Below, piece after piece: positions 1 to 64,000 of a stretch of 64,000 nt of DNA. How positions within the stretch are numbered: position 1 is the first letter of the stretch; the number at the start of each line of letters is the position of its first letter. Origin of the DNA: an archaeon (GTDB lineage Archaea > Nanobdellota > Nanobdellia > SCGC-AAA011-G17 > GW2011-AR20). The DNA lies in the NCBI GenBank assembly GCA_043808705.1, contig JAZDEO010000013.1, positions 8,081-72,080 on the forward strand. The letters run 5' to 3'. The notes beneath the pieces were generated by a model. The model was given only the letters and a program-made list of their open reading frames with translations. It was not told the origin of the DNA and did no database searches. Both the position numbers and the translations under genes were made by a program.

Positions 1-18
1 AAGAAAATACACAAAAAC

Positions 19-147
19 TTATCTCTTTTTCTTTTTCTTTTTTCCGCCACGAGCCATCTTTGCTTCGCAAACGTTACCCTTTCCATCTACATAATATAAA
101 TAACCGGGTTTTCTTTTAACTACATTCTTTACAATTATAGATCCCAT
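19..147 (-). CDS. small basic protein (42 aa), hypothetical; Lys-rich C-terminal tail (…MARGGKKKKKKR)
   Basis: Hand-translated ORF (ATG at 145-147, TAA at 19-21), below ORF-track cutoff; MGSIIVKNVVKRKPGYLYYVDGKGNVCEAKMARGGKKKKKKR; no recognisable family. Confidence 0.25.
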   Translation of the reverse strand: MGSIIVKNVVKRKPGYLYYVDGKGNVCEAKMARGGKKKKKKR

Positions 148-274
148 TTTTTAACCTCCTGTTTTTAACTATCGTCGTAAATAGTGTGATTTACTAGTAT
201 ATAAATGTATTGAAACTTCTCGTCAGTAATTTAATAAACTATATTTTTATGACGGGGAATATCATTTATAATAA

Positions 275-646
275 CTAAAAAAACTTTTTTAAGCTACTTT
301 CTTTAATTTTCTCCGAGATAAGCACATATCTCCAGCCAACAACCTCTAATTTTTCCCTCTCATGACAATTAGGACATTGCGTTGGTGCTTTTTCAGATGT
401 ATTTGACATCCACTCCCAATTACATTTTAGGCAATGCATACTATATCTTACTGCTTTTTTCCCAGGTTTTATCATCTTAGGGGCTCTTAATTTTAAGAAT
501 ATATAAATTAAAATTAAGATTAATACAGGCAGAACTAAAGATAACAGAATAATATTCTTAGTTAAAAGCTTAAATGTTAAGAATACAATTACAACTAATA
601 ATGTATACAATAATGCAAAAATTAGATGATCCTTCTTTATTTCCAT
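275..646 (-). CDS. membrane-anchored zinc-ribbon protein (2 N-terminal TM helices, C-terminal CxxC…CxxC)
   Basis: ORF track; hydrophobic N-half, then HCLKCNWEW…CPNCHE zinc-ribbon-like motif. Confidence 0.5.
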   Translation of the reverse strand: MEIKKDHLIFALLYTLLVVIVFLTFKLLTKNIILLSLVLPVLILILIYIFLKLRAPKMIKPGKKAVRYSMHCLKCNWEWMSNTSEKAPTQCPNCHEREKLEVVGWRYVLISEKIKESSLKKFF

Positions 647-742
647 ATAAATATTATAGAAGAAAAATATATAAAGATAATCATAAATTCAAAAACCTAT
701 TACAGGATTAATAAAGTATTAAACTTATCAAAATAGAACACC

Positions 743-1609
743 TCATAATATAATTAGATAAGCACCAAATAACATAACAAGAGTTGCAATGATTTTTTTA
801 GTTAAATTCTTCTCATGAAATAACTCCCCACCAAGCAAAATAACTATTATAACATAAGTTCTTCTGATGGTTTCTACTAATGTTACGTTTTGTATTAAGA
901 TAGCCTGATTCTGTAGCAGTTTTGCAACAAGGATAAAAGTAGCAGCAAAAAAGATTAAGACCCCAGAGGTTTTAAAACCCCTCATAATTCCATTAATTCC
1001 ATCATGTAATAAAAAGATTAGAATTATCATATAAACCATAAAAAAGGTATAACTTATGAAAGTTAAAGTGTAAACATCAACTAATTTTGTACTTAATAAG
1101 TATCTAGCTAATATCAAGGATAAAGCCATCAAAGCTAAAGACAAGAAAACATAATTTATATACTGGCGCTTAAAAATATTAGCAAAAGGTTTTAAAAAAC
1201 CCCCTTTTCTAATTTCTAAAATATAAATTCCTACAATCAACAAAAATATTCCTAACAATTGTAAATAACTTATTGTTTCACCCAAAATTATTACTGCAAA
1301 AAATAAAATAAAAACAGGCAAAAACACCATTAAAGAACTAGCTGAAGATACCTCCATATGTCTTATCGCCTTGGCAGTAAAGAATGTAGATAACCCAAAA
1401 AATAAAGACTCCAGAGCAATTAAAATCCAGATCCTTAAATCAAGATTAAAGTCAACAAGTCTTATGAATATTAAGGATAGTATAAACATAAATATAGACA
1501 GAACACAAGAAAACTCTATTGAATGTTGTTTAATCAGACTCTTCTTTTCAATTATGACAGCTAAAGCAGTAAAAATAGCAGAACCAAAAGCAAACAAGTA
1601 CCACTCCAT
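743..1609 (-). CDS. EamA/DMT-superfamily permease (≈10 TM)
   Basis: 288 aa, entirely hydrophobic helices in two repeated halves typical of drug/metabolite transporter (EamA) proteins. Confidence 0.55.
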   Translation of the reverse strand: MEWYLFAFGSAIFTALAVIIEKKSLIKQHSIEFSCVLSIFMFILSLIFIRLVDFNLDLRIWILIALESLFFGLSTFFTAKAIRHMEVSSASSLMVFLPVFILFFAVIILGETISYLQLLGIFLLIVGIYILEIRKGGFLKPFANIFKRQYINYVFLSLALMALSLILARYLLSTKLVDVYTLTFISYTFFMVYMIILIFLLHDGINGIMRGFKTSGVLIFFAATFILVAKLLQNQAILIQNVTLVETIRRTYVIIVILLGGELFHEKNLTKKIIATLVMLFGAYLIIL

Positions 1610-1684
1610 TAGATTAATAAAATTTTTATTTTATTTAAAGTTTTCCAATACCTTTTTAAATCTAAATTTTTTACAAAGGATAGA

Positions 1685-1772
1685 GGGCTCTTAGCTCAGC
1701 TTGGTAGATTTTATAGCCAAAAGCAACTGACTCTTAATCAGTAGGTCGCGGGTTCAAGTCCCGTAGAGCCCA
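1685..1772 (+). tRNA. tRNA-Lys (anticodon CTT) with putative 14-nt intron in D-arm (≈1709-1722)
   Basis: Acceptor stem GGGCTCT/AGAGCCC, discriminator A. Anticodon stem ACTGA/TCAGT with loop CTCTTAA, so anticodon CTT. T-arm GCGGG-TTCAAGT-CCCGT. D-stem GCTC pairs with GAGC only after removing TTTTATAGCCAAAA. TATA-like TTTAAATCT about 25-30 nt upstream. Confidence 0.8.
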
Positions 1773-1797
1773 TTTAATAATCAAGATTAAATAACTC

Positions 1798-2136
1798 ATG
1801 ATGCAAACCTTAAAGGATTGGATAGATAAACTAAAGAAATCAGAATCCTTAATAATTGTAGAAGGAAAAAAAGACAAAGAAGCCCTAAATAAGTTAGGAA
1901 TTTATAAAGTAGAAACCTTAGATGGAAGACCAATCTATAAATTAGTAGAAGATATTTCTTTAAAAACAAAAAAAGTTATTATCTTAACAGATCTTGATAA
2001 ACAAGGCAAAGTATTCTATCATCAAATAAAACATAATTTACAAAAAAAGAAAATCTTAGTAGAAGACGGTTTCAGATATTTTTTATTTAAAAAAACAAAA
2101 ATCTCGTTTATAGAATCAATCCATAAATTTGTTTGA
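1798..2136 (+). CDS. small Toprim-domain protein (COG1658-like)
   Basis: IIVEGKKDKEAL…VIILTDLDKQG: conserved E and DxD of the Toprim fold, ~110 aa archaeal family. Confidence 0.6.
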   Translation: MMQTLKDWIDKLKKSESLIIVEGKKDKEALNKLGIYKVETLDGRPIYKLVEDISLKTKKVIILTDLDKQGKVFYHQIKHNLQKKKILVEDGFRYFLFKKTKISFIESIHKFV

Positions 2137-3915
2137 TTATTCAACTGTAACAGACTTACTCAAGTTTCTTGGATGGTCTACATCATAACCTTTCAAATCA
2201 GCAATATAATAAGCTAATAATTGTAGAGGTATGACATTAATTATAGGCTCTAGTTCTTCAATAGTTTTAGGCACATATATAACATGATTCACTTTATTCT
2301 TTATTTCATTATCACCCTCATCAGCAATTGCTATTATCTTACCATTTCTAGCTTTTATCTCTTCTATATTACTTAAAATTTTGTAATAAACATCATTTTT
2401 ATTTGCTATTACAACAACAGGCATATCCTCATCTATTAAGGCTATAGGCCCATGTTTCATCTCAGCAGCAGGATAACCCTCTGCATGAATATAAGAGATT
2501 TCTTTTAATTTTAAAGCACCCTCTAAAGCAACAGGAAAATTTATCCCCCTACCTAAGAACAAAAAATTGTTTCTTTTATAATAAACATCTGCAATTTCTT
2601 TTATATTATTCTTATTTAAAATATCTTTAACAATATTAGGAATTTTTTGTATTTCTTCAATTATCCTATTATCTTTTTTAAAATACAAACTTAGAATATT
2701 TAAGGCAATTACTTGGCTTGTAAAAGCCTTTGTACTAGCAACCCCTATCTCAGGTCCAGCATGAAGATATATTCCCTGTCCAGATTCTCGGGCAATACTA
2801 CTCCCTACAACATTAACAATTCCTATTGTTTTAGCCCCCTTCTTCTTAGCCTCTCTCAAGGCAGCTAATGTATCTGCAGTTTCTCCAGATTGGCTAATTA
2901 CAATAACCAAATCATTCTCGTTTATTATTGGATTTCTGTATCTAAACTCAGAGGCGTAATCGACTTCAACAGGAATTTTACAATTCTTTTCTATAATATA
3001 TTTTCCTATTAAAGCAGCATGCCAAGAAGTTCCACAAGCAGTAATAATAATCCTTTTTAATTTAGTTATAAAATCTTTATCGAGATTAATACTTATTTTT
3101 ATTTCATCATCTTTAATTCTACCCCTTATAGTATTCATAATACTCTCAGGTTGTTCATTAATCTCTTTTAACATAAAATGTTTAAAACCTTTTTTTTCAA
3201 TTTCTTCTAAATTCCATTCTATTCTTTCAATATGCCTACAATTTATATTTGCATCTTTAAGATTAGATAATGAATAGCTATCAAAATTAATTTCTAAAAC
3301 ATCATAATCTTCTAAATAAATAACATCCTTAGTATACGATATAATACTAGAAACATCAGACGATATAAAATACCCTTTATCATTTATGCCTAATATCAAA
3401 GGACTTCCTTTTCTTGCAGCAATAATCTTATCTCCATTCTTATTTATAACTAACAAACCATAAGTTCCATCAACTTTTACTAAAGCTCTTTTAACAGCAG
3501 TTACTAAATCCCCCTCATAAAACTCTTCTATCAAATGAGCCAAAACTTCAGAATCAGTATAACTCTTAAATACATGTCCTTTGTTTATCAAAACCCCTTT
3601 TAAAACATCAAAATTTTCTATAATTCCGTTATGAACAATTGAAATATTATTCTCACAATCATTATGCGGATGAGCATTTATATCAGAAGGAACACCATGA
3701 GTACTCCATCTAGTATGACCTATACCTATATTTGAATATAATTCAGGAACATTAAAACCATCTATCTTACCTTTCTTCTTGAAGGTTTTAATTTCATTAT
3801 TAATTATTACTGAAATTCCAACACTGTCATAACCTCTATACTCTAATCTTTTTAGTCCATTCATTAATATAGGAACACAATTCTCTTTTCCAATATAACC
3901 AATAATTCCACACAT
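2137..3915 (-). CDS. glmS: glutamine--fructose-6-phosphate aminotransferase (isomerising)
   Basis: N-terminal MCGIIGY (Ntn Cys), two SIS domains, C-terminal …SKSVTVE; 592 aa. Confidence 0.95.
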   Translation of the reverse strand: MCGIIGYIGKENCVPILMNGLKRLEYRGYDSVGISVIINNEIKTFKKKGKIDGFNVPELYSNIGIGHTRWSTHGVPSDINAHPHNDCENNISIVHNGIIENFDVLKGVLINKGHVFKSYTDSEVLAHLIEEFYEGDLVTAVKRALVKVDGTYGLLVINKNGDKIIAARKGSPLILGINDKGYFISSDVSSIISYTKDVIYLEDYDVLEINFDSYSLSNLKDANINCRHIERIEWNLEEIEKKGFKHFMLKEINEQPESIMNTIRGRIKDDEIKISINLDKDFITKLKRIIITACGTSWHAALIGKYIIEKNCKIPVEVDYASEFRYRNPIINENDLVIVISQSGETADTLAALREAKKKGAKTIGIVNVVGSSIARESGQGIYLHAGPEIGVASTKAFTSQVIALNILSLYFKKDNRIIEEIQKIPNIVKDILNKNNIKEIADVYYKRNNFLFLGRGINFPVALEGALKLKEISYIHAEGYPAAEMKHGPIALIDEDMPVVVIANKNDVYYKILSNIEEIKARNGKIIAIADEGDNEIKNKVNHVIYVPKTIEELEPIINVIPLQLLAYYIADLKGYDVDHPRNLSKSVTVE

Positions 3916-3960
3916 AAAAATAAGGAATGATAAAAGTATTTAAATTTGTATCTAATGTAC

Positions 3961-5061
3961 TTAATAAATCTCATTAACAAATAATTTAGGATCTAGATTA
4001 GAGAGCATATTACTAATAATTTTTTCATCTTTAAACATCTCACTAACAGATAATCCATTAGTGTCTCTATAAATAAATTCAGCAACAATAGGGGAAACAC
4101 TTAAAATACAGATCAACCAATCTTTATTTTTTTCTAAATATTCTAGATCTCTGCCTGTTGTGTCAGTGGTTATAGCCTTTAGATTAACTCTCCTCATTCT
4201 ATCTTCAGCCTTAACACCTCTTTTTTCACTAGCCAAACAATGCGTAAAAAAACCATAAATTTCACTTACGCCATAATTATCTCTTAATATTGAAGCATTC
4301 TCTTCTAAAGTTCCTCCACTGTCAAAAATGTCATCAATAATAAGAGCTATCTTCCCGTTTATATCAGATCCTCTTATTTTATTAACATTTGATTTTCCAC
4401 CATCATCAAACATTGTTCTATTTTTGTCAGCATAAGCAATATCACATCCAAGTAAATCAGCAAACCTCTTAGCAGTTTTACTGCTACCTTGATCAGGGGC
4501 AACAACAACCAATTTTTCTCTAAAAATATTTTTTTTATAAAAATCCTTAAATAAAACATTCTTGATATACCAAACAAATAAAGGCATAGCATCTAAATTA
4601 TCTACAGATACATCAAAAAAACCCATTTGTTGAGCAGAATGCATATTTATGCTAGAAAATCCATTATATTTTCTACCTCCAGCCTTATCAAGCAAATCAG
4701 CTATCATTTTAGCATTAATTGCAACCCTTCCATCTTTCTTAGTATCCTGTCTTCCATCAAGAAAACTAACAAAAAACCTAAAATCATCACACTCACATCT
4801 CTTTAATGCATCCGCTGTCAATAATAAATCCCAATTACATTTTATTGGTTCATTGATAATGTAAGATTGAATAACAAACACACTATTTTTCCTTACATTT
4901 TGGCCCACTTGAACATATCTATTTCCATCGGGAAAACTTTTACACTCAATCTTTTCTAATGAAAAATCTATATCTTTATTTTTTAATATAGAAGAAACCC
5001 TTTCAGCAAAATCATAACTATACTCATTTGCTAATAAAACCACATCTTTTACATGATTCAT
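3961..5061 (-). CDS. prs: ribose-phosphate pyrophosphokinase (PRPP synthetase), long form with ~50 aa extra
   Basis: FPDGNRYVQV…VFVIQS, HSAQQMGFFDVSVDNL, VVVAPDQGS, IALIIDDIFDSGGTL; aligns along its length to class I Prs. Confidence 0.85.
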   Translation of the reverse strand: MNHVKDVVLLANEYSYDFAERVSSILKNKDIDFSLEKIECKSFPDGNRYVQVGQNVRKNSVFVIQSYIINEPIKCNWDLLLTADALKRCECDDFRFFVSFLDGRQDTKKDGRVAINAKMIADLLDKAGGRKYNGFSSINMHSAQQMGFFDVSVDNLDAMPLFVWYIKNVLFKDFYKKNIFREKLVVVAPDQGSSKTAKRFADLLGCDIAYADKNRTMFDDGGKSNVNKIRGSDINGKIALIIDDIFDSGGTLEENASILRDNYGVSEIYGFFTHCLASEKRGVKAEDRMRRVNLKAITTDTTGRDLEYLEKNKDWLICILSVSPIVAEFIYRDTNGLSVSEMFKDEKIISNMLSNLDPKLFVNEIY

Positions 5062-5118
5062 AAAAATAAATAAAAATTTAAAACTTTTAAAGCTTTACCT
5101 AGTGTAATATATTCATCA

Positions 5119-5394
5119 CTATAGTAAATCTTTTATCTTGTCAATATGCTCAGCAACCTTATTTCCAGTGTCTGTTAAAGCAATTGTTTTTATTCTTCCA
5201 TGCTTTTCAAAAACAACAAGCTTTGCTTTTTCCATTTCTTGCAATATCTTTACAGCATGAGAATAAGTACAATCAACTTCTTTTGCCAAAACACTTCCAT
5301 ATCTGTTTTTGCCACCCTTTCTTAGAGCTACTAAAATCATTGCTGGTTTCTTTCTAAAAAAAACTTCAAATATACCTGCTTTAGTTTTATCCAA
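5119..5394 (-). CDS. winged-helix DNA-binding protein (transcriptional regulator-like)
   Basis: 91 aa; helix-turn-helix plus wing pattern (SVLAKEVDCTYSHAVKILQEMEKAKLVVFEKHGRIKTIALT). Confidence 0.45.
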   Translation of the reverse strand: MDKTKAGIFEVFFRKKPAMILVALRKGGKNRYGSVLAKEVDCTYSHAVKILQEMEKAKLVVFEKHGRIKTIALTDTGNKVAEHIDKIKDLL

Positions 5395-5545
5395 TTTAAT
5401 AACCCCCTAATATTTTGACACCAATAATTTATCCATGATAATCAATAACTATTTAAATGTTTCTTTTTGAATATATATATTAAACAAAATACTTTTAAAT
5501 CTTACTATTTTTATTTTTTTAAAGAATTTTTAATGCTTATAAGGT

Positions 5546-7597
5546 CTATTGGCTGTTCTTCTCTAATTTTAATAAAGCATCCCACTCTTTATCAACATGT
5601 TCCTGTACTTTATCAAGAATCTTTTTATTTTCATCTTTTAGGAGATGTTTAAATCTTCCTTGAAGTTTTAAAAATTCAATTATAGGTAGTCTATTTTCAT
5701 TCTTATAATTTATAGTATATTTATTATTTTCAACCTCATATAAAGGCCAGAAATTAGTCTTAACAGCCAATTCAGCTATTTTAACAGCTAAATTTGTATC
5801 AAATCTCCATCCTAAAGTACAAGGTTGTAATACATTTATGAATGCAGGACCATTAGCATTAAAGGCCTTCTCAGCTTTATTATAGAGATCTATTAAATTA
5901 TTTAAAGAAGCTTGAGCAACATAAGGAATATTATGAGCAACAACAATTTTAGTTATATCTTTTCTAAATTTCTCTTTGCCTTGATGGAACTTTCCTACTG
6001 TTTCTGTTGTAGTATCAGCTCCAAAAGATGTTGCAGAACTTCTTTGAACTCCCGTATTATGAACTATAATCCCATTAGCAATAAAGTTATGTTCACCCTC
6101 AACTCTTAAATCTAATGTTGGTTCAACGCCTAACTGTTTAATATTTCTTACTTTTTCTATACTAAAATATTTATTTTCTATTAAGAAATTTTTGTATTTA
6201 TACTGATTTTTATATTTTTTAGTGTTCCATATTCCAAGTTTACTAAAGCACATATACCAATATTGTGTATCTTTTAATAATTTTCTATAAACCACAACTT
6301 TACCTTTTTTTATTTTTATATTATGTAATTTTCCAACTCTATAATTCATAGTTTGTAATAATAATCTTAATCTTTTAACTAGATCATAACTTGAAGAGGG
6401 ATATCTCCAACTTTCACCCATTTTATATCCATCAGATAACATTAACCCCTCTAAAAATTCTTCTTTTTCTTTCTTAGTTAATGTAAATATCCATGAAGGT
6501 ATTGTTTTATTTTTAGAACCTTTACCTAAACCCAGAGAATCAATGAACTTTACAACATTAATAGATCTTATATACACCTCATTCTTTGATTCTACCGGTT
6601 TAATTTTAAATACCTTCTTTATAAGATTGATTAGTACCTTTCTAGCTTTATCTTTTTCAGGTATAGCAAAAGCAACTTCTGCTTTTTCTGTTCTAGTCCA
6701 ACCATCACCTACCCACAAACCCAATAATTTCATTAAATCTTCATTTGATTTTTTAGGTATTTTTACTTTGTTAATTTTATTTACTTTATAATCACCTTTC
6801 TTAGAAATATTTATTGGTTCAAAAACGTATTTTTTACCTTCTTTCAAATCTTTTTGAACAACTAAATCATCCCCCATCTTAATATTCTCTAATCTTTTCC
6901 AAATAAACTCATTAGTATTACTACGTCCATTATGTTTTAAAACTAAAAAGGGATGATTTCCTGTAGCCTTAATATCGTGATGTAAGGTTGATAAACTATA
7001 AACTCTTTTTTTTCCATTATCAAAAACACCATCACATTTTTTTAAAACTAAATCATAATTTTTTTGATCAAAAGCATATACCATTTCACCTTTCTTTATT
7101 TCAGTTATTAATTTTAATCCTTTTTCAGTCAAAATTAGACTGTCCAAAGTTAAACAGTTCATATAAGCTTCATTATTATACAAAACATAAACAAATTTAT
7201 GTCCTCTTTCTAAAGCACCACTTAATGCCTGTAACCCAATATCATATGTGCCACCATCACCACCAAACGCAACAAAATTAATATCTTTTTTTATCTTATT
7301 TTTTTTCTTTAACACATTAAAAGCAGTTTCAACACCAGATATAGTTGAAGCTGCATTTTCAAATGCATTATGTATCCAAGGAACATTCCAGGAACTAAAA
7401 GGATATATGCTAGATGTAACCTCCAAGCACCCAGTAGCACAAGAAACAACAACAGGTTTTTTAGAAGTACTTAAAACAGTTCTAACTATTTGAGGAATAC
7501 CACAACCACTACATGTTCTATGACCAGAAACAAACTTTTTATTTACACTCTGATCATTTGCTAGTTCAATTATATTCATTTTAATTCTTAATATCAA
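5546..7597 (-). CDS. porB: pyruvate:ferredoxin oxidoreductase beta subunit (TPP-binding) interrupted by an intein
   Basis: Exteins: CSGCG…, [10 protein letters not shown], …NNEAYMN|TGVQRSS… (conserved Y-M-N-T-G motif is split). Spliced extein 316 aa, consistent with typical PorB size. Confidence 0.9.
6056..7156 (-). mobile_element. intein (367 aa) with LAGLIDADG homing-endonuclease domain inside porB
   Basis: Starts CLTLDS (block A), ends …GIIVHN followed by +1 Thr; internal [10 protein letters not shown] and [20 protein letters not shown] blocks; in-frame. Confidence 0.85.
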
Positions 7598-7600
7598 ATT

Positions 7601-8764
7601 TTAATCTGATTTCTCCCTTAAACCAATATATCTATTTTTTATTTTATCTGTTAATAATTCATTAAAAATATTTTTAATATTCTCTTCATGAACCTCTCTT
7701 CCACCAAGTCCATATATGTAACTATGTACTTTTGATTTCTTAAAATCATAAAGACTGTTTTTTATTTCACTATACAAAGGAGCATTAGCACCATATGATT
7801 CACTTCTATCCAAAACAGCAATATTCTTTAAATGTTTTAATACATTTCCTATTTCTTTATATGGAAAAGGCCTAAATAAATGTAATTTTAATAATCCGAC
7901 TTTTTTTCCATCCTTTCTCAAATCATCTATAACCTCTTTAACTGTTCCAGCAGTAGAATTTAGAACAATAATAGCTACATCAGCATCATTTAATTTATAA
8001 GATTCAAAATATCCATATTTTCTTTTAGTTATCTTGCTTAATTCTTTACAGATCTTTAAAAATTCTGTTTTAGATTTTTCAATAGAATCACTTAATTGTC
8101 TTCTTGTTTCAAAATAATAATCAAATAATTGTAAAGGTCCTATTGTTATAGGATTATCTACATCCAATAAACTATTCTCAATCTTCTTTTCACCAACAAA
8201 TCTTTTAACAATATTATCATTTAATAAATATATATTCTGCATACAATGGCTTGTTATAAAACCATCCTGCATAACCATAACAGGCAATTTTACTCTTTCA
8301 CTAAGTCTCATAGCTATTAAGTTAAACTCATATACCTCTTGGGCATCTTCACAGTAAATCTGAATCCATCCAGAATCTCTACAACCCATACTATCACTAT
8401 GATCACAATGTATGTTTAAAGGCCCTGATAAAGCCCTATTCGCTATGTTCATTACAATAGGTAATCTTAAACCAGAAGCTATAGGCAATAATTCCCACAT
8501 ATAAGCTAATCCAACAGAGCTTGTGGCAGTCATCACTCTAGCACCTGAAGCACTAGCACCTATACAAGCACTCATAGCACTATGTTCTGATTCAACTCTA
8601 ATCATTTCTCCATCTACTAAACCATCAGCTACAAATTTAGCATAATTTTCCACAATCTCTGTTTGAGGAGTAATAGGATAAGCAGCAACAACATCTAAAT
8701 TCATCTGTCTCATAGCTTCAGAAGCTGCTCCAGCACCATCTAAACCTTTTATCATTTTTATCAT
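7601..8764 (-). CDS. porA: pyruvate:ferredoxin oxidoreductase alpha subunit
   Basis: AAYPITPQTEIVE…; 387 aa; immediately upstream of porB. Confidence 0.9.
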   Translation of the reverse strand: MIKMIKGLDGAGAASEAMRQMNLDVVAAYPITPQTEIVENYAKFVADGLVDGEMIRVESEHSAMSACIGASASGARVMTATSSVGLAYMWELLPIASGLRLPIVMNIANRALSGPLNIHCDHSDSMGCRDSGWIQIYCEDAQEVYEFNLIAMRLSERVKLPVMVMQDGFITSHCMQNIYLLNDNIVKRFVGEKKIENSLLDVDNPITIGPLQLFDYYFETRRQLSDSIEKSKTEFLKICKELSKITKRKYGYFESYKLNDADVAIIVLNSTAGTVKEVIDDLRKDGKKVGLLKLHLFRPFPYKEIGNVLKHLKNIAVLDRSESYGANAPLYSEIKNSLYDFKKSKVHSYIYGLGGREVHEENIKNIFNELLTDKIKNRYIGLREKSD

Positions 8765-8776
8765 CTTATTTTGAGA

Positions 8777-9052
8777 TTATTTCTCTCCCTCCCTTTTGGC
8801 ACTTAAAGCCTTTACAGGGCAAACCTCAACACAAATCAAACACCCCTTGCAATAATCTAAGTTAGTTTCTAATCTCTTATTATTTTTTATAGGAATACAA
8901 TTATCAGGACAATAGATAACACATTTCATGCAATTAATACATTTCTTTGTATCTAAAACAGGTCTTAAAGATCTCCAAGATCCAGTTTTATAGTTCAAAC
9001 TAGATGCCTTTTCAGTTATACCACCAATCTTTATATCCTTCCACGATTTCAT
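8777..9052 (-). CDS. porD: pyruvate:ferredoxin oxidoreductase delta subunit (2x[4Fe-4S] ferredoxin)
   Basis: CINCMKCVIYCP…CKGCLICVEVCP. Confidence 0.85.
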   Translation of the reverse strand: MKSWKDIKIGGITEKASSLNYKTGSWRSLRPVLDTKKCINCMKCVIYCPDNCIPIKNNKRLETNLDYCKGCLICVEVCPVKALSAKREGEK

Positions 9053-9080
9053 CTTAATCTTTAAAATATTTCAAATTATT

Positions 9081-9110
9081 TTACGCTATTTTACGCTATT
9101 TTACGCTATT
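9081..9110. repeat. 3 x 10-bp perfect tandem repeat (TTACGCTATT) spanning porG stop codon and 3' flank
   Basis: Seen directly: ttacgctatt ttacgctatt ttacgctatt at 9081-9110; first copies encode the C-terminal NSVK-stop of PorG. Confidence 0.9.
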
Positions 9111-9677
9111 ATATCCCTCTTCAAAAGCCTTAATATTGGCTTCAGTCTTTTCTTTTCCTAATTTTTCTAAAAAATGTTCTTTAACAATTTGGATCATAGT
9201 TTCTTTTTTTACAACATTCTTTATTTTTAATAAAGCCCCTAACATAATTATATTTGGAACATCTCTTCCTAAATTTCTTAAAGCAATATCAGTTGCATTA
9301 ACACTATAACTTTCATACTCGGGTCTTATTTTATATAATTCACAATTCTTATCTCTACATATATGGCATTCACTCTTGCAGTTTGCAATTATTACACATT
9401 TATCATGTAATGTTTTTCTAATATCAGCCTCATTTATTAAAGAAGAGTCAATAATCACAACAATTTCTGCATGTTTTATAGGAGCATAAGATTTTATCTT
9501 TCTATCAGCTATTTTCACATATGTTTTAACAGGTGCCCCAGCCCTTTCAGGCCCATATTCAGGAAACGCCTGTATATATTTTCCCTCTTTTAAAGCAGCT
9601 AAAGCTAACAAATGAGCAGCAGTCTTAGCACCATGACCACCCCTTCCATGTATCCTTATTTCTAGAATATCCTTCAT
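9096..9677 (-). CDS. porG: pyruvate:ferredoxin oxidoreductase gamma subunit
   Basis: IRIHGRGGHGAKTAAHLLALAA… ; classic porGDAB order. Confidence 0.85.
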   Translation of the reverse strand: MKDILEIRIHGRGGHGAKTAAHLLALAALKEGKYIQAFPEYGPERAGAPVKTYVKIADRKIKSYAPIKHAEIVVIIDSSLINEADIRKTLHDKCVIIANCKSECHICRDKNCELYKIRPEYESYSVNATDIALRNLGRDVPNIIMLGALLKIKNVVKKETMIQIVKEHFLEKLGKEKTEANIKAFEEGYNSVK

Positions 9678-9759
9678 TTTATCTTTTTAATAAAAAGAAA
9701 TTAGTTATTTATAAACTTAACCATAACCTTTAAATAAAAACAATTATTATTAATAAAAC

Positions 9760-11043
9760 ATGATAAATATAAACCTAATAAGAAAATATCCAGATTTAGT
9801 AAAAGAAAACATAAAAAAGAAATTTCAAGAGCATAGATTATTCTTAATTGACAGATTTAAAGTTTTGGATGAAGAATGGAGACACCTAAAAATAGAAAAT
9901 GATTCTTTAAGATCTAAAAGAAATAAGATTTCTCAAGAAATAAATGAAGCAAAAAAAACCAATGACCATAAACTTAAAGAACTAATAAAGGAAGCAAAAT
10001 CTATTCCAGAAAGAATTAAAGAGATTGATGAGAAATTAAAGAATTTGGAAGAAGAAATAGAACAAATAATGCATAAGATTCCTAATTTGATATCAAAGGA
10101 AACTCCATTAGGAAGAGATGAATCTCAGAATAAAGAAATTAAGAAACATGGTAAAATACCAAAATTTAAGTTTTCAATAAAAAATCATGTAGAATTACTA
10201 GAACATCTTAATTTAGTAGACTTTGAAGCATCAGCAAAGGTTTCTGGAAATGGTTTCTATTATTTAAAAGGAAAACTAGCTTTATTAAATCAGGCTTTAA
10301 TAAGATTTGTTATAGATTTTATGAACAAAAAGAAATATGAGTATATAGAAACACCTTTAATGTTAAATGAAAAATCTATATCTTCATCTATGGATAAAGA
10401 AACAATTGAAAATTCAGTCTATTCTATTAAAGACGAAGACTTAAACTTAATAGGGACAGCAGAACAGTCATTATTGGCTATGCACTCACAAAAGACAATA
10501 AAGGAATCAGAACTTCCAAAGAAATACTTTTCTTACTCAATGTGCTTTAGAAAAGAAGTAGGAGCCCATGGTATAAATGAAAAAGGCCTTTGGAGAACAC
10601 ACCAGTTTAATAAAATAGAACAATTTATTTTTTGTAAACCAGAAGACTCAGAAAAATTATACAAAGAATTATTAAAGAATTCAGAAGAGATATTAAATGC
10701 TTTAGAGCTTCCATATAGGGTTTTAGAAATATGTTCAGGTGATTTATCAGACTGGAAACATAGAAGCGCTGATTTAGAGGTTTATAGAGCAACAACAAAA
10801 TCTTATGGTGAAGTAATGTCTTTATCTAACTGTACTGATTACCAAGCAAGAAAACTTGATATAAAATGTATTGATAATAAAGGCAACAAAAGAACCTTGC
10901 ATACCTTAAACAATACAGCATTAGCAACATCTAGAATATTAGTTGCATTAACAGAAAACAATCAACAGAAAGATGGTTCAATAAAGATTCCAAAAGCATT
11001 ATGGAAATATACAGGATTTAAAAAAATAAGTTCTTTAAAATGA
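9760..11043 (+). CDS. serS: seryl-tRNA synthetase
   Basis: N-terminal coiled-coil arm, class II motifs (…FRKEVGAHG…, GTAEQSL…), 427 aa. Confidence 0.85.
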   Translation: MININLIRKYPDLVKENIKKKFQEHRLFLIDRFKVLDEEWRHLKIENDSLRSKRNKISQEINEAKKTNDHKLKELIKEAKSIPERIKEIDEKLKNLEEEIEQIMHKIPNLISKETPLGRDESQNKEIKKHGKIPKFKFSIKNHVELLEHLNLVDFEASAKVSGNGFYYLKGKLALLNQALIRFVIDFMNKKKYEYIETPLMLNEKSISSSMDKETIENSVYSIKDEDLNLIGTAEQSLLAMHSQKTIKESELPKKYFSYSMCFRKEVGAHGINEKGLWRTHQFNKIEQFIFCKPEDSEKLYKELLKNSEEILNALELPYRVLEICSGDLSDWKHRSADLEVYRATTKSYGEVMSLSNCTDYQARKLDIKCIDNKGNKRTLHTLNNTALATSRILVALTENNQQKDGSIKIPKALWKYTGFKKISSLK

Positions 11044-11654
11044 AGAAAAAACTAAAAATTTTAGCAGCAGGAGACATCCATGGTGATACTAGACTAGCTT
11101 ATTCTCTAGCAGATCAAGCAAAAAAGGAAAATGTTGATCTTGTTATTTTATGCGGGGATCTTACTTTTGGAGAAAGATCTACATCAAACATAATAGGGCC
11201 TTTTGTAAAGAAAAAACAGAAAGTCTTAATCATTCCAGGAAATCACGAAAGTTTTGCAACAGCAGACTTTTTAGCAGAAATGTACGGAGTCAAAAATATT
11301 CATGGTTACTATGTAAAATATAAGGGTGTTGGAATATTTGGATGCGGTGGAGCAAATATAGGAATCCATCAAATCTCTGAAGAAGAAATCTTTGATAATT
11401 TAAAAAAAGGTTTTTCAAATATTAAAGATTTGAACAAAAAGATAATGGTAACTCATGTTCATCCAGAGGGTGCTAAAATGGGAAAGTTTACTTCATTTTT
11501 TCCAGGATCATCAGGCGTTAAAAAAGCAATTAAAGATTTTAAACCGGATTTATTATTATGCAGCCATGTTCACGAAGCAGAGGGCATAGAAGAAAAACTT
11601 TATGATACAAAAGTTATAAATGTTGGAAGAAAAGGTAAAATAATAGAAATCTAG
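11040..11654 (+). CDS. calcineurin-like metallophosphoesterase
   Basis: AAGDIHGD, ILCGDLT, IPGNHE, VTHVHP motifs. Confidence 0.8.
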   Translation: MKKKLKILAAGDIHGDTRLAYSLADQAKKENVDLVILCGDLTFGERSTSNIIGPFVKKKQKVLIIPGNHESFATADFLAEMYGVKNIHGYYVKYKGVGIFGCGGANIGIHQISEEEIFDNLKKGFSNIKDLNKKIMVTHVHPEGAKMGKFTSFFPGSSGVKKAIKDFKPDLLLCSHVHEAEGIEEKLYDTKVINVGRKGKIIEI

Positions 11655-12385
11655 TTCTCATCTTTAAATATAATAATCTTATTTGGGTATACAACAACAC
11701 CATTATCAGTCATCTCCATTTTTATTGTTTTCTCAGCATGTCTCGTTCCCCTCATCTTTAATACCTCTATAGCCCTTTTTCTTATACCCTTCTCTTTTAC
11801 ATGATACATTAATATTATAGAATCGACCTCAAATTCTAATCCACCACTCTCAACCCGATCCATGTTTACGACATATTTTTCTGAAGTAAGTAATGTTGTG
11901 CAACCCCAGCTTCTTAATAACCCAAATAAAGATAAAGCAGCCTCTTTTTTTGCTAATTCATCTTGATATAACAAAACAAAAGAAGTAATAGAATCTATAA
12001 CCAATCTCTTAATATTGTATCTTGTTATAATATTCTCTATTAAACCTCCTCCTTCAACAAGCAATTTTTTTACTCTTTCAGGAGAATACTCTAAAAATAT
12101 AAACTTCTTTTCTTTTTCTAACTTTTCTAAATTCCATCCAAATTCAGACATATTCTCATAAAGCTCTTCCTTCTTTTCCTCAAAAGTTATATACATTCCA
12201 GGTTCATTATGTTTTAAGATTCCATTAACCAAATAAGCTACACTAAATATGGTTTTTCCAGAACCAGCCCCACCAATAATCAAATTCATACTCCTCTTCT
12301 TAAATCCACCGTTAACTAATTTATCAAAACCAGAAATATGTGTTGGAACTCTCTCAAACCTCGATTTTTTCATACTAAAATACAA
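11651..12385 (-). CDS. KaiC/RAD55-family RecA-like ATPase (FlaH-like?)
   Basis: RVPTHISGFDKLVNGG…IIGGAGSGKTIFS…LVIDSITS…LKMRGTRH; single KaiC domain, 244 aa, directly downstream of TadC-like gene. Confidence 0.7.
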   Translation of the reverse strand: MYFSMKKSRFERVPTHISGFDKLVNGGFKKRSMNLIIGGAGSGKTIFSVAYLVNGILKHNEPGMYITFEEKKEELYENMSEFGWNLEKLEKEKKFIFLEYSPERVKKLLVEGGGLIENIITRYNIKRLVIDSITSFVLLYQDELAKKEAALSLFGLLRSWGCTTLLTSEKYVVNMDRVESGGLEFEVDSIILMYHVKEKGIRKRAIEVLKMRGTRHAEKTIKMEMTDNGVVVYPNKIIIFKDEN

Positions 12386-12404
12386 AATTTTCTAATATAA
12401 AAAT

Positions 12405-13400
12405 CTATTGCATCATAAACAAACTACCCAACATGCTACTAACAATGAATCTTACCAAAAAGAACAAAAATATACTAAAAAATAAAACAGGTATTATATA
12501 CTTAAAACCCTCTTTTTCAGTACCTTTTTTTATCAAACCTATAAGCAAAGAACCAAAGAATGCTGTAGATATTAAAAATGCAACAATGTAAAAAATTAAA
12601 AAATCAATTGATACAGAAACCTTAGGAACAGCAAAAGGTAACCTAGCATTTCCTAAAGACTCCATATTAGGCACATTAACACTACTAATTGTTTTTGTTA
12701 AAATCTCTACTAAATAAGAAGATAATCCAAACAGAACAGGAGCCCCAATACATATAGCTACAAAGATAAACATTACATACATACCAACACTAGCTCTTAT
12801 TTTTTTATCAACCAAACTCTGATTTAACAAGTCTTCAGCAGTCTGTTCTAATAAAGAAGCAAGCTCTCCACCAGATCTTAAACCAGAAGTTATCAATAAA
12901 ATAGCTTTTTCTAATTTCTTTGACTTTACTCTTTGAGTCATTTCATTTAAAGCCCTTGTTATTTCCATACCTGCATTTATCTTTTTGCCAACAAGATTGA
13001 TTTCATCTTTTAAAGGACCAAATTCCGGTCTTATCGACATGAATAAAGCTCTATCTACAGTTAAACCAGCCCTTAAATTACTAGACATCAATTGTAGAGC
13101 ATCAGGTAAAACAGTCTCAATAAACTTTCCTTTTTTATCAGCATTAAATGTTAATAACATCATTTCAAAGATTATCATAAATAAAAAACATAATACAAAG
13201 ATCAAGAAAAAGTTTATTTTAAATAGAGCACCTAAATAAAATCCAAAGAGAGTAGAAATTAATAAATTAAACACTAAAATAAAACCTAAGAACTTATTAT
13301 AATCTGTCTTTAGATTAGAATACATTAATAAATTTATTATTTTTTTCTTTAAATTCTTTGGGTAAAAATTGCTTAATATTTTATAAAGTGTAGTAATCAT
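12405..13400 (-). CDS. type II secretion system F-domain membrane protein (TadC/EpdK/FlaJ-like)
   Basis: Multiple TM helices plus cytoplasmic T2SSF-like helical domain (LMSSNLRAGLTVDRAL…ITSGLRSGGELASLLEQTAEDL). Confidence 0.75.
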   Translation of the reverse strand: MITTLYKILSNFYPKNLKKKIINLLMYSNLKTDYNKFLGFILVFNLLISTLFGFYLGALFKINFFLIFVLCFLFMIIFEMMLLTFNADKKGKFIETVLPDALQLMSSNLRAGLTVDRALFMSIRPEFGPLKDEINLVGKKINAGMEITRALNEMTQRVKSKKLEKAILLITSGLRSGGELASLLEQTAEDLLNQSLVDKKIRASVGMYVMFIFVAICIGAPVLFGLSSYLVEILTKTISSVNVPNMESLGNARLPFAVPKVSVSIDFLIFYIVAFLISTAFFGSLLIGLIKKGTEKEGFKYIIPVLFFSIFLFFLVRFIVSSMLGSLFMMQ

Positions 13401-13401
13401 C

Positions 13402-14283
13402 TTAATCTCCTAATAAAGCAGGCCTCTTTGTTTTTATAAGTCCTAAAAAACTTATTTGAAATAAAAGTACAAATATAAATAATACTATTAAAAAAACCTT
13501 ATTTAAGTATTCGTTTAAAGATACAAAAGACGATATTACAACTAAAAAAGTGATTCCTAATGCTGGTGCAATTACTGCCAATAACATATAAAACATCGCT
13601 AATGGATTTAATTGACTGCCATAAGCCTCTATCTGAATTAATTGTTCCTGAGATAAAGATCTTATTATCTCATTTAAAACAGTAGTGATATTACTACCAG
13701 ATTTCATTCCATTTATCAATTGCCACATAACCTTCCTTAAGTAAATTGAAGAAGAATTCCTTTCTAATTCCTCTAAGACATCTATCTGAGGCGCTCCAGC
13801 ATTCATTTTTTTAACAACCTTTCCAAATAATTTAGATAGTTCTCCATAATTTGAATTTGATATAGAAATAAATATATCAAATAGATTAACTCCGGAATTA
13901 AGTTGTATGTATATTGTCCTTAAAGCAGGTAACAAGTTCCTTTCAATGTCCTTTGATTTTCTTCTAGCAATCAATTTTGGATATTTTAACTGTTGTAAGA
14001 AAACAAAAAAACTCAAGATTGAAGCAATAATAATTCCTAAATAAACATGACCTATTTTTATAAATATTACAGACAAAATTATAGCAATGAACAAAAAGAA
14101 TATTAATGTTGCAGCAACACACATACTAATATAATCTTTTACACCAACCTCTTGTTCAGATTGTTTCAATTCATTCTCAAGAAATGGAAGGAACTGTTTT
14201 AAAAACTCGCTAACACTCAAAAATCTCTTTCCAATAACTCTTAAATGGTTTATTGGTAAAATAGAAAAGGGTACCTTAATCAT
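13402..14283 (-). CDS. type II secretion system F-domain membrane protein (TadB/EpdJ/FlaJ-like)
   Basis: T2SSF-like helical domain (LNSGVNLFDIF…MKSGSNITTVLNEII) between TM helices. Confidence 0.75.
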   Translation of the reverse strand: MIKVPFSILPINHLRVIGKRFLSVSEFLKQFLPFLENELKQSEQEVGVKDYISMCVAATLIFFLFIAIILSVIFIKIGHVYLGIIIASILSFFVFLQQLKYPKLIARRKSKDIERNLLPALRTIYIQLNSGVNLFDIFISISNSNYGELSKLFGKVVKKMNAGAPQIDVLEELERNSSSIYLRKVMWQLINGMKSGSNITTVLNEIIRSLSQEQLIQIEAYGSQLNPLAMFYMLLAVIAPALGITFLVVISSFVSLNEYLNKVFLIVLFIFVLLFQISFLGLIKTKRPALLGD

Positions 14284-15784
14284 TTTTTAATAAGATCTTA
14301 TTAATGTCCATATTTTTCTTTACTATTTTTAACAATTCTTCTTTATTGAGATAATATTCTTTCATGACCTTTCCAACCTGATGTACATTTCTCACACTTT
14401 TTTTAACTAAAAAATCTAAAATATCCTTTTTTTCATTAATGTCGTCATCAATCTCATTCTGACTTAATCCAGTATGCCTACTCAATTGTTCAAATAATTT
14501 TACGCTAGGAAAGTATTTAGTTATTTTATCTGTAGAAGGATTCCATCTATAAATCAAATTAGGTTTAATCTTTCCTTCACTCTCCCCTAAGATAAATTCT
14601 CCAATATGATAAATCCTTCTAACATTTTTTCTTCTGTCTCTAAACATAACCACATTAAGATGAACAGCTTCAAGCAAATTTTCAGGAACCTCTATAGGAG
14701 GATTAATCAATCTTTTAATGGTCTCATTTGCGCTATCAGCATGTAATGTAGCATAAACACTATGGCCTGTATGCATAGCTTCAAATAAAACTCTTGCATC
14801 TTCACCCTTTCTAATTTCCCCTAAAATAAGTCTATCAGGTCTCATCCTTAATGCATTAATCATTAAATCTAACATACTTACTCCGCCCTCTCCCTCAGGA
14901 TTTGGTAATCTTGTTACTAAAGGACACCAGTAAAGATACTTAGGCAAATACAGTTCTCTAGTATCTTCTATACTTATTATTCTATGATTTGGTGGAATAA
15001 AAGGCATACATATGTTTAGCATAGTAGTCTTCCCTGAAGCTGTTCCCCCACTTACAATCATATTCATTTCATATTCCAAAGAAAGCCATATTAAAGCTAG
15101 AGCCTCAGAACTTATTACATTATCAGTGATTAGATCAGTCATAGTTATAGGATCACTTGAAAACTTTCTTAATATTATAGTATTACCTTTATTAGATATA
15201 GGATATAAAACAGAGTTTGCTCTATCACCAGAGATAAGGTGAGCATCAAGAAGAGGATTCAATATAGTTATTTGTTTTCCAACCTTTCTAGCAATTATAT
15301 TAGAATAATTAATAATCTGATCCTCACTTTCCATTTTAATATTTGTTGACAACCAACCATATTTTTTATGATAAACCCTTATAGGTTCATCAGCACAATT
15401 AATTATAATTTCTTCTAAATATCTGTCATGTAGAAAGTATTCTATTCTGCCTAATCCTAAAGTTTCATTAAGCAGGTAATCTATTAAGTAAGTTTTACTA
15501 GACTCAGATAATCCAGGCATGTAATCATCTAATAAAGAAACAGCCTTTTGTTTAAATCTCTCTTTAATCTCATCAGCAATCTTTGGATCTAATATCTCCT
15601 TTGATGTTAAATTTACCTCAGATATCAAAACATTCTTCAGTTCATCAATAAAAGCCAACGTTGGTTTTTTAAAAATAGACAAATCTAAAGTATAAACTAA
15701 GGAACTATCTTCTTGTTTAACTATTTTTATGTTAAGCTTTAGCTTATTAACTTCAATCTGATATTCTTCTACTATATTTCCCAT
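14276..15784 (-). CDS. type IV pilus/archaellum-family secretion ATPase (TadA/FlaI/VirB11-like)
   Basis: Walker A SGGTASGKTTMLN, Asp box, Walker B, His box (…ATLHADS…); 502 aa. Confidence 0.85.
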   Translation of the reverse strand: MGNIVEEYQIEVNKLKLNIKIVKQEDSSLVYTLDLSIFKKPTLAFIDELKNVLISEVNLTSKEILDPKIADEIKERFKQKAVSLLDDYMPGLSESSKTYLIDYLLNETLGLGRIEYFLHDRYLEEIIINCADEPIRVYHKKYGWLSTNIKMESEDQIINYSNIIARKVGKQITILNPLLDAHLISGDRANSVLYPISNKGNTIILRKFSSDPITMTDLITDNVISSEALALIWLSLEYEMNMIVSGGTASGKTTMLNICMPFIPPNHRIISIEDTRELYLPKYLYWCPLVTRLPNPEGEGGVSMLDLMINALRMRPDRLILGEIRKGEDARVLFEAMHTGHSVYATLHADSANETIKRLINPPIEVPENLLEAVHLNVVMFRDRRKNVRRIYHIGEFILGESEGKIKPNLIYRWNPSTDKITKYFPSVKLFEQLSRHTGLSQNEIDDDINEKKDILDFLVKKSVRNVHQVGKVMKEYYLNKEELLKIVKKNMDINKILLKND

Positions 15785-16653
15785 TTTTTAAAACTTATTT
15801 TATTTATTCCATGATAATGAACTTTTATTAATTCATGACTTTCTAATATCTTACCCCATCTCTCAGCATTTTCTCTAGTTACCTTAAATCTATCCATTAC
15901 GTCTTTTATATCCACAGAACCCTTTTCATTAACCCAATCATATAATATATCAACATAAGTCTCAAACTTTTTCAAAGGAACATTAGATTTCACAATTTCA
16001 ATATTTTTCTTATCAATAGTCTCTTTGCTAATTTTTTTATGCTCAAATTTAGGTATATTTCTTCTATTCATAAGACCCATAACCAAAACAAAAATACCTC
16101 CGATCAAGACTGCACCAAAAACGTAATAAAGAATCTCTTTATCCTTGCTTAAATTAATTATAAAATCTCTGCTTTGATATAAAAAGTAGATTACAATTAA
16201 AAAGAAAATAACTAAAATTATTTTTAAAAGAAACTTAAAATTAATCTTTTTGTCCAAACTCTTTATCTTTTCTCCAGAATCATTTTTGTTATTTTCACTA
16301 GAATCCTGTTTTCTTAAAACTTTAGGAATAGGGATCACAAAATCTATCTTTTTTTTATTTTCTTTTGAGGCGTTATATTCTTTTAATAAACCCTCAACAA
16401 GATTTTCAGGCCATTTCTCTTCTAAGAATTTCTTCTTGATAACATCAATAGAATAACCCCTTTTAACAGCATCTTTAATAACCGCCATAACCTGATTTTT
16501 ATTATACTTTAATTTATCAACAGGATGTTTATTATAATCTTTTTTATGAATCTCTTTCTTTAAAGAGTTTTTATGTTCTACATTCTTAATTAAATGTTTC
16601 TTATGATCTTTATGAATATTGCTCTTTTTCACACTCTTTTTTTTGATTTTCAT
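15772..16653 (-). CDS. membrane protein with Lys-rich N-terminus, 2 TM and C-terminal winged-helix-like domain; hypothetical
   Basis: ORF track; TM FLLKIILVIFFLIVIYFLY and VFGAVLIGGIFVLVMGLM; C-terminal helical domain. Confidence 0.4.
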   Translation of the reverse strand: MKIKKKSVKKSNIHKDHKKHLIKNVEHKNSLKKEIHKKDYNKHPVDKLKYNKNQVMAVIKDAVKRGYSIDVIKKKFLEEKWPENLVEGLLKEYNASKENKKKIDFVIPIPKVLRKQDSSENNKNDSGEKIKSLDKKINFKFLLKIILVIFFLIVIYFLYQSRDFIINLSKDKEILYYVFGAVLIGGIFVLVMGLMNRRNIPKFEHKKISKETIDKKNIEIVKSNVPLKKFETYVDILYDWVNEKGSVDIKDVMDRFKVTRENAERWGKILESHELIKVHYHGINKISFKKWEI

Positions 16654-17414
16654 CTTTTTTTACTTTTAATTAACAATCCAGTGGCTATAAATAATACAAT
16701 TATTCCTATAAATATTAACCACTTATAAACATTTTTGTTTTTAGGATCAATTTGTTTAATTTCTTTATTACCCTTCTCATCAAGTATATCTCCTTTTTGG
16801 GCATCAACATAAGTCCCATTTACATCCCAAATAAGTTTGAAATTACCTTCTTCTGTAGGAAGTATCTTTAATTCAGGTTGGCTATTTGAACTGGCTATAC
16901 TAGATGCCTGACCCGCACCTATTCCAGGACTTGTACTCTGAATATTAAAGGATGGATACCACATAAACCCTAATGAAAAAACCCCATAATCACCAACAGT
17001 TAGAATGCCAGCAAAGCTATTTACAACAGGTACACCATTACACTCCTGTTGATCAAAATTAAACAAGGTTAAACTTAAAGGATAGTTAGTTGTTTGTTCA
17101 ACAACAATCTCAACAGATTCTGGAATCCCTAAATCATCTCTATTTTCTTCTATAAATTCCGTTGCTAAAGCCAAAGCCTGCTCAATAGGCAATAATTGGC
17201 CATTCTCAGGAGGTTCAACATCAAGTCTTTCTACCTTTCTCATAATTCCATTTTGTATAGAAAATTCTTCAACACTCCACCAGCTTCCGTTCATAAAGAT
17301 AGTTCCTTGAGGGCTTATATTTGGAATTACCCACCCATTGAACTCACAATTTTCACTATTAACCTCTAAAGCAAAAAGAAGAATTAATACAAAAAACAGT
17401 AAATAAATTCTCAT
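16650..17414 (-). CDS. secreted/surface protein with N-terminal signal peptide and C-terminal TM anchor; hypothetical
   Basis: MRIYLLFFVLILLFALEVNS… and C-terminal WLIFIGIIVLFIATGLLIKSKKR. Confidence 0.45.
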   Translation of the reverse strand: MRIYLLFFVLILLFALEVNSENCEFNGWVIPNISPQGTIFMNGSWWSVEEFSIQNGIMRKVERLDVEPPENGQLLPIEQALALATEFIEENRDDLGIPESVEIVVEQTTNYPLSLTLFNFDQQECNGVPVVNSFAGILTVGDYGVFSLGFMWYPSFNIQSTSPGIGAGQASSIASSNSQPELKILPTEEGNFKLIWDVNGTYVDAQKGDILDEKGNKEIKQIDPKNKNVYKWLIFIGIIVLFIATGLLIKSKKR

Positions 17415-17515
17415 AACTTACTTAAATTTAAGATTGTATATTAATATTTGTTTTATCTCAATAATGGTTATAAATTCACATTAAATTTAAATAACTAAGG
17501 ATTAACGTATTAATC

Positions 17516-17926
17516 ATGATAAAAAAACAATCTCAAATTAGTGTGGAGTACATTGCATTAATATCTTTTGTTATTCTAATAGTTATGGCAATATACCTTA
17601 CATCTTATTCATACGCTAATTCAACAAAAGATACTGTTTTAATAAATCAAGTTGATAAGATAGCAAACACTATAATGGATAATGCAGAATCCGTTTATAA
17701 TTTAGGATATCCATCAAAAACCACAATAAAGATATATATACCAGAAAATATTAAATCCATAACCATCTCAAGTAATCAGATTACCTTTATTGTTTACACA
17801 ACATCCCAAGAAATTGAAATATTTAAAGAATCATCTATAGATTTAGAAGGTTCACTTTCAACAGTTCAAGGGCTTCATGAAGTAATCATTGAATCTACAG
17901 GAGATGGGGTCTTGATAAGAGAATGA
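17516..17926 (+). CDS. type IV pilin-like protein (class III signal peptide)
   Basis: MIKKQS|QISVEYIALISFVILIV: basic n-region, Gln then Glu at +5, hydrophobic helix; 136 aa. Confidence 0.6.
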   Translation: MIKKQSQISVEYIALISFVILIVMAIYLTSYSYANSTKDTVLINQVDKIANTIMDNAESVYNLGYPSKTTIKIYIPENIKSITISSNQITFIVYTTSQEIEIFKESSIDLEGSLSTVQGLHEVIIESTGDGVLIRE

Positions 17927-18303
17927 AAAGATCACAAGCATCTATAGAATTAATTATATTTGTTGGAATATCCCTAATAATCCTATTATTCTATTTTACC
18001 TTTATTTTTAATCAAACGCAAAAATATAATCTAGAAAAAGAAAAAATGTTAGGCCAAGATGTTATAAATAAAGTAAAAACAGAAATAGAGTTAGCCGATA
18101 CAGTAAGTAATGGATATCATAGAGATTTTGTAATACCAGAAACTTTAGAAGGTATAAACTATAATATAACAATAAGTGATAGAGAACTTACTTTAAGCAC
18201 TGAAAACTTTCAACTTATTAAAATAATACCTGAAGTAATAGGAAACATACAAAAAAATATTAATACATTAAAAAAAGAGGACAATGTCATCTATCTCAAC
18301 TAA
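17923..18303 (+). CDS. type IV pilin-like protein (class III signal peptide)
   Basis: MKRS|QASIELIIFVGISLIILLF; same architecture, 126 aa; 4-nt overlap with upstream gene. Confidence 0.6.
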   Translation: MKRSQASIELIIFVGISLIILLFYFTFIFNQTQKYNLEKEKMLGQDVINKVKTEIELADTVSNGYHRDFVIPETLEGINYNITISDRELTLSTENFQLIKIIPEVIGNIQKNINTLKKEDNVIYLN

Positions 18304-18787
18304 ATCACAATTATGGAGTATTGATTTTTTATTAGGTATGTTCATCTTTATATTATCCATAATATTCCTTTATAATTATATAATAAACACCCCTATAAAT
18401 AGTGATAGTACTATTATATCTGAATCATATATTATCTCTTCATCTCTATTATCAAAAGGCTATCCTATTGATTGGACCTTAAATAATGTAAGTAAAATAG
18501 GGATTGTTTCAGATAAAAGAATAAACTCAACAAAATTAGAATATTTGTCTGAAATGGATTATAGTGAAACAAAAAGTAAACTTAACATATTCAATGATTA
18601 TTATATATTCTTTTTAGATAAAAATAATCAATTATATCTCATAAATAACATAACTGGAATAGGAAAGCCTAATGTAAATAGCACAAACTTAAAACAAGTA
18701 GAAAATCCAAAGAATATAGTAAGAGTAGACAGAATTACTATACACAATAGTACTATAATAAAGATGGTGATCTACACATGGGGCTAA
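18284..18787 (+). CDS. pilin-like protein with N-terminal hydrophobic helix
   Basis: MSSISTKSQLWSIDFLLGMFIFILSIIFL…; 167 aa, same operon. Confidence 0.45.
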   Translation: MSSISTKSQLWSIDFLLGMFIFILSIIFLYNYIINTPINSDSTIISESYIISSSLLSKGYPIDWTLNNVSKIGIVSDKRINSTKLEYLSEMDYSETKSKLNIFNDYYIFFLDKNNQLYLINNITGIGKPNVNSTNLKQVENPKNIVRVDRITIHNSTIIKMVIYTWG

Positions 18788-21366
18788 AAGGGTATAAAGG
18801 ATATTTATTCAGTTTAGATGCCTTAATAAGTTTATTTTTAATAATTATCTTAATCCTATTGCTTCCAGGTTTTTATTCATACAAATCAGAAACGAAAAAC
18901 CTCAATTATATCTCTACAGATATTACAAATACTCTTTCTACATTAAAAGTTAATGAAATAAACAATGACTATGTAAAAACTTTAATCCAAAATAATGAAA
19001 TAACAAACCTAAATAATACTATTTTAGAACAGATAGGAGAGTTTTGGGCTCTAGGCAAAGAAGATGAAGCTCTACTTTTAATAAACAATACAATAAGCTT
19101 TTTTGTTCCAGAAGTATATAGTTATGGTATATGGATTAATAATCAAGAGATTTACAGTTCTAATAGAACAAACAAAAAACAATTGGTTGTTGCTCGAGAC
19201 CTAGTATCAGGCATACAAGAAGGACAAGCGATTTATGGACTAACAGCTAGAGTTCTTTTAAATTCAATAAATCAAAGAACATCTTCAAGTTTCGCTTTTT
19301 TTGGCGGCTATGTAGGTGATGGAAGAATATCCAAATATTTGATATTGCCTTCAACAGTAAACTCTATAAGCGAAGCATATATAGAATTAGATGTAGGTAA
19401 TAATTTTAATTTATATATAAATAACAACTTTTCAGGCACTTACACAAAACCAACTTCAGGTGTAGGGAAATATTATATAAATAATTCTTATTTAAACAAT
19501 TTTCATGAGGGCATTAACATAATATTGATAAATTTTACAACACCAGCTTCAAATTACATTGGAGGAGGTTATTTTAAAGTTAAATACCAAACATCAGAAA
19601 TAGAATTACTACAGATAAATTCAACAGATACAGACTATTTTCCAGGTATTGAAGGAATAATTAATATATATTCTTCAATCTATTCTCCAGGAAACATAAG
19701 CGCAATTGAAATTTACTTACATTATTACAATAATTATTCTATGTTTCTAAATATAGGAAACACAACAGTTTTTAATCAAACAAATTCAAGTTTAGAACAA
19801 TCTATATTAATTACTAATTCTCAAATACAATCAAAATTAAACTATGCACAATTAAGTAAAAAAACAGTTCCAATAAGGATAGGAACACAAGGAGGGAATG
19901 TTACATTTTATCAACAGGTTCCAAGTGACGTAATCTTAGTTACAGACACATCAGGAAGTATGTCAACTCAAGATATTTTAGGAGCTCCAGGATTAAGTAG
20001 ATTAGCTGTAGCAAAACAATTAGACAGAATCTTTGTTGATACTGTTCTAAACAGTTCAATTAACAGAGTTGGTTTAGTAAGTTACGCATCAACATTGAGG
20101 AGTTATGTTAATTTAACAAACAACAATCAAACACTCCAGAATGAAATAAATAGTTATACATCATCAGGTTCAACATGCATCTGTTGTGGCTTAAACAAAT
20201 CAATCAATATGTTGAATACACAAAGTACTTCACAAAAATATAAGTCAGTTGTTTTAATGAGTGATGGTGAAGCGAATGTAAGATGCACAACCAATTATCC
20301 ATGCCAATGTATAATGTGGGTTTGGGGTTTTTGTTGGTTTTGGGACTGTACTTTAGCAGCAAAAAAAGACGCAATTGATTTTGCATGTAATGCATCTAAA
20401 CTTTATAATATAACTGTCCATTCTGTAGGCTTAGGCCAAGAAGCAGATCTAGCAACTCTAAGAAACATTTCAGATTGTGGTAATGGTACATTCTATTCAA
20501 GTAATAATTTTACAGAACTTCAAGAGATATATAAAACTTTAGCAATAGAAGCAACATCAGCTCCATTAAGTTATGTAGAACAAACAGTTTCATTTTCAAA
20601 TACCTCCTCAAGACTATATCCAGACTCTTACATTAAAATAGATTATCAAAGAGAACTTCCATTATTACAATATAATTATATTACAATTCCTATTGAAACA
20701 CCAAGATTCAATAATGAAATAACAGAAGGTAACTTTTTCATACCATCTCAAGTATCAGTTATTGATGCAAGAATAACATCTTACTCAGCAAGTAAATGGA
20801 CAAATGATTTAAAGATCTATAATTCTGGAAATTTATGGACCAACTTATTTAATTTATCAAAGTATGGCCAAAATTATGAAACCTTAGGAGACCCATATAC
20901 AGTAAATATACCCTCAGAATACGTAAAGACAAATGAAAATAATTCAATAAGAATCTCTACAGGGCTTTCCCCATCAAATTATACAGGAGGTAATATAGAT
21001 GACAGAGCCATTTACACAATTGGCTTAAATCTATTTTTTAATTATTCTGGTGTGTTCCCAAAAGCGGAGGGATGTGACTGGTACTTAAATTTTGAAGATG
21101 GAAGTAATGCCACGATTTCAATACCACAAAATTATAGTTTAGACGAAATGTGTTATTACACAAGCTCTACTAATTGTGATGTAGATTATGGTGATGATGC
21201 AATAAATAATGCAGCATGCCACCTCTTCTTGCAATTAGACTTCGACAATAATGGAAAATTATATGTAAATTTTGACGAAGGGGATATAGATATAGACATT
21301 ATATCTGTCCCAGGAATACCTTACATGTGGGGTCCTGCATTAATTGAGGTAAGAACATGGCAATAA
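18778..21366 (+). CDS. large pilin-like surface protein with von Willebrand factor A (vWA) domain and Cys/Trp-rich segment
   Basis: N-term MGLKGYKGYLFSLDALISLFLIIILILLL (class III-like). vWA MIDAS DVILVTDTSGSM…SDGEAN. Cys/Trp-rich CICCGLNKS…CTTNYPCQCIMWVWGFCWFWDC. Asn/Ser/Thr-rich, 862 aa. Confidence 0.65.
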   Translation: MGLKGYKGYLFSLDALISLFLIIILILLLPGFYSYKSETKNLNYISTDITNTLSTLKVNEINNDYVKTLIQNNEITNLNNTILEQIGEFWALGKEDEALLLINNTISFFVPEVYSYGIWINNQEIYSSNRTNKKQLVVARDLVSGIQEGQAIYGLTARVLLNSINQRTSSSFAFFGGYVGDGRISKYLILPSTVNSISEAYIELDVGNNFNLYINNNFSGTYTKPTSGVGKYYINNSYLNNFHEGINIILINFTTPASNYIGGGYFKVKYQTSEIELLQINSTDTDYFPGIEGIINIYSSIYSPGNISAIEIYLHYYNNYSMFLNIGNTTVFNQTNSSLEQSILITNSQIQSKLNYAQLSKKTVPIRIGTQGGNVTFYQQVPSDVILVTDTSGSMSTQDILGAPGLSRLAVAKQLDRIFVDTVLNSSINRVGLVSYASTLRSYVNLTNNNQTLQNEINSYTSSGSTCICCGLNKSINMLNTQSTSQKYKSVVLMSDGEANVRCTTNYPCQCIMWVWGFCWFWDCTLAAKKDAIDFACNASKLYNITVHSVGLGQEADLATLRNISDCGNGTFYSSNNFTELQEIYKTLAIEATSAPLSYVEQTVSFSNTSSRLYPDSYIKIDYQRELPLLQYNYITIPIETPRFNNEITEGNFFIPSQVSVIDARITSYSASKWTNDLKIYNSGNLWTNLFNLSKYGQNYETLGDPYTVNIPSEYVKTNENNSIRISTGLSPSNYTGGNIDDRAIYTIGLNLFFNYSGVFPKAEGCDWYLNFEDGSNATISIPQNYSLDEMCYYTSSTNCDVDYGDDAINNAACHLFLQLDFDNNGKLYVNFDEGDIDIDIISVPGIPYMWGPALIEVRTWQ

Positions 21367-22283
21367 ATAAAAGAGGCATGGTTTTTTCTATAATAACAAT
21401 AGCTATGATAACTATGTTTATAATATTCTTAGTTTCACAAAATCAATATAAGTTATCTGACAAAACAGATTCAGATTCTATAAGGATAATTACCATGAAC
21501 GAATTTATTAATGACGTTGAATTAGATCTAGAAAGAGGTATGTATATATCAGGATTCAGATCAATCTTGTCTATGAATGAGTATATTGCAAATAATGGGG
21601 TATTCTTAATTAATACAGAGTCTTCATTTAAAGAGGCATTCTTCAACGGTTCAATAAATAACCAACAGAGTTCTTTAATGACCTCAGCAACATTCCCAAA
21701 TTGGATTAGTAATATACAATCAAAAGCAGACTTATTTAATCTTAATATAGAGTTTGAAAATGAACATTTGGAAGTTTTACAAAGAGAGCCTTGGTATATC
21801 ACCTTAATTTATAACGCAACTATAAACTTAACAGACAAACAAAACACAGCTTATTGGATAAAGTATGAATCAATTGAAACCCAAATAAACATAAACGGTT
21901 TTGAAGATCCACTATATATAATAAAGAGTTATGGAGTATCTACTAATATAATCAATCAAACAATTTATGCAGGTAATTATGTAAATGGGTTAGATGTTTC
22001 AAATCTTTACAATCATGTTGATAACTCATTATATGATCATAATCCAAATGCCACTAACTTTTTAATGAGATTTGAAAATAATCTAAATCCATCTTCATGT
22101 TGCGGTATAGAAAGTTTTGTTAATGAACAAGAATTAAATCCACAACAGAGTTCAGATAAAAGTAATATCGACTGGATATTCTTTAATCCGTCATTAAATC
22201 CTGCTTCTCATACAGTAACAGGTATGCAATCATGGTTTAGAATAGATTCAGAATATGAGCATAATACTCAGTATAATGCGTAA
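21357..22283 (+). CDS. pilin-like protein (class III signal peptide KRG|M)
   Basis: MAINKRG|MVFSIITIAMITMFIIFLV; 308 aa, last gene of the operon. Confidence 0.55.
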   Translation: MAINKRGMVFSIITIAMITMFIIFLVSQNQYKLSDKTDSDSIRIITMNEFINDVELDLERGMYISGFRSILSMNEYIANNGVFLINTESSFKEAFFNGSINNQQSSLMTSATFPNWISNIQSKADLFNLNIEFENEHLEVLQREPWYITLIYNATINLTDKQNTAYWIKYESIETQININGFEDPLYIIKSYGVSTNIINQTIYAGNYVNGLDVSNLYNHVDNSLYDHNPNATNFLMRFENNLNPSSCCGIESFVNEQELNPQQSSDKSNIDWIFFNPSLNPASHTVTGMQSWFRIDSEYEHNTQYNA

Positions 22284-22348
22284 TTTCATAAAAACACAAC
22301 CTTTTTATAAATATTCTAAAGTTTATTTAACAATTTTGATAAATTAAC

Positions 22349-24409
22349 ATGAAGAAAATAATAATCTTAACCGAAAAACCAACAGCATCTTTAAAGATAG
22401 CTCAGGCTTTATCATCTAAAATAACCAAGAAGAAATACAAGAAAGCCCCTTATTATGAGTTAGAATTTAATGATAAAACAATAACAATATTATGTGCAGT
22501 AGGTCATCTTTACAATTTAGCTGAAAAAGAAAAAAATCATTGGACTTATCCTATATTTGATTATGTATGGAAAGAATCATATTCTGTTCAAAAATCTGCA
22601 GCATTCTCAAAAGTTTATTTAGACGCAATAAAAAAACTAGATGACAAAGAAGCAGAAGTTTATATGGCCACAGATAAAGATCTAGAGGGAGAGATTTTAG
22701 GTTATAACATAATAAGATTTGCATTAAAAAGAAATGATGCAAAGAGAATGGAATTTTCAACTATGACCGCTAAAGATTTAAAGCATTCATTTGAAAATCC
22801 AAAAGAACATTTAGATTTTCCATTAATTAATTCAGGAGAGACAAGACACATTCTTGATTTTTTGTGGGGTCTTAATTTAAGTAGAGCTCTGACATCATCA
22901 ATAAGAAAATCAGGTTTCTTTAAAATATTAAGCTCTGGCCGAGTTCAAGGACCAGCTTTAAAGATACTAACAGAAAGAGAACTTGAGATAAGAAAATTTG
23001 TTTCAAGAAAATATTGGGAATTAGAAGCTATAAACACACTTACATTATATCACAAAAACGGTAAATTCTTTGATAAACAAGAAGCAGATGAAAAATATGA
23101 AAAAATAAAAGACGAGAAAATAGCATCTGTAATTAATATAGAAAAAAAAGAGTTTTATCAAGATCCACCAAATCCTTTTGATTTAACTTCACTACAACTT
23201 GAATCATATAAGTTATTTGGAATATCACCTAAAGAAACATTATCAATAGCTCAAGAACTTTATATTAATGCCTACATATCATATCCGAGAACCTCATCGA
23301 ATATACTACCAGAGTCATTAAACTATAAGGAGATTATTACAAATATTTCAAATCAGAAACAATATGAAAAATTATCTAAAGAATTACTTTCAAAAAAAAT
23401 ATTAAAGCCAAATAACGGTAACAAAACAGATCCAGCTCATCCAGCTTTATATCCTACAGGAGAAATTCCTTCAAAACTTAATGAAAAGGAAAAAAAGATT
23501 TATGATCTAATTGTTAAAAGAACCTTAGCTTCATTTGCAGATAAAGCAAAAAGAGAAACAGTTATCATAGAAACAGACATTAAAGAAGAACCCTTTATCG
23601 CAAAGGGTTCAAGAACTACAGAGAAAGGATGGCACTCTTTCTATGAACCTTATATTAAATTAGAAGAGGTAGAAATGCCTCCCTTAAAAATAAATGATAA
23701 AATAAAATTAAAGAAAATAAGCAAATTAGAAAAAGAAACAACCCCTCCTAAAAGATATACAGAAGCTTCAATAATAAAAGAACTAGAATCAAGAAATTTA
23801 GGAACAAAAGCAACAAGAGCTTCTATAATAGAATCTCTCTATCAAAGAAACTATGTAAAAGAAAAATCAATTGAAGTTACAGATTTGGGATTAAAAACAG
23901 TTGAGGTTTTAGAAAAATATGCTTCAGAAATTTTAGATGAGAACTTAACAAGACATTTTGAAGAGGAAATGGATCAAATAAGAGAGGAAAAAAAGAAAGA
24001 AGAAGAGGTTATAGAAGAAGCCAAAGTAACCTTAAAAGAGATTCTAGATCATTTTAAGAAAAATGAAAAGAAAATAGGAGAAGAACTTTCAGTAGCAAAT
24101 AAAGAAACCCAAAATCAAGCATCTATAATAGGAAAATGCCCTAACTGTGAAGGAAATTTAAAGATATTATATTCAAAAAAGTTCAAATCATATTTTTTAG
24201 CTTGTGACAAATATCCAGAATGTAAAACAACATTTTCTCTACCATCAGGATTACCTAAGCCAACAGATAATTTCTGTGAAGAATGTAAATACCCCTTAGT
24301 TAAAATAATAAGAAGCGGCAAAAAACCATTTGATTATTGTTATAATAAATCATGTCCAAAAAGGTTAAGATGGATTAAAGAACAACAATCCCAGAATCAT
24401 CAATCTTAA
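22349..24409 (+). CDS. topA: type IA DNA topoisomerase (Topo I/III-like) with C-terminal zinc ribbons
   Basis: Toprim N-terminus (IIILTEKP…DKDLEGE), catalytic core, and C-terminal CPNCEG…CDKYPECK…CEECKYP zinc fingers. Confidence 0.85.
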   Translation: MKKIIILTEKPTASLKIAQALSSKITKKKYKKAPYYELEFNDKTITILCAVGHLYNLAEKEKNHWTYPIFDYVWKESYSVQKSAAFSKVYLDAIKKLDDKEAEVYMATDKDLEGEILGYNIIRFALKRNDAKRMEFSTMTAKDLKHSFENPKEHLDFPLINSGETRHILDFLWGLNLSRALTSSIRKSGFFKILSSGRVQGPALKILTERELEIRKFVSRKYWELEAINTLTLYHKNGKFFDKQEADEKYEKIKDEKIASVINIEKKEFYQDPPNPFDLTSLQLESYKLFGISPKETLSIAQELYINAYISYPRTSSNILPESLNYKEIITNISNQKQYEKLSKELLSKKILKPNNGNKTDPAHPALYPTGEIPSKLNEKEKKIYDLIVKRTLASFADKAKRETVIIETDIKEEPFIAKGSRTTEKGWHSFYEPYIKLEEVEMPPLKINDKIKLKKISKLEKETTPPKRYTEASIIKELESRNLGTKATRASIIESLYQRNYVKEKSIEVTDLGLKTVEVLEKYASEILDENLTRHFEEEMDQIREEKKKEEEVIEEAKVTLKEILDHFKKNEKKIGEELSVANKETQNQASIIGKCPNCEGNLKILYSKKFKSYFLACDKYPECKTTFSLPSGLPKPTDNFCEECKYPLVKIIRSGKKPFDYCYNKSCPKRLRWIKEQQSQNHQS

Positions 24410-25007
24410 ATCTAATCTCTTTATTATAAGGTTTTTCAAATATTATTTTTCTTGGATTCTTTTCCAATCTTAAAATAGACTTGCTCCAATTTTTAACCAT
24501 ATTACCACCAACAACCTCTACTTTTTTAGTGTCTATATTTTGATAAACTTGATTTAAAATCAATACATAAGAGTACTTGCTTATATCACTTAATACTTGA
24601 AACTGTTTGTCAAGATCTTTATTGGCTTTATTTGGATCTTTTTTTAATTTTAACCTATAATAAAAACCCAAACTATCTATAACAACTAACCTAATATTCT
24701 TTATTTTCAATAAGTTTTCAACACATTTACCCTGCTCTTTAAAATTATTTACATTTATTACACAAATCTTGTTTAATTTATCTTCATAATTTTTATCAAT
24801 CTGTTTTATTCTTTCAACAGAAAAACCTCTTTCAGTGTCTATAAATATAATCTTGCCTTTATCAACATTGTCTAGAGCAAGCTGCATAGCTAATGTTGTT
24901 TTACCCGTGGCAGGTTCTCCATAAATCAAATTTATACCTTTTTGTATATTTAAGAGCTCAAAATTCATAAGATTTATAAGTTTAACAAAGTTAAAAAAAC
25001 TTTCCAA
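24375..25007 (-). CDS. radB: RadB-like RecA-superfamily recombination ATPase
   Basis: LIYGEPATGKTTLAMQLAL, IFIDTERGFSVERI, LVVIDSLG, LNQV; 210 aa; 3' end overlaps topA 3' end by 35 nt (convergent). Confidence 0.65.
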   Translation of the reverse strand: MESFFNFVKLINLMNFELLNIQKGINLIYGEPATGKTTLAMQLALDNVDKGKIIFIDTERGFSVERIKQIDKNYEDKLNKICVINVNNFKEQGKCVENLLKIKNIRLVVIDSLGFYYRLKLKKDPNKANKDLDKQFQVLSDISKYSYVLILNQVYQNIDTKKVEVVGGNMVKNWSKSILRLEKNPRKIIFEKPYNKEIRFKIDDSGIVVL

Positions 25008-25057
25008 ATAAGATAGAAAAACAAAACATTTAAATTTTTAAGTATTAAATCAATAAT

Positions 25058-27589
25058 ATGGACAAAGTGAAAGAAATCAAGTTAAAGGTAATGGAAGCCC
25101 TGCAGGAAGAGGCCTATAAAGGAATAGTTAGAATAGACTCTGAAACAATGAAGGAGCTTCATGTCCATCCAGGAGAGGTTGTTGAAATAGAGGGTGGTAG
25201 AGTAACAGTAGGCACAGTTGATAGAGCCTATCCAACAGATGTTGGTCAATCAGTAATAAGAATGGACGGTATAATAAGAAGAAACGCAAAAACAAGTATA
25301 GGGGAATATGTAAAGGTAAAGAAAGCCTTAAGTGAAGAAGCAAAGGCAGTTTCAATTGCACCAGCTCAAAAAGGGATTATGATTAAAGGCAATCCTGATT
25401 TTATTAAAAAAGTCTTATTAGGGAGAGCTATAGTTAAAGGAGATTTAGTTGTTCCAACAGGATTCAGAACAAGAAGAAGGGGAATGCCAGATTCATCATT
25501 TTCAAATCCCATGTTAGATGATTTCTTTTCAGAATTTGAAGAATCTCTTTCAATAGGTTTTGGTCTAGGAAATATAAGATTCATAATTGTTTCAACTACC
25601 CCAAAGCAACCAGTTATAATCACAGAAACAACAAAATTAGATTTAATAGAAAAAGCAGTTGACATAACAGAAGAAAAAGTACCTGAAGTTACATATGAAG
25701 ACCTAGGGGGATTATCAAATGAAATTAAAAATATAAGAGAAATGGTAGAGCTTCCATTAAAACATCCAGAGATATTCGAGAAATTAGGGATAGAACCTCC
25801 AAAAGGAGTTTTGCTTCATGGTCCTCCAGGAACAGGTAAAACTTTATTGGCTAAGGCAGTAGCAAATGAATCAGAAGCTAATTTTATTCTTGTAAATGGT
25901 CCTGAAATAGTTAACAAATATTATGGTGAATCAGAAAAGAGACTTAGAGAAATATTTGATCAAGCTGAAAAATCAGCACCATCAATAATATTCTTTGATG
26001 AAATAGACGCAATTGCTTCTAAGAGGGAGGAAACTTATGGAGAACTTGAAAGAAGAGTTGTTTCTCAATTACTAACACAATTAGACGGTCTAAAATCTAG
26101 AGGCAAAGTAGTTGTTATAGCAGCTACAAATAGGCCAAATTCAATAGATCCAGCATTAAGGCGTCCAGGTAGATTTGATAGAGAAATTCAAATAGGTGTT
26201 CCTAATAAAGAGGGCAGACTAAACATATTAAAGATTCATACAAGAAATATGCCTCTTTTCAAATTTGAAAATTCTTTAAAAGATCTAAAAGACAAAGAAC
26301 CAAAGATAATTACAGAAGAATTAGAAGAATTATTAATTTATATAGGAAAGAGTAATGATAGAAAATACTATTCATTAAAAGATATTGAATCTTTTATACA
26401 AAAATATCTAAAAGACAATCCAAAAAAGAACGAGATAGCAAAGAATTTTAATATAAATGAAATAAAAAAGATATTAGACAAGATTACTTTAAATCAAAAT
26501 ATAGTAAATCTTTCTGACTTAGCTGAAATAACTCACGGTTTTGTTGGTGCAGATATAGCAGCATTATGCAAGGAAGCAGCAATGTCTGTTTTAAGAAGAA
26601 TACTTCCAGAAATAAAGTGGGGAGAAAAAGAAACAATACCTAAAGAGATATTAGAAAGTTTAATGATTACCTCTAATGACTTTCAACAAGCCCTAAGATT
26701 AGTAAGACCTTCTGCTATGAGAGAAGTCTTAGTTGAAAATCCAAATGTAAAATGGAATGATATAGGTGGCTTGGAAAATATACAACAAGAACTTAAAGAA
26801 GCTGTAGAATGGCCATTAAAACATCCAGATGCCTTTAAAAGAATGGGTATAAGGCCTCCTAGAGGATTATTACTTCATGGTCCTCCTGGAACAGGTAAAA
26901 CATTATTGGCTAGGGCAGTAGCCACAGAATCTCAAGCAAACTTTATCCAGATTAAAGGTCCAGAATTATTAAACAAATTTGTTGGGGAATCTGAAAAAGG
27001 CGTTAGAAAGATATTTGAAAAAGCAAGACAAGTTTCTCCATCAATAATATTCTTTGATGAAATAGATGCTATAGCACCTAGAAGAGGATCTTCTCATGAT
27101 TCACACGTTACTGAAAATGTAGTTAACACAATACTAGCTGAAATGGATGGTTTAGAAGAACTAAATAATGTAATTGTTCTTGGAGCAACAAACAGGCCAG
27201 ATAGAATTGATTCAGCTTTACTAAGGCCCGGAAGATTTGATAGAATTTTACTAATAGGGCCCCCATCAAAAGAAGGAAGGTTAGACATATTAAAAATTCA
27301 TACAAAGAATATGCCTCTAGCTAAAGAAATAAATTTAAAGACCTTAGCTGAAAAAACCGAAGGTTATGTAGGAGCAGATCTAGAATCTGTTTGTAGAGAA
27401 GCTGGTTTGTTAGCATTAAGAGAAAACATAAAAGCAAAAGAGATAAAGAAAAAATTCTTTGATGAAGCCTTAAAGAAAGTAAAACCCTCACTATCTCCAG
27501 AAATAATGGAGTTCTATAATAAAGAAGAATCTACCCTAAAAAGCGCAAAATCAGTATTAGCAAAAGACGCTCCAAGTTATTTAGGTTAA
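25058..27589 (+). CDS. cdc48: CDC48/VCP-like AAA+ ATPase (double AAA) with ~85-aa low-complexity insertion in D1
   Basis: N-domain, two [11 protein letters not shown] Walker A, two DEID Walker B, SRH motifs. Lys/Asn-rich insertion between NMPL and [13 protein letters not shown]. Confidence 0.9.
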
Positions 27590-27700
27590 TTTTAATATCT
27601 TAATAATCTCTTAAATTTAATTTTACTTATAATTACTATTTGAATATTAATTCTCAAGTAGATAGAAATAATTAAAAACAACAACAGATAATTTTAGCTT

Positions 27701-28291
27701 ATGAAAGAGGAATATTTTGAAGAAAAGGAAGAACTAAGTGAAAAAAATTATATTGAAGAAGAAAAGAAAAAAATAGTTCAGATGTCTCAGATAAGTGTAG
27801 GCCTAGATAGTTATGATGATATATTCTCTGATTTTGATCCAAGACCCTATTCACAAAGAGCATTATCAGATGATTTTTTAATAGAAGCAAAAAAAGCAAG
27901 CATAGACAAATATTCTGGAACAATTGAATTAAAGTTTTTAGTTCCAAAAGATAAAAGAAGTTTAGCTAAAGAATTTATAATAAAGAGAAGATTAAGGGAA
28001 CATTTTAAAAGACATTTTTTCTTATTAGAAAAAGAAACAAAAAATTTTCTTAAATTAGGTTGGGCTTTTATATTGTGCGGGATTATAGTTATGTTTATAG
28101 CATCTTACATCTTGTTTTATCATGAAAAGAAACTCTTCTTAAGTTTTTTAATAGTTTTGCTAGAACCAGCAGGTTGGTTTTTATTCTGGGAAGGTTCTCA
28201 CATAATATTATTTGAGTCAAAAGAGAAAAAGCCAGATCTCGAATTTTATAGAAAAATTTCTAAATGTGAAATCACCTTTTTATCCTATTAA
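27701..28291 (+). CDS. hypothetical protein, acidic N-terminus, two C-terminal TM helices
   Basis: ORF track only. Confidence 0.35.
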   Translation: MKEEYFEEKEELSEKNYIEEEKKKIVQMSQISVGLDSYDDIFSDFDPRPYSQRALSDDFLIEAKKASIDKYSGTIELKFLVPKDKRSLAKEFIIKRRLREHFKRHFFLLEKETKNFLKLGWAFILCGIIVMFIASYILFYHEKKLFLSFLIVLLEPAGWFLFWEGSHIILFESKEKKPDLEFYRKISKCEITFLSY

Positions 28292-28296
28292 TCTCT

Positions 28297-28530
28297 TTAA
28301 ATATTTCCTACATATCTAAATCTAGGAATCTTTTTACCATCAACATTAACACTTTCTAGAAACATCTTTTTAGGCCTAATCCATAAAGCATTATCTCCAT
28401 ACTCATTAGAGTAATAAAGGGCTTTGTAAACAACAAATTCCTCCAAAGTTTCAGAATGTCTAGCAGTTCCAATTAGTTCATAGAATTTTCCTTTGTAATG
28501 CTGATACCTTCCTAATTTTATTTCTTTCAT
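28297..28530 (-). CDS. DUF1653-like small protein
   Basis: RYQHYKGKFYELIGTARHSETLEEFVVYKAL…WIRPKKMF matches the conserved DUF1653 pattern as remembered. Confidence 0.5.
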   Translation of the reverse strand: MKEIKLGRYQHYKGKFYELIGTARHSETLEEFVVYKALYYSNEYGDNALWIRPKKMFLESVNVDGKKIPRFRYVGNI

Positions 28531-28670
28531 AAAATTAACACTTTTTTCTACTATAAAATAATTTCCAGTAAAATAACAAAAACCGAAAAGTTTAAAAAAG
28601 AAAAGCCATCTTCTCTATATAAATAAATATTTTGTATATAATATAAAAAATATAAGGGGGGAGTTTTAAA

Positions 28671-29033
28671 ATGGAAAAGAAAGGTAGTGCTGGTTTTGGC
28701 GCTTGGGCTTTCCTTATAGGTGTTATATTAGCACTTATAGCAGGTTTAATTCCAGGCGGAGATTTAACAGGAATTATAACAGCAGTGCTTGTTATAATAG
28801 GTATAATAGTAGGATTCTTGAATGTAAGTGATGAAGAAACAGAAAAGTTCTTAGTAACATCAGTAGCCATAATGATTGCAGTATACACCGCAAGAGAAGG
28901 TATGGCTAGCCTAACAACATTAGGTACAATAGGCGACTATATGAAAAGTTTATTAACAAACATAAACATATTTGTCTTTCCAGCAACAATTGTTGTAGGT
29001 ATTAAGGCAATATATGGTTTAGCACACAACTAA
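28671..29033 (+). CDS. small integral membrane protein (3-4 TM), hypothetical
   Basis: ORF track; Gly/Ile-rich helices; followed by oligo-T tract 29038-29060 (archaeal terminator-like). Confidence 0.4.
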   Translation: MEKKGSAGFGAWAFLIGVILALIAGLIPGGDLTGIITAVLVIIGIIVGFLNVSDEETEKFLVTSVAIMIAVYTAREGMASLTTLGTIGDYMKSLLTNINIFVFPATIVVGIKAIYGLAHN

Positions 29034-29037
29034 GAAA

Positions 29038-29060
29038 CTTTTCTTTTTTTCTTTTTTTCT
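29038..29060 (+). terminator. oligo-T tract (ttttcttttttt ctttttttct) downstream of 28671..29033
   Basis: Seen in sequence; archaeal termination typically at T-runs. Confidence 0.4.
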
Positions 29061-29205
29061 CAAAATAATTTTTATAAAAGGATAAAGTAAGATTTCCTAG
29101 AAATCATAAATTTATAAGCTTTGAATTATTAGTAAACCGTTTCGTTTAAACTATAAAATAAAGAATAGAAATCTTTATAATATCTTAATTTAAGCATTCT
29201 AGCTA

Positions 29206-29640
29206 ATGAAAACCATAGATTTGATAAAAAGCAAGATAAAACAAGGAAGTTTATTAGGAAGGGATATAGATCCTTTACTTATCCAACTTAAAGATTTAGT
29301 CTCTAACAAAAAAGAAGATCCAGGAAAGATTTTAATGACCGATTTTGAAGATTTACTTCTATATAGGTTGTTATTGGACAAATTAGACAATATAGAAGAA
29401 GGCCATATAAATTTTTCAGTTAAAGAGTGCAGAAATTATAACCTTAATTTTCCTAAAATTAAAAAATTCTTAGAAGAACCAGAAACTAACAGATATATAG
29501 AAAAATTACATCAAGTAGCATTTGGCGGATTTATTGTTTTTGGTGTTTTAGAAAGATCAAATCTTAAAGAATTTTTATATAGAGGAATAAATAATACCAT
29601 TTCAAGAATAAAACCAGAAGAACCAGAAGAAGAGGAATAA
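29206..29640 (+). CDS. hypothetical protein, acidic C-terminal tail (PEEPEEEE)
   Basis: ORF track only. Confidence 0.35.
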   Translation: MKTIDLIKSKIKQGSLLGRDIDPLLIQLKDLVSNKKEDPGKILMTDFEDLLLYRLLLDKLDNIEEGHINFSVKECRNYNLNFPKIKKFLEEPETNRYIEKLHQVAFGGFIVFGVLERSNLKEFLYRGINNTISRIKPEEPEEEE

Positions 29641-29718
29641 ATATTATTTCTTATTGATATTTTTATTGTTTATCTAAAATATCTTAAAAATCTACTTAAA
29701 ATAAAACCTTAAGAAAAA

Positions 29719-30162
29719 CTATATAGGATAACTCTCTTTTATCTCTTTTTTAAGATTACTTAAAACAAATCTTTTTCTCTGTTCAGAAAAATATCTTATT
29801 AAATCACTCTGGGTTATTACCCCAACAAGTTCACCGTTTTGTACAACAGGAAACCTTCTAATCTTTTTCTTTTTCATCTGTTGATTAGCATAATATATGT
29901 TCTTATCAGGTTCTATGTACTTTACACTTTTAGTCATTACTTGTTTTGCTTTAGTCTTCTTACAATTAAGATTTTTAGCAACAACCCTTTGTGAAAGATC
30001 TCTTTCAGTTATTAATCCAACAGGTTTTCTATCCCTCACAATAATAATACAACTTATCTCATACTTGGCCATCTTTTTTCCGATATCAACCAAGCTATCA
30101 TTTTCTAAAGAAGTAATAACTTTTGTAGTCATAACATCTTTTACTAGTTCCATATAAATCAA
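29719..30162 (-). CDS. CBS-domain pair protein
   Basis: Two CBS repeats (VMTTKVITSLENDSL…IIIVRDRKPVGLITERDL; VMTKSVKYIEPD…RFPVVQNGELVGVITQSDL). Confidence 0.8.
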   Translation of the reverse strand: MIYMELVKDVMTTKVITSLENDSLVDIGKKMAKYEISCIIIVRDRKPVGLITERDLSQRVVAKNLNCKKTKAKQVMTKSVKYIEPDKNIYYANQQMKKKKIRRFPVVQNGELVGVITQSDLIRYFSEQRKRFVLSNLKKEIKESYPI

Positions 30163-30176
30163 GTATATTTTGATAT

Positions 30177-31052
30177 TTAAAAACGTTTCGTTAATACCTT
30201 TATATAATCATCAATAAACAAGGTATGCTCAGCTTGACTTACCTTTTCTCTGCTCCTTTCAATTAATTGTTTATACTGATAAACTATACCTTCTTTTTCC
30301 ATTATTCTTAAGGCAAAGTTTACTTTAAATTCTGGAAATTTTTTTAATAACCATATCTTAGAAAAAGGCAAAGTTTTATATTCATTAATAATATACCTTA
30401 ATACTTCATTAGTTATATCATTTCTAACACTCTTTACATTAATTACCTTATAAATTCCAGAATCTTTACCATCTTCAACATAACCAGAACCAGTAGTAGC
30501 AAAAGGTTCTATTGCAATTATCTGCCCTTTCTTTAATTTAGTATTATCATTATTGTCATAATTAGGAATAGTTAATCCAGAATGTTCTTCAAATTCTTTA
30601 ATCTCATGCCCAGATAAATTTTTAATAACCTTAAATCCCTTACTTATAATAGTCTCTTCAATAACCTCTCCAATCTTATTTATTTTAACACCAACCTCAA
30701 TAATTTTAATTGCTTCATTTAAGGCAGCTTCGCTAGCCTTTATCAAATCTTTATTATTCCCTAAATCTACGCTTAAGGCAGAATCCCCAATTCTTCCATT
30801 TACATGTACTCCTACATCTAATTTAACTAAATCATCTTTATTAAATCTTAAATCCTTATTTAAGGGTATAAAATGAGCAGCAATCTCATTAATAGAAATT
30901 TGAACAGGAAAAGCGGGCTTTGCATTTAATTCATAAATCTTATTTTCAATTTTTTCTATAACATCAGATATATTTGTATCTATCTTTATCAAAGATATTC
31001 CATAATCTAAAACCTCAGAGGTTAATTTTCCAGCTTTTTCCCAATCATCCAT
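30177..31052 (-). CDS. map: methionine aminopeptidase, type 2 (archaeal MAP2, M24 family)
   Basis: 291 aa, pita-bread fold motifs, archaeal MAP2 length and insert. Confidence 0.75.
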   Translation of the reverse strand: MDDWEKAGKLTSEVLDYGISLIKIDTNISDVIEKIENKIYELNAKPAFPVQISINEIAAHFIPLNKDLRFNKDDLVKLDVGVHVNGRIGDSALSVDLGNNKDLIKASEAALNEAIKIIEVGVKINKIGEVIEETIISKGFKVIKNLSGHEIKEFEEHSGLTIPNYDNNDNTKLKKGQIIAIEPFATTGSGYVEDGKDSGIYKVINVKSVRNDITNEVLRYIINEYKTLPFSKIWLLKKFPEFKVNFALRIMEKEGIVYQYKQLIERSREKVSQAEHTLFIDDYIKVLTKRF

Positions 31053-33508
31053 TAAAAATCACCCAACTTGCTTTGACCTCTTTCCAGTAAATCCTCTTTT
31101 TTAATATTTCCTATCTCAAATATTTTTTCAACAACAGGTATTACCTGATTGTTTATATAATATTCTTCATCATAATCCTTACATTCTTCAGGTAACTTAG
31201 CTCTGTCTCTTATAAGGCCTTTACCTGTACTAACAATAAAACTAACAACACTTCCTTCTCCTACTTTTATACCTAAGCTCTTCATTCTTCTAGCAACAGC
31301 AACATGTGGCCCTATTTGTTTATAATTCTCAAGATTCATCTTTAACTGTGTTTTTATTATCATTTTATTTAAACTAATTTCTTTATTCTTTACCTTATTA
31401 AGAATTTCTTTAATATATTTTAAAGCATTATCAAAGTTTCCATCTCTTAATATTAATTCAATAACATTTCTTTGAGTCTCTCTTGCTATTGCGCTCCAAT
31501 CCCCCCTAACAGTTTCAAATCCTATTATCTTTATATCTCCTTTTTCATCAATCAAGGCATATTTCTTTTTAGCACCTCCGCCCTCTCCCTTCTTGCTTAC
31601 AAAAATACCTCTTAAATAAAAATTTTCAATATCAAGTTCCATTAATTCAGGCAATTTTTCATTATATTCATCAACAAAATTAATAACATCTTTCTTTGTT
31701 TTATTATTCATTTTAAAAAAACTGGAATCTGTATCAGAATAAATAGCCCCTAATCCAAAAGATTCACCATCATCTATTAATTTCTTAATATACTCTCTAC
31801 CAAATGCAGTTATACTAGCTGAACATTCCAGACTATAGTATCTGCTCCCAAAAAATCCCAAATATCCGTATACAGCATTTGTAACAGTTTTTATAGCATA
31901 ACTCTTGCTCTTTAACACAATATTCTTACTATCAATTAATTGTTTTTTTATTCTTCTTCTTTGGTTTATTAAATCTTTAACAACCTCTGGAATGAAAGAC
32001 TTATTCTTACTAAAATAATAATTTCTTTTAACGCCTTTAATCTCAATTTCAGGTGTTTTAAAACCAATTTCCATATTTAAGGTAGAAGGACTTATATTTT
32101 TAGAAACTAGGATGCTAGGCCAAAACCCGCTAAAATCTATAACAACCAAATCTTTATACAAATCAGGTTTTGGTTCTACAACAGATGCCCCTTCATAACT
32201 TTCATCTGTTCTCTCAATTAAGTCAATATATTTTGGTTTATTAGGCATTATTTCATTAAATTCCTTGCCCTTTTTTATTAAATAGTTTTCAACTAACTGC
32301 CCATATGTTGCTCTGCAAACATCATAAATAGGTAATCCAACTAATTTAGAGATTTCATTCATATTAGGTATTAATTTTTTGCATAATTGATATGTTAGAT
32401 CAGCATCCTTAAGATTATATTCAACTAACTTGTCTATATCTCCTTTGTCCCACACATTACTTATATCATCCAAATCAAATTCATTTTTGCCATCACCTAA
32501 GATTTCTCTAGCAACAGTATTCAAGTTAAATGTGTCTATTCTTAAACCCCCTCCCATGATTTTAGAGATAAATCTATACATGTCTAAATGAGGAATCCCT
32601 CTTATTCTAGCAGAACTTTTTCCGTTTCTATTTTTTTTAATAATTATATTAGAATTATCAACACCAATATTCAATCTAACATTTAGTTCTTCCGCTCTTA
32701 ATTTTATATAGGGAAAATCAAAGCCATCTGTGAAATACCCAGTAATATAATCAGGTTTAAATTCTTTAATTATTTCAACAAATCTCTCTAAAAGTTCTAT
32801 TTCATTATTAACAACCTCAACATAATTTTTTAGTTCACACTTTTTCCAAGTTATAACCTTTCTAAAGTTTTCAGATTTAAAGGCAACCATCAGTATAGGA
32901 TCTTGTTTATGTTTATGATGTTCTGAAAAGTCACCATAAACCTCTATGTCAAAAGCCAATATCTTAGGATTTTTAAGAAATTCAGAATTAATCTGTTTTA
33001 TTTCACCTTTAACAGACATTCCAAGCTCATTCTCTTCAATAATATCACCATCAACTTCACTTAAGACTAAAGGATCAAGATCATTTTCAGTTAAATATCT
33101 CTTAAGATATTTTATATCGTCTTCATAAACATCTAATCCAAGTCTCTTAATAGCTCTCTTAAAAGCATCATTATCTTTGTAATGTTCTAAATAAACCTTA
33201 ACAAATACTTTTTCTTTATCATATAATCTCTTTTTAACAACCTCTGTACTTAATGCCTTAATCATTCTGTCATCTTGTTTTACTCTTATGTTCATTATCT
33301 CTTCAGCCAGATTTTTAGTATCTTCTCTTATATGTACGTAAAAGAAGGGTTTTACAGAACTATCCTTAATCATGATCCTTTCATTATCTATAGTCTTGCC
33401 TATAACAACCATATTTCCATCTTTGCTATAATCAAAATCTAATGGATAAAACTGAATGGTCATATTATTAATAAAGGAACAATCTATATAAAATTCACTA
33501 TTTTCCAA
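31052..33508 (-). CDS. polB: family B DNA polymerase (PolB), intein-free
   Basis: Exo motifs (FDIEV…), polymerase motif A/C (AIYSDTDSSFF = YxDTDS), KKKY; 818 aa. Confidence 0.9.
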   Translation of the reverse strand: MENSEFYIDCSFINNMTIQFYPLDFDYSKDGNMVVIGKTIDNERIMIKDSSVKPFFYVHIREDTKNLAEEIMNIRVKQDDRMIKALSTEVVKKRLYDKEKVFVKVYLEHYKDNDAFKRAIKRLGLDVYEDDIKYLKRYLTENDLDPLVLSEVDGDIIEENELGMSVKGEIKQINSEFLKNPKILAFDIEVYGDFSEHHKHKQDPILMVAFKSENFRKVITWKKCELKNYVEVVNNEIELLERFVEIIKEFKPDYITGYFTDGFDFPYIKLRAEELNVRLNIGVDNSNIIIKKNRNGKSSARIRGIPHLDMYRFISKIMGGGLRIDTFNLNTVAREILGDGKNEFDLDDISNVWDKGDIDKLVEYNLKDADLTYQLCKKLIPNMNEISKLVGLPIYDVCRATYGQLVENYLIKKGKEFNEIMPNKPKYIDLIERTDESYEGASVVEPKPDLYKDLVVIDFSGFWPSILVSKNISPSTLNMEIGFKTPEIEIKGVKRNYYFSKNKSFIPEVVKDLINQRRRIKKQLIDSKNIVLKSKSYAIKTVTNAVYGYLGFFGSRYYSLECSASITAFGREYIKKLIDDGESFGLGAIYSDTDSSFFKMNNKTKKDVINFVDEYNEKLPELMELDIENFYLRGIFVSKKGEGGGAKKKYALIDEKGDIKIIGFETVRGDWSAIARETQRNVIELILRDGNFDNALKYIKEILNKVKNKEISLNKMIIKTQLKMNLENYKQIGPHVAVARRMKSLGIKVGEGSVVSFIVSTGKGLIRDRAKLPEECKDYDEEYYINNQVIPVVEKIFEIGNIKKEDLLERGQSKLGDF

Positions 33509-33520
33509 ATAGAATATTAT

Positions 33521-34168
33521 TTATACAAAACTAAGTACTGAAGAATTATTTAACATCTCTAATCTAGGTTTAAAAACAAAAGCATAATCCTGATCAAAAT
33601 AACCACATCTAAAATCATCTAAGCTTACATTTATTCTTTTACTAAGCATTAAGGCATAAAAAAATATCTGGGTAGAAGCATATTTTTCTTCATATGCATT
33701 AGGCTTGTAATCCCAAACCCATATCTTGTTATTTTCTATCCTTAAAACATCTATATGTCCTGTTAAAGGATCTTTAGTCTTAAACATTTTGCATAAATCA
33801 CTCATCTCATCACATTCAAACCATAGTGGAACTTCAACAGCAACGGTTTTATCATCATTTTCTAGCATAAATACCTGTACCCTAGAATGATTTGTTAAAT
33901 ATCTCTCTTTATTTATTTCTAGTCCATGTCTTGTTAAATCAGAAACTTCATGTCCCTTAATCTGTTTTAAATCTAAATTATTTAGTTTGAACTTTAAACT
34001 AGAACTTCTAGGCCCGACATTAAAGTATTCATTAGGGCATTCCTTCAAGATTTTTTTAAGGTAATCCTTTAACATAGAAAAATTAACAGTTAATTTACCT
34101 AGCTTTTCATTGTGAATCCTATAATGATAAAATCCGCCTTTATGGTCAAAACTTGTGTGTTGTATCAT
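33521..34168 (-). CDS. hypothetical protein with possible PD-(D/E)xK nuclease-like core
   Basis: GHIDVLRIENNKIWVWDYKPN resembles D…(D/E)xK arrangement; immediately upstream of polB on same strand; weak. Confidence 0.3.
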   Translation of the reverse strand: MIQHTSFDHKGGFYHYRIHNEKLGKLTVNFSMLKDYLKKILKECPNEYFNVGPRSSSLKFKLNNLDLKQIKGHEVSDLTRHGLEINKERYLTNHSRVQVFMLENDDKTVAVEVPLWFECDEMSDLCKMFKTKDPLTGHIDVLRIENNKIWVWDYKPNAYEEKYASTQIFFYALMLSKRINVSLDDFRCGYFDQDYAFVFKPRLEMLNNSSVLSFV

Positions 34169-34334
34169 CTCTTTTCACAATTCTAGAAAGCTTACTTATT
34201 ATAAATCTTGCTAATTTACAAACCTTGTGCTGGGCCATGACATATGTCATGATCTTATACACTAATTTACAAACCTATAAATTAATGAAACCACAAACTT
34301 TAAATACTATTAAATCTTATTTAATCTTACAAAA

Positions 34335-34469
34335 ATGAAAGAACAATTTATAAGAGTAGTTAGAAAAAGTGGAGGAAGTCTATCTGTTAATCTCCCTAAA
34401 GAAATTGTTAAATTACTTAACTTAAAAGATGGGAATATTGTCAAAATTATAATAGAAAAAAGAAAATAA
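34335..34469 (+). CDS. AbrB/SpoVT (swapped-hairpin) family small DNA-binding protein, 44 aa
   Basis: Hand-translated, below ORF-track cutoff. MKEQFIRVVRKSGGSLSVNLPKEIVKLLNLKDGNIVKIIIEKRK: VRKxGxSLxVxLPKEIVxxLxLKxGD is the AbrB/MazE-type signature. Stop is 1 nt before the fen ATG. Confidence 0.6.
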   Translation: MKEQFIRVVRKSGGSLSVNLPKEIVKLLNLKDGNIVKIIIEKRK

Positions 34470-34470
34470 A

Positions 34471-37083
34471 ATGGGAATCAATATTTGGGAACTTTTCCCT
34501 AAAAAAGAAATTAAAATTAGTGATTTAAAAGGAAAAGTTTTAGCAGTAGACGCTAGTCCTGTTATCTATCAGTTTTTAGCTTCTATTAGGCAACGTGATG
34601 GAACACTTTTAATGGATTCTAAAGGAGAAATAACCAGCCATCTTATGGGTCTAAGTACTAGAATAACCAAATTAATGTCTGAAGGATTAAAATTGATATT
34701 CTGTTTTGATGGTCGTCCACCAGATCTAAAGATCCATGAAAGAGAAGAAAGAGAATATAGAAAGAGAATAGCAGAAAAAAAGCTAAAACAAGCTCAGAAA
34801 GAAGGAGATATAGAATCTATGTTAAAATATTCAAAACAAACAATCAGATTAAATGATAAAATTATTTCTGAATCAAAAGAGTTATTAAAAGCTTTAGGAA
34901 TCCCAGTAATTCAAGCAGTTTCAGAAGCTGAAGCACAATGCGCTTTTATTGCAGAGCAAGGAGATGCATGGGGTGTTGTTAGTCAAGATGCAGATACATT
35001 ATTATTCAGAGCACCAAGGTTAATTAGAAATCTTACTATTTCACAAAGAAAGAGATTACCTTCAGGTTCAGTAATACAAACTAAACCAGAGTTAATAGAA
35101 TTACAACAAACACTAAAACAACTTAAAATTAATCAAGATAGGTTAATTGCCTTAGGAATTCTTGTGGGAAGTGTTGATCATAACGAACCTACAATAATTA
35201 AAAATAGAGGCATAATACAAGTTAATCCTATAGGAGAATGCCCAATTAGTTCCCACTTAGAGGTTCCATGTTTCGATAAAAAAACAAAAAAAATTGTGTT
35301 TAAAAGAGTAAAAGGATTTATCAAACACAAGATCAATGAACCATTATATGAGATTACAACAGTATATAATAGGAAAGTAAAAGTAACAAAGTCTCATAGT
35401 CTTTTTATCAAAAATAGTGATAATAATATTACTGTGGTTAAAACCACAGATCTAAAAAAAGGAGATAAATTAGTTATACCTTTTAAAATACCATTTCAAA
35501 ATAAAAAAATAGATAAAATAAATCTAGCCCAAGAATTATGGAAACATAGAGATAAAATAAAGAGATTAACTTATTGTGATGGAAAAAATATACAAAAAAT
35601 AATCAAAGATAGATTATCAATTAAAAAAAGCAGATTATTTAATAAGAGATATATCTTAACTAAGTTTGGTCTAAAAAGATTAAAAGAATTAAGAATAAAC
35701 AAAGAAGTTACGACAATGAAGACACCATTAAGCTCTAACACACTTTATGGGTGGGAAAATGGATTAATCTCTCCAACAGAAACTAAGTTTAAAGAATATT
35801 TAAATTTTCTAGGATCAAATTTAAAAGAGTTTAATATAAATAACAATTGTATCAAAAGAATTAGAAATTCAGTTTTTGAGGAAAATATTTCTCCACGGAT
35901 GAACTACAAAAACAAATATAGACAAACAATATTATTTAAAACATTATCTAAAAAAGAAGTTAAGCTATTATCTCAGAAAGATTTTATTTATGGTAGAACA
36001 AGAGATACTAATCAAGTGTCATCAATATTAAAGATAACCTCAGAATTAATGAGGATTATTGGTTACTTTCTTGCTGAAGGCCATCTTAATGGTAACTATA
36101 GGATAAATTTTAGTTTTGCATTACCTTCTATAGGGCATGATGATTTTTGTGTAAATGACACAGTTTATTGCATAAAAAAAGTATTTAACATTAAACCAAA
36201 AGTTTACCACGAGAAATCTACAAGACACATTTGTTTAGATAATTGTGTGATTCATGATTTTTTTGCCTATGTTCTAGAATTGGAAAAACAAGGTTCAAAA
36301 AACAAAAAAATACCTTCTTTAATATTTAATGTAAGTCAAAAATTTCAGTTGGAGTTTTTAAAAGGACTTTTTTTAGGTGATGGAAGTATAGATAAAAACC
36401 ATATATCCTTTAATACAGCAAGTTATGACATGGCTATAGGTCTTTCTTACATCTTTTTGCAACAAGGTATTATTTCTTCCACTAGTTTTCAAAATAGAAA
36501 AAATAATAATATGAAACTTTTACATGTTTGTGGAAAGAACCAAATAACAAATATTAAAAAGATATGGGAAAAACATAATAAAGCTAAACGTCTAATTGAT
36601 TATTGTAAAAGACCACTAAAACAAAAACAAATTATTGATATAGAAGGAGATCTAGGATATGTTAAAATTAAATCTATTGTTAAAGTAAAACCCTTTAATA
36701 GCGAGGTATATGACTTTTCAGTAGACGGTGAAAATTTTATCGCCGGTTTTGGAGGGGTGTGTTGTCATAATACAGATTATAATATTGGTGGAGTAAGAAA
36801 AATTGGACCTAAGATAGGTTTAAAATTAGTACAACAAAACAAAGATCTCGATAAAATATTTGAAGAGGTCAAGGCAGAATTTGACTGGAAACAAATTTAT
36901 AACACTTTTATATCAATGCCTGTTACAAAAGATTATCAGTTAAAATGGAATCCAATAGATGAAGACAAAATAAAAGAAATTCTAATTGAAAAACATGATT
37001 TTAATAAAGAGAGAGTTGAAAAAACACTACAAAACTTAAGCACCAGGGATAAGAAACAATCATCCCTATCTGATTGGTCATAA
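34471..37083 (+). CDS. fen: flap endonuclease FEN-1 interrupted by a 534-aa intein
   Basis: N-terminal MGINIWELFPKKEI…AVDASPVIYQFLASIRQRDGTLLMDSKGEITSHLMGL (strong FEN-1 match). Exteins …ILVG | TDYNIGGVRKIGPKIG (H3TH motif split). Spliced extein 336 aa. Confidence 0.9.
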   Translation: MGINIWELFPKKEIKISDLKGKVLAVDASPVIYQFLASIRQRDGTLLMDSKGEITSHLMGLSTRITKLMSEGLKLIFCFDGRPPDLKIHEREEREYRKRIAEKKLKQAQKEGDIESMLKYSKQTIRLNDKIISESKELLKALGIPVIQAVSEAEAQCAFIAEQGDAWGVVSQDADTLLFRAPRLIRNLTISQRKRLPSGSVIQTKPELIELQQTLKQLKINQDRLIALGILVGSVDHNEPTIIKNRGIIQVNPIGECPISSHLEVPCFDKKTKKIVFKRVKGFIKHKINEPLYEITTVYNRKVKVTKSHSLFIKNSDNNITVVKTTDLKKGDKLVIPFKIPFQNKKIDKINLAQELWKHRDKIKRLTYCDGKNIQKIIKDRLSIKKSRLFNKRYILTKFGLKRLKELRINKEVTTMKTPLSSNTLYGWENGLISPTETKFKEYLNFLGSNLKEFNINNNCIKRIRNSVFEENISPRMNYKNKYRQTILFKTLSKKEVKLLSQKDFIYGRTRDTNQVSSILKITSELMRIIGYFLAEGHLNGNYRINFSFALPSIGHDDFCVNDTVYCIKKVFNIKPKVYHEKSTRHICLDNCVIHDFFAYVLELEKQGSKNKKIPSLIFNVSQKFQLEFLKGLFLGDGSIDKNHISFNTASYDMAIGLSYIFLQQGIISSTSFQNRKNNNMKLLHVCGKNQITNIKKIWEKHNKAKRLIDYCKRPLKQKQIIDIEGDLGYVKIKSIVKVKPFNSEVYDFSVDGENFIAGFGGVCCHNTDYNIGGVRKIGPKIGLKLVQQNKDLDKIFEEVKAEFDWKQIYNTFISMPVTKDYQLKWNPIDEDKIKEILIEKHDFNKERVEKTLQNLSTRDKKQSSLSDWS
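35170..36771 (+). mobile_element. intein with LAGLIDADG homing endonuclease inside fen
   Basis: Begins at Ser (SVDHN…), ends …GGVCCHN + Thr(+1); LAGLIDADG blocks IIGYFLAEGHLNG and FLKGLFLGDGSID; in-frame. Confidence 0.8.
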
Positions 37084-37797
37084 TCTCTTTTCAATCTTCT
37101 TAATATCTTTCTCTATAACCTTCTCTACTATCTTAACATCCTTCTCTAAAGTTCTTTCAACCTTTTTAATATTTTCTTTTATGATATTATAATCTCTTTT
37201 TATAGGTTTTTCATAAAATATAAAAGCCTTAATTATTCTAGGAATTCTTTCTAAAGGTCTTATTAATCTTGCAATAAAACTAGTTCTAGTTAATTTAGTG
37301 CCCTCTTCAATCTCTTTAAATACCTTACCTCCTTGTTCTAATTCTCTAAGCTCCCTAATTATTTTTTCTTCCTTGACTAATTTTTCTATCTCAACACCAG
37401 TATGCACTATCTTTTGTCCTTCACCTATTTCTGCACTTATCCTAAATAAAGCATAGACTTCTTCAACAACTCTAAATAATAAGAAGAATGGAAACACAGC
37501 AATAATATCAATCCAGTACTTTTTCAAAAAAGTTTTAAAGTTTCTAACTCTGTAATACTTAAAACACAAATCAATAAAAAATACAGCAATAATAAAATAA
37601 TCAGCAAGTATGACATAAAAACCATATTTCTCTAAAAAAGTTTTATAAAAAAACTCCCCCGATATTAAAAATAATAGTAAAACAACAATATAAGGAACTA
37701 ATTTATCAACTATTATTTCTACTTTATGAAGCCACGGTTTCATGTGTTTTATAAATAATTCTTGATTTATAAACATTTTCAAAAGGTTTATATACAA
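37078..37797 (-). CDS. membrane protein with voltage-sensor-like features (3 TM + Arg-periodic helix) and charged coiled-coil tail; hypothetical
   Basis: YWIDIIAVFPFFLLFRVV (S3-like), RLIRPLERIPRIIK (R every 3rd residue), no pore/selectivity-filter motif. Confidence 0.35.
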   Translation of the reverse strand: MYINLLKMFINQELFIKHMKPWLHKVEIIVDKLVPYIVVLLLFLISGEFFYKTFLEKYGFYVILADYFIIAVFFIDLCFKYYRVRNFKTFLKKYWIDIIAVFPFFLLFRVVEEVYALFRISAEIGEGQKIVHTGVEIEKLVKEEKIIRELRELEQGGKVFKEIEEGTKLTRTSFIARLIRPLERIPRIIKAFIFYEKPIKRDYNIIKENIKKVERTLEKDVKIVEKVIEKDIKKIEKRL

Positions 37798-37816
37798 TAT
37801 AATTTTTAATTAGAGC

Positions 37817-38248
37817 ATGGCAGAACTCATGATAATACCACCTTTAATCTTAAGTGTTATTATTGGATTGTATGAATTAATATTAATCCATAAAGATGAA
37901 AACTTTAGGGGTTCTCACTGGTTTTCTCACGGTCTTCATGCAGTTGGCTGGGCCATTCTAGCTTTATTTGTTGTAATGAATGCCGATTATGTATATGAAA
38001 ATTTTACATTTTTACAATCAATACCTTTTATAGGAAATGTTCTCGTTTTCAGAATATTAATAGGATTATTAACAATACTAAAAATACATGGAGCATCCGC
38101 TGTTGTAAGAACAACTGTAGGAACATCAAGAGGATTAAAAGAAACATGGGCACATTCACTTGTTGTAGGTATTTTAATTGTTATTTCTCCATACATATGG
38201 CCCTTTATTGCACCTTTATTTGATAACTTGTTAGCTAGTAAAAAATAA
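37817..38248 (+). CDS. integral membrane protein (4 TM), hypothetical
   Basis: ORF track; hydrophobic profile. Confidence 0.35.
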   Translation: MAELMIIPPLILSVIIGLYELILIHKDENFRGSHWFSHGLHAVGWAILALFVVMNADYVYENFTFLQSIPFIGNVLVFRILIGLLTILKIHGASAVVRTTVGTSRGLKETWAHSLVVGILIVISPYIWPFIAPLFDNLLASKK

Positions 38249-38541
38249 AATGGCAGGAATTATACAGTCTAGAGCTCTTTCCGAATTAAAATTGAAAATA
38301 AATATGTATCTTAATAATTTTGATAATGAAAACAAAAACTATTATTTTTCAGAAACCTTAAAATCAATAAAAATTTTATTAGATACGTTTGAACTTGCTA
38401 AATGGGATCCACAAAAGTAATAAAATTAAGAACTCTTATTGAAAATATTCATAGAAAATCTAAACTTGAAAATTCTGATAGATCAAGCATAAACGGGTTA
38501 TTAATAGAAATTGATGAACAGATTCAAGGTAATTAAAAAAA

Positions 38542-38826
38542 TTACTCCTTAGCCATTCTCTCAATTCTCTCTAACCTTTGAATAACATTATCTAATTTGG
38601 CATTAATTGTTTCTAATTTGCTTATAACTAAATCATCTCTTAAGCTATTATCAAGATTTCTCTCAAAACTTCCAGACCCAGAATTTTGATTCTGAAAAGG
38701 GTCTCTAAAATTTTGTTGTGGAAACTGCTGATTAAAATTAGGCTGACCTTGTTGACCATAATCTTCTACAGGTATTTCAACCTTCTTTTTTTTAAATAAG
38801 CTGAATGGAAACATTTTATAATGCAT
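38542..38826 (-). CDS. Gln/Asn/Pro-rich low-complexity protein with C-terminal coiled coil; hypothetical
   Basis: YGQQGQPNFNQQFPQQNFRDPFQNQNSGSGS…LETINAKLDNVIQRLERIERMAKE; overlaps upstream gene by 11 nt. Confidence 0.4.
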   Translation of the reverse strand: MHYKMFPFSLFKKKKVEIPVEDYGQQGQPNFNQQFPQQNFRDPFQNQNSGSGSFERNLDNSLRDDLVISKLETINAKLDNVIQRLERIERMAKE

Positions 38827-40033
38827 TTATCAAAGGTTCTATATTTGCTAATACCCCATTTCTACGGCCAATATAACTCATATAAAGTCCAAGCCATCTG
38901 TTAAATTCACCTGTTCTTAATATTGTTTCACATCGAGTACTTACACTCTTACTTAGTGCTACAACATTTCTACGACTTTTTTCATCGATACCAGAACTTA
39001 TTGCGCTAGGGTTTTCTAATATTGTTATTATCTCTCTACAAAAAGATATCATAGCTTTTAAATTTGTTTCTATATTATTTTGATTTGGAGGATTTTTACT
39101 AAATTCATTTTCAATGTTTCTGTCAATATTTTTCATTGTACTATACATATTTAATATCTCCTTTTTTATAGCTGCTTTTCCTGGTCCAGCAGAAGGTCCA
39201 GCTTGTGGTCCAGATCCTGCCTGTTGAGGTTGTCCTCTACCCCAAAAATCCCACCAATTTTTTTTGACTCTTGGGGGTACTCCTCTTACTCCACCTTTAT
39301 CTACAAAACCCTGATAAGCATTACTTGTTGTACTACTTACTTTTGAACCAACACCGCCAGAAAAAATGTAATATATCATAGACAATGTTAAAATAGCAGT
39401 TGCTAATCCAGAAATAGTTCCAGCAATTCCATTAACAGGGCCAGTATTAAACCAATCTCCAGACATACTTGTGAACAAAGCAATAATCAAGATCATCAAA
39501 AGACAAAAAAGCGCTTTCTTCCAATGTGTAAAACCATCTTCACGGTCTTTATCAATCTTGTAAATAAATCCTAGTCCAAATATAATAAACACACTAAATA
39601 ATATAGATCCTAATGTTGGTCCAAGTCCTCTCATCAATTCATCAGGAAGGAAAGAAACAGAAGCCAATGAAACTAAAGCAGCAATTATATTACTTTGTTT
39701 TTCAGGTACACTGATTCTGCCACCATTTCCAGAGAATACAAGCTTTAATGCCCCAGCTATTATTATGTAAAGAATGATAAACAAGAAGATTCTTATAAAA
39801 ATACCCTCATTATCATGGCCAATTGCCTGAAATATAGGTCTTAAAGTATCTCTTAACATTTCTATAGAATTTCCAAGGGTGCCAGATACACCACTATAAC
39901 TTGAAGAAGCCATTGTACTTATTTTATTATTATTTGAATAATAGAATCTATCATAAAAGCCCAAAGCACTAAAAAAACCCATAGCTAAAAATAGAACTAT
40001 CGCTATAACCCACCATCTTTTTGCTTCAGACAT
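38816..40033 (-). CDS. multipass membrane protein with Pro/Gly/Gln-rich linker and C-terminal cytoplasmic domain; hypothetical
   Basis: ~6 TM helices, linker GQPQQAGSGPQAGPSAGPGKAA, 405 aa. Confidence 0.4.
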   Translation of the reverse strand: MSEAKRWWVIAIVLFLAMGFFSALGFYDRFYYSNNNKISTMASSSYSGVSGTLGNSIEMLRDTLRPIFQAIGHDNEGIFIRIFLFIILYIIIAGALKLVFSGNGGRISVPEKQSNIIAALVSLASVSFLPDELMRGLGPTLGSILFSVFIIFGLGFIYKIDKDREDGFTHWKKALFCLLMILIIALFTSMSGDWFNTGPVNGIAGTISGLATAILTLSMIYYIFSGGVGSKVSSTTSNAYQGFVDKGGVRGVPPRVKKNWWDFWGRGQPQQAGSGPQAGPSAGPGKAAIKKEILNMYSTMKNIDRNIENEFSKNPPNQNNIETNLKAMISFCREIITILENPSAISSGIDEKSRRNVVALSKSVSTRCETILRTGEFNRWLGLYMSYIGRRNGVLANIEPLINAL

Positions 40034-40068
40034 AAGTAATAAATACTAATACAGAATATATAAAGTTT

Positions 40069-40893
40069 ATGGTAACATTAAAAGAAGCACTAAAAAACAA
40101 GCTAAGTAAAAAAGATCTAAATCTAGTTCCATCATCATTTGACATAATAGGAACTATTGCTTTATTCTCGAAACTTTCTAAAGAATTAAAGAATAAGGAA
40201 AAGATAATAGCTAAAACTTTAATAGATTTAAATAAAAATATTAAAACAGTTGTCAAGAAAACAGAAAAATATTCAGGAAGATTAAGATTACAAAAAGTAA
40301 AAATAATAGCAGGTGAAAAGACAAAAGAAACAATTCATAAGGAAAATAATGTAACCTTAAAATTAAATATTGAAACATGTTATTTTTCACCAAGATCAGG
40401 TTCAGAAAGATTAAGAATAGCCAAGTTAGTTAAAAATAATGAATCAATATTAACACTTTTTTCCGGTATAGCTCCATTCCCATTAACAATAGAAAGAAAC
40501 TCAAATCCTAAAGAAATCTATGCAATAGAACTTAATAAGGAATGCCATAAATATGCTAAGGAAAATTTATTATTAAATAAATCCAGAAAAATTATTTTAT
40601 TTCAAGGCGATGTTAAAAAAGTACTTCCAAAGATAAAGAAAAAATTTGACAGAATAATAATACCTCTTCCTAAGTCATCTAAAAGCTATCTAGATCTTGC
40701 TTTAAAGCATTCTAAAAAAAATACAGTAATACATTTCTATGATTTCTCTAAAGAGAATGAATTTCCCCAAGCTTCAATAAAAAAGATAGAGAAATATTGT
40801 AAAATAAAATTAATAAATGCTGTAAAGTGTGGAAATTATTCTCCATACACCTATAGGGTTTGTATAGACTTCAGGCCTTTAGCAATCAAATAA
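40069..40893 (+). CDS. Trm5/Taw2(TYW2)-family class I SAM methyltransferase (Met-10+ like), tRNA position-37 modification
   Basis: DIIGTIAL…, FSPRSGSERLRIAKLV, LFSGIAPFPLTI, FDRIIIPLPKSS. Confidence 0.65.
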   Translation: MVTLKEALKNKLSKKDLNLVPSSFDIIGTIALFSKLSKELKNKEKIIAKTLIDLNKNIKTVVKKTEKYSGRLRLQKVKIIAGEKTKETIHKENNVTLKLNIETCYFSPRSGSERLRIAKLVKNNESILTLFSGIAPFPLTIERNSNPKEIYAIELNKECHKYAKENLLLNKSRKIILFQGDVKKVLPKIKKKFDRIIIPLPKSSKSYLDLALKHSKKNTVIHFYDFSKENEFPQASIKKIEKYCKIKLINAVKCGNYSPYTYRVCIDFRPLAIK

Positions 40894-41426
40894 ATTTCCC
40901 CACTTCTCTTCTTAGATGCCATTGGTTTTGTTATTTTAACAAAGCTAAAATATCTTTGTACTTCATTAACAAAAGTACTTGATTCATCACTCTGAAATAT
41001 CTTGCATATAAAATCTCCATTATTTTTTAATAAATATCTTGCAATATACAAAGCTCTATAGCATAGATCTATAGATCTTGCTTGATCTACATTTTTAATT
41101 CCAGTAGTCTTAGGAGCCATATCACTTAAAACAGCATCAAATTTTCCTAATCCTAATAATTTGTCAAACATTGCTTTATCAAAAATATTTCCTTTAATGA
41201 AAGCTATACCTTTTAATCTGGTTCCCTTTAAATCTACACCAGTAACATCACACCCTAAATTTAAACAATATTGCATCCAAGAACCAGGCCAACATCCTAA
41301 ATCCAAAACTCTAGAATTTCTCTTTACTATCTGATATTTTGAATTTATATCACTAAGCTTATAGACGCTTCTTGCTTTATATCCCTCTTTTTTTGCTTTA
41401 ACTGTAAATTTATCTTTCACTTTCAT
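40851..41426 (-). CDS. rlmE: FtsJ/RrmJ-type rRNA 2'-O-methyltransferase (RlmE-like)
   Basis: LDLGCWPGSWMQY, FDAVLSDMAPKTTG…; 43-nt convergent overlap with upstream methyltransferase gene. Confidence 0.8.
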   Translation of the reverse strand: MKVKDKFTVKAKKEGYKARSVYKLSDINSKYQIVKRNSRVLDLGCWPGSWMQYCLNLGCDVTGVDLKGTRLKGIAFIKGNIFDKAMFDKLLGLGKFDAVLSDMAPKTTGIKNVDQARSIDLCYRALYIARYLLKNNGDFICKIFQSDESSTFVNEVQRYFSFVKITKPMASKKRSGEIYLIAKGLKSIQTL

Positions 41427-41429
41427 GTT

Positions 41430-43853
41430 CTAATTAGACTTAATCTCAAATATACTCTTTTTTAATCTTATAGCAGAAGGAGTATCTCCCCCATGCCATG
41501 TTAATTTAGGTCTTGTTTTCATAGGATATATCCTCTCAGAGTTATCATCTAAAATAATTGCAGAACCTTTTATTTTAGGTAAATTATTCAAGTAACTTAA
41601 AATATCTCCTGTCAAATAACTTTGGGTTATTGAATTTAGAGCCTCAACATCAATCTTAGCAGTAACTCTAAAACTTACAACAATATCACTCTGAGTTAAA
41701 GCATCTTTAGCCAATTCACCAGGCTGTTGTGTTGCCATTACTAGACTTATTCCAGGTTGTCTCCCCTCTCTTAAAATCTGGATTAAAGCATCACTTGCAG
41801 GACTCTTTCCCTCTCGGGGGAGGAACTCGTGACATTCGTCTATTAAAATCCAAACAAGAGGCATATCACTCTTTTTAGTTTCAAGTTCAAAATAATGCTG
41901 CCCTTCTTCTATCAAATTCATTTCTTCTAATTTTCTAGCATCCATTCTTTCTCTTAACAGTTTACTTCCTAATAACCCTATAACCAGGCATTTAATATTC
42001 CAATCAGTATAACAACTAATATCTAATATTGAAACTTCTCCAGCCTTAATAATGTCTTTAATTTTAGTGCTATCCTTATCAAATAAACCCCATAATTTTG
42101 AAGAATTAAATCTGTTTTCAACAGCATTTTTTACATTAGCATCAGATTTCTTATCTTTTAAAAGTTCTTTAATTATGTCATCAACATCATAATCCTTTCC
42201 AGTATCTTTTAAATTTCCAATTACCCTTTCAATTAAAACACCCTTGTCATCCATTAAACCAATACTAAAAACATTACACCAATCTAAAGAAGTTAATTCA
42301 GAGGGTTTTATTGAAAAATTAAAGTCTGTAGGAATATTTTTCTCTTTATATTCCTGAAACTTTCCCTTAGGAGTATAAACTTTAACATTCAAGCCTTGAG
42401 GTTTTAATCCATATCTCTTTAATTCATCCTCCTGTTTTAAATTAGGATATTTCATACTCCAAAATATTCCCATAGTATCTAAAATTAAAACAGCCAGATT
42501 CTTTTTAACATCATCATCCAATCTCGTTACTTCTTCAGCTATTACAGATAAAAAATAACTTTTTCCAGAATTATGCGAAATAATACCATTAGCTACAAAA
42601 GAATGATTTTTGTTTACAGATAGATCATAAACTTCTTTTATATCTTTTATTTTTTGGATATCTTTTATTTTTCTACAAACTAAATTATTAGACAAATAAA
42701 ATGTTTTTTTTCTTCTAAACCCATCTATTTTTTTATTATTCAATCTTTCCTGCTTAAAATTATTGAAGAAGCCTATTTTTTTAAAATTATTATTTGAAGC
42801 ATTATCTGTGATAAACAGTCTATAATTTAAGTACATTTTATTATTACATCTAGCATTTTTTTCTCTTATAACAGATTCTATATTAAAATGACTTAACAAA
42901 AGTTGTAAATCCTCTAAAAATTCTTTCGATTTTGAGGAATAATCAATATGACCCCCCTTACTTATATAACCATCACATGAAAATAAAGCTGAAATAAAAT
43001 TTGCTTTAAATGTATTTGAACTTTCCCAAACAATCTTCGGGATTCTAATTATACCCGATTTATTTCCTAAAGGAACACCTAGTTTATTTAATCTATCAAT
43101 CACAGGAGCATGAAGTGATTGAATAACCTCACAATTACAATCATTTCTTTTATATCTTTTTGAATGTAAACCAAATTCTTCTTCGAGATCTTTTTTTGCT
43201 AAATCTAAGACTTCAAGACAATCATTATATATTCTTAATCTACTCTTTGTTCCATTATACCAAGCACCTCTTCCATCTTTCCATCTACCTCTCCTTTTAT
43301 TAATTGTTCCATCAGATAAAACAAAACCCAATAGTCTAGCTATTCTTAAACTTTCTTTATCATTTTTTACTTCTGGTAACTCAGTAGGCATAATTATTTT
43401 ATCATTAATTTTTAATTGCTGAGCCATCCTCCAAAATATATATTTGCCATAATTCATGAGTAAAGGATGTTCATTTGTTAAAATTATTGATCTTCCATCA
43501 TAGAATTCTAATTTTAATAAGTGTTCTTTTATATCATATTTTAAAAGTTCTGCATTTTCCCATTCAAATTTTTTATTTTTTTTATCAAATGAAAATACTT
43601 TATCTTCTTTCTCATTAAAGTCCTTTATATTTTTATATCCCTTATCTGTAAAAACTTTAGTCTCTCCACTAAGACACCCCCTTTTTCCTGAAATCAAAAT
43701 TATATGAGAACTGTTAACATCTAAGTAAATATCACTTCCAAGAGAAGTTGTCTGCCCCATCTTAACATAACTCTTTCCAATAAAAATAAGGCCTTTGTTT
43801 CCATATTTCTTCATATCAACTTCATTTCTTCCAATAATTATGTTATGAACCAT
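41430..43853 (-). CDS. HerA/FtsK-superfamily DUF87-like ATPase interrupted by an intein in the P-loop
   Basis: Exteins …HIILISGKRG | SGKSYFLSVIAEE give Walker A GKRGSGKS. Walker B VWILIDECHEF, MATQQPGEL. Spliced extein 438 aa. Confidence 0.75.
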   Translation of the reverse strand: MVHNIIIGRNEVDMKKYGNKGLIFIGKSYVKMGQTTSLGSDIYLDVNSSHIILISGKRGCLSGETKVFTDKGYKNIKDFNEKEDKVFSFDKKNKKFEWENAELLKYDIKEHLLKLEFYDGRSIILTNEHPLLMNYGKYIFWRMAQQLKINDKIIMPTELPEVKNDKESLRIARLLGFVLSDGTINKRRGRWKDGRGAWYNGTKSRLRIYNDCLEVLDLAKKDLEEEFGLHSKRYKRNDCNCEVIQSLHAPVIDRLNKLGVPLGNKSGIIRIPKIVWESSNTFKANFISALFSCDGYISKGGHIDYSSKSKEFLEDLQLLLSHFNIESVIREKNARCNNKMYLNYRLFITDNASNNNFKKIGFFNNFKQERLNNKKIDGFRRKKTFYLSNNLVCRKIKDIQKIKDIKEVYDLSVNKNHSFVANGIISHNSGKSYFLSVIAEEVTRLDDDVKKNLAVLILDTMGIFWSMKYPNLKQEDELKRYGLKPQGLNVKVYTPKGKFQEYKEKNIPTDFNFSIKPSELTSLDWCNVFSIGLMDDKGVLIERVIGNLKDTGKDYDVDDIIKELLKDKKSDANVKNAVENRFNSSKLWGLFDKDSTKIKDIIKAGEVSILDISCYTDWNIKCLVIGLLGSKLLRERMDARKLEEMNLIEEGQHYFELETKKSDMPLVWILIDECHEFLPREGKSPASDALIQILREGRQPGISLVMATQQPGELAKDALTQSDIVVSFRVTAKIDVEALNSITQSYLTGDILSYLNNLPKIKGSAIILDDNSERIYPMKTRPKLTWHGGDTPSAIRLKKSIFEIKSN
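42570..43676 (-). mobile_element. intein (369 aa) with LAGLIDADG endonuclease in HerA-like ATPase P-loop
   Basis: CLSGETKVFT (block A) … ANGIISHN + Ser(+1); LAGLIDADG blocks LLGFVLSDGTIN, FISALFSCDGYIS. Confidence 0.85.
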
Positions 43854-43949
43854 TGATTAATTAAAGAATTTAAGCATATATAAATATTCTGAACACATAA
43901 AAATAAAAAATTCACAAAGCTTTTAAATAAGTATTTCCATAAAATTAAT

Positions 43950-44504
43950 ATGGCAATACTAACATATGTTATAATTGGAATAATTGTACTAATTGTACTT
44001 TATATTATTCTAGCTTATAACAGGCTAATAAGATTAAAACTAAGAATAGACAATGCCTGGTCCCAAATAGATGTCCAATTAAAAAGGAGATATGACTTAA
44101 TTCCTAACTTAATTGAGACAGTAAAGGGCTATGTTAAACATGAAAAAGAAGTTCTAACAGACATTACAAAAACAAGATCACAACTAGTATCAGGAAACAT
44201 GCAGCAAAAATCTAAAGCATCTGATCAATTAACAAATGCATTAAAAACATTGTTTGCAGTTGCAGAAAACTATCCACAACTAAGGGCAAATGAGAACTTT
44301 AAGATGCTACAGGAAGAATTGTCTGGAACAGAATCTAAAATTGCTTATTCAAGACAATTTTACAACGACAATGTAATGATGTTTAATACAGCTGTTCAGT
44401 CATTTCCAACAAACATACTAGCTTCAATGTTTAACTTTGCACAGAGAGAATTCTTTAAGACAGAAGGAAAAGAAAAAGAGCCTGTTAAAGTAAACTTTAA
44501 TTAA
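43950..44504 (+). CDS. lemA: LemA-family membrane protein
   Basis: N-terminal TM + YNRLIRLKLRIDNAWSQIDVQLKRRYDLIPNL…. Confidence 0.8.
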   Translation: MAILTYVIIGIIVLIVLYIILAYNRLIRLKLRIDNAWSQIDVQLKRRYDLIPNLIETVKGYVKHEKEVLTDITKTRSQLVSGNMQQKSKASDQLTNALKTLFAVAENYPQLRANENFKMLQEELSGTESKIAYSRQFYNDNVMMFNTAVQSFPTNILASMFNFAQREFFKTEGKEKEPVKVNFN

Positions 44505-44512
44505 AGATTAAA

Positions 44513-45403
44513 ATGTTATACGATGAAATCTCCTCAAATAGAGCAAAGACCTTTCTTTTATTTCTAATTTTCATTATCTTTATTGGAATAATAGCTTATG
44601 TTATTAACATGTTATTCTTTCAAGGCATTGTTTTTTTAGTATTTGCAGCTATAATAGCAATTGTCTTTTCTTTAATTAGTTATTATGCTGGCAGTAAAAT
44701 AGTGCTTTCAATGTCTCACGCTAAAGAAGCTAATAAAAAGGAGCATGCTTATTTAATCAATACAATAGAAGGTCTTGCAATAGCAGCAGGTATTCCAAAG
44801 CCAAAAGCCTATGTTATTCCAGGCCAACAAATTAATGCCTTTGCAACAGGAACTTCACCAAAAACAGCATCAATTGCAGTTACAGAGGGTGCTTTACAAA
44901 AATTAGATAGAGAAGAGCTTGAAGGGGTTATAGCTCATGAAATGTCTCACATCAAGAATTTTGATATTCGAGTTATGTTATTAGCCTCTGTTTTAGTTGG
45001 AATCATTATATTTGTTACAGAAATCTTATTAAGAAGCTTTTTATTTGGTGGTTTAAGTGGTAGAGATAATAACCGTGGAGGAAGTTGGAATCTTATTTTT
45101 TTAGCAATTGGAATTGTTTTATTAATACTTTCTCCAATAATTGCTCAAATGATCAAGTTTGCTATTTCAAGAAAAAGAGAATATCTAGCTGATGCCTCAG
45201 GTGCTTTACTTAATAGAAATCCTAAAGGACTAGCAGATGCTTTAAAGAAAATTAAGAATGATACTTCAGAATTAAAAGGAGCAAGTAATGCAAATGCTCA
45301 TCTGTACATTTCCAATCCATTTAAGAAGAAACAATGGTTAAGTGGGTTATTTCAGACGCATCCATCCTTGGATAGCAGAATTCAAAAGTTAGAGGCTATG
45401 TAA
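44513..45403 (+). CDS. htpX: HtpX-like M48 zinc metalloprotease
   Basis: HEMSHIKNFD (HExxH), 4 TM, typical LemA–HtpX pair. Confidence 0.85.
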   Translation: MLYDEISSNRAKTFLLFLIFIIFIGIIAYVINMLFFQGIVFLVFAAIIAIVFSLISYYAGSKIVLSMSHAKEANKKEHAYLINTIEGLAIAAGIPKPKAYVIPGQQINAFATGTSPKTASIAVTEGALQKLDREELEGVIAHEMSHIKNFDIRVMLLASVLVGIIIFVTEILLRSFLFGGLSGRDNNRGGSWNLIFLAIGIVLLILSPIIAQMIKFAISRKREYLADASGALLNRNPKGLADALKKIKNDTSELKGASNANAHLYISNPFKKKQWLSGLFQTHPSLDSRIQKLEAM

Positions 45404-45430
45404 TTTAATTATTTAAAATTTTTTAATAAT

Positions 45431-46021
45431 CTAAACTAAATAAGCATTTTCTATTACAACATCCTCTAAAGGCTTGTCTTGTGAATTTCTAGGAACATTA
45501 GATATTTCATCAACAACATCCATTCCTTCTATTACTTTTCCAAAAACAGGATGCTTTCCATCCAAGAAATTATTATCAGCAACATTTATGAAAAATTGAC
45601 TGCCTCCTGTATTAGGCCCTGCATTTGCCATTGCAATTGTTCCTCTATCATTTCTATCCAAACTTGTTTGTGTAAACTCATCTTTAATTGCATAACCAGG
45701 ACCGCCCATTCCAGTTCCAGTAGGATCTCCCCCTTGTATCATAAATCCATCTATTACTCTATGAAAAATTACACCATTATAAAACCCTTCTTGAACTAAC
45801 TTCTTGAAATTTCCAGCTGTTATTGGCATCTCGTTTTCATATAATTGTATAACAATATCTCCATGATTGGTTTCTAGTTTAACTTGATTTTTATTGGTAT
45901 CATCACCTGTACTCTTATCAACCATTTTATTATTCTTGTTCATCTTTATTAAAAAAAATATTCCTAATACTACAATTACTATTAAAATTATAAAGATTGC
46001 TAATTGTGTATTCTTTTTCAT
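45431..46021 (-). CDS. cyclophilin-type peptidyl-prolyl cis-trans isomerase with N-terminal membrane anchor
   Basis: FHRVIDGFMIQGGDPTGTG…GGSQFFI; N-terminal TM. Confidence 0.85.
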   Translation of the reverse strand: MKKNTQLAIFIILIVIVVLGIFFLIKMNKNNKMVDKSTGDDTNKNQVKLETNHGDIVIQLYENEMPITAGNFKKLVQEGFYNGVIFHRVIDGFMIQGGDPTGTGMGGPGYAIKDEFTQTSLDRNDRGTIAMANAGPNTGGSQFFINVADNNFLDGKHPVFGKVIEGMDVVDEISNVPRNSQDKPLEDVVIENAYLV

Positions 46022-46254
46022 TTTTAATAGGAAATTATTGTATTATTTAAATCTTACTTTACTTTTTATTTATCTCAAAGGCAGATTTTTATTTAATATT
46101 TTATACAACAGTTACATTTATATACCTTCTAAAATTCATAAAAGTATAAGCATTACAAAAGAAGAAAGAGCATCTGCTCAGTAACATGACTTTTCGCTTT
46201 TTCTAATAAAATATGCTAAATATAACATAAATTACAAGAACGAGGAATAAAAAA

Positions 46255-47472
46255 ATGAAATTATTTGAAGAATTCGGATTAAGCCATGAATTGCTTAATT
46301 CAATTAAAAAATTAGGCTTTGACAAGCCTACAGAAATTCAAGAGGGATCTATCCCATATATACTGGAAGGAAGAGATGTAATAGGAGAATCAGCAACAGG
46401 TTCCGGTAAAACATTAGCATTTGCTTGTGGTATAGTCAAACAAGTAATACCTAAACAAGGTTTACAGGCTTTAATATTAACACCAACAAGAGAGCTTGCA
46501 GAGCAAGTAAAAGATCATCTTAAACAGATATCTCATAATCTAAACATAATATCTATTTATGGTGGTGTTTCAATAGATCCACAGATTTATGAATTACAGA
46601 AAACTGATGTAGTAGTCGGAACCCCAGGAAGAATCTTAGATCATATTAATAGGAGAACAATAAATTTCTCTAAAATTAAATTAGTGGTTTTAGATGAAGC
46701 TGACAGAATGTTTGACATGGGTTTTATCGATGATGTAAAACAAATAATAAGGACATGTCCAACTAAAAGACAGACATTAATATTTTCAGCAACAATTTCT
46801 TCTAAGGTTAAAGAAGTAGCCAGTAAATACATGATAAATCCTGTAGAAATTTTAGCAGAAAAGATGGTTGATCCCAGCAAGCTTAAACAAGTTTATTATG
46901 ATGTTCCAAAAAACATTAAATTATCTTTATTAATCCATTTATTAAAACATGAAGAATCAGGATTAGTAATGGTTTTCTGTAATACTAGAAGAACTACAGA
47001 TCTTGTTGTTAAAAATCTACAAGCAAACAGATTTAATGCAATAGCTATACATGGTGGATTTACTCAAAATAAAAGGACCAAAACAATGCAAATCTTTAAT
47101 TCATCTAGAGCCGAAATTTTAGTATGTACAGATGTTGCAGCTCGAGGCTTACATATAGAAAATGTTTCTCATATCTATAATTACGAAATACCAAAAGATC
47201 CAAAAGATTACATACATAGAATAGGTAGAACAGCAAGAGCCGGTGAATCAGGAAAGGCAGTAAATCTTTTATGTGATTATGATTATGAAAACTTTTCTAG
47301 AATATTAGAGGAATACAGAGGTATATTTACAATTGAAAAATTAGAAAACCCCTATGTTGAAAGAGTAATGTTCATACAAAGCACTAATAGAAGATCAGAG
47401 AAAAGACCATTTCAACATAATCAGCATGGGCGTAATAGATCAAATACATCTGAGAGATATTATGGTCTTTAA
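46255..47472 (+). CDS. DEAD-box ATP-dependent RNA helicase
   Basis: Q-motif, GSGKT, DEAD (VLDEADRM), SAT, HRIGRTAR. Confidence 0.9.
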   Translation: MKLFEEFGLSHELLNSIKKLGFDKPTEIQEGSIPYILEGRDVIGESATGSGKTLAFACGIVKQVIPKQGLQALILTPTRELAEQVKDHLKQISHNLNIISIYGGVSIDPQIYELQKTDVVVGTPGRILDHINRRTINFSKIKLVVLDEADRMFDMGFIDDVKQIIRTCPTKRQTLIFSATISSKVKEVASKYMINPVEILAEKMVDPSKLKQVYYDVPKNIKLSLLIHLLKHEESGLVMVFCNTRRTTDLVVKNLQANRFNAIAIHGGFTQNKRTKTMQIFNSSRAEILVCTDVAARGLHIENVSHIYNYEIPKDPKDYIHRIGRTARAGESGKAVNLLCDYDYENFSRILEEYRGIFTIEKLENPYVERVMFIQSTNRRSEKRPFQHNQHGRNRSNTSERYYGL

Positions 47473-47497
47473 TTTAATTTTTTTATTTTAAAACTCT

Positions 47498-47785
47498 TTA
47501 TTTAATAACTTCTATTTTGCCAAATCTACCTGCTGTTAATTTTATCTCACCTTGGAATTCATTGCAGTAACCATTAGTAATCTTTATTTTATCACCCTTC
47601 TTTACCTTCTCTATTTCATCATTCCATAATGTTAATGTAATTTCACCAGAATCATCTTTAACTTTAGCATTACAAAGTCTTAACTTGTTTTCACTTTTAT
47701 CAAATTCTTTAATATCGCCTTTCTCAATAATCTTACACTCAATCTCTATCTTAGATTGCCTTGGTTTTAATTCAGAAATATTCAA
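47498..47785 (-). CDS. single OB-fold ssDNA-binding (RPA/SSB-like) protein
   Basis: 95 aa, β-rich OB pattern (…ITLTLWNDEIEKVKKGDKIKITNG…); downstream of RFC-L in same operon. Confidence 0.45.
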   Translation of the reverse strand: MNISELKPRQSKIEIECKIIEKGDIKEFDKSENKLRLCNAKVKDDSGEITLTLWNDEIEKVKKGDKIKITNGYCNEFQGEIKLTAGRFGKIEVIK

Positions 47786-47845
47786 ATTTTCACCTCACGC
47801 TCTTTAAAAAATAACTTGTATATAAAGATTTATGTAATCAACTAA

Positions 47846-48937
47846 TTAATTTTGTAAGAATTTCATATAAGAAATCTCTTTATAGGCTTTTTTAATAGAC
47901 ATATTGCATTTCTCGCTTATATCTTCAGCTAATTCCTGTTTGTAAGCATATCTATTTTTATTAATCCACATCTTCAAAATTCTTTCATTTCTTTTATAGC
48001 TAATAGGCTCCTTATTTACCTTATCTTTAGATAAAGCAATACCAACACTCATCAAAAAACTTTGATAAACTAAAAATCTGTAATACTGCCATCTCAATAT
48101 CCTCTTTCTAAAAATATCTGCTTTTCCCAACTTATTATAAGCATCATCTAAATATTCAACATAATACTCTCTAGGAATATTTTCTTCTAACCATAACATT
48201 ATCTCATCTAGATCATCATCAGAATTGCTAAATCTTTTTAATATTAAATTTACATCCTTACTCTTAAATATTAATTTTAATATCTCCAAAATATGCTCTT
48301 TTCTTTCTCTTAATGTATCTATGTTCATTATCTCTAGATCATTTATAGCTGCTCTAGCATCCCCTCTACTATTTTTAGATATTAGATTTAAGACTTTATC
48401 CCCTACTTTGATATCTTCTTTTTTAGAAATCTCTTTTAAAATATTAAATATATCCAAATCCTTTAACCTGTTAAATTCAATAACATCACATTTTCTTCTT
48501 AATAGAGAAAATTTAGAATCCCAGATATCATTTCCTATAATAACAATAGGATAAGCACTTTTATCTAATAAACCTATTAAAGCCTGTAAGCCCCCTCTAT
48601 CCTTGATATTTAGACCATCAATCTCATCTATCAAGATTATTTTACCTTTCTTAAATAAACTAAGCTGTTGAGATGAACTTCCAATCAAGCTTTCAATCTG
48701 TTCCTTATTTCTATAATCACTTGCATTTAACTCAAATATCTCATAATCAAGTTCTCTAGCTAAAGCATATACAGAACAAGTTTTTCCAGTTCCAATATCT
48801 CCGTAAATCAAAACATGTTTCTTTTTCAATACAGAATCTCTTAATCTCTTTAAAGCAAAATCCTGGCCTTTAATATCTTCAAGTTTTTTTGGTTTATATT
48901 TGTGGACTAGCATCTTACTCCATATGATCCAAAACAA
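47846..48937 (-). CDS. rfcL: replication factor C large subunit
   Basis: KYKPKKLEDIKGQ, LIYGDIGTGKTCS, ILIDEIDG, SRGDARAAIN; true start may be Met9 (48913), removing the overlap. Confidence 0.8.
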   Translation of the reverse strand: MFWIIWSKMLVHKYKPKKLEDIKGQDFALKRLRDSVLKKKHVLIYGDIGTGKTCSVYALARELDYEIFELNASDYRNKEQIESLIGSSSQQLSLFKKGKIILIDEIDGLNIKDRGGLQALIGLLDKSAYPIVIIGNDIWDSKFSLLRRKCDVIEFNRLKDLDIFNILKEISKKEDIKVGDKVLNLISKNSRGDARAAINDLEIMNIDTLRERKEHILEILKLIFKSKDVNLILKRFSNSDDDLDEIMLWLEENIPREYYVEYLDDAYNKLGKADIFRKRILRWQYYRFLVYQSFLMSVGIALSKDKVNKEPISYKRNERILKMWINKNRYAYKQELAEDISEKCNMSIKKAYKEISYMKFLQN

Positions 48938-49943
48938 ATTTGTCTACTAATTTAAATTTTAATAATCTAACTAATGCCTCAATTTCTACCTCTGTTAAAA
49001 TTTTAGATAATTCTAAAGAATTTAAAATTCCTTCTTCAATTTTTTTTACTCTTAATATTCTCTTTATTTCATCAAATTCATAATTTTTATCTAATATTTT
49101 TTTAGCAACATCGATTCCAGATAGAATTGCAGGGTTTATCCCATCACAAATTAATCCAGGTGTAAATCCAGCTGCATCACCCACTAAAAAAATATTACCA
49201 AATTCATGACCCCTATAATCATAATTTATTGTTGCACCTTCAAATTTCGCATTTTTTAAATCAATACCATGATCATTACAATATGAATCTAAATAATTTT
49301 TTACCTCTTTTATTGTAACTATTCTACTTTTTTTTAAATCACCCCAAGCACCAATAGAAAAAGAATTTTTATAAGGGAATATCCACATATAACTGGGGCC
49401 TAGTTTTACAGGATTAAATTGAAATTCTAATTCTTTAATCTTTCCTTTTAATCTATATTGAATTGCATCAATTAATTTCTCATTCTTCAAATTTAGATAT
49501 TTTCTTACAATAGAATTTGAACCATCTGCGCCTATTAAATAATCAAATTGAATTTTTTTATTATCTTCCAAAATTATAGAATCTTTTGAGATTTGGTTAA
49601 CTCTTTTTTCTTTCCATATTACTGCTCCAGAATTAATAGCTTGTTTCTCCATATAATCTCCTAAATCTTTTCTATCAAGGGTTGCTGCACATTCTCCATT
49701 TAAATCCAATCTTACATCTTGTAAAGGCGTTTTAAATCTAACATGGCTAAACTTTTTCTGTAAAATAGAATGGGGGAGTTTAATAGCAAACCTTTTTAAG
49801 TTAATAATTCCAGCACAAACTTTATCTCCAATAATCTTATTTTTTTCTAGAACCAGGACTTCTTTATTATTTTCAGCCAAAACCTTTGCAGCAGCTAATC
49901 CTCCAGGCCCAGCTCCAACAATAACAACATCATATTTTTTCAT
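48915..49943 (-). CDS. geranylgeranyl reductase family FAD-dependent oxidoreductase
   Basis: YDVVIVGAGPGGLAAAKVLAE (GxGxxG), LIGADGSNS. Confidence 0.8.
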   Translation of the reverse strand: MKKYDVVIVGAGPGGLAAAKVLAENNKEVLVLEKNKIIGDKVCAGIINLKRFAIKLPHSILQKKFSHVRFKTPLQDVRLDLNGECAATLDRKDLGDYMEKQAINSGAVIWKEKRVNQISKDSIILEDNKKIQFDYLIGADGSNSIVRKYLNLKNEKLIDAIQYRLKGKIKELEFQFNPVKLGPSYMWIFPYKNSFSIGAWGDLKKSRIVTIKEVKNYLDSYCNDHGIDLKNAKFEGATINYDYRGHEFGNIFLVGDAAGFTPGLICDGINPAILSGIDVAKKILDKNYEFDEIKRILRVKKIEEGILNSLELSKILTEVEIEALVRLLKFKLVDKFVLDHME

Positions 49944-49955
49944 TTTAAAATTAAC

Positions 49956-50897
49956 TTATTTTGAAAATCCAGCAAGTAAGGACTCAAGCTGTATGAATTC
50001 ATCTGAACCCTCAACAAGCCTGAATTCAATTTCTCCGCATTTTTCAACCATCTCCAATTTTTTCTCATCCTTGATATCTAAACTTAAAATCTCTTTTTGA
50101 ATCTGTTTAATAATATCAATTCCAGACAATCCGTGTTTTAACATAACCTCTAATAATAAATCTCTAGCTCTTACAAAATTCTTATTAATACAAAGCTCTA
50201 GAACTTGTTTAATCTCTTTAGGCTTAGCAGCACTTACAATTTCATAAATCAAATCCTGGGTTATTTTTTTAGACATAACAGAACAACTTTGTAATACATT
50301 CTCAAGTCTTCTTACATCACCCTCGCTTATTTCATATAAGGCATCAATAGCATCCTTATCAATCTTTAAACCTTCAATTTTAGCCACATTTTCAATAATC
50401 TTTTCAATATCTTTTTTCTCCAAAGGCTTAAATCTAAAAATTGTGCATCTTGATTGTATAGGATCAATAATCTTGCTGCTATAATTGCAGCTTAAAGCAA
50501 ACCTAGTTGAAGAAGCATAATTCTCCATTGTTCTTCTTAAAGCCTGTTGAGCCTCTCTTGTTAAAGAATCACATTCATCTAGATGTATTATTTTAAAGGG
50601 AACATCTCCAATAGATTTAGTTCTAGCAAAATCCTTTATCTCATTTCTAATTGTATCAATGCCCCTTTCATCCGACGCATTAAGATCGAGAAAATTCTGT
50701 CTCCATTCATCCTTAAATAATGTTTTTACAATAACTAAAACAATCGAAGTTTTTCCAGTTCCAGGAGGCCCAGCAAATAAAAGATGAGGGATATTCTTGT
50801 TTTTGACCATGGCCTTAATTCTTTCAACTATCTTATCTTGGCCCTTTATTTCATCAAAACTTGAAGGTCGAAACTTCTCGATCCATATTTCATTCAT
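49956..50897 (-). CDS. rfcS: replication factor C small subunit, intein-free
   Basis: [29 protein letters not shown] motif (IQSRCTIFRF); 313 aa. Confidence 0.9.
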   Translation of the reverse strand: MNEIWIEKFRPSSFDEIKGQDKIVERIKAMVKNKNIPHLLFAGPPGTGKTSIVLVIVKTLFKDEWRQNFLDLNASDERGIDTIRNEIKDFARTKSIGDVPFKIIHLDECDSLTREAQQALRRTMENYASSTRFALSCNYSSKIIDPIQSRCTIFRFKPLEKKDIEKIIENVAKIEGLKIDKDAIDALYEISEGDVRRLENVLQSCSVMSKKITQDLIYEIVSAAKPKEIKQVLELCINKNFVRARDLLLEVMLKHGLSGIDIIKQIQKEILSLDIKDEKKLEMVEKCGEIEFRLVEGSDEFIQLESLLAGFSK

Positions 50898-51026
50898 AGC
50901 TATAAAAATAACTTAATTCTTTATAAAACTTATTACTAAATATGTTCTTTAGACCTATATTATTTAAAATATATTTTACATTCTTTAAAGAATGTTTTTT
51001 ATATCTTTCTAATATTTTTATTTATT

Positions 51027-51695
51027 ATGAAAATAAGAACATTAGCACTTTACGCATTATTAAATACAGTCCCCTTAATAGGATATTCTCAAACATTTAA
51101 TCATACATATGAATTATATGTAGAACCTTTAGGATCTAGATCACCAATAGGTTCTGCCTCAATATCCCAAAACAATGATTCCTTATCTGCAAGAGTTTTT
51201 GTACCTCAAGAAAATATAGATTTATTGTTAACATATGATCTTGCAACAATGCAATATTCTAGTTATTCTAGCGACACTGTACACTTTCAAAATGATCAAA
51301 AATCATTCAACATATTTACAGCATATTCATCTTATTTAAATTCTTTAAATAGAGGTACATTGAATAAGGTAGAATTCGATTTAAAAATAAATCAAAAAGT
51401 AAGAAGAGTTAAGCTAGAATATATAAGTTCAGAAGGAAATGTTCATACATACAAGCTTCAACCTGATGAAGACGGCTTGGAAATAGCAGAAGGTAAAAGC
51501 ATTGAGTATCTTATCATAAATTGTTCTCCAAACAGAGGAATATTTCATCTAGAAGCTATGAGAAAATCAAGCCCAAAAGTTTTGGATTTAATATTTAACT
51601 TTAAAAGATTTAGAAATGACATTAAAGATGGTCTAAACATACATGGTTCTTTAGAAGACTCAACAAGCATAGTAGACAACTTAGAAACCAAATAA
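51027..51695 (+). CDS. secreted hypothetical protein (signal peptide)
   Basis: MKIRTLALYALLNTVPLIGYSQ…. Confidence 0.4.
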   Translation: MKIRTLALYALLNTVPLIGYSQTFNHTYELYVEPLGSRSPIGSASISQNNDSLSARVFVPQENIDLLLTYDLATMQYSSYSSDTVHFQNDQKSFNIFTAYSSYLNSLNRGTLNKVEFDLKINQKVRRVKLEYISSEGNVHTYKLQPDEDGLEIAEGKSIEYLIINCSPNRGIFHLEAMRKSSPKVLDLIFNFKRFRNDIKDGLNIHGSLEDSTSIVDNLETK

Positions 51696-51771
51696 TTTAT
51701 AAATTCCTTCTTATTAGCAAATTTATGGATATTTCAACCAAAAAGATTATTTTTATTATAATTATATAATC

Positions 51772-51796
51772 AGAACTCTATTTCTTCTAGAGTTCT
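51772..51796. promoter_or_regulatory. perfect 9-bp-stem hairpin (AGAACTCTA-tttcttc-TAGAGTTCT) in intergenic region upstream of aaRS gene
   Basis: Seen in sequence; intrinsic terminator for 51027..51695 or leader element for 51867. Confidence 0.4.
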
Positions 51797-51866
51797 AAAA
51801 TAAAGCCTTAAAGATAAATATATAAAAAGAAAAAACAAGGAAAAAATAAATTAAAAGATTGAAAAA

Positions 51867-54659
51867 ATGTCAAATTATGATCATAAAAAAATAGAAGAAG
51901 AAATTTTGTCTTTTTGGAAAGATAAAAAGGTTTTTGATAAATTAATGAAAAGAAATAAAGGCAAAAAACCATGGTCTTTCATCGATGGACCAATTACCGC
52001 TAATAACCCAATGGGCGTGCATCATGCATGGGGAAGAACTTACAAAGATGTTTATCAGAGATTTAAGGCAATGCAAGGATATGATCAAAGATTTCAGAAT
52101 GGTTTTGATTGTCAAGGATTATGGTTGGAAGTAGAAACAGAAAAAGAACTCAATTTTAATTCCAGAAAAGATATAGAGGATTATGGATTAGACAACTTTT
52201 CTAAAGCTTGTCGAAAAAGAGTTGAAAAATTTTCAAAGATACAGACAGAACAATCAATCAGATTAGGGCAATGGATGGATTGGGAAAACTCTTATTATAC
52301 TATGAGTGATGAGAATATACAAGCAATTTGGCACTTCTTAAAGAAATGCCACGAAAAAAGATGGTTATACAAAGGTACTAAAGTTTTACCTTGGTGTATA
52401 AGGTGTGGGACTTCTTCATCACAACATGAAATGTCAGATGAAGGTTACGCCGAATTAACTCATCCCTCTGTTTATGTAAAAGCTAAGATAAAAAATAGAA
52501 ACAAAGAATATTTACTAATCTGGACAACGACCGAATGGACTTTAAGCTCAAATGTTGCAGCAGCAGTTAATCCTGAATTAAATTATTCTCAAGTAAAAAA
52601 AGATGGAGAAACTTATTATTTATCTGAATCCTCATTAAATAAATTAGAAGGAAATTATATTGTTCTTGATACAATCAAAGGAAAGGATTTGGTTGGTTTA
52701 GAATACGAGTCTTTTTACCCAGAAATAGAAGTTCAAAAAAATATAAAACACAAAGTTGTTGCTTGGGATGAAGTTGGAGAAACAGAAGGTACAGGAATAG
52801 TTCATATAGCACCTACCTGTGGGGAAGAAGATTATGAATTAGGAAAAAAAGAAAAACTTCCTTTAATAAAACCAGCATTAAATGAAGAAGGTGTTTATTT
52901 TGATGGATTTGGTTGGTTATCTAAAAAAAGAATAAATAAAAAACTAAAAGAAGAAATAATTAATGACTTAGATAAAAGGGGAATTTTATATAAAATAGAA
53001 AATTATACCCACAGATATCCTATATGTTGGCGTTGTAAAGAAGAGTTAGTTTTTAGAATGAGTTCTGAATGGTTCATTAAAGCAGACGAAATAAGGCCTT
53101 TAATGAAAAAAGAAGCTCAAAAAGTTAAATGGGAGCCAGAACATGTAGGCAAATTAATGCAAAACTGGCTCGATAATATGAGCGATTGGAATATTGGCAG
53201 AAAAAGATATTGGGGTTTACCTTTAATGTTCTATGAATGTAAATGTAATCATTTAAATATAATTGGTTCGTTAAAAGAATTAAAAGAAAAGGCAATTAAT
53301 AAAAAATTAGTTGATTCGTTACCAGGACTTCATAGACCTTGGATTGATGAAATCAAAATTAAATGTGAAAAATGTAATCAAGAAGTATCCAGAATTAAAG
53401 AAGTTGGAGATTGTTGGCTTGATGCAGGTATAGTTCCCTTTTCAACTTTAAAATATTTCTCAGATAAAACTTATTGGAAAAAATGGTTCCCTGCAGAATT
53501 AGTCATTGAAATGAGAGCCCAGGTTAGACTGTGGTTTTATTCAACTTTGTTTATGTCAGTAACATTAGAAAATAAAGCACCTTATCGTCAAGTATTTGCC
53601 TATGAAGAAGTAAGGGACGAAAATGATGAATCAATGCATAAAAGTAAAGGGAATGCAATTTGGTTTGATGAAGCTGTTGAAAAAATGGGTGCAGATGTTA
53701 TGCGTTGGATATATTGTAATCAAGATCCAAAGTTTAATTTAAGATTTGGTTATAATGCTGCAAAAGAGGCAAATAGACAGCTTAATGTTGTTTGGAATCT
53801 TGGAAATTATGTTAGAGATTATTCAGAAATTAATAAAACAGAATCACAGGATATTGCTTCTAAATGGATTATCTCAATAAGAGAATCAACCAAAAAACTA
53901 GTTGTTGAATATTTAGAAAAATTGCAACCAGATAAGGCAATAGAACATATAAAGACTTATTTATTAGATGATTTATCAAGAAATTATGTACGTCTTATAA
54001 GGGATGATTTAGAAGATAAAAAAGTTCAAGCAACTTTATTAAATTCATTTTTAGATGGTTTAAGATTATTAGCACCATTTACTCCTTTTATTACTGAGCA
54101 AATTTATCAGAATCTGAAAAAGCCATTAAAATTGAAAGAGGAATCTATACATCTTGAAAAATGGCCAAAGCATGATCAAAAATTGATTAATAAAAAACTA
54201 GAAAAAGATATGGAATCTGCAAAATTAATAATTCAAAATATACTGGCTGAAAGAGAAAAAGTAAAGATAAATGTCAGATGGCCTCTAGCAGATGTAACAA
54301 TAACTACTGAAAAAAATATCAAGCAAATTCTTTCAATAATACAGAGACAGACAAATATCAAAAAAATAATCCTAAAGAAAGGAAAAGATGAAATAAAATT
54401 AAATACAGTATTAACAAAGGAACTTGAAAAAGAAGGCTTTACTAGAGAACTTATGAGAAGAATCCAGGATTTGAGAAAAAAAGCAAATCTTAAGAAAGAG
54501 GACAAGATAAAACTAAATATCAATTCTTCAATAGATTTGGATTATGAAACAATAAAGAAAACAACAAATGCCTCTTTAGAGAAAATAAAAGGACAGTATT
54601 CTGATAAATTTGTAATAAAAGAAAAAGACTTTGAAATAAGTTTTGATGTAATAAAATAA
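51867..54659 (+). CDS. ileS: class I aminoacyl-tRNA synthetase of the Ile/Val/Leu family, most likely isoleucyl-tRNA synthetase
   Basis: F.F.DGPITANNPMGVHHAWGR…GFDCQGLWLE (HIGH region), KMSKS variant MHKSKGN, Zn-ribbon cysteines; 930 aa. Confidence 0.7.
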   Translation: MSNYDHKKIEEEILSFWKDKKVFDKLMKRNKGKKPWSFIDGPITANNPMGVHHAWGRTYKDVYQRFKAMQGYDQRFQNGFDCQGLWLEVETEKELNFNSRKDIEDYGLDNFSKACRKRVEKFSKIQTEQSIRLGQWMDWENSYYTMSDENIQAIWHFLKKCHEKRWLYKGTKVLPWCIRCGTSSSQHEMSDEGYAELTHPSVYVKAKIKNRNKEYLLIWTTTEWTLSSNVAAAVNPELNYSQVKKDGETYYLSESSLNKLEGNYIVLDTIKGKDLVGLEYESFYPEIEVQKNIKHKVVAWDEVGETEGTGIVHIAPTCGEEDYELGKKEKLPLIKPALNEEGVYFDGFGWLSKKRINKKLKEEIINDLDKRGILYKIENYTHRYPICWRCKEELVFRMSSEWFIKADEIRPLMKKEAQKVKWEPEHVGKLMQNWLDNMSDWNIGRKRYWGLPLMFYECKCNHLNIIGSLKELKEKAINKKLVDSLPGLHRPWIDEIKIKCEKCNQEVSRIKEVGDCWLDAGIVPFSTLKYFSDKTYWKKWFPAELVIEMRAQVRLWFYSTLFMSVTLENKAPYRQVFAYEEVRDENDESMHKSKGNAIWFDEAVEKMGADVMRWIYCNQDPKFNLRFGYNAAKEANRQLNVVWNLGNYVRDYSEINKTESQDIASKWIISIRESTKKLVVEYLEKLQPDKAIEHIKTYLLDDLSRNYVRLIRDDLEDKKVQATLLNSFLDGLRLLAPFTPFITEQIYQNLKKPLKLKEESIHLEKWPKHDQKLINKKLEKDMESAKLIIQNILAEREKVKINVRWPLADVTITTEKNIKQILSIIQRQTNIKKIILKKGKDEIKLNTVLTKELEKEGFTRELMRRIQDLRKKANLKKEDKIKLNINSSIDLDYETIKKTTNASLEKIKGQYSDKFVIKEKDFEISFDVIK

Positions 54660-54710
54660 TTTGACAGAATAAGATAACTTTAAGTATTTTTTCTAATTCT
54701 TATATTTAAA

Positions 54711-55229
54711 ATGACAGACTATACAGGCCAGTTTATAGGAAATATTAAAAATATTCCTGTACTAAAACAACTTTATCAGGTATGTGATTGGTCTTTTAAT
54801 AAGACCATGGATGCAGTAGGGTGGTTTAATCCTGCTTGGGAAATTTATTTAAGAGAGAATCAAGGACTAGTTGCATTTTCACTCGGTTTTGCAGCTTCTT
54901 ATACAACAGTAAGGCTTGTTGAAAACATTCCTAAAATTATATTTGAAAAAATTGATAGAGAAGATTTGTCAGAAAGATATCTTAGTCTTTTAAAAAAAGC
55001 AGAGATAACTGGTATTTACATAAATCTTGTAGGAATACCTCTTGCAATAGAATATTTTAATCCGGGCGGCATTCAAGGATTATTACACAATCATCCTGTT
55101 TTTTCAGCAGGTTTAATAGGATTAGAGGCAGGAAGCTCCTTAGCAGCTTCACAAGAGATTATAGGAAGGCATAAAGGAAAAATTAAACGTCTTGAAGATA
55201 GAATTCTAAAACCTGAAGACTTAGATTAA
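54711..55229 (+). CDS. hypothetical protein
   Basis: ORF track only. Confidence 0.3.
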   Translation: MTDYTGQFIGNIKNIPVLKQLYQVCDWSFNKTMDAVGWFNPAWEIYLRENQGLVAFSLGFAASYTTVRLVENIPKIIFEKIDREDLSERYLSLLKKAEITGIYINLVGIPLAIEYFNPGGIQGLLHNHPVFSAGLIGLEAGSSLAASQEIIGRHKGKIKRLEDRILKPEDLD

Positions 55230-55252
55230 AATTATTTAATGATAGTGATAAC

Positions 55253-55273
55253 AAATCCTTTATAAAAGGATTT
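55253..55273. terminator. perfect 9-bp stem / 3-nt loop hairpin (AAATCCTTT-ata-AAAGGATTT) after 54711..55229
   Basis: Seen in sequence, 24 nt past stop codon. Confidence 0.35.
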
Positions 55274-55337
55274 AAATACTTTTCTATGGTATTTATAAAA
55301 TAATTGTTAAATAATTTGGTGTAGGGGGGTTATCTTA

Positions 55338-55883
55338 ATGAACAAACAAAGGACCGAGATCAAAATACAAAATATTGTTGTTTCTACGTCTTTAGAACAT
55401 GACATACCTTTAATAAAATTGGCTGAAACACTGCCAAATACAGAATACAATCCTGAACAATTTCCAGGATTAGTTATGAGAATAAAAGAACCAAAAACAT
55501 CTGCCTTAATATTCTCATCTGGAAAGGTTGTTTGTACAGGAGCCAAATCATTAACAAAGGTTAAAGAGTCTATATCAAAGATAATAAAGAATCTAGCAAA
55601 AATAAACATAAGAATCAAGGTTAAACCAAAAATAGTGGTTCAAAACATGGTTGCTTCAGGTTCAATTAAAATGGATTTAAATCTAAATTCATTAGCCATG
55701 AAACTTCCCAATACAGAATATGAACCAGAGCAATTTCCAGGTTTAGTATATAAATTACAAGGAACTAGAGCCACTTTTTTATTATTTAGTAATGGAAAGA
55801 TAGTTTGTACAGGAACAAGATCAGAAATAAAATTAAGAGAAGCAGTAAGAAAATTAGTTGTTAACCTAAAAAAATTGAAATAA
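55338..55883 (+). CDS. tbp: TATA-box binding protein
   Basis: Two TBP repeats: TEYNPEQFPGLVMRIKEPKTSALIFSSGKVVCTGAKS / TEYEPEQFPGLVYKLQGTRATFLLFSNGKIVCTGTRS. Confidence 0.95.
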   Translation: MNKQRTEIKIQNIVVSTSLEHDIPLIKLAETLPNTEYNPEQFPGLVMRIKEPKTSALIFSSGKVVCTGAKSLTKVKESISKIIKNLAKINIRIKVKPKIVVQNMVASGSIKMDLNLNSLAMKLPNTEYEPEQFPGLVYKLQGTRATFLLFSNGKIVCTGTRSEIKLREAVRKLVVNLKKLK

Positions 55884-55975
55884 AAAATCAAAGTGGTTAT
55901 ATATTAACTATATTAAATTATACACTATTTTTTATTAATAAACTATTTAAATGTAATTAAATATCTCAAAATAAA

Positions 55976-57997
55976 ATGGCTGTAGATGCATCAGAACAAA
56001 TAGAGAAATTTAAGGAATTCTTACATAGGGATTATGAAAAGGTAATTTATGAGAATGTAAGAAAAGGCAATTATGTAGTAAACATTGATTTCTCCCATAT
56101 AATGGAATTTGATCATGAATTAGCAGATCAATTACTAGAAGAACCAGAAGAGACATTAAAAGCTGCAGAACTTGCCATAGACTCATTTGACATTGAAAAA
56201 TCAATGAGGGTACGTGTTTATAACTTGCCTTCAAGCCAATTTATAATGATTAGAGACATTAGAAGTTTACATCTCGATAAGTTAATGTACATAGAAGGAA
56301 TTGTAAGACAATCATCAGATGTAAGGCCCCAAGTAACATCAGCAAGATTCGAATGCCCTTCTTGCGGTAATAATATTTCTATTTTACAATTAGACACAAA
56401 ATTCAAAGAACCATCAAGATGTTCCTGTGGAAGAAAAGGTAAATTTAGGCTTATAAGTAAAGATTTAGTAGATGCTCAACGTTTAGTTATAGAAGAAACC
56501 CCAGAGGTATTAGAAGGGGGAGAACAGCCAAAAAGATTATCTGTATTTTTAAAAGAAGACTTAGTAGAACCAAAAATGGAGAAGAAAACAACCCCAGGAT
56601 CTAAAGTAAGAATTACAGGAGTAGTAAAAGAAGTTCCAATTACATTGAAAACAGGTGCTCAGTCAATAAGATATGACTTAATGATGGAATCTAATTATAT
56701 TGAACCTATAGAAGAGATATTTTCTGATATAGAAATAAATCAAGAGGACGAACTTCAAATAAAAGAGCTTGCAAAAGATCCAAATATATATGAAAAATTA
56801 ACAAACGCCATAGCTCCTTCTATTTATGGTCATGAACGTGTAAAAGAGGCAATAATTCTTCAATTAATGGGTGGTGTAAGAAAGAAAAAGGAAGACGGTA
56901 CAATAACAAGGGGAGACATGCATATACTCTTGGTTGGGGATCCTGGTTCTGGGAAATCACAAATCTTGACATTTGTTTCAAAATCAGCACCAAAAGCAAG
57001 ATTTGTTTCAGGTAAAGGGGTTTCTGGAGCAGGTTTAACAGCATCGGTTGTAAAAGACGAGTTTTTAAGAGGATGGGCTCTAGAGGCAGGAGCATTAGTT
57101 CTAGCAAATGGTGGTTATTGTTGTATTGATGAGTTAGATAAAATGACACCAGAAGATAGAAGCGCCATGCACGAGGCCATGGAGCAACAACAAGTTAGTA
57201 TTTCGAAGGCTAATATTCAAGCAACTTTGCGCGCACAAACTACAATACTAGCAGCAGCAAATCCAAAATTGGGAAGATTCGATCCCTACACACCTATAGC
57301 AGCTCAAATAGATTTACCAGCAGCATTAATTAACAGATTTGATTTAATCTTTCCAATAAGAGATATTCCAAATAAGGAATTAGATGAAAAAATAGCTTCA
57401 CATGTCCTAAAACTTCAACAAACCCCAAAAGGTGCAGAAGCAGAAATTTCTGTAAAATTATTAAGAAAATATATAGCATATGCCAGACAAAAAGTAAGTC
57501 CTGTTTTAACAGATCAAGCAATAGATGAAATAAAAGAATTTTATGTAGCTTTAAGAAATTCGGGGCAAACAGGCGATGATCAAATAAAACCTATTCCAAT
57601 CTCAGCTCGTCAACTAGAAGCTCTAGTAAGATTAGCAGAGGGTGCAGCAAGATTAAGGTTATCTAAAAAAGTATCAAGACAAGATGCAAGAAAATCTATA
57701 ACTTTATTAAAGCACTGTTTAATGCAAGTTGGCATAGATCCAGAAACAGGTAAAATAGATATTGATAGAATTTCAACAGGAATATCAACATCTCAACGTT
57801 CTAGAATAATAGTAATCAGAGAAATTATCAAAAAATTAGAAGCAGATATTGGAAAATCAATACCCACACAAAATATTGTTGTGGAAGCAGCAGCTAAGGG
57901 CATAGATGAATCACAAGTAGAAGAAGCTCTAGAAAGATTAACAAGAGAGGGTTTTATATTTCAACCAAAAAGAGATTCAGTCTCGATAATTGATTAA
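55976..57997 (+). CDS. mcm: MCM replicative helicase, intein-free
   Basis: Zn finger CPSCGN…CSCGRKG, Walker A GDPGSGKSQ, Walker B CCIDELDKM, arginine finger region; 673 aa. Confidence 0.9.
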   Translation: MAVDASEQIEKFKEFLHRDYEKVIYENVRKGNYVVNIDFSHIMEFDHELADQLLEEPEETLKAAELAIDSFDIEKSMRVRVYNLPSSQFIMIRDIRSLHLDKLMYIEGIVRQSSDVRPQVTSARFECPSCGNNISILQLDTKFKEPSRCSCGRKGKFRLISKDLVDAQRLVIEETPEVLEGGEQPKRLSVFLKEDLVEPKMEKKTTPGSKVRITGVVKEVPITLKTGAQSIRYDLMMESNYIEPIEEIFSDIEINQEDELQIKELAKDPNIYEKLTNAIAPSIYGHERVKEAIILQLMGGVRKKKEDGTITRGDMHILLVGDPGSGKSQILTFVSKSAPKARFVSGKGVSGAGLTASVVKDEFLRGWALEAGALVLANGGYCCIDELDKMTPEDRSAMHEAMEQQQVSISKANIQATLRAQTTILAAANPKLGRFDPYTPIAAQIDLPAALINRFDLIFPIRDIPNKELDEKIASHVLKLQQTPKGAEAEISVKLLRKYIAYARQKVSPVLTDQAIDEIKEFYVALRNSGQTGDDQIKPIPISARQLEALVRLAEGAARLRLSKKVSRQDARKSITLLKHCLMQVGIDPETGKIDIDRISTGISTSQRSRIIVIREIIKKLEADIGKSIPTQNIVVEAAAKGIDESQVEEALERLTREGFIFQPKRDSVSIID

Positions 57998-58658
57998 AAT
58001 GGAAATTAAAAGACAAACAGCATACAAGCTTTGGATATCTTATATAAACAATTCGAATTTTGTAAAAACCTTAGAGGAATTTTCACCAAATTATATTGAA
58101 GTAAATAACAAAAGAGTATCAAGAGTAAATTTGATTGGAACAGTAATAAATAGATATGAAAACTTAAATTATATTTCTCTAATAATAGATGATTCGTCAT
58201 CTCAAATATCAATAAAGGCATGGAACGAAGATTCTGTATTACTAAAAAGCATAAATGTCTCAGACATAATTTTAGTTATAGGTAAATTAAAACAGTCTTC
58301 ATTAAACAATTCAATTTATGTCTTACCAGAAATAGTTAAGCAAGTTGATCTTAATTTTGAATTACTAAGAAAACTAGAATTATTAAAAGAATATGGAAAA
58401 CCTTTAATAGAGGAAATTAAAAAAGAAGAAAACTTAGACAAGAAAGAAGAAGCTTTTGTAGAAGAAATAAAGGTATCTAATTCATTAAGACAACAAGTTT
58501 TAAATACCATCGAAAGGTTAGATAGTGATGAAGGAATAACTCTTTCAGAGATTTCAAAAGAGTTAAAAGAGGAAGAAATAACTGTTAACGAAATCCTAGA
58601 AGATTTGATAAAAGAGGGGGAAATATTTCAAATAAAAAACAGGTTTAAGATAATATGA
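57990..58658 (+). CDS. OB-fold + C-terminal winged-helix protein (RPA32/Stn1-like?)
   Basis: VNLIGTVINRYE…ISLIIDDSSSQISIKAWNED…IILVIGKL (OB) and acidic wH-like C-terminus; overlaps mcm stop by 8 nt. Confidence 0.4.
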   Translation: MIKMEIKRQTAYKLWISYINNSNFVKTLEEFSPNYIEVNNKRVSRVNLIGTVINRYENLNYISLIIDDSSSQISIKAWNEDSVLLKSINVSDIILVIGKLKQSSLNNSIYVLPEIVKQVDLNFELLRKLELLKEYGKPLIEEIKKEENLDKKEEAFVEEIKVSNSLRQQVLNTIERLDSDEGITLSEISKELKEEEITVNEILEDLIKEGEIFQIKNRFKII

Positions 58659-59062
58659 AATACGAAGAACTATTAGATAAGGTGTATAAGGAAGTGCCTA
58701 AAGTAATTGAAAATACAGAAAGATTTGAAATACCAAAGGCAATAGGCCATATACAAGGTAATAAGACAATAATTTCAAACTTTACTAAGATAGCAGACGC
58801 ATTTAGAAGACCCTATTCACAATTAATGAAATACTTGCTTAGAGAGTTAGCTACTCCAGGCAACATAGAAGGCCAAAGACTGATCTTAGGAAGAAAACTT
58901 TCATCTTCACTAATAAACCAAAAGATTGAAGAATTTGCAAATGATTTTGTTTTATGTCCTGTCTGTAAAAAACCAGATACAGTATTAAAGAAAGAAGACA
59001 GAGTTCTAGTAATGAAATGTACAGCCTGCGGGGCAAAAAATCCAATCAAATCAAAGATATAA
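58655..59062 (+). CDS. translation initiation factor 2 beta subunit (aIF2β)
   Basis: C-terminal zinc ribbon CPVCKKPDT…CTACGA, 135 aa. Confidence 0.85.
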   Translation: MKYEELLDKVYKEVPKVIENTERFEIPKAIGHIQGNKTIISNFTKIADAFRRPYSQLMKYLLRELATPGNIEGQRLILGRKLSSSLINQKIEEFANDFVLCPVCKKPDTVLKKEDRVLVMKCTACGAKNPIKSKI

Positions 59063-59101
59063 GTTAAATAAGATTAAAAAAGACTCTTAAATAAAATAAA
59101 T

Positions 59102-59386
59102 ATGATATTAAAAAAAGAGCATAATTATCAAGGTAAAAGATTAATTGTATTATGTGATTCTTCTTTAATAGGAAAGAAATTATCTGAAAACGATTTATGT
59201 TTAAATATATCAGAAAGATTCTATAAAGGTGAGAAATTAAATGAATCTGATCTAAAAGAATTAGACGATTCAGTTATGTTTAATCTTGTTGGCAAGGAAT
59301 CAATAAAGATTGCATTAAAATATAAATTAATAAATAAAGATAAGATAATAAAAATACAGAAAGTACCTCACGCCATGGTAATATAA
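59102..59386 (+). CDS. DUF424-family small protein
   Basis: QGKRLIVLCDSSLIGKKLSENDLCLNISERFYKGE pattern as remembered for DUF424. Confidence 0.45.
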   Translation: MILKKEHNYQGKRLIVLCDSSLIGKKLSENDLCLNISERFYKGEKLNESDLKELDDSVMFNLVGKESIKIALKYKLINKDKIIKIQKVPHAMVI

Positions 59387-59409
59387 TCAATAATATAGAA
59401 ATAATTAAT

Positions 59410-59721
59410 ATGATACAGCATAATACTCAATATTTTGAATCAATACTTCAACTAAGGCCATTTAATCAAGAAGTTCTAGATTACGTAATAAAGAAGATAA
59501 AAGAAAACGGAACAGTATTTATCTCAAAAGAAATACAATTAAAAACAGGCATAGATCTTTATTTAAGTTCAAACAGGTTTGCTATTGCTCTAGGCAAGAT
59601 GTTAAGGAAAAGGTTTAAGGGTACTGTAAAATTATCAAGAAGTTTATATTCAAGAGATAAGCAAACAACAAAGCTTTTGTACAGGGTTACAGTCTGTTTT
59701 AGGTTACAAAAAGATTTATAA
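59410..59721 (+). CDS. hypothetical protein (103 aa)
   Basis: ORF track only; in translation-factor cluster. Confidence 0.3.
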   Translation: MIQHNTQYFESILQLRPFNQEVLDYVIKKIKENGTVFISKEIQLKTGIDLYLSSNRFAIALGKMLRKRFKGTVKLSRSLYSRDKQTTKLLYRVTVCFRLQKDL

Positions 59722-59743
59722 AATAATCTTATTTCTAGATAGT

Positions 59744-60061
59744 ATGGAAAACACTAATAACGAAGAACTAGTAAGAGTCAAAGTGCCTAGAGGTAATCAG
59801 ATAATAGGCATAATAGATCAGAGACTAGGTGGCAGTAGAACAAGAGTAAGATGTTTAGACGGAAAAACAAGAGTATGCAGGATTCCTGGAAGATTAAAAA
59901 GAAAATTATGGATAAGAGAGGGTGATATATTATTAATAGAACCTTGGGAATTTGAGAAAGACACTAAAGGAGATATTATATTTAAATATAAACAAACACA
60001 GATTGACTGGTTAAAGAATAAAGGTTTCTTAAAGGATTTGGAAATAAAAGAAGAATTTTAG
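59744..60061 (+). CDS. translation initiation factor 1A (aIF1A, S1-like)
   Basis: VRVKVPRGNQIIGIIDQRLGGSRTRVRCLDGKTRVCRIPGRLKRKLWIREGDILLIEPWE. Confidence 0.9.
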   Translation: MENTNNEELVRVKVPRGNQIIGIIDQRLGGSRTRVRCLDGKTRVCRIPGRLKRKLWIREGDILLIEPWEFEKDTKGDIIFKYKQTQIDWLKNKGFLKDLEIKEEF

Positions 60062-60063
60062 AT

Positions 60064-60570
60064 ATGGAACAATTAAAGATTCCAAAAGATAGAATTCCTT
60101 GTTTGATAGGTGTTAAAGGTAAAGACAAGAGGAATATAGAAAAAATTACAAACACCAAGATTACAGTTGATTCTAAAGAAGGAGACATTATTATTGAAGG
60201 TGAAAGTTTAGATTGTTTTTTATGTAAGAACATAGTTAAGGCTATATCAAGAGGTTTTAATCCAAAAATTGCCTTACATTTAGTAAATGAAAATTACACA
60301 TTAGAAATAGTAAATATGGACGAATTTACAAAAGGTTCAAAGAATAATCTTATTAGAATAAGATCAAGAATTATCGGAACAAAAGGTAAAGCTAGAAAGA
60401 CGATAGAGCAACTTACAGAAACAGATATAATTGTTTATGGTAAAACAGTTTCTATTATAGGAGAACAGGATAAGGTATATCTAGCAAAAAGAGCAGTAAT
60501 AAATTTATTACAAGGATCAGAGCATTCTAATGTATATTCTTTTATACAAAGAAATAAAAAAGATTTATAA
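60064..60570 (+). CDS. tandem KH-domain RNA-binding protein (Dim2/Pno1-like)
   Basis: Two KH GxxG motifs: IGVKGKDKRNIEKIT and IGTKGKARKTIEQLT. Confidence 0.75.
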   Translation: MEQLKIPKDRIPCLIGVKGKDKRNIEKITNTKITVDSKEGDIIIEGESLDCFLCKNIVKAISRGFNPKIALHLVNENYTLEIVNMDEFTKGSKNNLIRIRSRIIGTKGKARKTIEQLTETDIIVYGKTVSIIGEQDKVYLAKRAVINLLQGSEHSNVYSFIQRNKKDL

Positions 60571-60595
60571 ATAGTCTTTTTTCTACAAGGAAAGA

Positions 60596-63500
60596 ATGAC
60601 AGAACAAAAAAATGCAAATGAACTAGCAAAAGAATTTAGATCAGTAAGTGTTTCAGACTTTTTTGCCAGAAACAGACATCTTCTTGGCTATGATAATCCA
60701 ATAAAGGCATTGTTAACAGTAATTAAAGAGGGTGTTGATAATTCTGTTGATGCATGTGAGGAAGCTGGAATTCTTCCAGATGTTTATATAGAAATAAAAC
60801 AATTAAATGAAACAAGATTTATTATTATTCTAGAGGATAATGGCCCGGGAATTGTTAAGAAACATATTCCAAATGTTTTTGCATCTTTGCTTTATGGAAC
60901 AAAATTCCATAGGTTAAGACAAAGTAGAGGAGTCCAAGGTATTGGTATTTCTTCTGCTGTTTTATATGCTCAATTAACAACAGCCAAGCCAACAAAGATA
61001 TGGTCTAAAATAGATGGAAATAATAAAGCATTTTATTATGAGCTTCATATTAACACTCAAAAAAATGAGCCAGAAATAGTTAAAGAAGAAGATATTGATT
61101 GGCCTAATAAAAAAACAGGCATTAAAATAGAACTAGAAATAGAAGCAAAATACCAGAAAGGTCAGCAATCAGTAGATCAATATTTAAAACAGACAGCAAT
61201 AGCAAACCCCCATCTTCAAATTACTTATATAAGTCCACTTGGTGAAAAATTAGAATTTCCTAGAGCAACAAAAGAGCTTCCAAAAGAGCCTAAAAGAATA
61301 AGTCCTCATCCTTATGGTATTGAACTGGGCATTTTAATGAAAATGCTTAGTGATACAAAACATGGAAAATTATCAAGTTTTTTGCAAAATGAATTCTGTA
61401 GGGTTTCTCCAAATGTTTCAAAAGAGATTTGTGAAAAAGCAAGCCTTCCTGAAAATTCCAGACCCTCAAGAATAGCAAGGCAGGAAGCTGAAAAATTATT
61501 TAAAGCAATTCAGGAAACAAAAATAATGGCTCCTCCTACAGATTGTTTAAGCCCTATAGGTCAAGAGCTTTTAGAAAAAGGTCTTAAAAAAGAGATTAAT
61601 GCTGATTTTTATGCATCAGTAACAAGAAGCCCCTCTGTTTATAGAGGTAATCCATTCCAGATTGAATGTTGTACAGGAGATACAAAATTAATATCAGAAG
61701 AAGGCGGTATCTTAAATATAAAAGATTTTGTAGAAAATAAGATTAACAAAAAAGTTTTTGCTATGGATTCTAATCTAAAAATTAGACCTGTAAAAGTAAT
61801 TGCTTGGCACAAATTTAAAAATAAACATAAAATACTTAAAATAAAAACTAAATCTGGTAGAAGTTTAAAAATTACTGACAATAATCAACTACCAATTATT
61901 GAAAATGGAGAAATTATATGGAAAGAATCTAAAGATGTAATGGCTGGTGATTTTATCGCTTCTCCTAGAAAGTATAATATAAAAGGCTATGTGCCTAATA
62001 TTTTGGATTTATTTAAAGAAAATGAAAAAGATATTCAAATTTGTGACAAAGAAATTATTATTTTAGTTTTAGACCTATTAAAAAATAAGTTTAGTTCTTT
62101 AAAAAAATCCTCAAAGAAACTGAATATTGATTATGATTATTTTAAAGCAATGTATAGAAAAGGGAATTCTACAAAACCTTCTTTAGATTTATTTAAAAGA
62201 ATGTGTACTTTAGCAGAATTAAAGGATAATTTTATTTATAACATAAAAAAGATTAGGTTTGTTAATAATAGATTTAAGAACCCTAAATCAATAAACATCC
62301 CAAAAATAAATGAAGACCTGTTTTATGTTTTAGGATTATTAAATTCAGATGGTTTCATTTCTAAGAAGTTAGTATCTTTTGTTAATAAGGATGAATATTT
62401 ACATAGTCTATATTCTTTAAAGATTTATCAACTATTTGGTTTAAAAACTAAAAGATATAATATTAATTCTAGTATTTACAATAAGACTTTATCTGAAGTT
62501 CTTAATAGACTTGAAAAAATAATTTGTAAACTTCCAGATTATTTAGTAATAGCTTGGTTGAAAGGATTTGTTGATGGAGATGGTTGGGTTAATTTAAAAG
62601 ATGGAGTAATAAAAAGAATAGGTATTACTACAGCAAAAGAAGAGAAAGCAGAATTTACACAATTTTTACTATTAAGATTAGGTATAATCTCCAAAATTGA
62701 AAGAAAAGGGGTTTCTAATTGTCAAGGTAATATAAATGGAAGAATTATTAAAACATTAAAACCACAGTATAATATCATTATCAGAGATTTTGAAAATATT
62801 AACAAATTTTCTTTATTAATATCTTTTAGGCAATTAAATAGATCACATTTATTATCTAAAGGATTGATTAAACAACTTAAACACTTAAAAGACATTGTAC
62901 CTTTAGGCAAACTCTTAAAAAGATTTAGAGAAGAAAACAATTTATATCAATATGAATTAGGTTTTTCTGATGATAATATAAGGAGTATTGAGAAAGGCAA
63001 TTATCATATTGGACGAGGAAATCTGCAGAAGATTATTGAACTTCAAAATTATTCTAGTGACTCCTTTGAAAAATTGAAAAATTTAGCTTATTCAGATGTA
63101 TTATGGGATAAGATTACTGATATTGAGTTAGTAGAAAATGAAAATTATGTTTATGATTTAACTACAGAAGTTGGTAATTTTGTTGCAGACAATATTATAA
63201 TGCATAACTGTGCTATAGCCTATGGAGGAGACATAGAAAAAGAGGATGTAATAAGATTATTGAGATTTGCAAATAGAGTTCCTTTACTTTATCAGAAAGG
63301 GGCATGTGCTGTTACAAGAGCAGTAGGTGAAACAAATTGGAAACAATATGGATTACAACAATCAGGAAAAAATCTACCTGTAGGTCCAATTGTCTTAGTT
63401 GTTCATATAGCATCAGTATGGGTCCCATTCACATCAGAGGCTAAAGAAGCAATAGCTCATTATCCTGAAATAATCAAGGAAATAAAACTTGCTTTACAGG

Positions 63501-63715
63501 AATGTGGAAGACAATTAGGAATTTACATTAGAAAACATATCAAAGCTAAAGAACAAAAAGAAAAAGCAAATTTGTTTGAAAAATACATTCCTGAATTAGC
63601 ATCATCACTTTCAAATTTAACAGGCGACAAAAAAGATAAGATAGAGGAAGATCTATTAAAGATATTAAAGAAAGGAATTCCAGAAATAGAAGAAAATGGA
63701 CAAATCGAAAAATAA
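60596..63715 (+). CDS. top6B: DNA topoisomerase VI subunit B interrupted by a 514-aa intein
   Basis: GHKL/Bergerat ATPase (VDNSVDACEEAG…ILEDNGPGI…LLYGTKFH). Exteins …GNPFQIE | CAIAYGGDIE. Spliced extein 525 aa. Confidence 0.9.
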   Translation: MTEQKNANELAKEFRSVSVSDFFARNRHLLGYDNPIKALLTVIKEGVDNSVDACEEAGILPDVYIEIKQLNETRFIIILEDNGPGIVKKHIPNVFASLLYGTKFHRLRQSRGVQGIGISSAVLYAQLTTAKPTKIWSKIDGNNKAFYYELHINTQKNEPEIVKEEDIDWPNKKTGIKIELEIEAKYQKGQQSVDQYLKQTAIANPHLQITYISPLGEKLEFPRATKELPKEPKRISPHPYGIELGILMKMLSDTKHGKLSSFLQNEFCRVSPNVSKEICEKASLPENSRPSRIARQEAEKLFKAIQETKIMAPPTDCLSPIGQELLEKGLKKEINADFYASVTRSPSVYRGNPFQIECCTGDTKLISEEGGILNIKDFVENKINKKVFAMDSNLKIRPVKVIAWHKFKNKHKILKIKTKSGRSLKITDNNQLPIIENGEIIWKESKDVMAGDFIASPRKYNIKGYVPNILDLFKENEKDIQICDKEIIILVLDLLKNKFSSLKKSSKKLNIDYDYFKAMYRKGNSTKPSLDLFKRMCTLAELKDNFIYNIKKIRFVNNRFKNPKSINIPKINEDLFYVLGLLNSDGFISKKLVSFVNKDEYLHSLYSLKIYQLFGLKTKRYNINSSIYNKTLSEVLNRLEKIICKLPDYLVIAWLKGFVDGDGWVNLKDGVIKRIGITTAKEEKAEFTQFLLLRLGIISKIERKGVSNCQGNINGRIIKTLKPQYNIIIRDFENINKFSLLISFRQLNRSHLLSKGLIKQLKHLKDIVPLGKLLKRFREENNLYQYELGFSDDNIRSIEKGNYHIGRGNLQKIIELQNYSSDSFEKLKNLAYSDVLWDKITDIELVENENYVYDLTTEVGNFVADNIIMHNCAIAYGGDIEKEDVIRLLRFANRVPLLYQKGACAVTRAVGETNWKQYGLQQSGKNLPVGPIVLVVHIASVWVPFTSEAKEAIAHYPEIIKEIKLALQECGRQLGIYIRKHIKAKEQKEKANLFEKYIPELASSLSNLTGDKKDKIEEDLLKILKKGIPEIEENGQIEK
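61667..63208 (+). mobile_element. intein with LAGLIDADG endonuclease in top6B
   Basis: CCTGDTKLISEEG (block A) … DNIIMHN + Cys(+1); LAGLIDADG blocks LGLLNSDGFIS, WLKGFVDGDGWVN. Confidence 0.85.
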
Positions 63716-64000
63716 ACCAAAAGATGAACTAAGATTCTTAGGAAAGAAGATAGTTGATAAGATAGAGAAAAAAGAGAATCCTTATTTAGAAGTACAAACA
63801 AGAGGATTATCAAACGTATCTTATGATAAAAAATCAAAGACTTTAAAATTAGGAGAAAATATATCTAAAAGATATTTCTTTAATGTAGCACACTCAAAAA
63901 AATTTCTTCAGACAGTTGAAATAGCCTCTATATGTAAGAATTTATTAGAAGAAGGAAAACACGCGAGCTTAAGAGATGTCTTCTATATGGCTAAAAGAAC
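63696..64000 (+). CDS. top6A: DNA topoisomerase VI subunit A, N-terminal fragment (runs off window)
   Basis: Hand-translated (not in ORF track). ATG at 63696 in +1 frame overlapping the last 20 nt of top6B: MDKSKNKPKDELRFLGKKIVDKIE…SLRDVFYMAKR. Call rests on conserved top6B-top6A synteny plus the open frame. Confidence 0.55.
   Translation, partial: MDKSKNKPKDELRFLGKKIVDKIEKKENPYLEVQTRGLSNVSYDKKSKTLKLGENISKRYFFNVAHSKKFLQTVEIASICKNLLEEGKHASLRDVFYMAKR

Follow-up and report, generated by a model that had tools for sequence, protein, structure and literature searches.

Position 22/23 is listed among the known non-canonical intron sites of archaeal tRNAs (PMC4090602, citing Marck & Grosjean 2003 and Sugahara et al. 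2008), and introns of the D-arm are mentioned as routine (PMC12397907). Thaumarchaeota are rich in non-canonical tRNA introns, with 107 of them in 11 genomes (PMC8450103). For DPANN archaea, Kaneta et al. 2018 (PMC5829648) describe the endonucleases as mostly of the alpha4 type with an L3 loop, and associate alpha4 EndA carrying this loop with increased disruption of tRNA genes. In Nanoarchaeum equitans and Staphylothermus, tRNA-Lys(CUU) is split at 30/31 (PMC4090602). The literature searched holds no description of the 22/23 intron reported here, nor of an orthologue series with 0–3 introns, a statement that leaves aside the supplement of PMC5829648.

The gene considered here lies at positions 1685–1772 of the forward strand of the window, by which is meant the whole 64-kb stretch of DNA analysed (1–64000). 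It is very likely a tRNA-Lys(CUU) gene that functions in a DPANN archaeon of low GC content and is interrupted at position 22/23 by a 14-nt intron of the relaxed bulge-helix-bulge (BHB) type. The gene, the intron boundaries (up to an ambiguity of one A), the pairing scheme, the conservation and the archaeal host were all read directly. Such introns are already on record for archaea, and what is new fills a gap in the catalogue and introduces no new principle.

Gene structure

From position 1685 onward, the 88-nt gene reads GGGCTCT TA GCTC AGCTTGGTA G, followed by the intron ATTTTATAGCCAAA and then by AGC A. The remainder is ACTGA CTCTTAA TCAGT AGGTC GCGGG TTCAAGT CCCGT AGAGCCC A, in which the last base is the discriminator (A); the 3' CCA is not encoded. 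The parts of the gene, and the element upstream of it, are as follows.

1653–1660 (+), TATA-box-like element TTTTTAAA, its centre ~28 nt upstream of where the tRNA begins, conserved in orthologues
1685–1707 (+), 5' exon (tRNA nt 1–22): acceptor 5' strand, U8 A9, GCTC, D-loop AGCTTGGTA and G22, as given by the sequence, the spliced cloverleaf and the BHB register
1708–1721 (+), 14-nt intron ATTTTATAGCCAAA at tRNA position 22/23, as given by the spliced cloverleaf, the BHB register and orthologous introns at the same site
1722–1772 (+), 3' exon (tRNA nt 23–73): AGC of the D-stem, anticodon arm, variable loop, T-arm, acceptor 3' strand and discriminator A
1733–1735 (+), anticodon CTT (Lys), in a 7-nt loop CTCTTAA closed by ACTGA/TCAGT

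Run on the window, ARAGORN finds a gene with identical ends but assigns it to tRNA-Ala(agc). The Rfam tRNA model RF00005 passes its threshold on the unspliced sequence (34 bits, the gathering score being 29), with a match from 1698 to 1764 that shows a 15-nt insertion in the D-arm. When the 14 nt are deleted, the remaining 74-nt sequence is called tRNA-Lys(ctt) by ARAGORN and folds into a perfect cloverleaf, with a 7-bp acceptor stem, a 4-bp D-stem (GCTC/GAGC), the anticodon stem ACTGA/TCAGT and the T-stem GCGGG/CCCGT. G18 and G19, the T-loop UUCAAGU and the CUU anticodon within a 7-nt loop are all in place, and the structure is canonical only once the 14 nt have been removed. A sequence-only reading of the locus had already proposed a tRNA-Lys(CTT) whose D-stem forms only after excision of a 14-nt insert, placed in the D-arm at 22/23 and not at the usual 37/38; the spliced product agrees with the identity, the length and the D-stem, and the BHB register (below) with the site.

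ARAGORN's intron mode, which models anticodon-loop introns only, returned a nonsensical tRNA-Ile with a 121-nt intron from the precursor. The exons are collinear and contiguous at 1685–1772, and thus neither split nor permuted. At 14 nt, the insert compares with a ribozyme core of at least ~200 nt in self-splicing group I and group II introns, and so belongs to neither group. ARAGORN and Rfam each detect a single tRNA in the 64 kb, and Rfam at E ≤ 1 shows no second tRNA, disrupted tRNA or other RNA family across the whole window.

Splice sites and the BHB motif

The BHB rule was derived from the anticodon–intron pairing of canonical introns (PMC4090602). As applied here, it calls for a helix of 4 bp flanked by 3-nt bulges, one on each strand, with a cut after the second nucleotide of each bulge (the cut is marked below by a slash within the bulge). 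The corresponding elements in the window are these.

1702–1705 (+), 5' strand of the central helix, D-loop U17a G18 G19 U20 (UGGU), pairing with 1716–1719 in the MFE, centroid and RNAalifold structures
1706–1708 (+), 5' splice-site bulge, A21 G22 / A, with the predicted cut at 1707/1708, after the second bulge nucleotide
1716–1719 (+), 3' strand of the central helix, intron GCCA; RCCA is kept in every non-thaumarchaeal copy, against a variable intron interior
1720–1722 (+), 3' splice-site bulge, A A / A23, with the predicted cut at 1721/1722; AA/A in 11 of 11 non-thaumarchaeal copies

Since an A stands at both junctions, excision of 1708–1721 or of 1709–1722 yields the identical mature sequence, and cuts at 22/23 and at 23/24 cannot be told apart from the mature product alone. 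The sequence-only reading had put the insert at about 1709–1722, which implies a cut one base further right (23/24), from a simple UUUU/AAAA hairpin. In favour of this, the UUUU at 1709–1712 is indeed complementary to the AAAA at 1719–1722 in the window copy. In that register, however, none of the four central-helix pairs forms (0/4) and there are no bulges, whereas the register 1708–1721 gives the 4-bp central helix flanked by 3-nt bulges on opposite strands. The UUUU/AAAA complementarity is moreover absent from homologues, for example L021 (GCGAAAGACCAAA) and L017 (ATGGCAACAGCCAAA), while the pairing of the D-loop with RCCA is universal. The hairpin, unconserved and yielding no BHB, was rejected, and the more rightward cut is judged unlikely. 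Only 1708–1721 satisfies the BHB rule, and the intron is therefore assigned to these positions and to site 22/23; the length and the spliced product proposed earlier stand, and the position moves one base to the left.

Folding of the whole precursor, which had been suggested as a way of looking for a BHB or hBH' motif, gives –28.5 kcal/mol (z = –2.2) with the central helix present in both the MFE and the centroid structures, and the RNAalifold consensus contains it as well. The flanking helices are short. The inner helix of the window copy consists of the single pair U1709–A1715, so that the 5' site is effectively placed in a 10-nt loop. The outer helix, contributed by A23-G24-C25, has two competing registers, with G15-C16-U17 in the precursor fold or with G10-C11-U12 in RNAalifold, and amounts to 1 bp in strict register or to 3 bp with a 2-nt bulge. 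The window copy thus departs from the strict hBHBh' form, in which outer and inner helices have at least 2 bp each. The BHB motif predicted earlier for the junctions does form in a BHB-like version that is conserved; in the modelled structures it is a relaxed BHB of the HBh'/bulge-helix-loop class, weak in this copy, and the strict version is not what is seen. The isolated D-arm/intron segment (–5.1 kcal/mol, z = +0.75) is no more stable than shuffled sequence, and a 4-bp helix in the required register is expected by chance in ~6% of random inserts of the same base composition. The case consequently rests on comparison with other sequences.

Homologues with an insert at position 22/23

With each GTDB species represented by one genome, a pattern scan returned 14 tRNA-Lys(CUU) genes with an insert at this site, all from Thaumarchaeota (L001–L014). 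A scan of metagenomes from which the thaumarchaeal acceptor type was excluded added 7 genes (L015–L021), and look-ups of genomic context added L022, identical in sequence to L019, and L027. The same design is found in 10 other archaeal metagenome loci (9 distinct sequences) and in 14 species of Thaumarchaeota.

The features of the motif are constant over this range. The 5' bulge is AG/A or AG/G in 23 of 23 intron-bearing sequences (the set of 22 plus L027), the 3' bulge is AA/A, AG/A or AU/A, and the 4 nt preceding the 3' bulge are throughout paired to the D-loop. All four central-helix pairs (UGGU with GCCA or ACCA) are present in 11 of 11 non-thaumarchaeal copies, the window included, and at least three of four in 14 of 14 thaumarchaeal copies. 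Insert lengths range from 12 to 29 nt over the 23 sequences, and removal always restores a perfect cloverleaf. Among the non-thaumarchaeal introns the interiors vary in both sequence and length (13–20 nt), and the inner helix shows compensatory changes: UUUC/GAAA, UG/CA, AA/UU, C/G and U/A. It reaches 4 bp in L015, L016 and L018. In an alignment of 8 sequences, 96% of the cells are paired, a value reached by no shuffle, with the central helix 100% paired; when the partners are slid by one column, pairing drops to 47–50%.

The first pair of the central helix is U.A, A.U or C.G across 22 sequences from several phyla. Within the non-thaumarchaeal copies the central helix is conserved with zero covariation, and covariation appears only when Thaumarchaeota are brought in, a comparison that phylogeny confounds. 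As read from the sequences, homologous genes keep the predicted BHB-like motif and show compensatory changes in it.

Some of the homologous loci have features of their own. In three of the thaumarchaeal tRNA-Lys(CUU) genes, the bases 5' of the D-stem (L004:7846-7857, L011:5057-5068, L013:6015-6026) do not make an acceptor strand, a sign that another intron, or a split, may lie near position 9/10. In four others (L002, L006, L010 and L014) the variable region is interrupted by a second intron. The loci L015–L018 and L020, which also bear the intron but are more distant, show no synteny with the window. On L020, RNA polymerase subunits B and A' appear as one uninterrupted ORF (10690–14511, +; >1273 aa), which the end of the locus cuts off, and in L015 and L016 the tRNA-Lys also lies just upstream of rpoB.

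Orthologous loci with zero to three introns

The gene order zinc-ribbon protein, EamA transporter, tRNA-Lys, small Toprim protein and GlmS is shared by the window, L019/L022 (80% nucleotide identity over window positions 16–2558) and L021 (~72%). The Toprim-domain protein of the window (112 aa; 1798–2136, +) is encoded directly downstream of the tRNA. Its homologues are named 'RNase M5-like' by JGI, and its place beside tRNA-Lys is kept with and without an intron, no link to the intron being shown.

The exons of L019/L022 and L021 differ from those of the window by at most 4 bases. Of their introns (ATATTAAAGCCAAA in L019/L022, GCGAAAGACCAAA in L021), only the helix and bulge nucleotides are kept relative to the window. 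The syntenic loci L019/L022, L021 and L027 have orthologous introns at 22/23, 13–14 nt long. The upstream element TTTTTAAA is invariant in four aligned orthologous loci, one of them intron-less, and by position and sequence we infer that it is a putative archaeal TATA box/promoter.

These data bear on whether the locus is a tRNA-Lys pseudogene in decay, put out of action by a 14-nt insertion that is not spliced out. The weakness of the BHB in the window copy would fit such a history, as would the failure of ARAGORN to call Lys. Against it, the exons are nearly invariant in syntenic relatives although the flanks are only 72–80% identical, conservation within the insert is confined to the nucleotides that form the helix and bulges, the promoter element is conserved, and the inserts of all 23 sequences can be removed to leave a perfect cloverleaf. 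Decay is judged an unlikely explanation of the locus, and the gene is probably functional.

Least credible of all is an 88-nt RNA that works unspliced, either as tRNA-Ala(AGC) with a long variable arm or as tRNA-Lys with an enlarged D-arm (GCUU/AAGC stem). The ARAGORN report of tRNA-Ala(agc) at 1685–1772 and the Rfam alignment, which pairs AGCUU with AAGC, speak for it. The Ala fold, the only intron-free cloverleaf, was rejected: its D-stem is defective (two good pairs only), and orthologues whose introns differ slightly yield Phe(aaa), '???' or no call at all in place of Ala. Its anticodon stem is A-U-rich, and it turns the true anticodon arm into the long variable arm. The GCUU/AAGC stem leaves 7 nt, not 2, between the acceptor and D stems, the Rfam match is local only (model positions 9–63), and U17 is not conserved among homologues. 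Spliced in silico, the single-intron homologues are all called tRNA-Lys(ctt) by ARAGORN, while the unspliced sequences give no call, Ala, Phe or '???', and this disposes of an alternative cloverleaf without an intron.

The neighbourhood of the gene was followed outward by way of the Toprim protein, and relatives were found in which the number of introns in tRNA-Lys(CUU) differs. Identities below are those of the Toprim protein to that of the window.

L027, ~62–167, 76% identity: two introns, at 22/23 (13 nt) and 37/38 (19 nt)
L028, ~80–295, upstream of the Toprim gene (296–631), 62% identity: three introns, at 30/31 (17 nt), 37/38 (12 nt) and 53/54 (32 nt), and none at 22/23
L025/L026 (L025:2419-2494), 55% identity: tRNA-Lys(CUU) without introns, in the same gene order as the window
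Several other loci, 52–66% identity: no tRNA adjoining the Toprim gene

In L033 the context look-up showed no adjacent tRNA. In L028, the 4-bp helix is perfect at both 30/31 and 53/54. The genes of L027 and L028 both splice in silico to a canonical tRNA-Lys(ctt), and ARAGORN does not detect that of L028 until all three introns have been removed. Since orthologues with other BHB introns also resolve to tRNA-Lys(ctt), the lineage evidently handles non-canonical introns, and on these sequences it clearly appears both to tolerate them and to turn them over. L021 and L025 come from one metagenome (Ga0180009), so that intron-bearing and intron-less relatives co-occur.

A wider reading is put forward tentatively, as a possibility somewhat short of an even chance. 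Within one family-level, Woesearchaeota-like group of DPANN archaea with the same EamA and Toprim neighbours, tRNA-Lys(CUU) genes with 0, 1, 2 and 3 introns may reflect recent and ongoing gain and loss outside TACK, with the window intron as a near-minimal substrate. If so, the endonuclease of the lineage (probably alpha4 with an L3 loop, and predicted to be of relaxed specificity) must cut a site that has no inner helix.

Host and genomic surroundings

The window has a GC content of 28%. Its archaeal markers include MCM, topoisomerase VI-B, family B polymerase, FEN1, RFC, TBP, aIF2-beta and Cdc48, and it also encodes an archaeal-type pilus/secretion ATPase cluster. An archaeal lineage had been proposed for this DNA from the form of the intron, and MCM, topoisomerase VI-B, the family B polymerase, TBP and aIF2-beta bear this out. 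The nearest named homologues of MCM, at 66–84% identity, carry the labels Nanoarchaeota, Woesearchaeota or Nanoarchaeia, which points to a DPANN archaeon related to Nanoarchaeota/Woesearchaeota as the host. A Pfam scan of the 53 window ORFs of at least 120 aa, together with the Toprim ORF, found no tRNA_int_endo (EndA) or RtcB domains.

A cluster at 11651–17414 (–) comprises a KaiC-like ATPase, two T2SS-F-type membrane proteins, a T2SS-E/PilB-type ATPase and two ORFs without an assigned family, and looks like an archaeal type IV pilus-like apparatus. It is followed on the other strand by a von Willebrand A domain protein (18778–21366). The density of inteins is high: four genes within the 64 kb carry LAGLIDADG homing-endonuclease inteins, at 5546–7597 (–), 34471–37083 (+), 41430–43853 (–) and 60596–63715 (+), the intein hosts being the pyruvate:ferredoxin oxidoreductase TPP subunit, FEN1, a HerA-like ATPase and topoisomerase VI-B.

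Proposed processing

Transcription, cleavage, ligation and the type of endonuclease are modelled here on the established archaeal pathway. Transcription would probably start from the TATA-like element ~28 nt upstream. In the precursor, the GCCA of the intron is predicted to capture U17a-G18-G19-U20 of the D-loop, forming the 4-bp central helix. The 3' site would then lie in the AA/A bulge, between this helix and the short outer helix of A23-G24-C25 with GCU(10–12) or GCU(15–17), while the 5' site AG/A would lie in a bulge closed by one U-A pair and effectively be part of a loop, which makes the whole a bulge-helix-loop. The splicing endonuclease (EndA) is predicted to cut at 1707/1708 and 1721/1722; with no proper inner helix at the 5' site, the literature leads one to expect an enzyme of relaxed specificity. 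An RtcB-type ligase would join the 23-nt and 51-nt exons. On ligation the GCUC/GAGC D-stem could close and G18-G19 would be freed for the elbow contact with the T-loop, and CCA would be added post-transcriptionally. Because the intron ties up G18-G19 in the precursor, folding of the tRNA elbow should depend on splicing.

The main value of the locus is for annotation. A standard tRNA finder misses the gene or calls it tRNA-Ala (tRNA-Phe in a relative), with the result that genomes of this lineage would seem to be without tRNA-Lys(CUU) and yet to possess a spurious tRNA. The series of orthologues with 0, 1, 2 and 3 introns could be used to study the gain and loss of BHB introns, and also to probe which substrates the splicing endonucleases of DPANN archaea accept, enzymes whose biochemistry is a matter of prediction.

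Comparison with known systems

Relative to the known 22/23 introns of Crenarchaeota and other archaea, the window intron occupies the same site in the 3' strand of the D-stem, has the same 4-bp helix and splice-site bulges in relaxed hBH/HBh' variants, and likewise leaves a restored cloverleaf. It differs in that its host is a low-GC DPANN archaeon and not a member of TACK, and in that this copy is very short (14 nt), with an inner helix of one pair and a 5' site that is effectively looped.

The D-arm introns of thaumarchaeal tRNA-Lys(CUU), known here from 14 GTDB species representatives (L001–L014), agree with it in isoacceptor and position. They share the pairing of NGGU in the D-loop with RCCN' in the intron, and the bulges AG/A and then AA/A, AG/A or AU/A. 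In contrast, the thaumarchaeal tRNA bodies are different, the first helix pair is A.U, C.G or mismatched and not U.A, and the introns, 12–29 nt long, often have an inner helix of 4–5 bp and are frequently accompanied by a second intron. At this site the geometry of a BHB imposes the pairing, so that its presence in both DPANN and thaumarchaeal copies is no proof of common descent.

The disrupted tRNAs of DPANN genomes surveyed in PMC5829648 come from the same superphylum and include non-canonical and multiple introns in genomes of Pacearchaeota and Woesearchaeota. The figures of that study are counts per genome. The split tRNA-Lys(CUU) of Nanoarchaeum and Staphylothermus is a disruption of the same tRNA species that would, by analogy, be repaired by the same endonuclease pathway. 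In the window the exons are contiguous on one strand and the break falls at 22/23; in the relative L028, an intron lies exactly at the 30/31 position of the split.

What the first reader, a model, noticed from the sequence alone, without database searches (positions are those of the whole stretch)
5546..7597. Intein with homing endonuclease inside a central-metabolism enzyme (PorB, TPP-binding subunit)
Inteins almost always sit in replication, repair or transcription proteins. This 367-aa in-frame insertion bisects the conserved …EAYMN|TGVQ… TPP-region motif of pyruvate:ferredoxin oxidoreductase beta. Its terminal residues are canonical (Cys1 … His-Asn, then Thr+1), and it carries two LAGLIDADG blocks. 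Without it the extein is 316 aa, the normal PorB length. An intein in a metabolic enzyme is rare, and it would make pyruvate oxidation depend on protein splicing.
Basis: partly seen in the sequence, partly recalled or inferred. Interest (0 to 1): 0.65.

Follow-up and report, generated by a model that had tools for sequence, protein, structure and literature searches.

The report
Mobile intein inside PorB enzyme subunit
A standard self-splicing intein with its own homing endonuclease interrupts the cofactor-binding site of a pyruvate/2-oxoacid:ferredoxin oxidoreductase beta subunit in a small archaeon; the host gene is unusual for an intein, but the same intein is common in public metagenomes and looks like an ordinary selfish element.

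Summary
ORF 5546..7597 (-) encodes a 683-aa PorB-like protein. A 367-aa in-frame insert (aa 148-514, window 6056..7156) splits ...NNEAYMN|TGVQRS... Removing it restores an ungapped match to a solved PFOR beta subunit. The insert passes the Intein_splicing and LAGLIDADG_3 models. It has Cys1, block B T-x-x-H, block F/G ...His-Asn, Thr+1 and two LAGLIDADG motifs with their acidic residues. Its model (pLDDT 90.8) matches endonuclease-containing VMA inteins.

It is not rare. At least 119 protein clusters carry the same intein at the same site, and some are already auto-named "POR beta subunit/intein/homing endonuclease". No paper describing it was found. It occurs in archaeal contigs and in bacterial ones (dnaX-recR beside the por operon), and in a VorB-type paralogue.

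Empty sites, full inteins, a copy with decayed endonuclease motifs and mini-inteins all occur. Syntenic genome pairs differ only by the intein. The endonuclease is under purifying selection (omega about 0.05), and intein relationships conflict with extein relationships.

Verdict: a canonical, probably still mobile, class-1 LAGLIDADG intein in an uncommon host. It is a new member of a known kind, of moderate interest. Splicing and cleavage remain untested.

The parts
5546..7597 (-). Whole porB-like gene (precursor: N-extein + intein + C-extein + stop). TTG start at 7597; the more likely start is the ATG at 7579.
7157..7597 (-). N-extein (aa 1-147). Holds the Cys ligands C29, C32 and C57 and the first part of the TPP-binding fold; ends ...NNEAYMN.
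7172..7261 (-). TPP/Mg-binding motif GDG-x26-NN (aa 113-142). The intein begins 5 residues after it.
   Evidence: The alignment to D. africanus PFOR places the -1 Asn at Asn996.
6056..7156 (-). Intein, 367 aa (aa 148-514).
7118..7156 (-). Intein block A with the Cys1 nucleophile ([13 protein letters not shown]).
   Evidence: Cys1 present in 120/120 homologues
6944..6985 (-). Intein block B ([14 protein letters not shown]) with T212 and H215 (T-x-x-H).
   Evidence: T, N and H invariant in 120/120
6233..6775 (-). LAGLIDADG homing-endonuclease domain (approx. aa 275-455), nested in the splicing domain.
   Evidence: Pfam LAGLIDADG_3; helices in the model; this stretch is deleted in the mini-inteins L014 and L016
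6698..6727 (-). LAGLIDADG motif 1, [10 protein letters not shown], putative catalytic Asp298.
   Evidence: G297 D298 G299 W300 invariant
6425..6457 (-). LAGLIDADG motif 2, [11 protein letters not shown], putative catalytic Asp389.
   Evidence: S388 and G390-Y391 invariant; D389 in at least 90%
6056..6118 (-). Intein blocks F and G ([21 protein letters not shown]): F-block Asp496 and His503, penultimate His513, terminal Asn514.
   Evidence: invariant in 120/120 for H513 and N514; TIGR01443 hit
5546..6055 (-). C-extein (aa 515-683 plus stop). Starts with Thr+1 (6053-6055): TGVQRSS...
7601..8764 (-). porA-like alpha subunit, same operon, no intein.
8777..9052 (-). porD-like delta subunit (2x[4Fe-4S] ferredoxin).
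9096..9677 (-). porG/porC-like gamma subunit.

Best explanation
This is a canonical class-1 intein with a nested two-motif LAGLIDADG homing endonuclease. It sits in the beta (TPP-binding) subunit of a four-subunit pyruvate/2-oxoacid:ferredoxin oxidoreductase of an intein-rich, low-GC archaeon whose PorB groups with Woesearchaeota-labelled alleles.

Inferred mechanism: the gene is translated as a precursor of about 680 aa. Cys148 makes an N-S acyl shift. Thr515 attacks the thioester to give a branched intermediate. Asn514 cyclises and releases the intein. An O-N shift then leaves a normal peptide bond, restoring ...EAYMN-TGVQRS..., the loop that follows the GDG-x-NN thiamine-pyrophosphate/Mg motif. 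Its Asn corresponds to the substrate-pocket Asn996 of D. africanus PFOR. The precursor is therefore expected to be inactive, and POR activity to need splicing.

At the DNA level the free intein's endonuclease is expected to cut intein-free porB alleles at the conserved ...GCN TAY ATG AAY|ACN GGN... site. Repair from the occupied allele would then copy the intein in (homing).

The element behaves as a selfish mobile element. It circulates among PorB and VorB-type genes of anaerobic Archaea and Bacteria and keeps its place because it sits in a site the host cannot change.

Shown: the anatomy, the conserved residues, the fold, the distribution and the selection. Inferred: splicing, cleavage and homing.
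For: Domain models pass their cutoffs: Intein_splicing 61.5 bits, LAGLIDADG_3 26.8 bits, intein_Cterm 31.3 bits.

Excising aa 148-514 gives an ungapped alignment to the solved PFOR beta subunit 9bt4_C (E 2.4e-71), which reads NEAYMNTGIQRSS at the junction.

Cys1, block B T-x-N-H, the terminal His-Asn and Thr+1 are present in 120/120 aligned sequences. GDGW in LAGLIDADG motif 1 is invariant; in motif 2 (SDGY) S, G and Y are invariant and the Asp is present in at least 90%.

The AlphaFold model has pLDDT 90.8 and pTM 0.88. Its best structural matches are endonuclease-containing inteins: TliVMA 7qsu (E 5e-22, TM 0.74), PhoVMA, PI-PkoII and PI-SceI.

Evidence for mobility:
- In GTDB representatives the same site is empty in 60 loci, holds a full intein (361-368 aa) in 12, and holds a mini-intein lacking the endonuclease in L014 (162 aa) and L016 (203 aa). 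P0126 has decayed LAGLIDADG motifs.
- Intein presence needs 9 or more changes on a 70-tip extein tree.
- The syntenic pairs L003/L065 (bacterial) and L013/L022 (archaeal) are collinear over their shared length and differ only by the 1.1-kb intein, with exteins 90% and 83% identical.
- L009's VorB-type extein is 41-45% identical to the others, but its intein splicing domain is 63-71% identical.
- Purifying selection on the endonuclease: omega 0.054, against 0.063 for the extein, in the unsaturated pair L004/L005. Mean dN is 0.342 for the endonuclease and 0.456 for the extein.

The window has three more LAGLIDADG inteins, so this host tolerates inteins.
Against: No experiment: splicing, endonuclease activity and homing are inferred from sequence.

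TIGR01445 intein_Nterm is just under its cutoff (23.4 vs 24.5).

The 120 homologues were retrieved with a query that included the intein, which inflates apparent intein conservation.

dS is saturated for all but one pair, so omega rests on a single comparison.

The trees are neighbour-joining on short alignments, without support values.

Taxon labels of MAG contigs are unreliable. Bacterial context was verified only for L003, L016, L001 and L004.

No related intein was found in viral contigs that could act as a vector.
Confidence: 0.88

Rival explanations
1. Domesticated or regulatory intein. Splicing is conditional (for example gated by redox state, oxygen or temperature), so the intein serves the host as a post-translational switch on an oxygen-sensitive central enzyme. 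That service, rather than homing, is why it is so well conserved.
For: The intein, including its endonuclease, is as conserved as the host enzyme: mean pairwise identity 0.646 vs 0.620, with dN lower than the extein. Two internal cysteines are invariant or nearly so (intein C41 and C303), and the nucleophile is a Cys that could in principle be trapped in a disulfide. Conditional splicing is documented for other inteins, e.g. P. horikoshii RadA (PMC4513877, listed).
Against: Close relatives do without it: syntenic empty and occupied pairs have 83-91% identical exteins. Mini-inteins and a copy with decayed endonuclease motifs exist. The distribution is patchy across two domains and two paralogues. 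A regulatory role would not need the endonuclease's catalytic Asp residues, which are conserved. No cysteine lies near the junction in the N-extein, and nothing here tests conditionality.
Confidence: 0.06
2. Resident relic. The intein still splices, but its endonuclease is no longer active in this lineage, and the element is simply inherited vertically because precise loss is hard.
For: The LAGLIDADG_3 score is modest (26.8 bits, E 6e-6). This copy's endonuclease region is somewhat more diverged from the family (0.564 identity to the others, family mean 0.642). Endonuclease-dead and endonuclease-less versions exist at this site.
Against: Both motif Asp residues and the surrounding invariant positions are intact in this copy. 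The ORF is uninterrupted. The family shows strong purifying selection on the endonuclease.
Confidence: 0.2
3. Non-splicing insertion, pseudogene or assembly artefact. The insert permanently disrupts PorB and the operon is non-functional, or the junction is a chimeric assembly.
For: The public record of this genome calls the gene from Met146 as a 538-aa 'hypothetical protein', leaving the N-extein out of that product (P0001).
Against: The reading frame is continuous through both junctions. All splicing residues are present. More than a hundred independent assemblies have the same architecture. The extein keeps its TPP motif and Fe-S cysteines and evolves under purifying selection in intein-bearing alleles. 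The truncated gene call looks like a gene-caller start-site choice.
Confidence: 0.02

Closest known systems
Endonuclease-associated VMA inteins of Thermococcales (TliVMA 7qsu/7qss, PhoVMA 7qst) and PI-SceI (S. cerevisiae VMA1 intein)
   Same: Same overall architecture: a HINT splicing domain with a nested two-motif LAGLIDADG endonuclease. Best structural matches to the model (E 5e-22, TM 0.74). Same class-1 chemistry, with Cys1 and a C-terminal His-Asn.
   Different: Only 13-20% sequence identity. The host there is the V/A-ATPase catalytic subunit, not a TPP enzyme. The +1 residue here is Thr. No PI-SceI-like DNA-recognition region was assessed.
Ssp DnaB intein (1mi8) and other DnaB inteins
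   Same: Closest solved relatives of the splicing domain by sequence (E 2.9e-10; blocks A/B and F/G align, ending ...HNFVANDIIVHN). NCBIfam also picks up intein-containing DnaB.
   Different: The host is a replicative helicase. The solved forms are mini-inteins with the endonuclease removed.
Intein-containing SufB (P0124 here)
   Same: The nearest non-POR relative of this intein in the 1.84-billion-protein search is a two-intein SufB (253 bits, 31% identity). SufB is also a non-replicative host linked to Fe-S and anaerobic metabolism.
   Different: Different host and site. There is a clear score gap (442 vs 253 bits) separating the POR intein family from it.
Inteins in other metabolic enzymes (recalled from InBase: M. 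jannaschii PEP synthase, GlmS-type aminotransferase and UDP-glucose dehydrogenase; P. abyssi MoaA). From memory, not checked here.
   Same: They show that inteins do occur in non-replicative enzymes, typically at cofactor- or substrate-binding motifs. Reviews state this in general terms (PMC7765530).
   Different: None of these hosts is a 2-oxoacid:ferredoxin oxidoreductase. I found no paper describing a POR or VOR intein. InBase itself could not be consulted.

Membership tests
Intein (HINT superfamily, class 1) | In-frame insertion whose precise removal restores a contiguous, conserved host protein | tested here: met
   The spliced sequence aligns ungapped to 9bt4_C and 5c4i_C across NEAYMN|TG(I/V)QRSS. 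60 intein-free orthologues have exactly this junction.
Intein (HINT superfamily, class 1) | Nucleophile (Cys/Ser) at intein position 1 | tested here: met
   Cys148, present in 120/120
Intein (HINT superfamily, class 1) | Block B T-x-x-H | tested here: met
   T212-G-N-H215; T, N and H invariant in 120/120
Intein (HINT superfamily, class 1) | Blocks F/G with a terminal (His-)Asn and Cys/Ser/Thr at +1 | tested here: met
   ...[19 protein letters not shown]|T. H513, N514 and T515 in 120/120. TIGR01443 31.3 bits, above its 15.6 cutoff.
Intein (HINT superfamily, class 1) | Curated profile match | tested here: met
   PF14890 61.5 bits, above 35.8. TIGR01445 (N-terminal region) is marginally below cutoff, 23.4 vs 24.5.
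Intein (HINT superfamily, class 1) | HINT fold | tested here: met
   Model with pLDDT 90.8 matches intein structures (7qsu, 2cw7, 1vde, 1mi8, 1am2), all at probability 1.00. This is a predicted, not solved, structure.
Intein (HINT superfamily, class 1) | Autocatalytic protein splicing | not testable with these tools
   Needs expression of the precursor and detection of the products.
LAGLIDADG homing endonuclease (two-motif, intein-nested) | Two LAGLIDADG motifs, each ending in an acidic residue | tested here: met
   LLGLWVGD298GW and FLEGLMLSD389GY. D298 is invariant and D389 is in at least 90%.
LAGLIDADG homing endonuclease (two-motif, intein-nested) | Curated profile match | tested here: met
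   PF14528 26.8 bits, above 22.5. The match is modest.
LAGLIDADG homing endonuclease (two-motif, intein-nested) | Signs of mobility: empty and occupied alleles in related genomes, and incongruent intein and host relationships | tested here: met
   Syntenic pairs L003/L065 and L013/L022 differ only by the intein. 9 or more changes on the extein tree. L009 extein 0.43 vs intein 0.71 identity to L014.
LAGLIDADG homing endonuclease (two-motif, intein-nested) | Site-specific double-strand cleavage of the intein-free allele | not testable with these tools
   Needs an in-vitro cleavage assay.
PorB (pyruvate synthase / POR beta subunit) | TPP-binding GDG-x(25-30)-NN motif in a TPP_enzyme_C fold | tested here: met
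   G113-D-G...N141-N142; PF02775 53.6 bits
PorB (pyruvate synthase / POR beta subunit) | Cysteine ligands of the proximal [4Fe-4S] cluster | tested here: met
   C29, C32, C57 and C593 are conserved. CSGCG aligns to the same motif of D. africanus PFOR. Their assignment as cluster ligands rests on general knowledge of the PFOR structure.
PorB (pyruvate synthase / POR beta subunit) | Score above the curated equivalog cutoff (NF008819) | tested here: not met
   Spliced extein scores 358.7 bits, below 405. PorB is still the best-scoring model (VorB-type 311.5). It is therefore filed as 'PorB-like 2-oxoacid:ferredoxin oxidoreductase beta'.
PorB (pyruvate synthase / POR beta subunit) | Operon with gamma, delta and alpha subunits | tested here: met
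   porG 9096-9677, porD 8777-9052, porA 7601-8764, all on the minus strand directly upstream

The most novel reading that the evidence does not exclude
The POR intein is more than a parasite: its splicing is conditional (for example blocked by oxidation of Cys1 or of the invariant internal cysteines). In that case these oxygen-sensitive, genome-reduced anaerobes would hold a pool of inactive PorB precursor and release active enzyme only under reducing conditions. This would be a post-translational redox gate on the entry point of pyruvate into acetyl-CoA metabolism, spread between Archaea and Bacteria by homing.
Probability: 0.06. Interest if true: 0.7.

Novelty: new member of a known kind. 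Interest (0 to 1): 0.38.

Why it matters
It adds a well-populated intein allele in an energy-metabolism enzyme to a catalogue dominated by replication and repair proteins.

The family shows every stage of the homing cycle at one site: empty, full, decayed and mini.

The same intein sits in verified archaeal and bacterial gene neighbourhoods and in two paralogous enzymes (PorB-type and VorB-type). That makes it a convenient natural system for studying intein transfer between domains in anaerobic communities.

There are practical consequences. Gene callers can truncate such genes: the public record for this gene is a 538-aa 'hypothetical protein'. Metabolic reconstructions of DPANN or candidate-phyla genomes could therefore wrongly score POR as absent or broken.

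The compact Thr+1 intein and its 162-aa natural mini-version could also interest protein engineers.

Tried and rejected
Literature: nine full-text searches (intein with pyruvate ferredoxin oxidoreductase, ferredoxin oxidoreductase, pyruvate synthase, oxoacid, thiamine pyrophosphate, DPANN and Woesearchaeota, plus a general one) found no description of a POR intein. The hits used both words in unrelated contexts. The supplement of the main intein survey is not held.

Viral vector: a scan of IMG/VR with the intein alignment found only short block F/G-level matches, with no close relative.

Intragenomic spread: the four inteins of the window are only 25-35% identical over partial alignments, so they are independent acquisitions and not copies of each other.

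Foreign composition: the intein GC (25.4%) is close to the extein (30.1%) and the window (28.5%), so there is no sign of recent arrival.

dN/dS across all pairs: dS is saturated for nearly all pairs, and only L004/L005 gave a usable omega.

Source contig: the look-up of the public protein P0001 returned nothing.

L011 looked like a broken intein gene, but the break follows a run of N, an assembly gap, so it was not counted as a pseudogene.

A second large protein search with the spliced extein, to measure how often the site is occupied, was considered and not run. The GTDB scan already showed both states among close relatives.

Full report
1. WHAT IS THERE

The ORF at 5546..7597 on the minus strand (683 aa from a TTG) is real. 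It is the last gene of a porG (9096-9677), porD (8777-9052), porA (7601-8764), porB operon. Translation shows a 367-aa in-frame insert, aa 148-514 (window 6056..7156). It begins with Cys, ends with His-Asn and is followed by Thr. It splits ...[10 protein letters not shown]|TGVQRSS....

The 316-aa extein length holds if counting starts at the TTG. Homologues begin at the position of the ATG at 7579, which gives 310 aa spliced and 677 aa unspliced, in line with the 672-680 aa of the relatives.

The window is archaeal: Topo VI, MCM, family-B polymerase, FEN1 and CDC48 are present, and GC is 28.5%. In an extein tree this PorB groups mainly with alleles from Woesearchaeota-labelled MAGs.

2. IS IT AN INTEIN?

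Yes, by every test available.

- Pfam Intein_splicing: E 1e-16, 61.5 bits against a 35.8 cutoff.
- LAGLIDADG_3: 26.8 bits against 22.5.
- NCBIfam intein_Cterm: 31.3 bits against 15.6.
- intein_Nterm misses narrowly, 23.4 against 24.5.

With the insert removed, the protein aligns without a gap to the solved PFOR beta subunit 9bt4_C (E 2.4e-71), which reads NEAYMNTGIQRSS at the junction, and to oxalate oxidoreductase beta 5c4i_C.

On its own the insert finds the Ssp DnaB intein through blocks A/B and F/G, and finds PI-PkoII through its central part.

In an alignment with 119 homologues, Cys1, block B T-x-N-H, the terminal His-Asn and Thr+1 are present in all 120 sequences. In a 31-sequence subset the block F Asp and His and the GDGW of LAGLIDADG motif 1 are invariant; in motif 2 (SDGY) S, G and Y are invariant and the Asp is present in at least 90%.

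An AlphaFold model built on 17 inteins is confident (pLDDT 90.8, pTM 0.88). Its best matches in the PDB are endonuclease-containing inteins: TliVMA 7qsu (E 5e-22, TM 0.74), PhoVMA, PI-PkoII and PI-SceI. Mini-inteins match the splicing half.

3. WHERE IN THE ENZYME?

The insertion lies five residues after the NN of the GDG-x-NN thiamine-pyrophosphate/Mg motif. In the alignment to D. africanus PFOR, the residue before the intein corresponds to Asn996. That residue lines the pyruvate pocket and rotates on substrate binding. Its counterpart in Sulfolobus OFOR influences substrate specificity (PMC5020499).

A 367-aa domain at this point should prevent formation of the active site. The statement that activity depends on splicing is therefore a sound inference, though untested.

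The host protein keeps its TPP motif and its four conserved cysteines. It is best described as PorB-like. PorB is the top NCBIfam model for the spliced sequence, but at 358.7 bits it is under the 405-bit equivalog cutoff.

4. HOW COMMON IS IT?

It is common. A search of 5.8 billion proteins returned 667 hits. Of the best 120, 119 are proteins of roughly 647-702 aa carrying the TPP and intein domains, at 55-65% identity. They come largely from DPANN-labelled MAGs (Woesearchaeota, Nanoarchaeota, Aenigmarchaeota). Several were named by JGI [quoted passage not shown], and one was tagged by UniRef as a DOD-type homing endonuclease.

The remaining hit is this very gene in GenBank. It is called from Met146 as a 538-aa hypothetical protein, so that product lacks the N-extein.

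Searching the intein alone against 1.84 billion cluster representatives shows a discrete family: 442 bits and 55% identity for the POR representatives, then a drop to 253 bits and 31% for a two-intein SufB. Further relatives sit in a T4-type portal protein, ClpP and a subtilase.

I found no paper that describes a POR intein. The principal survey reports 66.9% of archaeal intein hosts in COG category L and 8.3% in F (PMC4760082). The host is therefore unusual, but not unprecedented in kind.

5. IS IT MOBILE?

The evidence says yes.

It found 12 complete full-size inteins (361-368 aa) at exactly this site. It also found two mini-inteins that are clean deletions of the endonuclease (L014, 162 aa; L016, 203 aa) and 60 intein-free genes with the intact target ...EAYMNTG(I/V)QRSS. 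A copy with decayed LAGLIDADG motifs also exists (P0126).
- On a 70-tip extein tree the 14 intein-bearing tips need at least 9 gains or losses. Random placement gives a mean of 13.
- Four sister pairs differ in occupancy while their exteins are 83-91% identical. For L003/L065 and L013/L022 the flanking genes are collinear and the only discontinuity is the 1.1-kb intein.
- L003 (full intein) and L016 (mini-intein) have dnaX and recR directly upstream of porGDAB. L001 has a bacterial metK, and L004 a bacterial-type glmM. The element is therefore in genuine bacterial contigs as well as archaeal ones.
- L009's host passes the VorB-type model rather than the PorB model. Its extein is only 41-45% identical to the rest, while its intein splicing domain is 63-71% identical and clusters with L013 and L014. 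This means the intein moved between divergent hosts.
- The target DNA...GCN TAY ATG AAY|ACN GGN..., is fixed at almost all non-synonymous positions in both empty and occupied alleles. That explains how one endonuclease can serve so many hosts.

6. SELECTION

Across the 120 proteins the intein is as conserved as the enzyme: mean pairwise identity is 0.646 for the intein, 0.642 for the endonuclease part and 0.620 for the extein. One caveat is that the intein was part of the query used to find these proteins.

In the only pair with unsaturated synonymous divergence (L004/L005), omega is 0.054 for the endonuclease, 0.074 for the splicing domain and 0.063 for the extein. Over all pairs, dN is lower in the intein than in the extein.

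A maintained endonuclease together with coexisting empty, occupied and degraded alleles is what the homing-cycle model predicts.

7. ALTERNATIVES

- A regulatory, conditionally splicing intein cannot be excluded. The high conservation and the invariant internal cysteines fit it. But it is unnecessary and sits badly with the many closely related intein-free genomes. I give it about 6%.
- This particular copy may have a dead endonuclease (about 20%, and compatible with the main account).
- A pseudogene or assembly artefact is effectively excluded.

8. VERDICT

The feature is a textbook class-1 LAGLIDADG intein in an uncommon host. It is already abundant in public data and recognised by automatic annotation, but apparently not described in the literature I could search.

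It is a new member of a known kind. The points that add interest are the distribution across two domains and two paralogues, the complete set of homing-cycle stages, and a second intein site in the same enzyme (see the items noticed in passing). Interest is moderate.

Noticed in passing
window 34471..37083 (+), 41430..43853 (-), 60596..63715 (+): Three more genes in this 64-kb window carry inteins with LAGLIDADG endonucleases: FEN1/XPG (870 aa, intein ends ...CCHN|T at aa 767), a HerA/DUF87 helicase (807 aa, 369-aa intein GKRG|CLSGETKV...ISHN|S) and Topo VI subunit B (1039 aa, 514-aa intein FQIE|CCTGDTKL...IMHN|C). That makes four inteins in 64 kb. They are only 25-35% identical to each other. 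PolB, MCM, CDC48 and GlmS in the window are intein-free.
   Followed up: partly
proteins P0125 and P0129 (from; not in the window): Some PorB homologues carry two inteins. One is at the site studied here. The other is inside the GDG motif itself (...GDGG|CYS(E/N)DTEI...SLNGN|SYDIG...), has its own LAGLIDADG domain and a penultimate Gly instead of His. PorB therefore has at least two intein insertion sites, both in the TPP-binding motif.
   Followed up: partly
window 5546..7597 (-); protein P0001: The GenBank record of this genome annotates the gene as a 538-aa 'hypothetical protein' (V1663_01840) starting at Met146, two residues before the intein. That product lacks the N-extein, and POR beta could be missed in metabolic reconstructions.
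   Followed up: partly
L014:5950-7407 and L016:5929-7506; protein P0126: Natural mini-inteins of 162 aa (in a Nanoarchaeia MAG) and 203 aa (on a bacterial contig with dnaX-recR) sit at the same PorB site. A 307-aa version has decayed LAGLIDADG motifs (IASGQ, TNTNG). The 162-aa form retains all the splicing blocks.
   Followed up: yes
L009:1492-3468: The same intein family, at the same motif, sits in a beta subunit that passes the VorB-type (3-methyl-2-oxobutanoate) model rather than the PorB model. The intein has crossed between paralogous 2-oxoacid oxidoreductases.
   Followed up: yes
window 6056..7156 (-): intein residues C41 (aa 188) and C303 (aa 450): Two internal cysteines of the intein are invariant (C41) or nearly invariant (C303) across the family. 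They are not among the standard intein catalytic blocks, and their role is unexplained.
   Followed up: no
window 1685..1772 (+): ARAGORN calls an 88-nt tRNA-Ala (anticodon AGC), while Rfam matches only 1698-1764 and model positions 9-63. The gene may contain an intron or be atypical.
   Followed up: no
window 7579..7616 (-): The start codon of porB is ambiguous. A GGGAG lies about 14 nt upstream of the TTG at 7597, yet homologues align from the ATG at 7579. The porA stop (7601-7603) is only 3 nt from the TTG.
   Followed up: partly

Follow-up and report, generated by a model that had tools for sequence, protein, structure and literature searches.

Four LAGLIDADG inteins in a 64-kb stretch of woesearchaeotal DNA and their presence/absence polymorphism among related genomes

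Introduction

How did four inteins come to lie within 64,000 nucleotides of archaeal DNA, and have they arrived, or begun to disappear, recently? The stretch analyzed here in its entirety (the window) is low-GC DNA (28%) from a DPANN archaeon of the Woesearchaeota type; judged by topoisomerase VI subunit B (Top6B), the nearest GTDB genomes are Candidatus Woesearchaeota MAGs. We examined the anatomy of the inserts, their families, and the corresponding loci of related genomes, and we weigh below whether the inteins are recent acquisitions or old residents.

Results

The window carries four in-frame inteins. Exactly four in-frame inteins were found, in the genes for PorB, FEN-1, a HerA-like DUF87 ATPase, and Top6B (Table 1). 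Pfam searches matched PF14890 (Intein_splicing) and PF14528 (LAGLIDADG_3) within all four host open reading frames (ORFs), the latter weakly in PorB (26.8 bits), and the host domains TPP_enzyme_C, XPG_I, DUF87, and Topo-VIb_trans end at the insert or are split by it. A six-frame HMM scan of the window found no fifth intein (next best match, E=0.056). Intein DNA totals 5,352 bp, or 8.4% of the window. Across 107 related loci totaling 780 kb, the same HMMs detected inteins in three; two of these loci had been chosen because they carry a FEN-1 intein, and the third is the target Top6B gene itself. The comparison of densities is a rough one, since no intein families other than these are covered by the HMMs. 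The background density comes from the HMM scan alone, a regular-expression screen for the C-terminal block having been dropped as too strict after it missed two of the window inteins.

Table 1. Coordinates of the precursors, inteins, diverged tract, and intein-free genes within the window
Feature	Position	Strand	Basis or remark
PorB precursor ORF (pyruvate/2-oxoacid:ferredoxin oxidoreductase beta subunit)	5546..7597	-	TPP_enzyme_C ends at intein
PorB intein, 367 aa	6056..7156	-	Cys1, block B TGNH, terminal HN, +1 Thr
PorB intein LAGLIDADG motif 1, 10 aa	6698..6727	-	G297, G299, W300 invariant; D298 in at least 90% (27 homologues)
PorB intein LAGLIDADG motif 2, 11 aa	6425..6457	-	D389 in at least 90% of 27 homologues; flanking G, L, S, G, Y invariant
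Topoisomerase IA (TopA), intein-free	22349..24409	+	Only own domains; HMM scan
Cdc48/VAT, intein-free	25058..27589	+	Only own domains; HMM scan
PolB, intein-free	31052..33508	-	Only own domains; HMM scan
Diverged tract around FEN-1 intein, ~2.6 kb	34330..36930 (borders approximate)	+	Sliding identity, window vs L001
FEN-1 (flap endonuclease) precursor ORF	34471..37083	+	Pfam XPG_N and XPG_I
FEN-1 intein, 534 aa	35170..36771	+	Ser1, block B TKSH, terminal HN, +1 Thr
FEN-1 intein LAGLIDADG motif 1, IIGYFLAEGH	36055..36084	+	Aligns with first PI-PkoII motif
FEN-1 intein LAGLIDADG motif 2, FLKGLFLGDGS	36355..36387	+	Aligns with FLEGYFIGDGD of PI-PkoII
HerA-like (DUF87/FtsK-HerA-type) P-loop ATPase precursor ORF	41430..43853	-	Pfam DUF87 and Zot
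HerA-like intein, 369 aa	42570..43676	-	Cys1, block B TNEH, terminal HN, +1 Ser
HerA-like intein LAGLIDADG motif 1, LLGFVLSDGT	43305..43334	-	Motif read from sequence
HerA-like intein LAGLIDADG motif 2, FISALFSCDGY	42966..42998	-	Aligns with VMA intein endonuclease 7qsu
RFC small subunit, intein-free	49956..50897	-	Only own domains; HMM scan
MCM, intein-free	55976..57997	+	Only own domains; HMM scan
Top6B (topoisomerase VI subunit B) precursor ORF	60596..63715	+	Pfam HATPase_c and split Topo-VIb_trans
Top6B intein, 514 aa	61667..63208	+	Cys1-Cys2, block B T-D-N-N, terminal HN, +1 Cys
Top6B intein block B, KITDNNQLP	61868..61894	+	Canonical His missing
Top6B intein LAGLIDADG motif 1, VLGLLNSDGF	62327..62356	+	SDG in 17/17 aligned
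Top6B intein LAGLIDADG motif 2, WLKGFVDGDGW	62555..62587	+	DGDG in 16/17; P0169 decayed

As judged from their sequences, all four inserts are bona fide canonical inteins of the class 1 type and are predicted to be self-splicing. Three have Cys and one, FEN-1, has Ser at position 1, and block G with the +1 residue of the C-extein reads VHN/T in PorB, CHN/T in FEN-1, SHN/S in the HerA-like ATPase, and MHN/C in Top6B (slashes mark splice junctions). The borders are YMN/CLTLDS...IIVHN/TGVQ (PorB), ILVG/SVDHNE...VCCHN/TDYN (FEN-1), GKRG/CLSGET...IISHN/SGKSY (HerA-like), and PFQIE/CCTGDT...IIMHN/CAIAYGG (Top6B). Every insertion point lies in a functional motif that is highly conserved in the host protein: the TPP/Mg-binding motif NNEAYMN/TG of PorB, the GTDYN motif of FEN-1 (ILVG/TDYN), which adjoins the active-site Asp motif, the Walker A loop of the HerA-like ATPase (GKRG/SGKS), and the start of the transducer domain of Top6B. 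Each intein contains two LAGLIDADG motifs, ending in GDG and SDG (PorB), AEG and GDG (FEN-1), SDG and CDG (HerA-like), or SDG and GDG (Top6B), and an acidic residue is kept in both motifs of all four. The initial annotation, which had reported four inteins with double LAGLIDADG blocks and had named loss of the catalytic Asp/Glu as the sign of degeneration, is upheld by the Pfam domains, the splice junctions, and these residues. The endonucleases, each nested in a Hint splicing domain, are of the double-motif, monomeric LAGLIDADG homing type, look intact, and are predicted to cleave DNA. Among solved inteins, those of the window resemble PI-PkoII, VMA inteins, CDC21 inteins, and PI-PfuI. Spread of one intein within the genome was considered and rejected, because the four are mutually only 24-35% identical.

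The spliced exteins of FEN-1, Top6B, and PorB gave contiguous full-length NCBIfam matches, and spliced exteins aligned without gaps to intein-free homologues. FEN-1 (397 bits against the fen_arch equivalog) and Top6B (735 bits against its equivalog) scored above the cut-offs; the best NCBIfam match of the PorB extein was PorB, at 359 bits, below the 405-bit cut-off. PorB probably starts at the ATG at 7579 rather than the TTG at 7597, a choice on which the beginning of the relative's gene (MNIIEL) bears. At 46.5 bits against a cut-off of 970 for the HerA equivalog model, the spliced HerA-like protein is only distantly similar to true HerA, the DNA double-strand-break repair helicase. Its matches are limited to the central DUF87/HerA domain and a P-loop region resembling Zot, so that the name HerA-like DUF87 ATPase is appropriate and HerA is not. 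At NCBI, the FEN-1 and HerA-like genes are both named "LAGLIDADG family homing endonuclease," and the PorB locus is annotated only with a 538-aa "hypothetical protein" (P0021).

Classical intein hosts are empty, and most of the occupied hosts are not unusual. PolB, MCM, RFC-S, Cdc48, and TopA, which the initial annotation had listed as classical hosts free of inteins, contain only their own domains and gave no intein in the HMM scan; MCM has 673 aa in the relative too. A domain search likewise found only their own domains, and no inteins, in RFC-L, GlmS, IleRS, and the T2SSE/VirB11-like ATPase. Cdc48 is ~80 aa longer than solved homologues, with an insertion at about aa 405-485; this segment was rejected as an intein, since it has no Hint match and is a plain insertion relative to VAT.

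The occupied hosts had been called unusual, a description that holds only in part. The FEN-1 intein is the less common one, with 8 clusters found; for the other hosts the description is not supported. Top6B ranks 6th among archaeal intein hosts, with 15 inteins (Novikova et al. 2016, PMC4760082, Table 2), and Villain et al. 2022 (PMC9348778) excised Top6B inteins manually. DPANN Top6B genes have at least three further intein sites (VDN/S, KQS/L, and GIGI/C), as well as double-intein alleles. For PorB, the best 120 of 667 database matches all have an intein at this very site, which is therefore occupied in at least 120 protein clusters. The HerA-like family has at least three sites, namely GKRG/S, GKRGSGK/S three residues away, and a Walker B site, together with mini-inteins and multi-intein alleles; at the window's own site there are endonuclease-less mini-inteins of 141-145 aa whose splicing domains are 55-64% identical to the window's. 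By sequence comparison, the insertion alleles of the window are members of intein families that circulate widely in Woesearchaeota/DPANN.

Within these families the sites are well kept. The PorB site and splice-junction residues are invariant in 27 of 27 aligned inteins (H513, N514, and T515), and all 75 intein-free PorB alleles keep ...YMN/TG.QRS... and encode the +1 Thr, so that conservation of the homing site, which the initial annotation had wished to see checked, holds for PorB. Ser1 and the site are common to the window FEN-1 intein and its 7 homologues (8/8), and the site and a TxNN block B are common to the window Top6B intein and 16 homologues. The distribution as a whole had also been thought odd; a distant syntenic relative is alike, with inteins at the same sites in FEN-1 and the HerA-like gene and none in PolB. 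The pattern is typical of the gene pool of this lineage and seems odd only beside the classical catalogue, in which Euryarchaeota dominate. The FEN-1 and HerA-like inteins of this distant relative also fit old residence with loss in the close relative.

The Top6B intein family lacks the block B histidine. The block B His is the most conserved residue of inteins. Where the CDC21 intein 6rpq has this His, the aligned residue of the Top6B intein is an Asn, and Asn is found in 17 of 17 family members. Natural inteins that lack the His have been described (PMC6333167), and TDNN therefore does not exclude Top6B from the class 1 inteins. From the family-wide conservation, we infer that the Top6B intein would be splicing-competent even though the His is missing.

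A close relative has precisely empty sites. The close relative comprises contigs L001/L002, L003, and L083 (JGI 3300032053 / ENA ERZ27247916), which are syntenic with the window at 82-95% nucleotide identity (~88%). Its PorB, FEN-1, and HerA-like genes are precisely intein-free, BLAST alignments breaking exactly at the intein borders. The PorB intein is missing from L003, where the gene is 93% identical; L001 and L002 contain an intein-free FEN-1 of 335-336 aa and the empty HerA-like allele P0018 (437 aa; extein 94% identical). The empty FEN-1 alleles were recovered via 90% cluster membership; a full-length FEN-1 query gave 16 matches and missed the intein-free alleles because low-complexity sequence swamped the word filter. 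For Top6B, the relative's only contig stops 19 nt short of the intein site, and the other cluster member lies on a 1.2-kb contig; here the polymorphism is seen among more distant relatives, with intein-free genes in more distant Woesearchaeota. These alleles bear out the expectation of the initial annotation that intein-free versions exist in related genomes and argue that the inteins are not anciently fixed. Its suggestion of recent or active homing has indirect support, from the three exact empty sites, from the mini-inteins, and from the junction, tract, and FEN-1 identities given below; sequence comparison of the window with one close relative indicates that recent gain or loss of inteins is real.

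The flanks bear on the direction of change. At the HerA-like junction, the window has GGG/TCT GGA and the empty allele GGT GGA GGA; 4 of 5 nucleotides differ, while the flanks are ~93% identical. The +1 residue is Ser (TCT) in the intein allele and Gly (GGA) in the empty one; Gly at +1 cannot support splicing and a clean deletion would leave Ser, which counts toward gain and not loss. The FEN-1 intein sits in a diverged tract with 57-73% nucleotide identity to the relative against a background of 85-95%. The tract takes in the upstream spacer, the whole N-extein, and the first ~160 nt of the C-extein, beyond which identity climbs back to ~85%; the FEN-1 protein is 62% identical overall and 93% identical in its last ~35 aa. 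In this two-way comparison, the junction differences and the diverged tract tend to favor gain over loss. Because mosaic patches of divergence are also seen in this lineage where there is no intein (SerRS, 9931-10933, and an ORF at 38816-40033), the FEN-1 tract could reflect ordinary allele replacement and need not stem from endonuclease-driven co-conversion.

Intein and extein divergence gave differing pictures. FEN-1 inteins are 67-75% identical to each other across the whole 534 aa versus 47-64% for their exteins (decoupled), which suggests horizontal spread and, for the endonuclease part, argues for purifying selection. In PorB (intein identity, 0.64; extein identity, 0.61) and Top6B (0.48 versus 0.57), the divergences are largely coupled (r=0.57 and r=0.74, respectively), suggesting substantial vertical inheritance of both. 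At the window's HerA-like site, intein identity about equals extein identity.

Discussion

The reading that we consider quite probable on these comparisons is that the window holds four independent canonical inteins, gained fairly recently through homing or recombination with diverged donors, whose endonucleases are functional or were so until recently. Each precursor would be translated whole; an acyl shift at Cys1 or Ser1, transesterification to the +1 Cys, Ser, or Thr, cyclization of the terminal Asn, and an acyl shift to a peptide bond would remove the intein and restore the host enzyme. The freed endonuclease would cut intein-free alleles at their conserved target, and repair that copies the intein-bearing allele would insert the intein (homing) and drag along some flanking sequence. 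Scans of viral contigs with the HerA-like and FEN-1 precursors returned no relatives and therefore no evidence of a viral vector.

Might the endonucleases already be inactive despite their two acidic residues, leaving immobile remnants bound for mini-inteins or loss and a polymorphism that dates from past mobility? We think this rather doubtful. The weak LAGLIDADG_3 match in PorB, and the fact that about half of the PorB intein homologues have no precomputed match, would fit it, as would the mini-inteins at the HerA-like site, the decayed Top6B endonuclease P0169, and the AT-rich composition of the inteins (GC, 0.24-0.26 versus 0.30-0.32 in the exteins), which is expected of weakly constrained DNA. 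However, the residues around both catalytic acidic positions are either invariant or kept in at least 90% of sequences among 27 PorB and 17 Top6B inteins at ~50-65% overall identity, none of the four window inteins has a frameshift or stop, and the FEN-1 inteins are conserved along their entire length.

Alternatively, the inteins could be old vertical residents, possibly retained for a host benefit of conditional splicing or of the endonuclease, with the close relative having lost three by precise deletion or conversion and no recent homing into the window lineage. The same-site FEN-1 and HerA-like inteins of the distant syntenic relative speak for such residence, as do the coupled divergences of PorB, at one site in so many clusters, and of Top6B, and the matching intein and extein identities at the HerA-like site. 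We nevertheless judge it unlikely: three independent, precise, in-frame losses at ~88% nucleotide identity are less parsimonious than gains, the Gly codon of the empty HerA-like allele is not what a clean deletion leaves, FEN-1 inteins are clearly more alike than their exteins, and intein-free alleles prevail among related PorB and Top6B genes. An assembly or binning artefact, with intein reads of other organisms joined in or a chimeric contig, is very improbable: the window is a metagenome-assembled contig, and the relative's break 19 nt before the Top6B site shows that assemblers struggle at such junctions, but each of the four inserts keeps the reading frame, has exact splice-junction residues, and is low in GC like its host; homologous alleles lie on many independent contigs from several sources; and at every intein examined, synteny with the relative extends to either side.

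Going beyond recent gain, we raise more tentatively the possibility that Woesearchaeota/DPANN populations keep their own, largely undescribed set of intein-host pairs that is still homing, with three or four gained since the split at ~88% nucleotide identity; the set may include the widespread PorB intein, the Ser1 FEN-1 intein, and a Top6B family that splices without the block B His by a compensating mechanism.

Homing endonuclease genes, such as that of the yeast VMA1 intein PI-SceI, pass through a cycle of invasion, fixation, decay, and loss. Its stages are represented in our data by empty sites, full inteins, and endonuclease-less mini-inteins; as with PI-SceI, empty, invaded, and degenerate alleles coexist, and flanking sequence differs next to the insert. 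Unlike that of PI-SceI, the cycle of the window families is known from metagenome assemblies of uncultivated archaea alone. The closest solved relative of the FEN-1 intein is PI-PkoII, the Pol-2 intein of Thermococcus kodakarensis (PDB 2cw7/2cw8; E=3.5e-23), of similar length (537 versus 534 aa) and aligning at both LAGLIDADG motifs as well as in the N-terminal splicing region and at the C-terminal HN; it differs in its PolB host and Cys1, and overall identity is low. The closely spaced intein sites of the HerA-like P-loop ATPase family recall the neighboring MCM inteins of Haloarchaea (PMC10643990), whose sites likewise lie only a few residues apart, although host protein and lineage differ. 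Top6B inteins of Euryarchaeota and other Archaea (PMC4760082) share the host protein and the Hint plus LAGLIDADG architecture; their insertion site may differ from the window's, where the family has Asn for the block B His. The best solved match to the Top6B splicing domain is provided by the CDC21-1 inteins of Thermococcales (PDB 6rpq/6rpp), which have another host and site and, in the aligned solved chain, a His where the Top6B family has Asn. The Tko CDC21-1 group, cited in PMC6333167 as naturally lacking the block B His, offers a precedent for the splicing predicted here for Top6B. Literature searches on inteins in DPANN, ferredoxin oxidoreductases, and FEN-1 gave no account of the window alleles, which may nevertheless be listed in the supplementary tables of Novikova et al.

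The four elements are ordinary selfish elements, and their hosts are ordinary intein targets in this archaeal group; biologically, they are standard, and nothing fundamental changes. Their practical bearing is on annotation: with FEN-1 and the HerA-like ATPase named as endonucleases and PorB truncated to a hypothetical protein, gene inventories of such DPANN genomes can list FEN-1 or a PFOR subunit as absent when it is there. The window and its close relative form a natural system for intein gain, with intein/empty-site pairs for three inteins that are suited to cleavage assays, and the Top6B family, in which Asn replaces this most conserved residue, would offer a second case from nature for testing histidine-independent activation of the N-terminal splice junction.

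Inteins in the window and their setting

The window has a GC content of 28%, and its nearest genome representatives by Top6B similarity are Candidatus Woesearchaeota MAGs (63 to 67% identity). Four large open reading frames each combine a host-protein domain with the Pfam domains Intein_splicing and LAGLIDADG_3. With the intein removed, the FEN-1 and Top6B exteins (host parts) scored above cut-off over the whole length of their equivalog models, fen_arch and Top6B, respectively. The best model for the spliced PorB extein was PorB, yet below cut-off, and the ATPase is only distantly HerA-like (46 bits versus a HerA cut-off of 970). The Pfam domains, junctions, and restored exteins confirm the presence and positions of the four inteins reported in the initial annotation.

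Inteins of the window, with Pfam host domains, splice junctions as read from the sequence (vertical bars), and LAGLIDADG motifs
Host	Host domains	Intein position	Strand	Length (aa)	Junctions	LAGLIDADG motifs
PorB	TPP_enzyme_C	6056-7156	-	367	YMN|CLTLDS...IIVHN|TGVQ	two, 10 and 11 residues long
FEN-1	XPG_N, XPG_I	35170-36771	+	534	ILVG|SVDHNE...VCCHN|TDYN	IIGYFLAEGH / FLKGLFLGDGS
HerA-like ATPase	DUF87/HerA-central-domain	42570-43676	-	369	GKRG|CLSGET...IISHN|SGKSY	LLGFVLSDGT / FISALFSCDGY
Top6B	HATPase_c, Topo-VIb_trans (latter split)	61667-63208	+	514	PFQIE|CCTGDT...IIMHN|CAIAYGG	VLGLLNSDGF / WLKGFVDGDGW

An HMM constructed from the four inteins and run over all six reading frames found no fifth intein in the window (next best E = 0.056). 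As previously stated, the classical hosts PolB, MCM, RFC-S, Cdc48, and TopA (TopIA) are intein-free, by both domain check and HMM scan; RFC-L, GlmS, IleRS, and the VirB11-like T2SSE ATPase of the window likewise carry none. The lengths of the classical hosts had also been called normal, which fails for Cdc48: relative to T. acidophilum VAT, it has an insertion of ∼80 aa rich in Lys, Asn, and Glu (aa ∼405-485, window ∼26270-26512), placed between the D1 core and the lid of that core. The HMM scan ruled out that this insertion is an intein. The sole tRNA call in the 64 kb is an 88-nt tRNA-Ala (agc) at 1685-1772 (ARAGORN), of which Rfam matched 1698-1764 alone, and weakly (34 bits, model positions 9 to 63); this gene may harbour an intron or be unusual in another way.

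Inteins account for 8.4% of the window's DNA. When the same HMMs were applied to 107 related loci (780 kb), inteins were found in 3 of 107, two of which had been fetched for their FEN-1 intein while the third is the Top6B target gene. Intein density is thus likely high locally, within the window; since the HMMs cover these intein families alone and replication genes are abundant in the window, the high density claimed for the genome as a whole is unproven.

Intein anatomy and insertion sites

Pairwise identity among the four inteins is merely 24 to 35%, which indicates four separate lineages and rejects the spread of a single intein within the genome. All four carry two LAGLIDADG motifs with a terminal Asp or Glu. 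In 27 aligned PorB inteins, the glycines and aromatic residues of the motifs are invariant and both Asp residues are at least 90% conserved, and 17 aligned Top6B inteins retain SDG and DGDG except in one decayed member. The FEN-1 intein aligned with the solved PI-PkoII across both motifs (E = 3.5e-23), and the other three match the solved CDC21, VMA, PI-PfuI, DnaB, and PI-PkoII inteins. We infer from sequence that the four inteins would splice and encode active endonucleases.

All four insertion points lie within conserved functional motifs, where inteins usually sit. The PorB homing site is itself conserved: the target YMN|TG.QRS with +1 Thr is encoded by all 75 intein-free alleles (75/75).

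The canonical block B Thr-x-x-His is present in the PorB, FEN-1, and HerA-like inteins. Block B of the Top6B intein (window 61868-61894) reads T-D-N-N, with Asn at the expected histidine; in alignment, this second Asn takes the position held by His in the CDC21 intein 6rpq, and TxNN is kept in 17/17 Top6B inteins at the window's site. In missing the block B His, the Top6B family resembles the Tko CDC21-1 orthologues, a small group of natural inteins without this residue (PMC6333167).

Host genes of the four intein families

The description of these hosts as unusual for the most part does not hold. With 15 inteins, Top6B takes sixth place in a published list of archaeal intein hosts (PMC4760082, Table 2), and in one study inteins were routinely stripped out of Top6A/B sequence sets (PMC9348778). 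Other DPANN Top6B proteins carry inteins at VDN|S, KQS|L, and GIGI|C, including double-intein proteins of 1550 to 1626 aa. A search with full-length PorB gave 667 matches, and the best 120 of 667 were all ∼675-aa PorB proteins with Intein_splicing, several with the JGI annotation "...beta subunit/intein/homing endonuclease"; the insertion site is identical in 27/27 aligned sequences. The source MAGs of some PorB proteins with inteins (P0066, P0086, P0118, and P0123) bear the labels Omnitrophica, Parcubacteria, or Aerophobetes, which could reflect mis-binned DPANN contigs or a real bacterial presence. The FEN-1 intein is the rare one of the four, found in 8 clusters (52 to 68% identity), all with Ser1 and at the same site. 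No published PorB or FEN-1 inteins were found in a literature search, relevant supplementary tables lying outside that search.

In the HerA-like family, inteins range from full elements to mini-inteins of ∼145 aa, and proteins with several inteins reach 1308 aa. The inteins occupy three sites: GKRG|S (the window's), GKRGSGK|S, and Walker B VVDE|C. The first two are both in the Walker A loop, at a distance of three residues from each other, as homologues P0266, P0273, P0280, and others illustrate, and some proteins carry two inteins; these adjoining sites resemble those of the MCM inteins of Haloarchaea, neighbours that interfere with one another (PMC10643990).

The supposedly odd distribution recurs in a distant syntenic relative (contigs L106/L107; FEN-1 extein 51% identical to that of the window), which has a full FEN-1 intein, a HerA-like mini-intein, and an intein-free PolB. 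The pattern is therefore characteristic of the gene pool of this lineage. The mini-intein, within L106 20844-22586, is 145 aa long, lacks the endonuclease, occupies the same Walker A site, and has termini (VYDLSVNKNHSFIANGIISHN) close to those of the window's intein; it represents the endonuclease-loss stage of that intein family.

Empty alleles in a close relative

Related genomes do contain intein-free alleles. The window's HerA-like protein falls in a 90% cluster whose representative is a 437-aa allele. This allele is found on contigs L001 (ENA ERZ27247916) and L002 (JGI 3300032053), which were assembled independently of each other and are syntenic with window ∼34-48.8 kb at 82 to 95% nucleotide identity; on these contigs, both HerA-like and FEN-1 genes are without inteins. 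A metagenome scan with spliced PorB recovered contig L003, from the same JGI sample as L002, with an intein-free PorB 93% identical to that of the window; the BLAST alignment is interrupted at window 7158 and 6058, precisely at the intein borders. Three of the four inteins are therefore missing from the close relative. Its sole contig with Top6B, L083, ends at 7562, corresponding to window 61647, 19 nt before the intein site, and this end may be an assembly break at a mixed intein-plus/intein-minus junction in that sample. Among more distant Woesearchaeota, Top6B is intein-free in 20/20 GTDB loci recovered. In all of the best 80 metagenome loci, PorB is intein-free.

Between its M48 peptidase and peptidyl-prolyl isomerase genes, L001 has an additional 615-aa gene (4271-6118; window ∼45404-45431) that is not in the window. 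It shows faint matches to HTH, NERD, Mrr_cat, and Hjc and could be an indel involving a defence or mobile gene.

Recent gain versus long residence

The HerA-like flanks are 93 to 94% identical to the relative right up to the junction, where GGG|TCT GGA in the window corresponds to GGT GGA GGA in the empty allele (four differences in five bases; +1 Ser to Gly). A clean deletion would leave Ser; the pattern is better explained by an intein that would have arrived with the neighbouring codons of its donor. The FEN-1 extein is 62% identical to that of the relative, whereas adjoining genes are 85 to 95% identical (nt). Some 160 nt past the intein, identity is back at ∼85%, and it reaches 93% over the last ∼35 aa of the protein. 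The intein lies inside a replaced tract of ∼2.6 kb (∼34330-36930). FEN-1 inteins are also more alike (0.67 to 0.75) than their exteins (0.47 to 0.64), which points to horizontal spread. PorB is uninformative on gain versus loss, as its empty site encodes the same amino acids with three synonymous differences within ±15 nt, and upstream divergence is raised merely slightly.

Several observations run counter to recent gain. Intein and extein divergence are correlated for PorB (r = 0.57) and Top6B (r = 0.74), HerA-like inteins at the window's site are about as identical as their exteins, and diverged mosaic patches without inteins occur in SerRS (9931-10933) and ORF 38816-40033. Within SerRS (9760-11043), the central ∼900 nt are 56 to 63% identical to the close relative and the flanks 85 to 95%; here, a housekeeping gene has undergone mosaic allele replacement. 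The 405-aa ORF (diverged patch at window 38784-40003) lacks any Pfam match and has ∼50% nucleotide identity against a background of ∼88%, as a gene that is either hypervariable or replaced.

Our reading is that these would be long-lived intein families kept up by repeated homing within Woesearchaeota, and that the HerA-like and FEN-1 inteins, at the least, are probably recent acquisitions of the window's lineage. Of the proposed recent or active homing, recent mobility is supported by indirect evidence: the empty sites, the HerA-like junction, and the FEN-1 tract.

Significance and annotation

In the NCBI annotation, the FEN-1 (34471-37083) and HerA-like (41430-43853) precursors are named "LAGLIDADG family homing endonuclease," and at PorB (5546-7597) only a 538-aa "hypothetical protein" is called. 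Such annotation masks the hosts, so that FEN-1 or PorB could be mistaken for a missing gene in inventories. The four inteins belong to an already known kind of element. Four points give them modest interest: public names that mislead about three host genes, alleles with and without an intein that form clean natural pairs, a metabolic enzyme (PorB) whose intein is very widespread, and a Top6B intein family whose block B lacks histidine.

Follow-up and report, generated by a model that had tools for sequence, protein, structure and literature searches.

The closest described systems are the archaeal Epd-like pili ('system 1') and the type IV pili of euryarchaeal clade 2 (Makarova et al. 2016, Denise et al. 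2019), such as the Epd pilus of Methanococcus maripaludis and the PilB3/PilB4 loci of Haloferax volcanii, and the bacterial Tad (Flp) pilus. The archaeal Epd-like systems have been proposed to be linked in evolution to Tad (PMC6668835), and archaeal type IV pilus loci recurrently contain KaiC-type ATPases and split platforms (PMC4858521; PMC6668835). For modular vWA pilins, there is a precedent in Streptococcus sanguinis PilB (PDB 7B7P; PMC8179133). In cluster-2 DPANN archaea, conserved type IV pilus loci have been proposed for host interaction (Hamm et al. 2024, PMC11291902). Furthermore, a survey of archaeal TFF (bioRxiv 10.64898/2026.04.22.720090) listed DPANN loci in which a PilY-like adhesin accompanies two platform genes.

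The window is the whole 64-kb stretch of DNA analysed here, and it comes from a DPANN archaeon with a GC content of 28%. The initial annotation had considered a DPANN-type organism and had described two divergent operons; the first point was borne out, and 11 of the 11 open reading frames were recovered where it had placed them (Table 1). The minus-strand operon encodes an ATPase, two paralogous platform proteins of half size, a winged-helix-like protein anchored in the membrane and a KaiC-CI-type ATPase. The divergent plus-strand operon encodes five proteins with class III signals, the neighbouring genes sharing 4 to 20 nt. The locus is a type IV pilus-like cluster of a DPANN archaeon, real and widely conserved. 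With a probability of about 0.65, we read it as the assembly machine and the minor-pilin and tip-adhesin set of a type IV filament (pilus) conserved across DPANN archaea. Family matches, structure prediction and the conservation of both synteny and cleavage motifs support the core of this reading, namely a Tad/Epd-like type IV filament machine with a split platform, a divergent operon for five class III signal proteins and a candidate vWA/MIDAS adhesin in a DPANN organism. The domains were assigned using Pfam and NCBIfam profiles, sequence matches to the PDB, AF2 models and Foldseek searches against the PDB. The region between the operons presumably houses both promoters. The pil1 ATG is preceded, at a distance of 22-29 nt, by a TTTAAATA element, and TATA-like runs point in the opposite direction; the match to TTTAAATA carries no significance because the intergenic region is too AT-rich.

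Table 1. Features of the pilus-like locus by position in the window (arrow, predicted cleavage site).
Feature	Position	Strand	Domain, motif or remark
Single-domain KaiC-CI-like RecA-superfamily ATPase	11651..12385	-	Pfam KaiC PF06745 2.9e-59
TadC/EpdK-like platform protein	12405..13400	-	One T2SSF domain, Pfam 4.2e-16
TadB/EpdJ-like platform protein	13402..14283	-	One T2SSF domain, Pfam 1.6e-16
Type IV filament assembly ATPase (FlaI/TadA/GspE2 family)	14276..15784	-	Pfam T2SSE 2.1e-33
Membrane protein, C-terminal winged-helix-like domain of ~60 aa	15772..16653	-	Overlaps ATPase start
Lineage-specific surface protein	16650..17414	-	Sec-type signal peptide and C-terminal transmembrane anchor
Divergent intergenic region	17415..17515	.	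AT-rich
pil1, pilin-like, 136 aa	17516..17926	+	QxSxE-type class III N-terminus (MIKKQS↓QISVEY)
pil2, pilin-like, 126 aa	17923..18303	+	Class III N-terminus (MKRS↓QASIEL)
pil3, pilin-like, 167 aa	18284..18787	+	N-terminus KS↓QLWSID, acidic residue at +6
Modular pilin-like vWA/MIDAS protein, 862 aa	18778..21366	+	Pfam VWA 6.5e-15, residues 384-586
pil5, pilin-like, 308 aa	21357..22283	+	N-terminus KRG↓MVFSII, no nearby acidic residue

The assembly ATPase has the features of the T2SSE/VirB11 family of the type IV filament superfamily, namely Walker A (GGTASGKT), the Asp box, Walker B (DRLILGEIR) and the His box (HTGHSVYATLHA). Its relationships were judged from pairwise and profile scores, and its PDB matches were A. 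fulgidus GspE2 (2OAP, 2.3e-75), FlaI (1.6e-56) and CpaF (3e-49). It also matched Pfam PilB3_C weakly. Among the NCBIfam models, FlaI was the top-scoring match, with 273.7 bits (3.1e-81) against a cut-off of 550. The polytopic T2SSF platform is divided between two adjoining genes whose products are paralogs (26% identity, E 2e-9). The TadC/EpdK-like protein has at least five predicted transmembrane segments, and the TadB/EpdJ-like protein weakly matched the N-terminal half of ArlJ/FlaJ (ArlJ model, 25.2 bits; cut-off, 550). Two single-T2SSF platform genes beside the ATPase constitute the Epd-like/Tad-like arrangement as defined previously (PMC6668835), in agreement with the split-platform machine with a FlaI/TadA-like ATPase that the initial annotation had recognised.

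With the Epd-like pili, the locus shares the ATPase family, the pair of platform genes, the grouping of several minor pilins in an operon and a secondary RecA-like ATPase by the core genes, and its pilins likewise have the QxSxE(F/Y) class III motif (PF04021/UPF0333). The haloarchaeal families DUF7266, DUF7287 and PilB3_C were also matched weakly in this locus. However, the secondary ATPase is KaiC-CI-like here, not FlaH-like (arCOG04148) or MinD/TadZ-like, and neither an EppA-type (9-TM) peptidase nor TadV was present in the locus or window. Moreover, the Epd/Flp major pilin is headless, whereas the pilins of this locus have globular heads and none is of the short headless kind. Nothing equivalent to the vWA/MIDAS pilin or to the pil5 family exists in those Epd and Hfx. 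volcanii systems that have been characterised. With the bacterial Tad pilus, the locus shares the split platform, the order ATPase, platform 1, platform 2, a minor pilin set and a large vWA-bearing pilin-like protein (TadG in Tad); an adhesive function, which we infer here, would be a further common feature. Unlike the Tad pilus, the locus has no secretin, TadZ, TadV or Flp-type short pilin. The vWA protein showed no sequence match to the TadE/G N-terminal family, and CpaF was more distant from the ATPase than the archaeal GspE2.

In each of the five plus-strand proteins, a short basic segment at the N-terminus, closing with [KR]x?[GAS], leads into a hydrophobic run of about 20 residues; together these are the class III signal peptide and N-terminal helix of filament subunits. 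In a regular-expression scan of every ORF of the 64 kb, the class III motif was found in these five genes; the other matches were two multi-pass non-pilin membrane proteins (one of them an M48 peptidase) and internal-start artefacts. The motifs were conserved family-wide, in 50 to 66 homologues per gene, and together with the scan they confirmed the earlier claim that all five have class III N-termini. The acidic residue was E at +5 in pil1 and pil2 and D at +6 in pil3 and the vWA protein, while pil5 had none. For pil1, Q7 (+1) and E11 (+5) were invariant among 57 homologues, 16 of which matched Class_IIIsignal PF04021; the JGI label was 'UPF0333 family'. The AF2 model of pil1 (pLDDT 93) consisted of a helix (residues 4-63) and five beta strands forming a head of ~70 aa. 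No significant match to this model was obtained by Foldseek in the PDB (best E 0.035); pil1 is pilin-like only in its helix-plus-beta-sheet topology and its motif. In pil2 (59 homologues), Q5 was invariant and E9 was conserved in at least 90%, with DUF7266 in 24 members and PF04021 in 15. Among 50 pil3 homologues, Q9 and D14 were at least 90% conserved, and just 4 matched DUF7287. The class III-like N-terminus of pil5 was kept in 66 homologues. This protein matched no Pfam family and had 1042 relatives among 50%-identity cluster representatives at E ≤ 1e-3 (205 at ≤ 1e-30), and the BasA model gave a faint N-terminal match (14.6 bits; cut-off, 230). Since pil5 has no acidic residue at +5/+6, it would, by analogy, be a candidate for the distal cap.

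The 862-aa protein possesses a vWA fold with a complete MIDAS site (DxSxS...T...D), in which S394 and D496 were invariant and D390, S392 and T466 were at least 90% conserved. Its N-terminus, KKG↓xFFSLDA, was also conserved, with a hydrophobic helix at residues 6-32. The pilin-type N-terminus on the same chain and the joint encoding with pilins characterise it as a modular vWA pilin. The AF2 model had a pLDDT of 84. Foldseek matched it to the S. sanguinis minor pilin PilB (3e-12) and also to PitA, SpaC and Mfa5; among the multi-domain structural matches, the best were vWA adhesins of pilus tips, one of them a modular type IV pilin. The protein had been put forward as a vWA/MIDAS adhesin, and the conserved site and the predicted structure sustain it as a candidate tip adhesin. 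Further, it contained 29 N-x-S/T sequons, compared with 16 ± 3.5 in shuffles (z = 3.7). Relatives were found in 499 species-level genomes. Paralogs of 1,100-1,460 aa occurred, some with lectin-like Pfam domains, and vWA copies stood in tandem in three loci (L024, L031 and L044).

Like S. sanguinis PilB and PilY1, the archaeal protein has a class III N-terminus followed by a vWA domain with a functional-type MIDAS and is encoded with other minor pilins; the tip position and the adhesive role are predicted here. However, it is twice as long, having an additional beta-rich domain of 250 aa before the vWA domain and a 260-aa beta domain after it, and there is no sequence-level homology beyond the vWA domain. 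In comparison with PilY1, no PilY1-type beta-propeller was detected. The loci of Hamm et al. (2024) and of the 2026 survey belong to the same phyla (Woese-, Pace-, Nano- and Aenigmatarchaeota) and share the CpaF/TadC-type core, two platform genes, an adhesin 'remotely homologous to PilY' and a proposed host-interaction role, whereas the marker coiled-coil proteins of Hamm et al. were absent from our locus. Neither work (PMC11291902; bioRxiv 10.64898/2026.04.22.720090) mentions a block of five pilin genes, a pilin with a vWA domain, the QAAMEFLMTYGWAIL pilin described below or a DPANN KaiC link; the terms 'vWA' and 'KaiC' are absent from the survey text, and 'vWA' is absent from that of Hamm et al. 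The machine type is well known and DPANN type IV pilus loci have already been surveyed, so our findings refine and do not overturn the known biology.

The gene order was repeated in 80 independent species-level loci, and the five-pilin block adjoined the ATPase and platform genes in ~90% of the long related contigs. Among the 35 loci of at least 20 kb, the ATPase was found in 32, TadB and TadC in 30 each, and pil1, pil2 and pil3 in 30-31, with pil5 after the vWA gene in 34. The vWA gene lay between pil3 and pil5 in nearly all loci, and pil3 was directly upstream of it in most loci where pil3 was found. The closest relative had an 11-gene layout identical to that of the window. A new observation, drawn from sequence, is that the related loci usually add a sixth predicted pilin, which is absent from the window. 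This family, with a near-invariant QAAMEFLMTYGWAIL N-terminus and a length of 140-170 aa (QAAMEF-type), had one to several members at 50 of the 85 related loci, adjoining pil5, TadC or pil1; no such gene occurred within 10 kb in about one third of the related loci, or in the window or locus L086. Moreover, no pilin gene beyond the five was found in the window. The QAAMEFLMTYGWAIL family is probably the major pilin of the related loci, and the major pilin is probably not among the five genes of the window. Since the window has no QAAMEFLMTYGWAIL pilin, we take its five genes to be, most likely, a set of minor pilins with a tip adhesin, and with no major pilin among its genes the window may not encode a complete filament. 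As the initial annotation had stated, the window showed neither a prepilin peptidase (no Peptidase_A24 match among its membrane-rich ORFs) nor an archaellin (Pfam/NCBIfam profiles). No prepilin peptidase was found among 10 membrane-rich ORFs from nine related loci either.

The KaiC-like protein probably starts at the ATG at residue 5, giving ~240 aa. It scored 172.8 bits with the NCBIfam KaiC model and 45.7 bits with ArlH (cut-off, 215), and 37.4 and 22.9 bits with the FlaH models. The best PDB match was KaiC (6.5e-63), PH0186 and PH0284 were also matched, and no FlaH chain was among the matches at E ≤ 1e-3. In the alignment with KaiC CI, Walker A (GGAGSGKT), the TFEE glutamate pair, Walker B (VIDS) and LKMRGTRH were all kept, and the catalytic motifs, including the arginine finger, are intact as in the single-domain archaeal type of the KaiC family (PF06745/COG0467). 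The comparison with FlaH had been set beforehand as a refuting test; the protein grouped with KaiC CI and PH0186-type proteins, and its identity as FlaH/ArlH was rejected. The initial annotation, which saw it in the place of FlaH, was correct as to position, while the ArlH score and the structural matches did not agree with FlaH.

In one subtype of the locus, the KaiC-like protein goes specifically with the second platform gene. An ortholog (E 1e-58 to 1e-88) adjoined that gene in 16 of the 25 'divergent' loci and in none of the 22 'downstream' loci. The link to the pilus is thus given by synteny alone, not by sequence grouping. The gene was missing from the 'downstream' subtype and from several Aenigmatarchaeota loci, indicating that it is not a core part. 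It might be an unrelated housekeeping or regulatory neighbour that abuts the pilus operon, as would suit its ordinary single-domain KaiC/COG0467 sequence, its absence from the 22 'downstream' and several 'divergent' loci, and the many KaiC paralogs per archaeon (PMC4858521). This explanation is rather unlikely. The ortholog was 6-225 bp from TadC in most of the 18 ortholog-bearing loci, which span several taxonomic orders, and the gap is only 19-31 bp in the window. The adjacency survived strand inversion (L077 and L084) and rearrangement of the locus (L064 and L079). In L002, the SerRS and metallophosphoesterase neighbours were displaced and KaiC was retained beside TadC.

Three other explanations of the whole locus were weighed against a machine with a minor-pilin and tip-adhesin set. 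The locus might be self-sufficient, with pil1 (or pil1 and pil2) as the major pilin and the five genes alone building a short adhesive fibre, so that a pilin from elsewhere would be unnecessary. Indeed, pil1 is the first gene of its operon, is small, has the Epd-type QxSxE motif and was modelled as a long N-terminal helix with a small beta head; neither the window nor the closest relative has a QAAMEF-type gene within reach, and the same holds inside 10 kb for the third of related loci given above. However, pil1 shares 4 nt with pil2, and translational coupling extends over the entire operon, which fits equal amounts of the proteins and not one subunit in large excess. The N-terminal helix of pil1 was also much less conserved than the QAAMEFLMTYGWAIL family, which occurs at 50 of 85 loci and is often multicopy. 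A self-sufficient locus is therefore doubtful.

A short pseudopilus for secretion or DNA uptake, or a bindosome-like system that would process class III signal surface proteins (the vWA protein and pil5) and show them at the membrane, without a long adhesive pilus, is quite improbable. The five pilin-like proteins do parallel the pseudopilins of type II secretion, the window lacks a major pilin, and DPANN cells rely on imported nucleotides and lipids. The NCBIfam BasE (bindosome ATPase) model matched at 3.2e-35, but its 121.8 bits are far under the cut-off of 1000. Moreover, the locus has no substrate-binding protein, secretin, ComEC-like channel or nuclease, the candidate major pilin is conserved at most related loci, and in structure the vWA protein is closest to pilus-tip adhesins. 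The bindosome assembly system (Bas) itself was rejected on the BasE and BasA scores and the lack of solute-binding proteins. There is hardly any chance of an archaellum or an archaellum-derived system, for which the initial annotation had left room. The FlaI model was the best NCBIfam match of the ATPase by score, and the gene after the platform genes encodes a RecA/KaiC-like ATPase, in the position of FlaH. Nevertheless, the FlaI, ArlH and ArlJ scores all lay under their cut-offs, the platform is in two genes, the nearest solved ATPase was GspE2 rather than FlaI, and no archaellin, ArlF/G, ArlH, ArlX or ArlC/D/E was found.

If the locus works as an assembly machine with a tip-adhesin set, the five prepilins would insert into the membrane and be cut at [KR][GAS]↓Q/x by a prepilin peptidase encoded elsewhere. 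With the hexameric ATPase as the driving force, the trimmed pilins would be assembled at the TadB/TadC-like platform. By analogy, a priming complex of pil3, pil5 and the vWA protein, probably also including pil1 and pil2, would end up at the filament tip and resemble GspHIJK, the PilVWX-PilY1 set, TadE/F/G or S. sanguinis PilA/B/C. A ligand on the host cell or on a surface would meet the MIDAS site of the glycosylated vWA module. The shaft would be a polymer of a separate QAAMEFLMTYGWAIL-type major pilin, encoded outside the window and, in most related loci, next to these genes. In the manner of FlaH in the archaellum or TadZ in the Tad pilus, the KaiC-like ATPase may modulate the motor or be coupled to it; this second ATPase would have been recruited from the KaiC branch itself.

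Little is known about how DPANN archaea reach their hosts and stay attached to them, since few have been cultivated. The locus is a reasonable candidate for the means by which DPANN cells may hold hosts or surfaces, and its role in host attachment is a prediction. The module occurs in ~500 species-level genomes and its predicted ligand-binding part is evident, a MIDAS vWA domain on a pilin N-terminus. It would extend to archaea the bacterial strategy of grafting an adhesin module onto a minor pilin, and it provides targets for antibodies, metaproteomics, cryo-ET and heterologous binding assays. More tentatively, the whole block (pil1, pil2, pil3, pil5 and the vWA protein, together with the QAAMEFLMTYGWAIL shaft pilin, the motor with its split platform and the winged-helix protein of the membrane) might be a general attachment organelle of Nanoarchaeota-type DPANN, in which the glycosylated tip vWA protein sets host specificity and KaiC was recruited independently. 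The tip pilin would then diversify via domain accretion and tandem duplication, and a KaiC-type ATPase, not FlaH, would be the second ATPase or switch of the motor. If true, this would give a single sequence-defined handle on host recognition in hundreds of uncultured DPANN species.

Several conserved families of these loci have no database model, namely pil5 (>1,000 sequence clusters), the candidate major pilin and the membrane winged-helix protein. The last matched no Pfam family, and conservation among 31 homologues was limited to ETDxDxLY...F.V..E.A.EW.KILE.H.L..I.YP, with T232, D235, W266 and E271 invariant and the transmembrane segments at variable positions. Its gene was detected in 16 of the 35 long loci, where it always preceded the ATPase, and the protein was 57% identical to that of the closest relative over the C-terminal 150 aa. 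The minus-strand operon of the window also has, as its first gene, a lineage-specific secreted and anchored protein with no family match in the Pfam/NCBIfam profiles. It was matched in 1 of 80 GTDB loci, weakly (E 7e-4), and was kept only in the nearest relative, with 56% identity.

The locus is well supported as a widely conserved candidate attachment system, and its machine belongs to the archaeal type IV filament superfamily. The eleven open reading frames of the initial annotation were each recovered in place (see table). In order of transcription, the minus-strand operon encodes a secreted protein, a 293-aa membrane protein, an ATPase, the TadB-like and TadC-like platform proteins, and a KaiC-domain protein, with 4-13 nt overlaps or gaps of at most 19 nt at the junctions. 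The platform genes are two separate ones, as initially described, with one T2SSF domain each, and their products are paralogs (26% identity, E 2e-9). The plus-strand operon consists of pil1, pil2, pil3, the gene of the 862-aa vWA protein, and pil5, with mutual overlaps of 4-20 nt.

Genes of the locus and other features of the window and of related loci (L-numbers)
Feature	Position	Strand	Remarks
Secreted protein, 254 aa	16650-17414	minus	Sec-type signal peptide, C-terminal transmembrane anchor
Membrane protein, 293 aa (winged-helix-like)	15772-16653	minus	
ATPase	14276-15784	minus	T2SSE 2.1e-33
TadB-like platform gene	13402-14283	minus	T2SSF 1.6e-16
TadC-like platform gene	12405-13400	minus	T2SSF 4.2e-16
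KaiC-domain protein, 244 aa	11651-12385	minus	PF06745 2.9e-59
pil1	17516-17926	plus	N-terminus MIKKQS/QISVEY
pil2	17923-18303	plus	N-terminus MKRS/QASIEL
pil3	18284-18787	plus	N-terminus MSSISTKS/QLWSID
vWA protein	18778-21366	plus	N-terminus MGLKGYKG/YLFSLD; VWA domain, residues 384-586
pil5	21357-22283	plus	N-terminus MAINKRG/MVFSII
405-aa membrane protein	38816-40033	minus	
FEN1/XPG, 870 aa	34471-37083	plus	intein
Topoisomerase VI subunit B, 1039 aa	60596-63715	plus	intein
HerA-like DUF87 ATPase, 807 aa	41430-43853	minus	intein
2-oxoacid:ferredoxin oxidoreductase TPP-binding subunit, 683 aa	5546-7597	minus	intein
tRNA-Ala	1685-1772		ARAGORN, anticodon AGC, 88 nt
QAAMEFLMTYGWAIL genes (examples)	L002:13811-14269, L002:14306-14764, L018:13831-14277, L041:18451-18909, L066:18017-18511		
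Tandem vWA-pilin paralogs	L024:2994-9835, L031:7043-13851, L044:2835-13842		
327-aa protein	L086:2010-2993		
659-, 254- and 185-aa genes	L001:16194-19507		
Second T2SSE ATPase, 513 aa	L004:1660-3201		
KaiC ortholog and paralog	L002:1548-3669, L007:1276-2690		

At the N-terminus of each of the five plus-strand proteins, a short basic segment with [KR]x?[GAS] at its end precedes about 20 hydrophobic residues. A regular expression for this class III pattern, applied to all ORFs of the 64 kb with all their alternative starts, recovered the five genes; the remaining matches were two non-pilin multi-pass membrane proteins (one of them an M48 peptidase) and internal-start artefacts. In pil1, Q+1 and E+5 were invariant among 57 homologues, and in pil2 the Q was invariant and the E at least 90% conserved among 59. 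The pil3 family keeps Q..W..D, the vWA protein family KKG/xFFSLDA, and the pil5 family KKG/xxFT, without an acidic residue. Because they are kept across these homologue sets, the motifs are, to judge from the alignments, family properties and not accidents, and the class III N-termini initially claimed are confirmed for each gene. PF04021 (Pfam Class_IIIsignal, the QxSxExxxL motif of EppA substrates) matched 16 of the 57 pil1 and 15 of the 59 pil2 members, and DUF7266 matched 24/59 of the latter; relatives of pil1 carry the JGI label 'UPF0333 family', and pil1 itself has the NCBI locus tag V1663_01905. Pfam gave essentially nothing on pil3, pil5 and the candidate major pilin families, and the pil5 family comprises 1042 sequence clusters without a Pfam model. 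The AlphaFold model of pil1 (68-sequence alignment, pLDDT 93) had a 60-residue N-terminal helix and then a five-stranded beta head, a predicted topology that is the pilin 'lollipop'. Foldseek gave no significant PDB match for this model (best E 0.035), and the pilin fold is therefore assigned from topology and motif only.

Relatives of the vWA protein were sought in one genome per GTDB species and were obtained from 499 genomes. The strong homologues with a source name (more than 450) were labelled Woesearchaeota, Nanoarchaeota or Nanoarchaeia, and the protein itself was 100% identical to the NCBI entry 'MAG: vWA domain-containing protein [archaeon]', encoded by a 73-kb contig. The titles of the 80 kept loci were mostly Woese-, Pace-, Nano-, Aenigmat-, Alti- or Parvarchaeota; some SPIRE-type MAG titles read 'uncultured Methanosarcinales', which looks like a labelling default. 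For synteny, the ORFs of the loci were searched with the eleven proteins of the window, and counts were taken over the 35 loci whose sequence spans 20 kb or more. Here pil5 was present in 34, the ATPase in 32, pil1, pil2 and pil3 in 30-31, and the TadB-like and TadC-like genes in 30 each. The winged-helix membrane protein was found in 16/35, which is too low a count, since conservation in this protein is limited to about 60 aa. In the 'divergent' arrangement, that of the window, the motor operon is divergent and upstream (25 loci; ATPase E about 1e-180); in the 'downstream' arrangement, it lies 3' of pil5 on the same strand (22 loci; ATPase E about 1e-145).

The closest relative, GCA_018830825.1 (L086), with a vWA protein 71% identical, possessed the identical eleven-gene layout, flanked by SerRS and metallophosphoesterase genes and topoisomerase IA. 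It carries homologues of the winged-helix protein and of the secreted 254-aa protein (56% identity), the latter not conserved beyond this genome. A genomic island was not supported, since these housekeeping neighbours are the same and GC is uniform at 26-31% throughout the window, except for one 2-kb bin (34%) far from the locus. In L086, an extra gene for a surface-type protein of 327 aa, which matches CBM96 and the disaggregatase repeat, is inserted between KaiC and the metallophosphoesterase gene; it is absent from the window. In the 'downstream' locus L001 (the L020 region), three unassigned genes between the TadB-like gene and the ATPase (659, 254 and 185 aa) may be subtype-specific accessory parts; the 254-aa product is predicted to span the membrane 6 times and matched no Pfam family.

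Among 35 full-length homologues of the vWA protein, the MIDAS residues D390, S392 and T466 were at least 90% conserved and S394 and D496 invariant; several cysteines were also conserved, a TCICCG motif among them. Together with the matched VWA domain and the structure prediction, this bears out the vWA/MIDAS assignment made earlier for the 862-aa protein. In the AlphaFold model (pLDDT 84), a hydrophobic helix at the N-terminus (residues 6-32) and a helical segment (40-105) precede a beta-rich domain (115-370), whose strands are unusually long; the vWA domain (383-595) and a C-terminal beta domain (600-862) complete the five parts. Its best PDB matches by Foldseek were inter-alpha-inhibitor heavy chain, PilB (7B7P, 3e-12), PitA, SpaC, and Mfa5. 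The 7B7P entry is Streptococcus sanguinis PilB, a bimodular vWA minor pilin; its vWA/MIDAS module, modelled at the pilus tip, is the part that binds host proteins (PMC8179133). PilB is a direct bacterial precedent for the vWA protein. Furthermore, N-x-S/T sequons number 29 in the vWA protein (3.4 per 100 aa), compared with 16 +/- 3.5 in composition-matched shuffles and a density of 0.1-0.8 per 100 aa in the cytoplasmic proteins of the window, an excess compatible with an N-glycosylated extracellular protein. Extended homologues measure 1,100-1,460 aa, and lectin-like Pfam domains (PF06439, PF13385, PF07953) occur in some of them; tandem vWA-pilin paralogs of about 1,370 aa each, in two or three copies, were observed in L024, L031 and L044. 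The paralog arrays and extended homologues form the pattern expected of a diversifying adhesin and suggest that the diversification is rapid.

Around the pilin block of related loci, class III proteins of about 140-170 aa were found, whose N-termini, [KR][GAS]/QAAMEFLMTYGWAIL, are near-invariant across phyla. With an HMM of twelve members, the family was detected in 50/85 loci, in one to several copies each, directly 3' of pil5, 3' of TadC, or 5' of pil1. It has no Pfam family, and no description of the QAAMEFLMTYGW motif and this pilin set was found in the searchable literature. Because a major pilin is typically small, present in multiple copies and extremely conserved in its N-terminal helix, this family is the probable major pilin of the system. 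No QAAMEFLMTYGWAIL gene was detected in the window (best E 0.87 by tblastn and 0.81 by hmmsearch with filters off) or within 10 kb in the closest relative (best E 0.18). Given this result for the window and the tight translational coupling of the five genes, the operon is most likely a minor-pilin/priming set, and the shaft subunit would be encoded elsewhere in the genome. As the only member of the five without an acidic residue at +5/+6, pil5 resembles GspK of type II secretion pseudopili, which makes a role as distal cap plausible.

The initial annotation listed no prepilin peptidase in the window, and Pfam and visual checks of the membrane-rich ORFs agreed, with no A24 prepilin peptidase found there or among 10 membrane-rich ORFs from nine related loci. 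No GxGD-type motif occurs in four polytopic window ORFs of no assigned family, two of which resemble spurious antisense ORFs. The 405-aa protein, which matches no Pfam family, was excluded as the peptidase by motif; it combines about 6 transmembrane segments with a linker rich in Gly, Pro and Gln and a C-terminal domain that is helical.

The locus had also been considered archaellum-related, with the KaiC-family ATPase in the place of FlaH. The motor ATPase contains Walker A, Asp box, Walker B and His box, and FlaI is among its PDB matches (1.6e-56), between the nearest, Archaeoglobus fulgidus GspE2 (2OAP, 2.3e-75), and CpaF (3e-49). In NCBIfam, it scored 273.7 bits for FlaI, below the cut-off of 550, and was far below the bindosome BasE cut-off. 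The KaiC-like protein scored 172.8 bits for KaiC, 45.7 for ArlH (cut-off 215), and 37.4 and 22.9 for two FlaH models. On these cut-offs and the missing archaellum genes, the archaellum reading was rejected. FlaH identity was likewise abandoned on the NCBIfam scores, PDB matches and KaiC CI alignment: the protein matched KaiC (up to 6.5e-63), PH0186 and PH0284 in the PDB, with no FlaH structure at E <= 1e-3, and its Walker A, TFEE catalytic pair, Walker B and LKxRGTxH arginine-finger region align with KaiC CI. It is thus KaiC-CI-type by sequence and, given these aligned elements, probably an active ATPase; taken alone, it groups with COG0467 proteins, a result that counts against the initial reading.

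The proposed tie of this ATPase to the pilus was retained through synteny. KaiC orthologs (E 1e-58 to 1e-88) adjoin the TadC-like gene in 16 of the 25 'divergent' loci and in two rearranged loci, usually at 6-225 bp, and occur in none of the 22 'downstream' loci. The adjacency is kept despite strand inversion (L077, L084) and in L002, where the housekeeping neighbours sit elsewhere. The result matches previous findings that KaiC families arCOG01171, 01174 and 01175 are strongly associated with archaeal type IV pilus loci (PMC4858521) and that Epd and Tad loci have a secondary ATPase, FlaH-like or TadZ (PMC6668835). We conclude that KaiC appears to be a sublineage-specific motor accessory, neither a core part nor FlaH. 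In the Yap and YT1 Woesearchaeota loci (L002, L007), a second, divergent KaiC paralog (E about 1e-26) comes after the KaiC ortholog; L002 has in addition, beside the pair, a DUF7504 protein that matches KaiC weakly, and this cluster may be a small KaiC-based module.

The 293-aa winged-helix-like protein matched no database family. Its 31-homologue alignment showed one conserved element, ETDxDxLY...F.V..E.A.EW.KILE.H.L..I.YP, with T232, D235, W266 and E271 invariant and transmembrane segments N-terminal or C-terminal to it, depending on lineage. The end of the gene overlaps the ATPase start, and we infer that this membrane-tethered protein is a winged-helix-like adaptor of the ATPase or its regulator. 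Convergent to the TadC gene, L004 encodes another T2SSE ATPase of 513 aa, which is more distant (E 4e-77 against the ATPase of the window) and has a weak PF27713 match; it may be a second motor or retraction-type ATPase of that lineage.

A split platform like this one typifies Epd-like ('system 1'), clade 2 and Tad systems (PMC4858521, PMC6668835). Cluster-2 DPANN type IV pilus loci have been surveyed, with a host-interaction role proposed (PMC11291902), and a 2026 preprint (10.64898/2026.04.22.720090) reported DPANN loci that encode a pilin, two platform proteins and an adhesin 'remotely homologous to PilY'; therefore, the kind of system is known. These four sources do not describe the five-gene pilin block, an archaeal MIDAS-vWA protein with a pilin N-terminus, the pil5 family, the QAAMEFLMTYGWAIL pilin, or the KaiC-CI link in DPANN. 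The candidate attachment system offers clear experimental handles and would be no surprise to specialists.

In addition, the intein load of the window is unusually high, with four intein genes in 64 kb, each with LAGLIDADG homing-endonuclease domains; FEN1 and the oxidoreductase beta subunit look like uncommon hosts. For the tRNA-Ala gene, Rfam matched 1698-1764 only (34 bits), and from this disagreement with ARAGORN in length and boundaries, the gene may contain an intron or be atypical.
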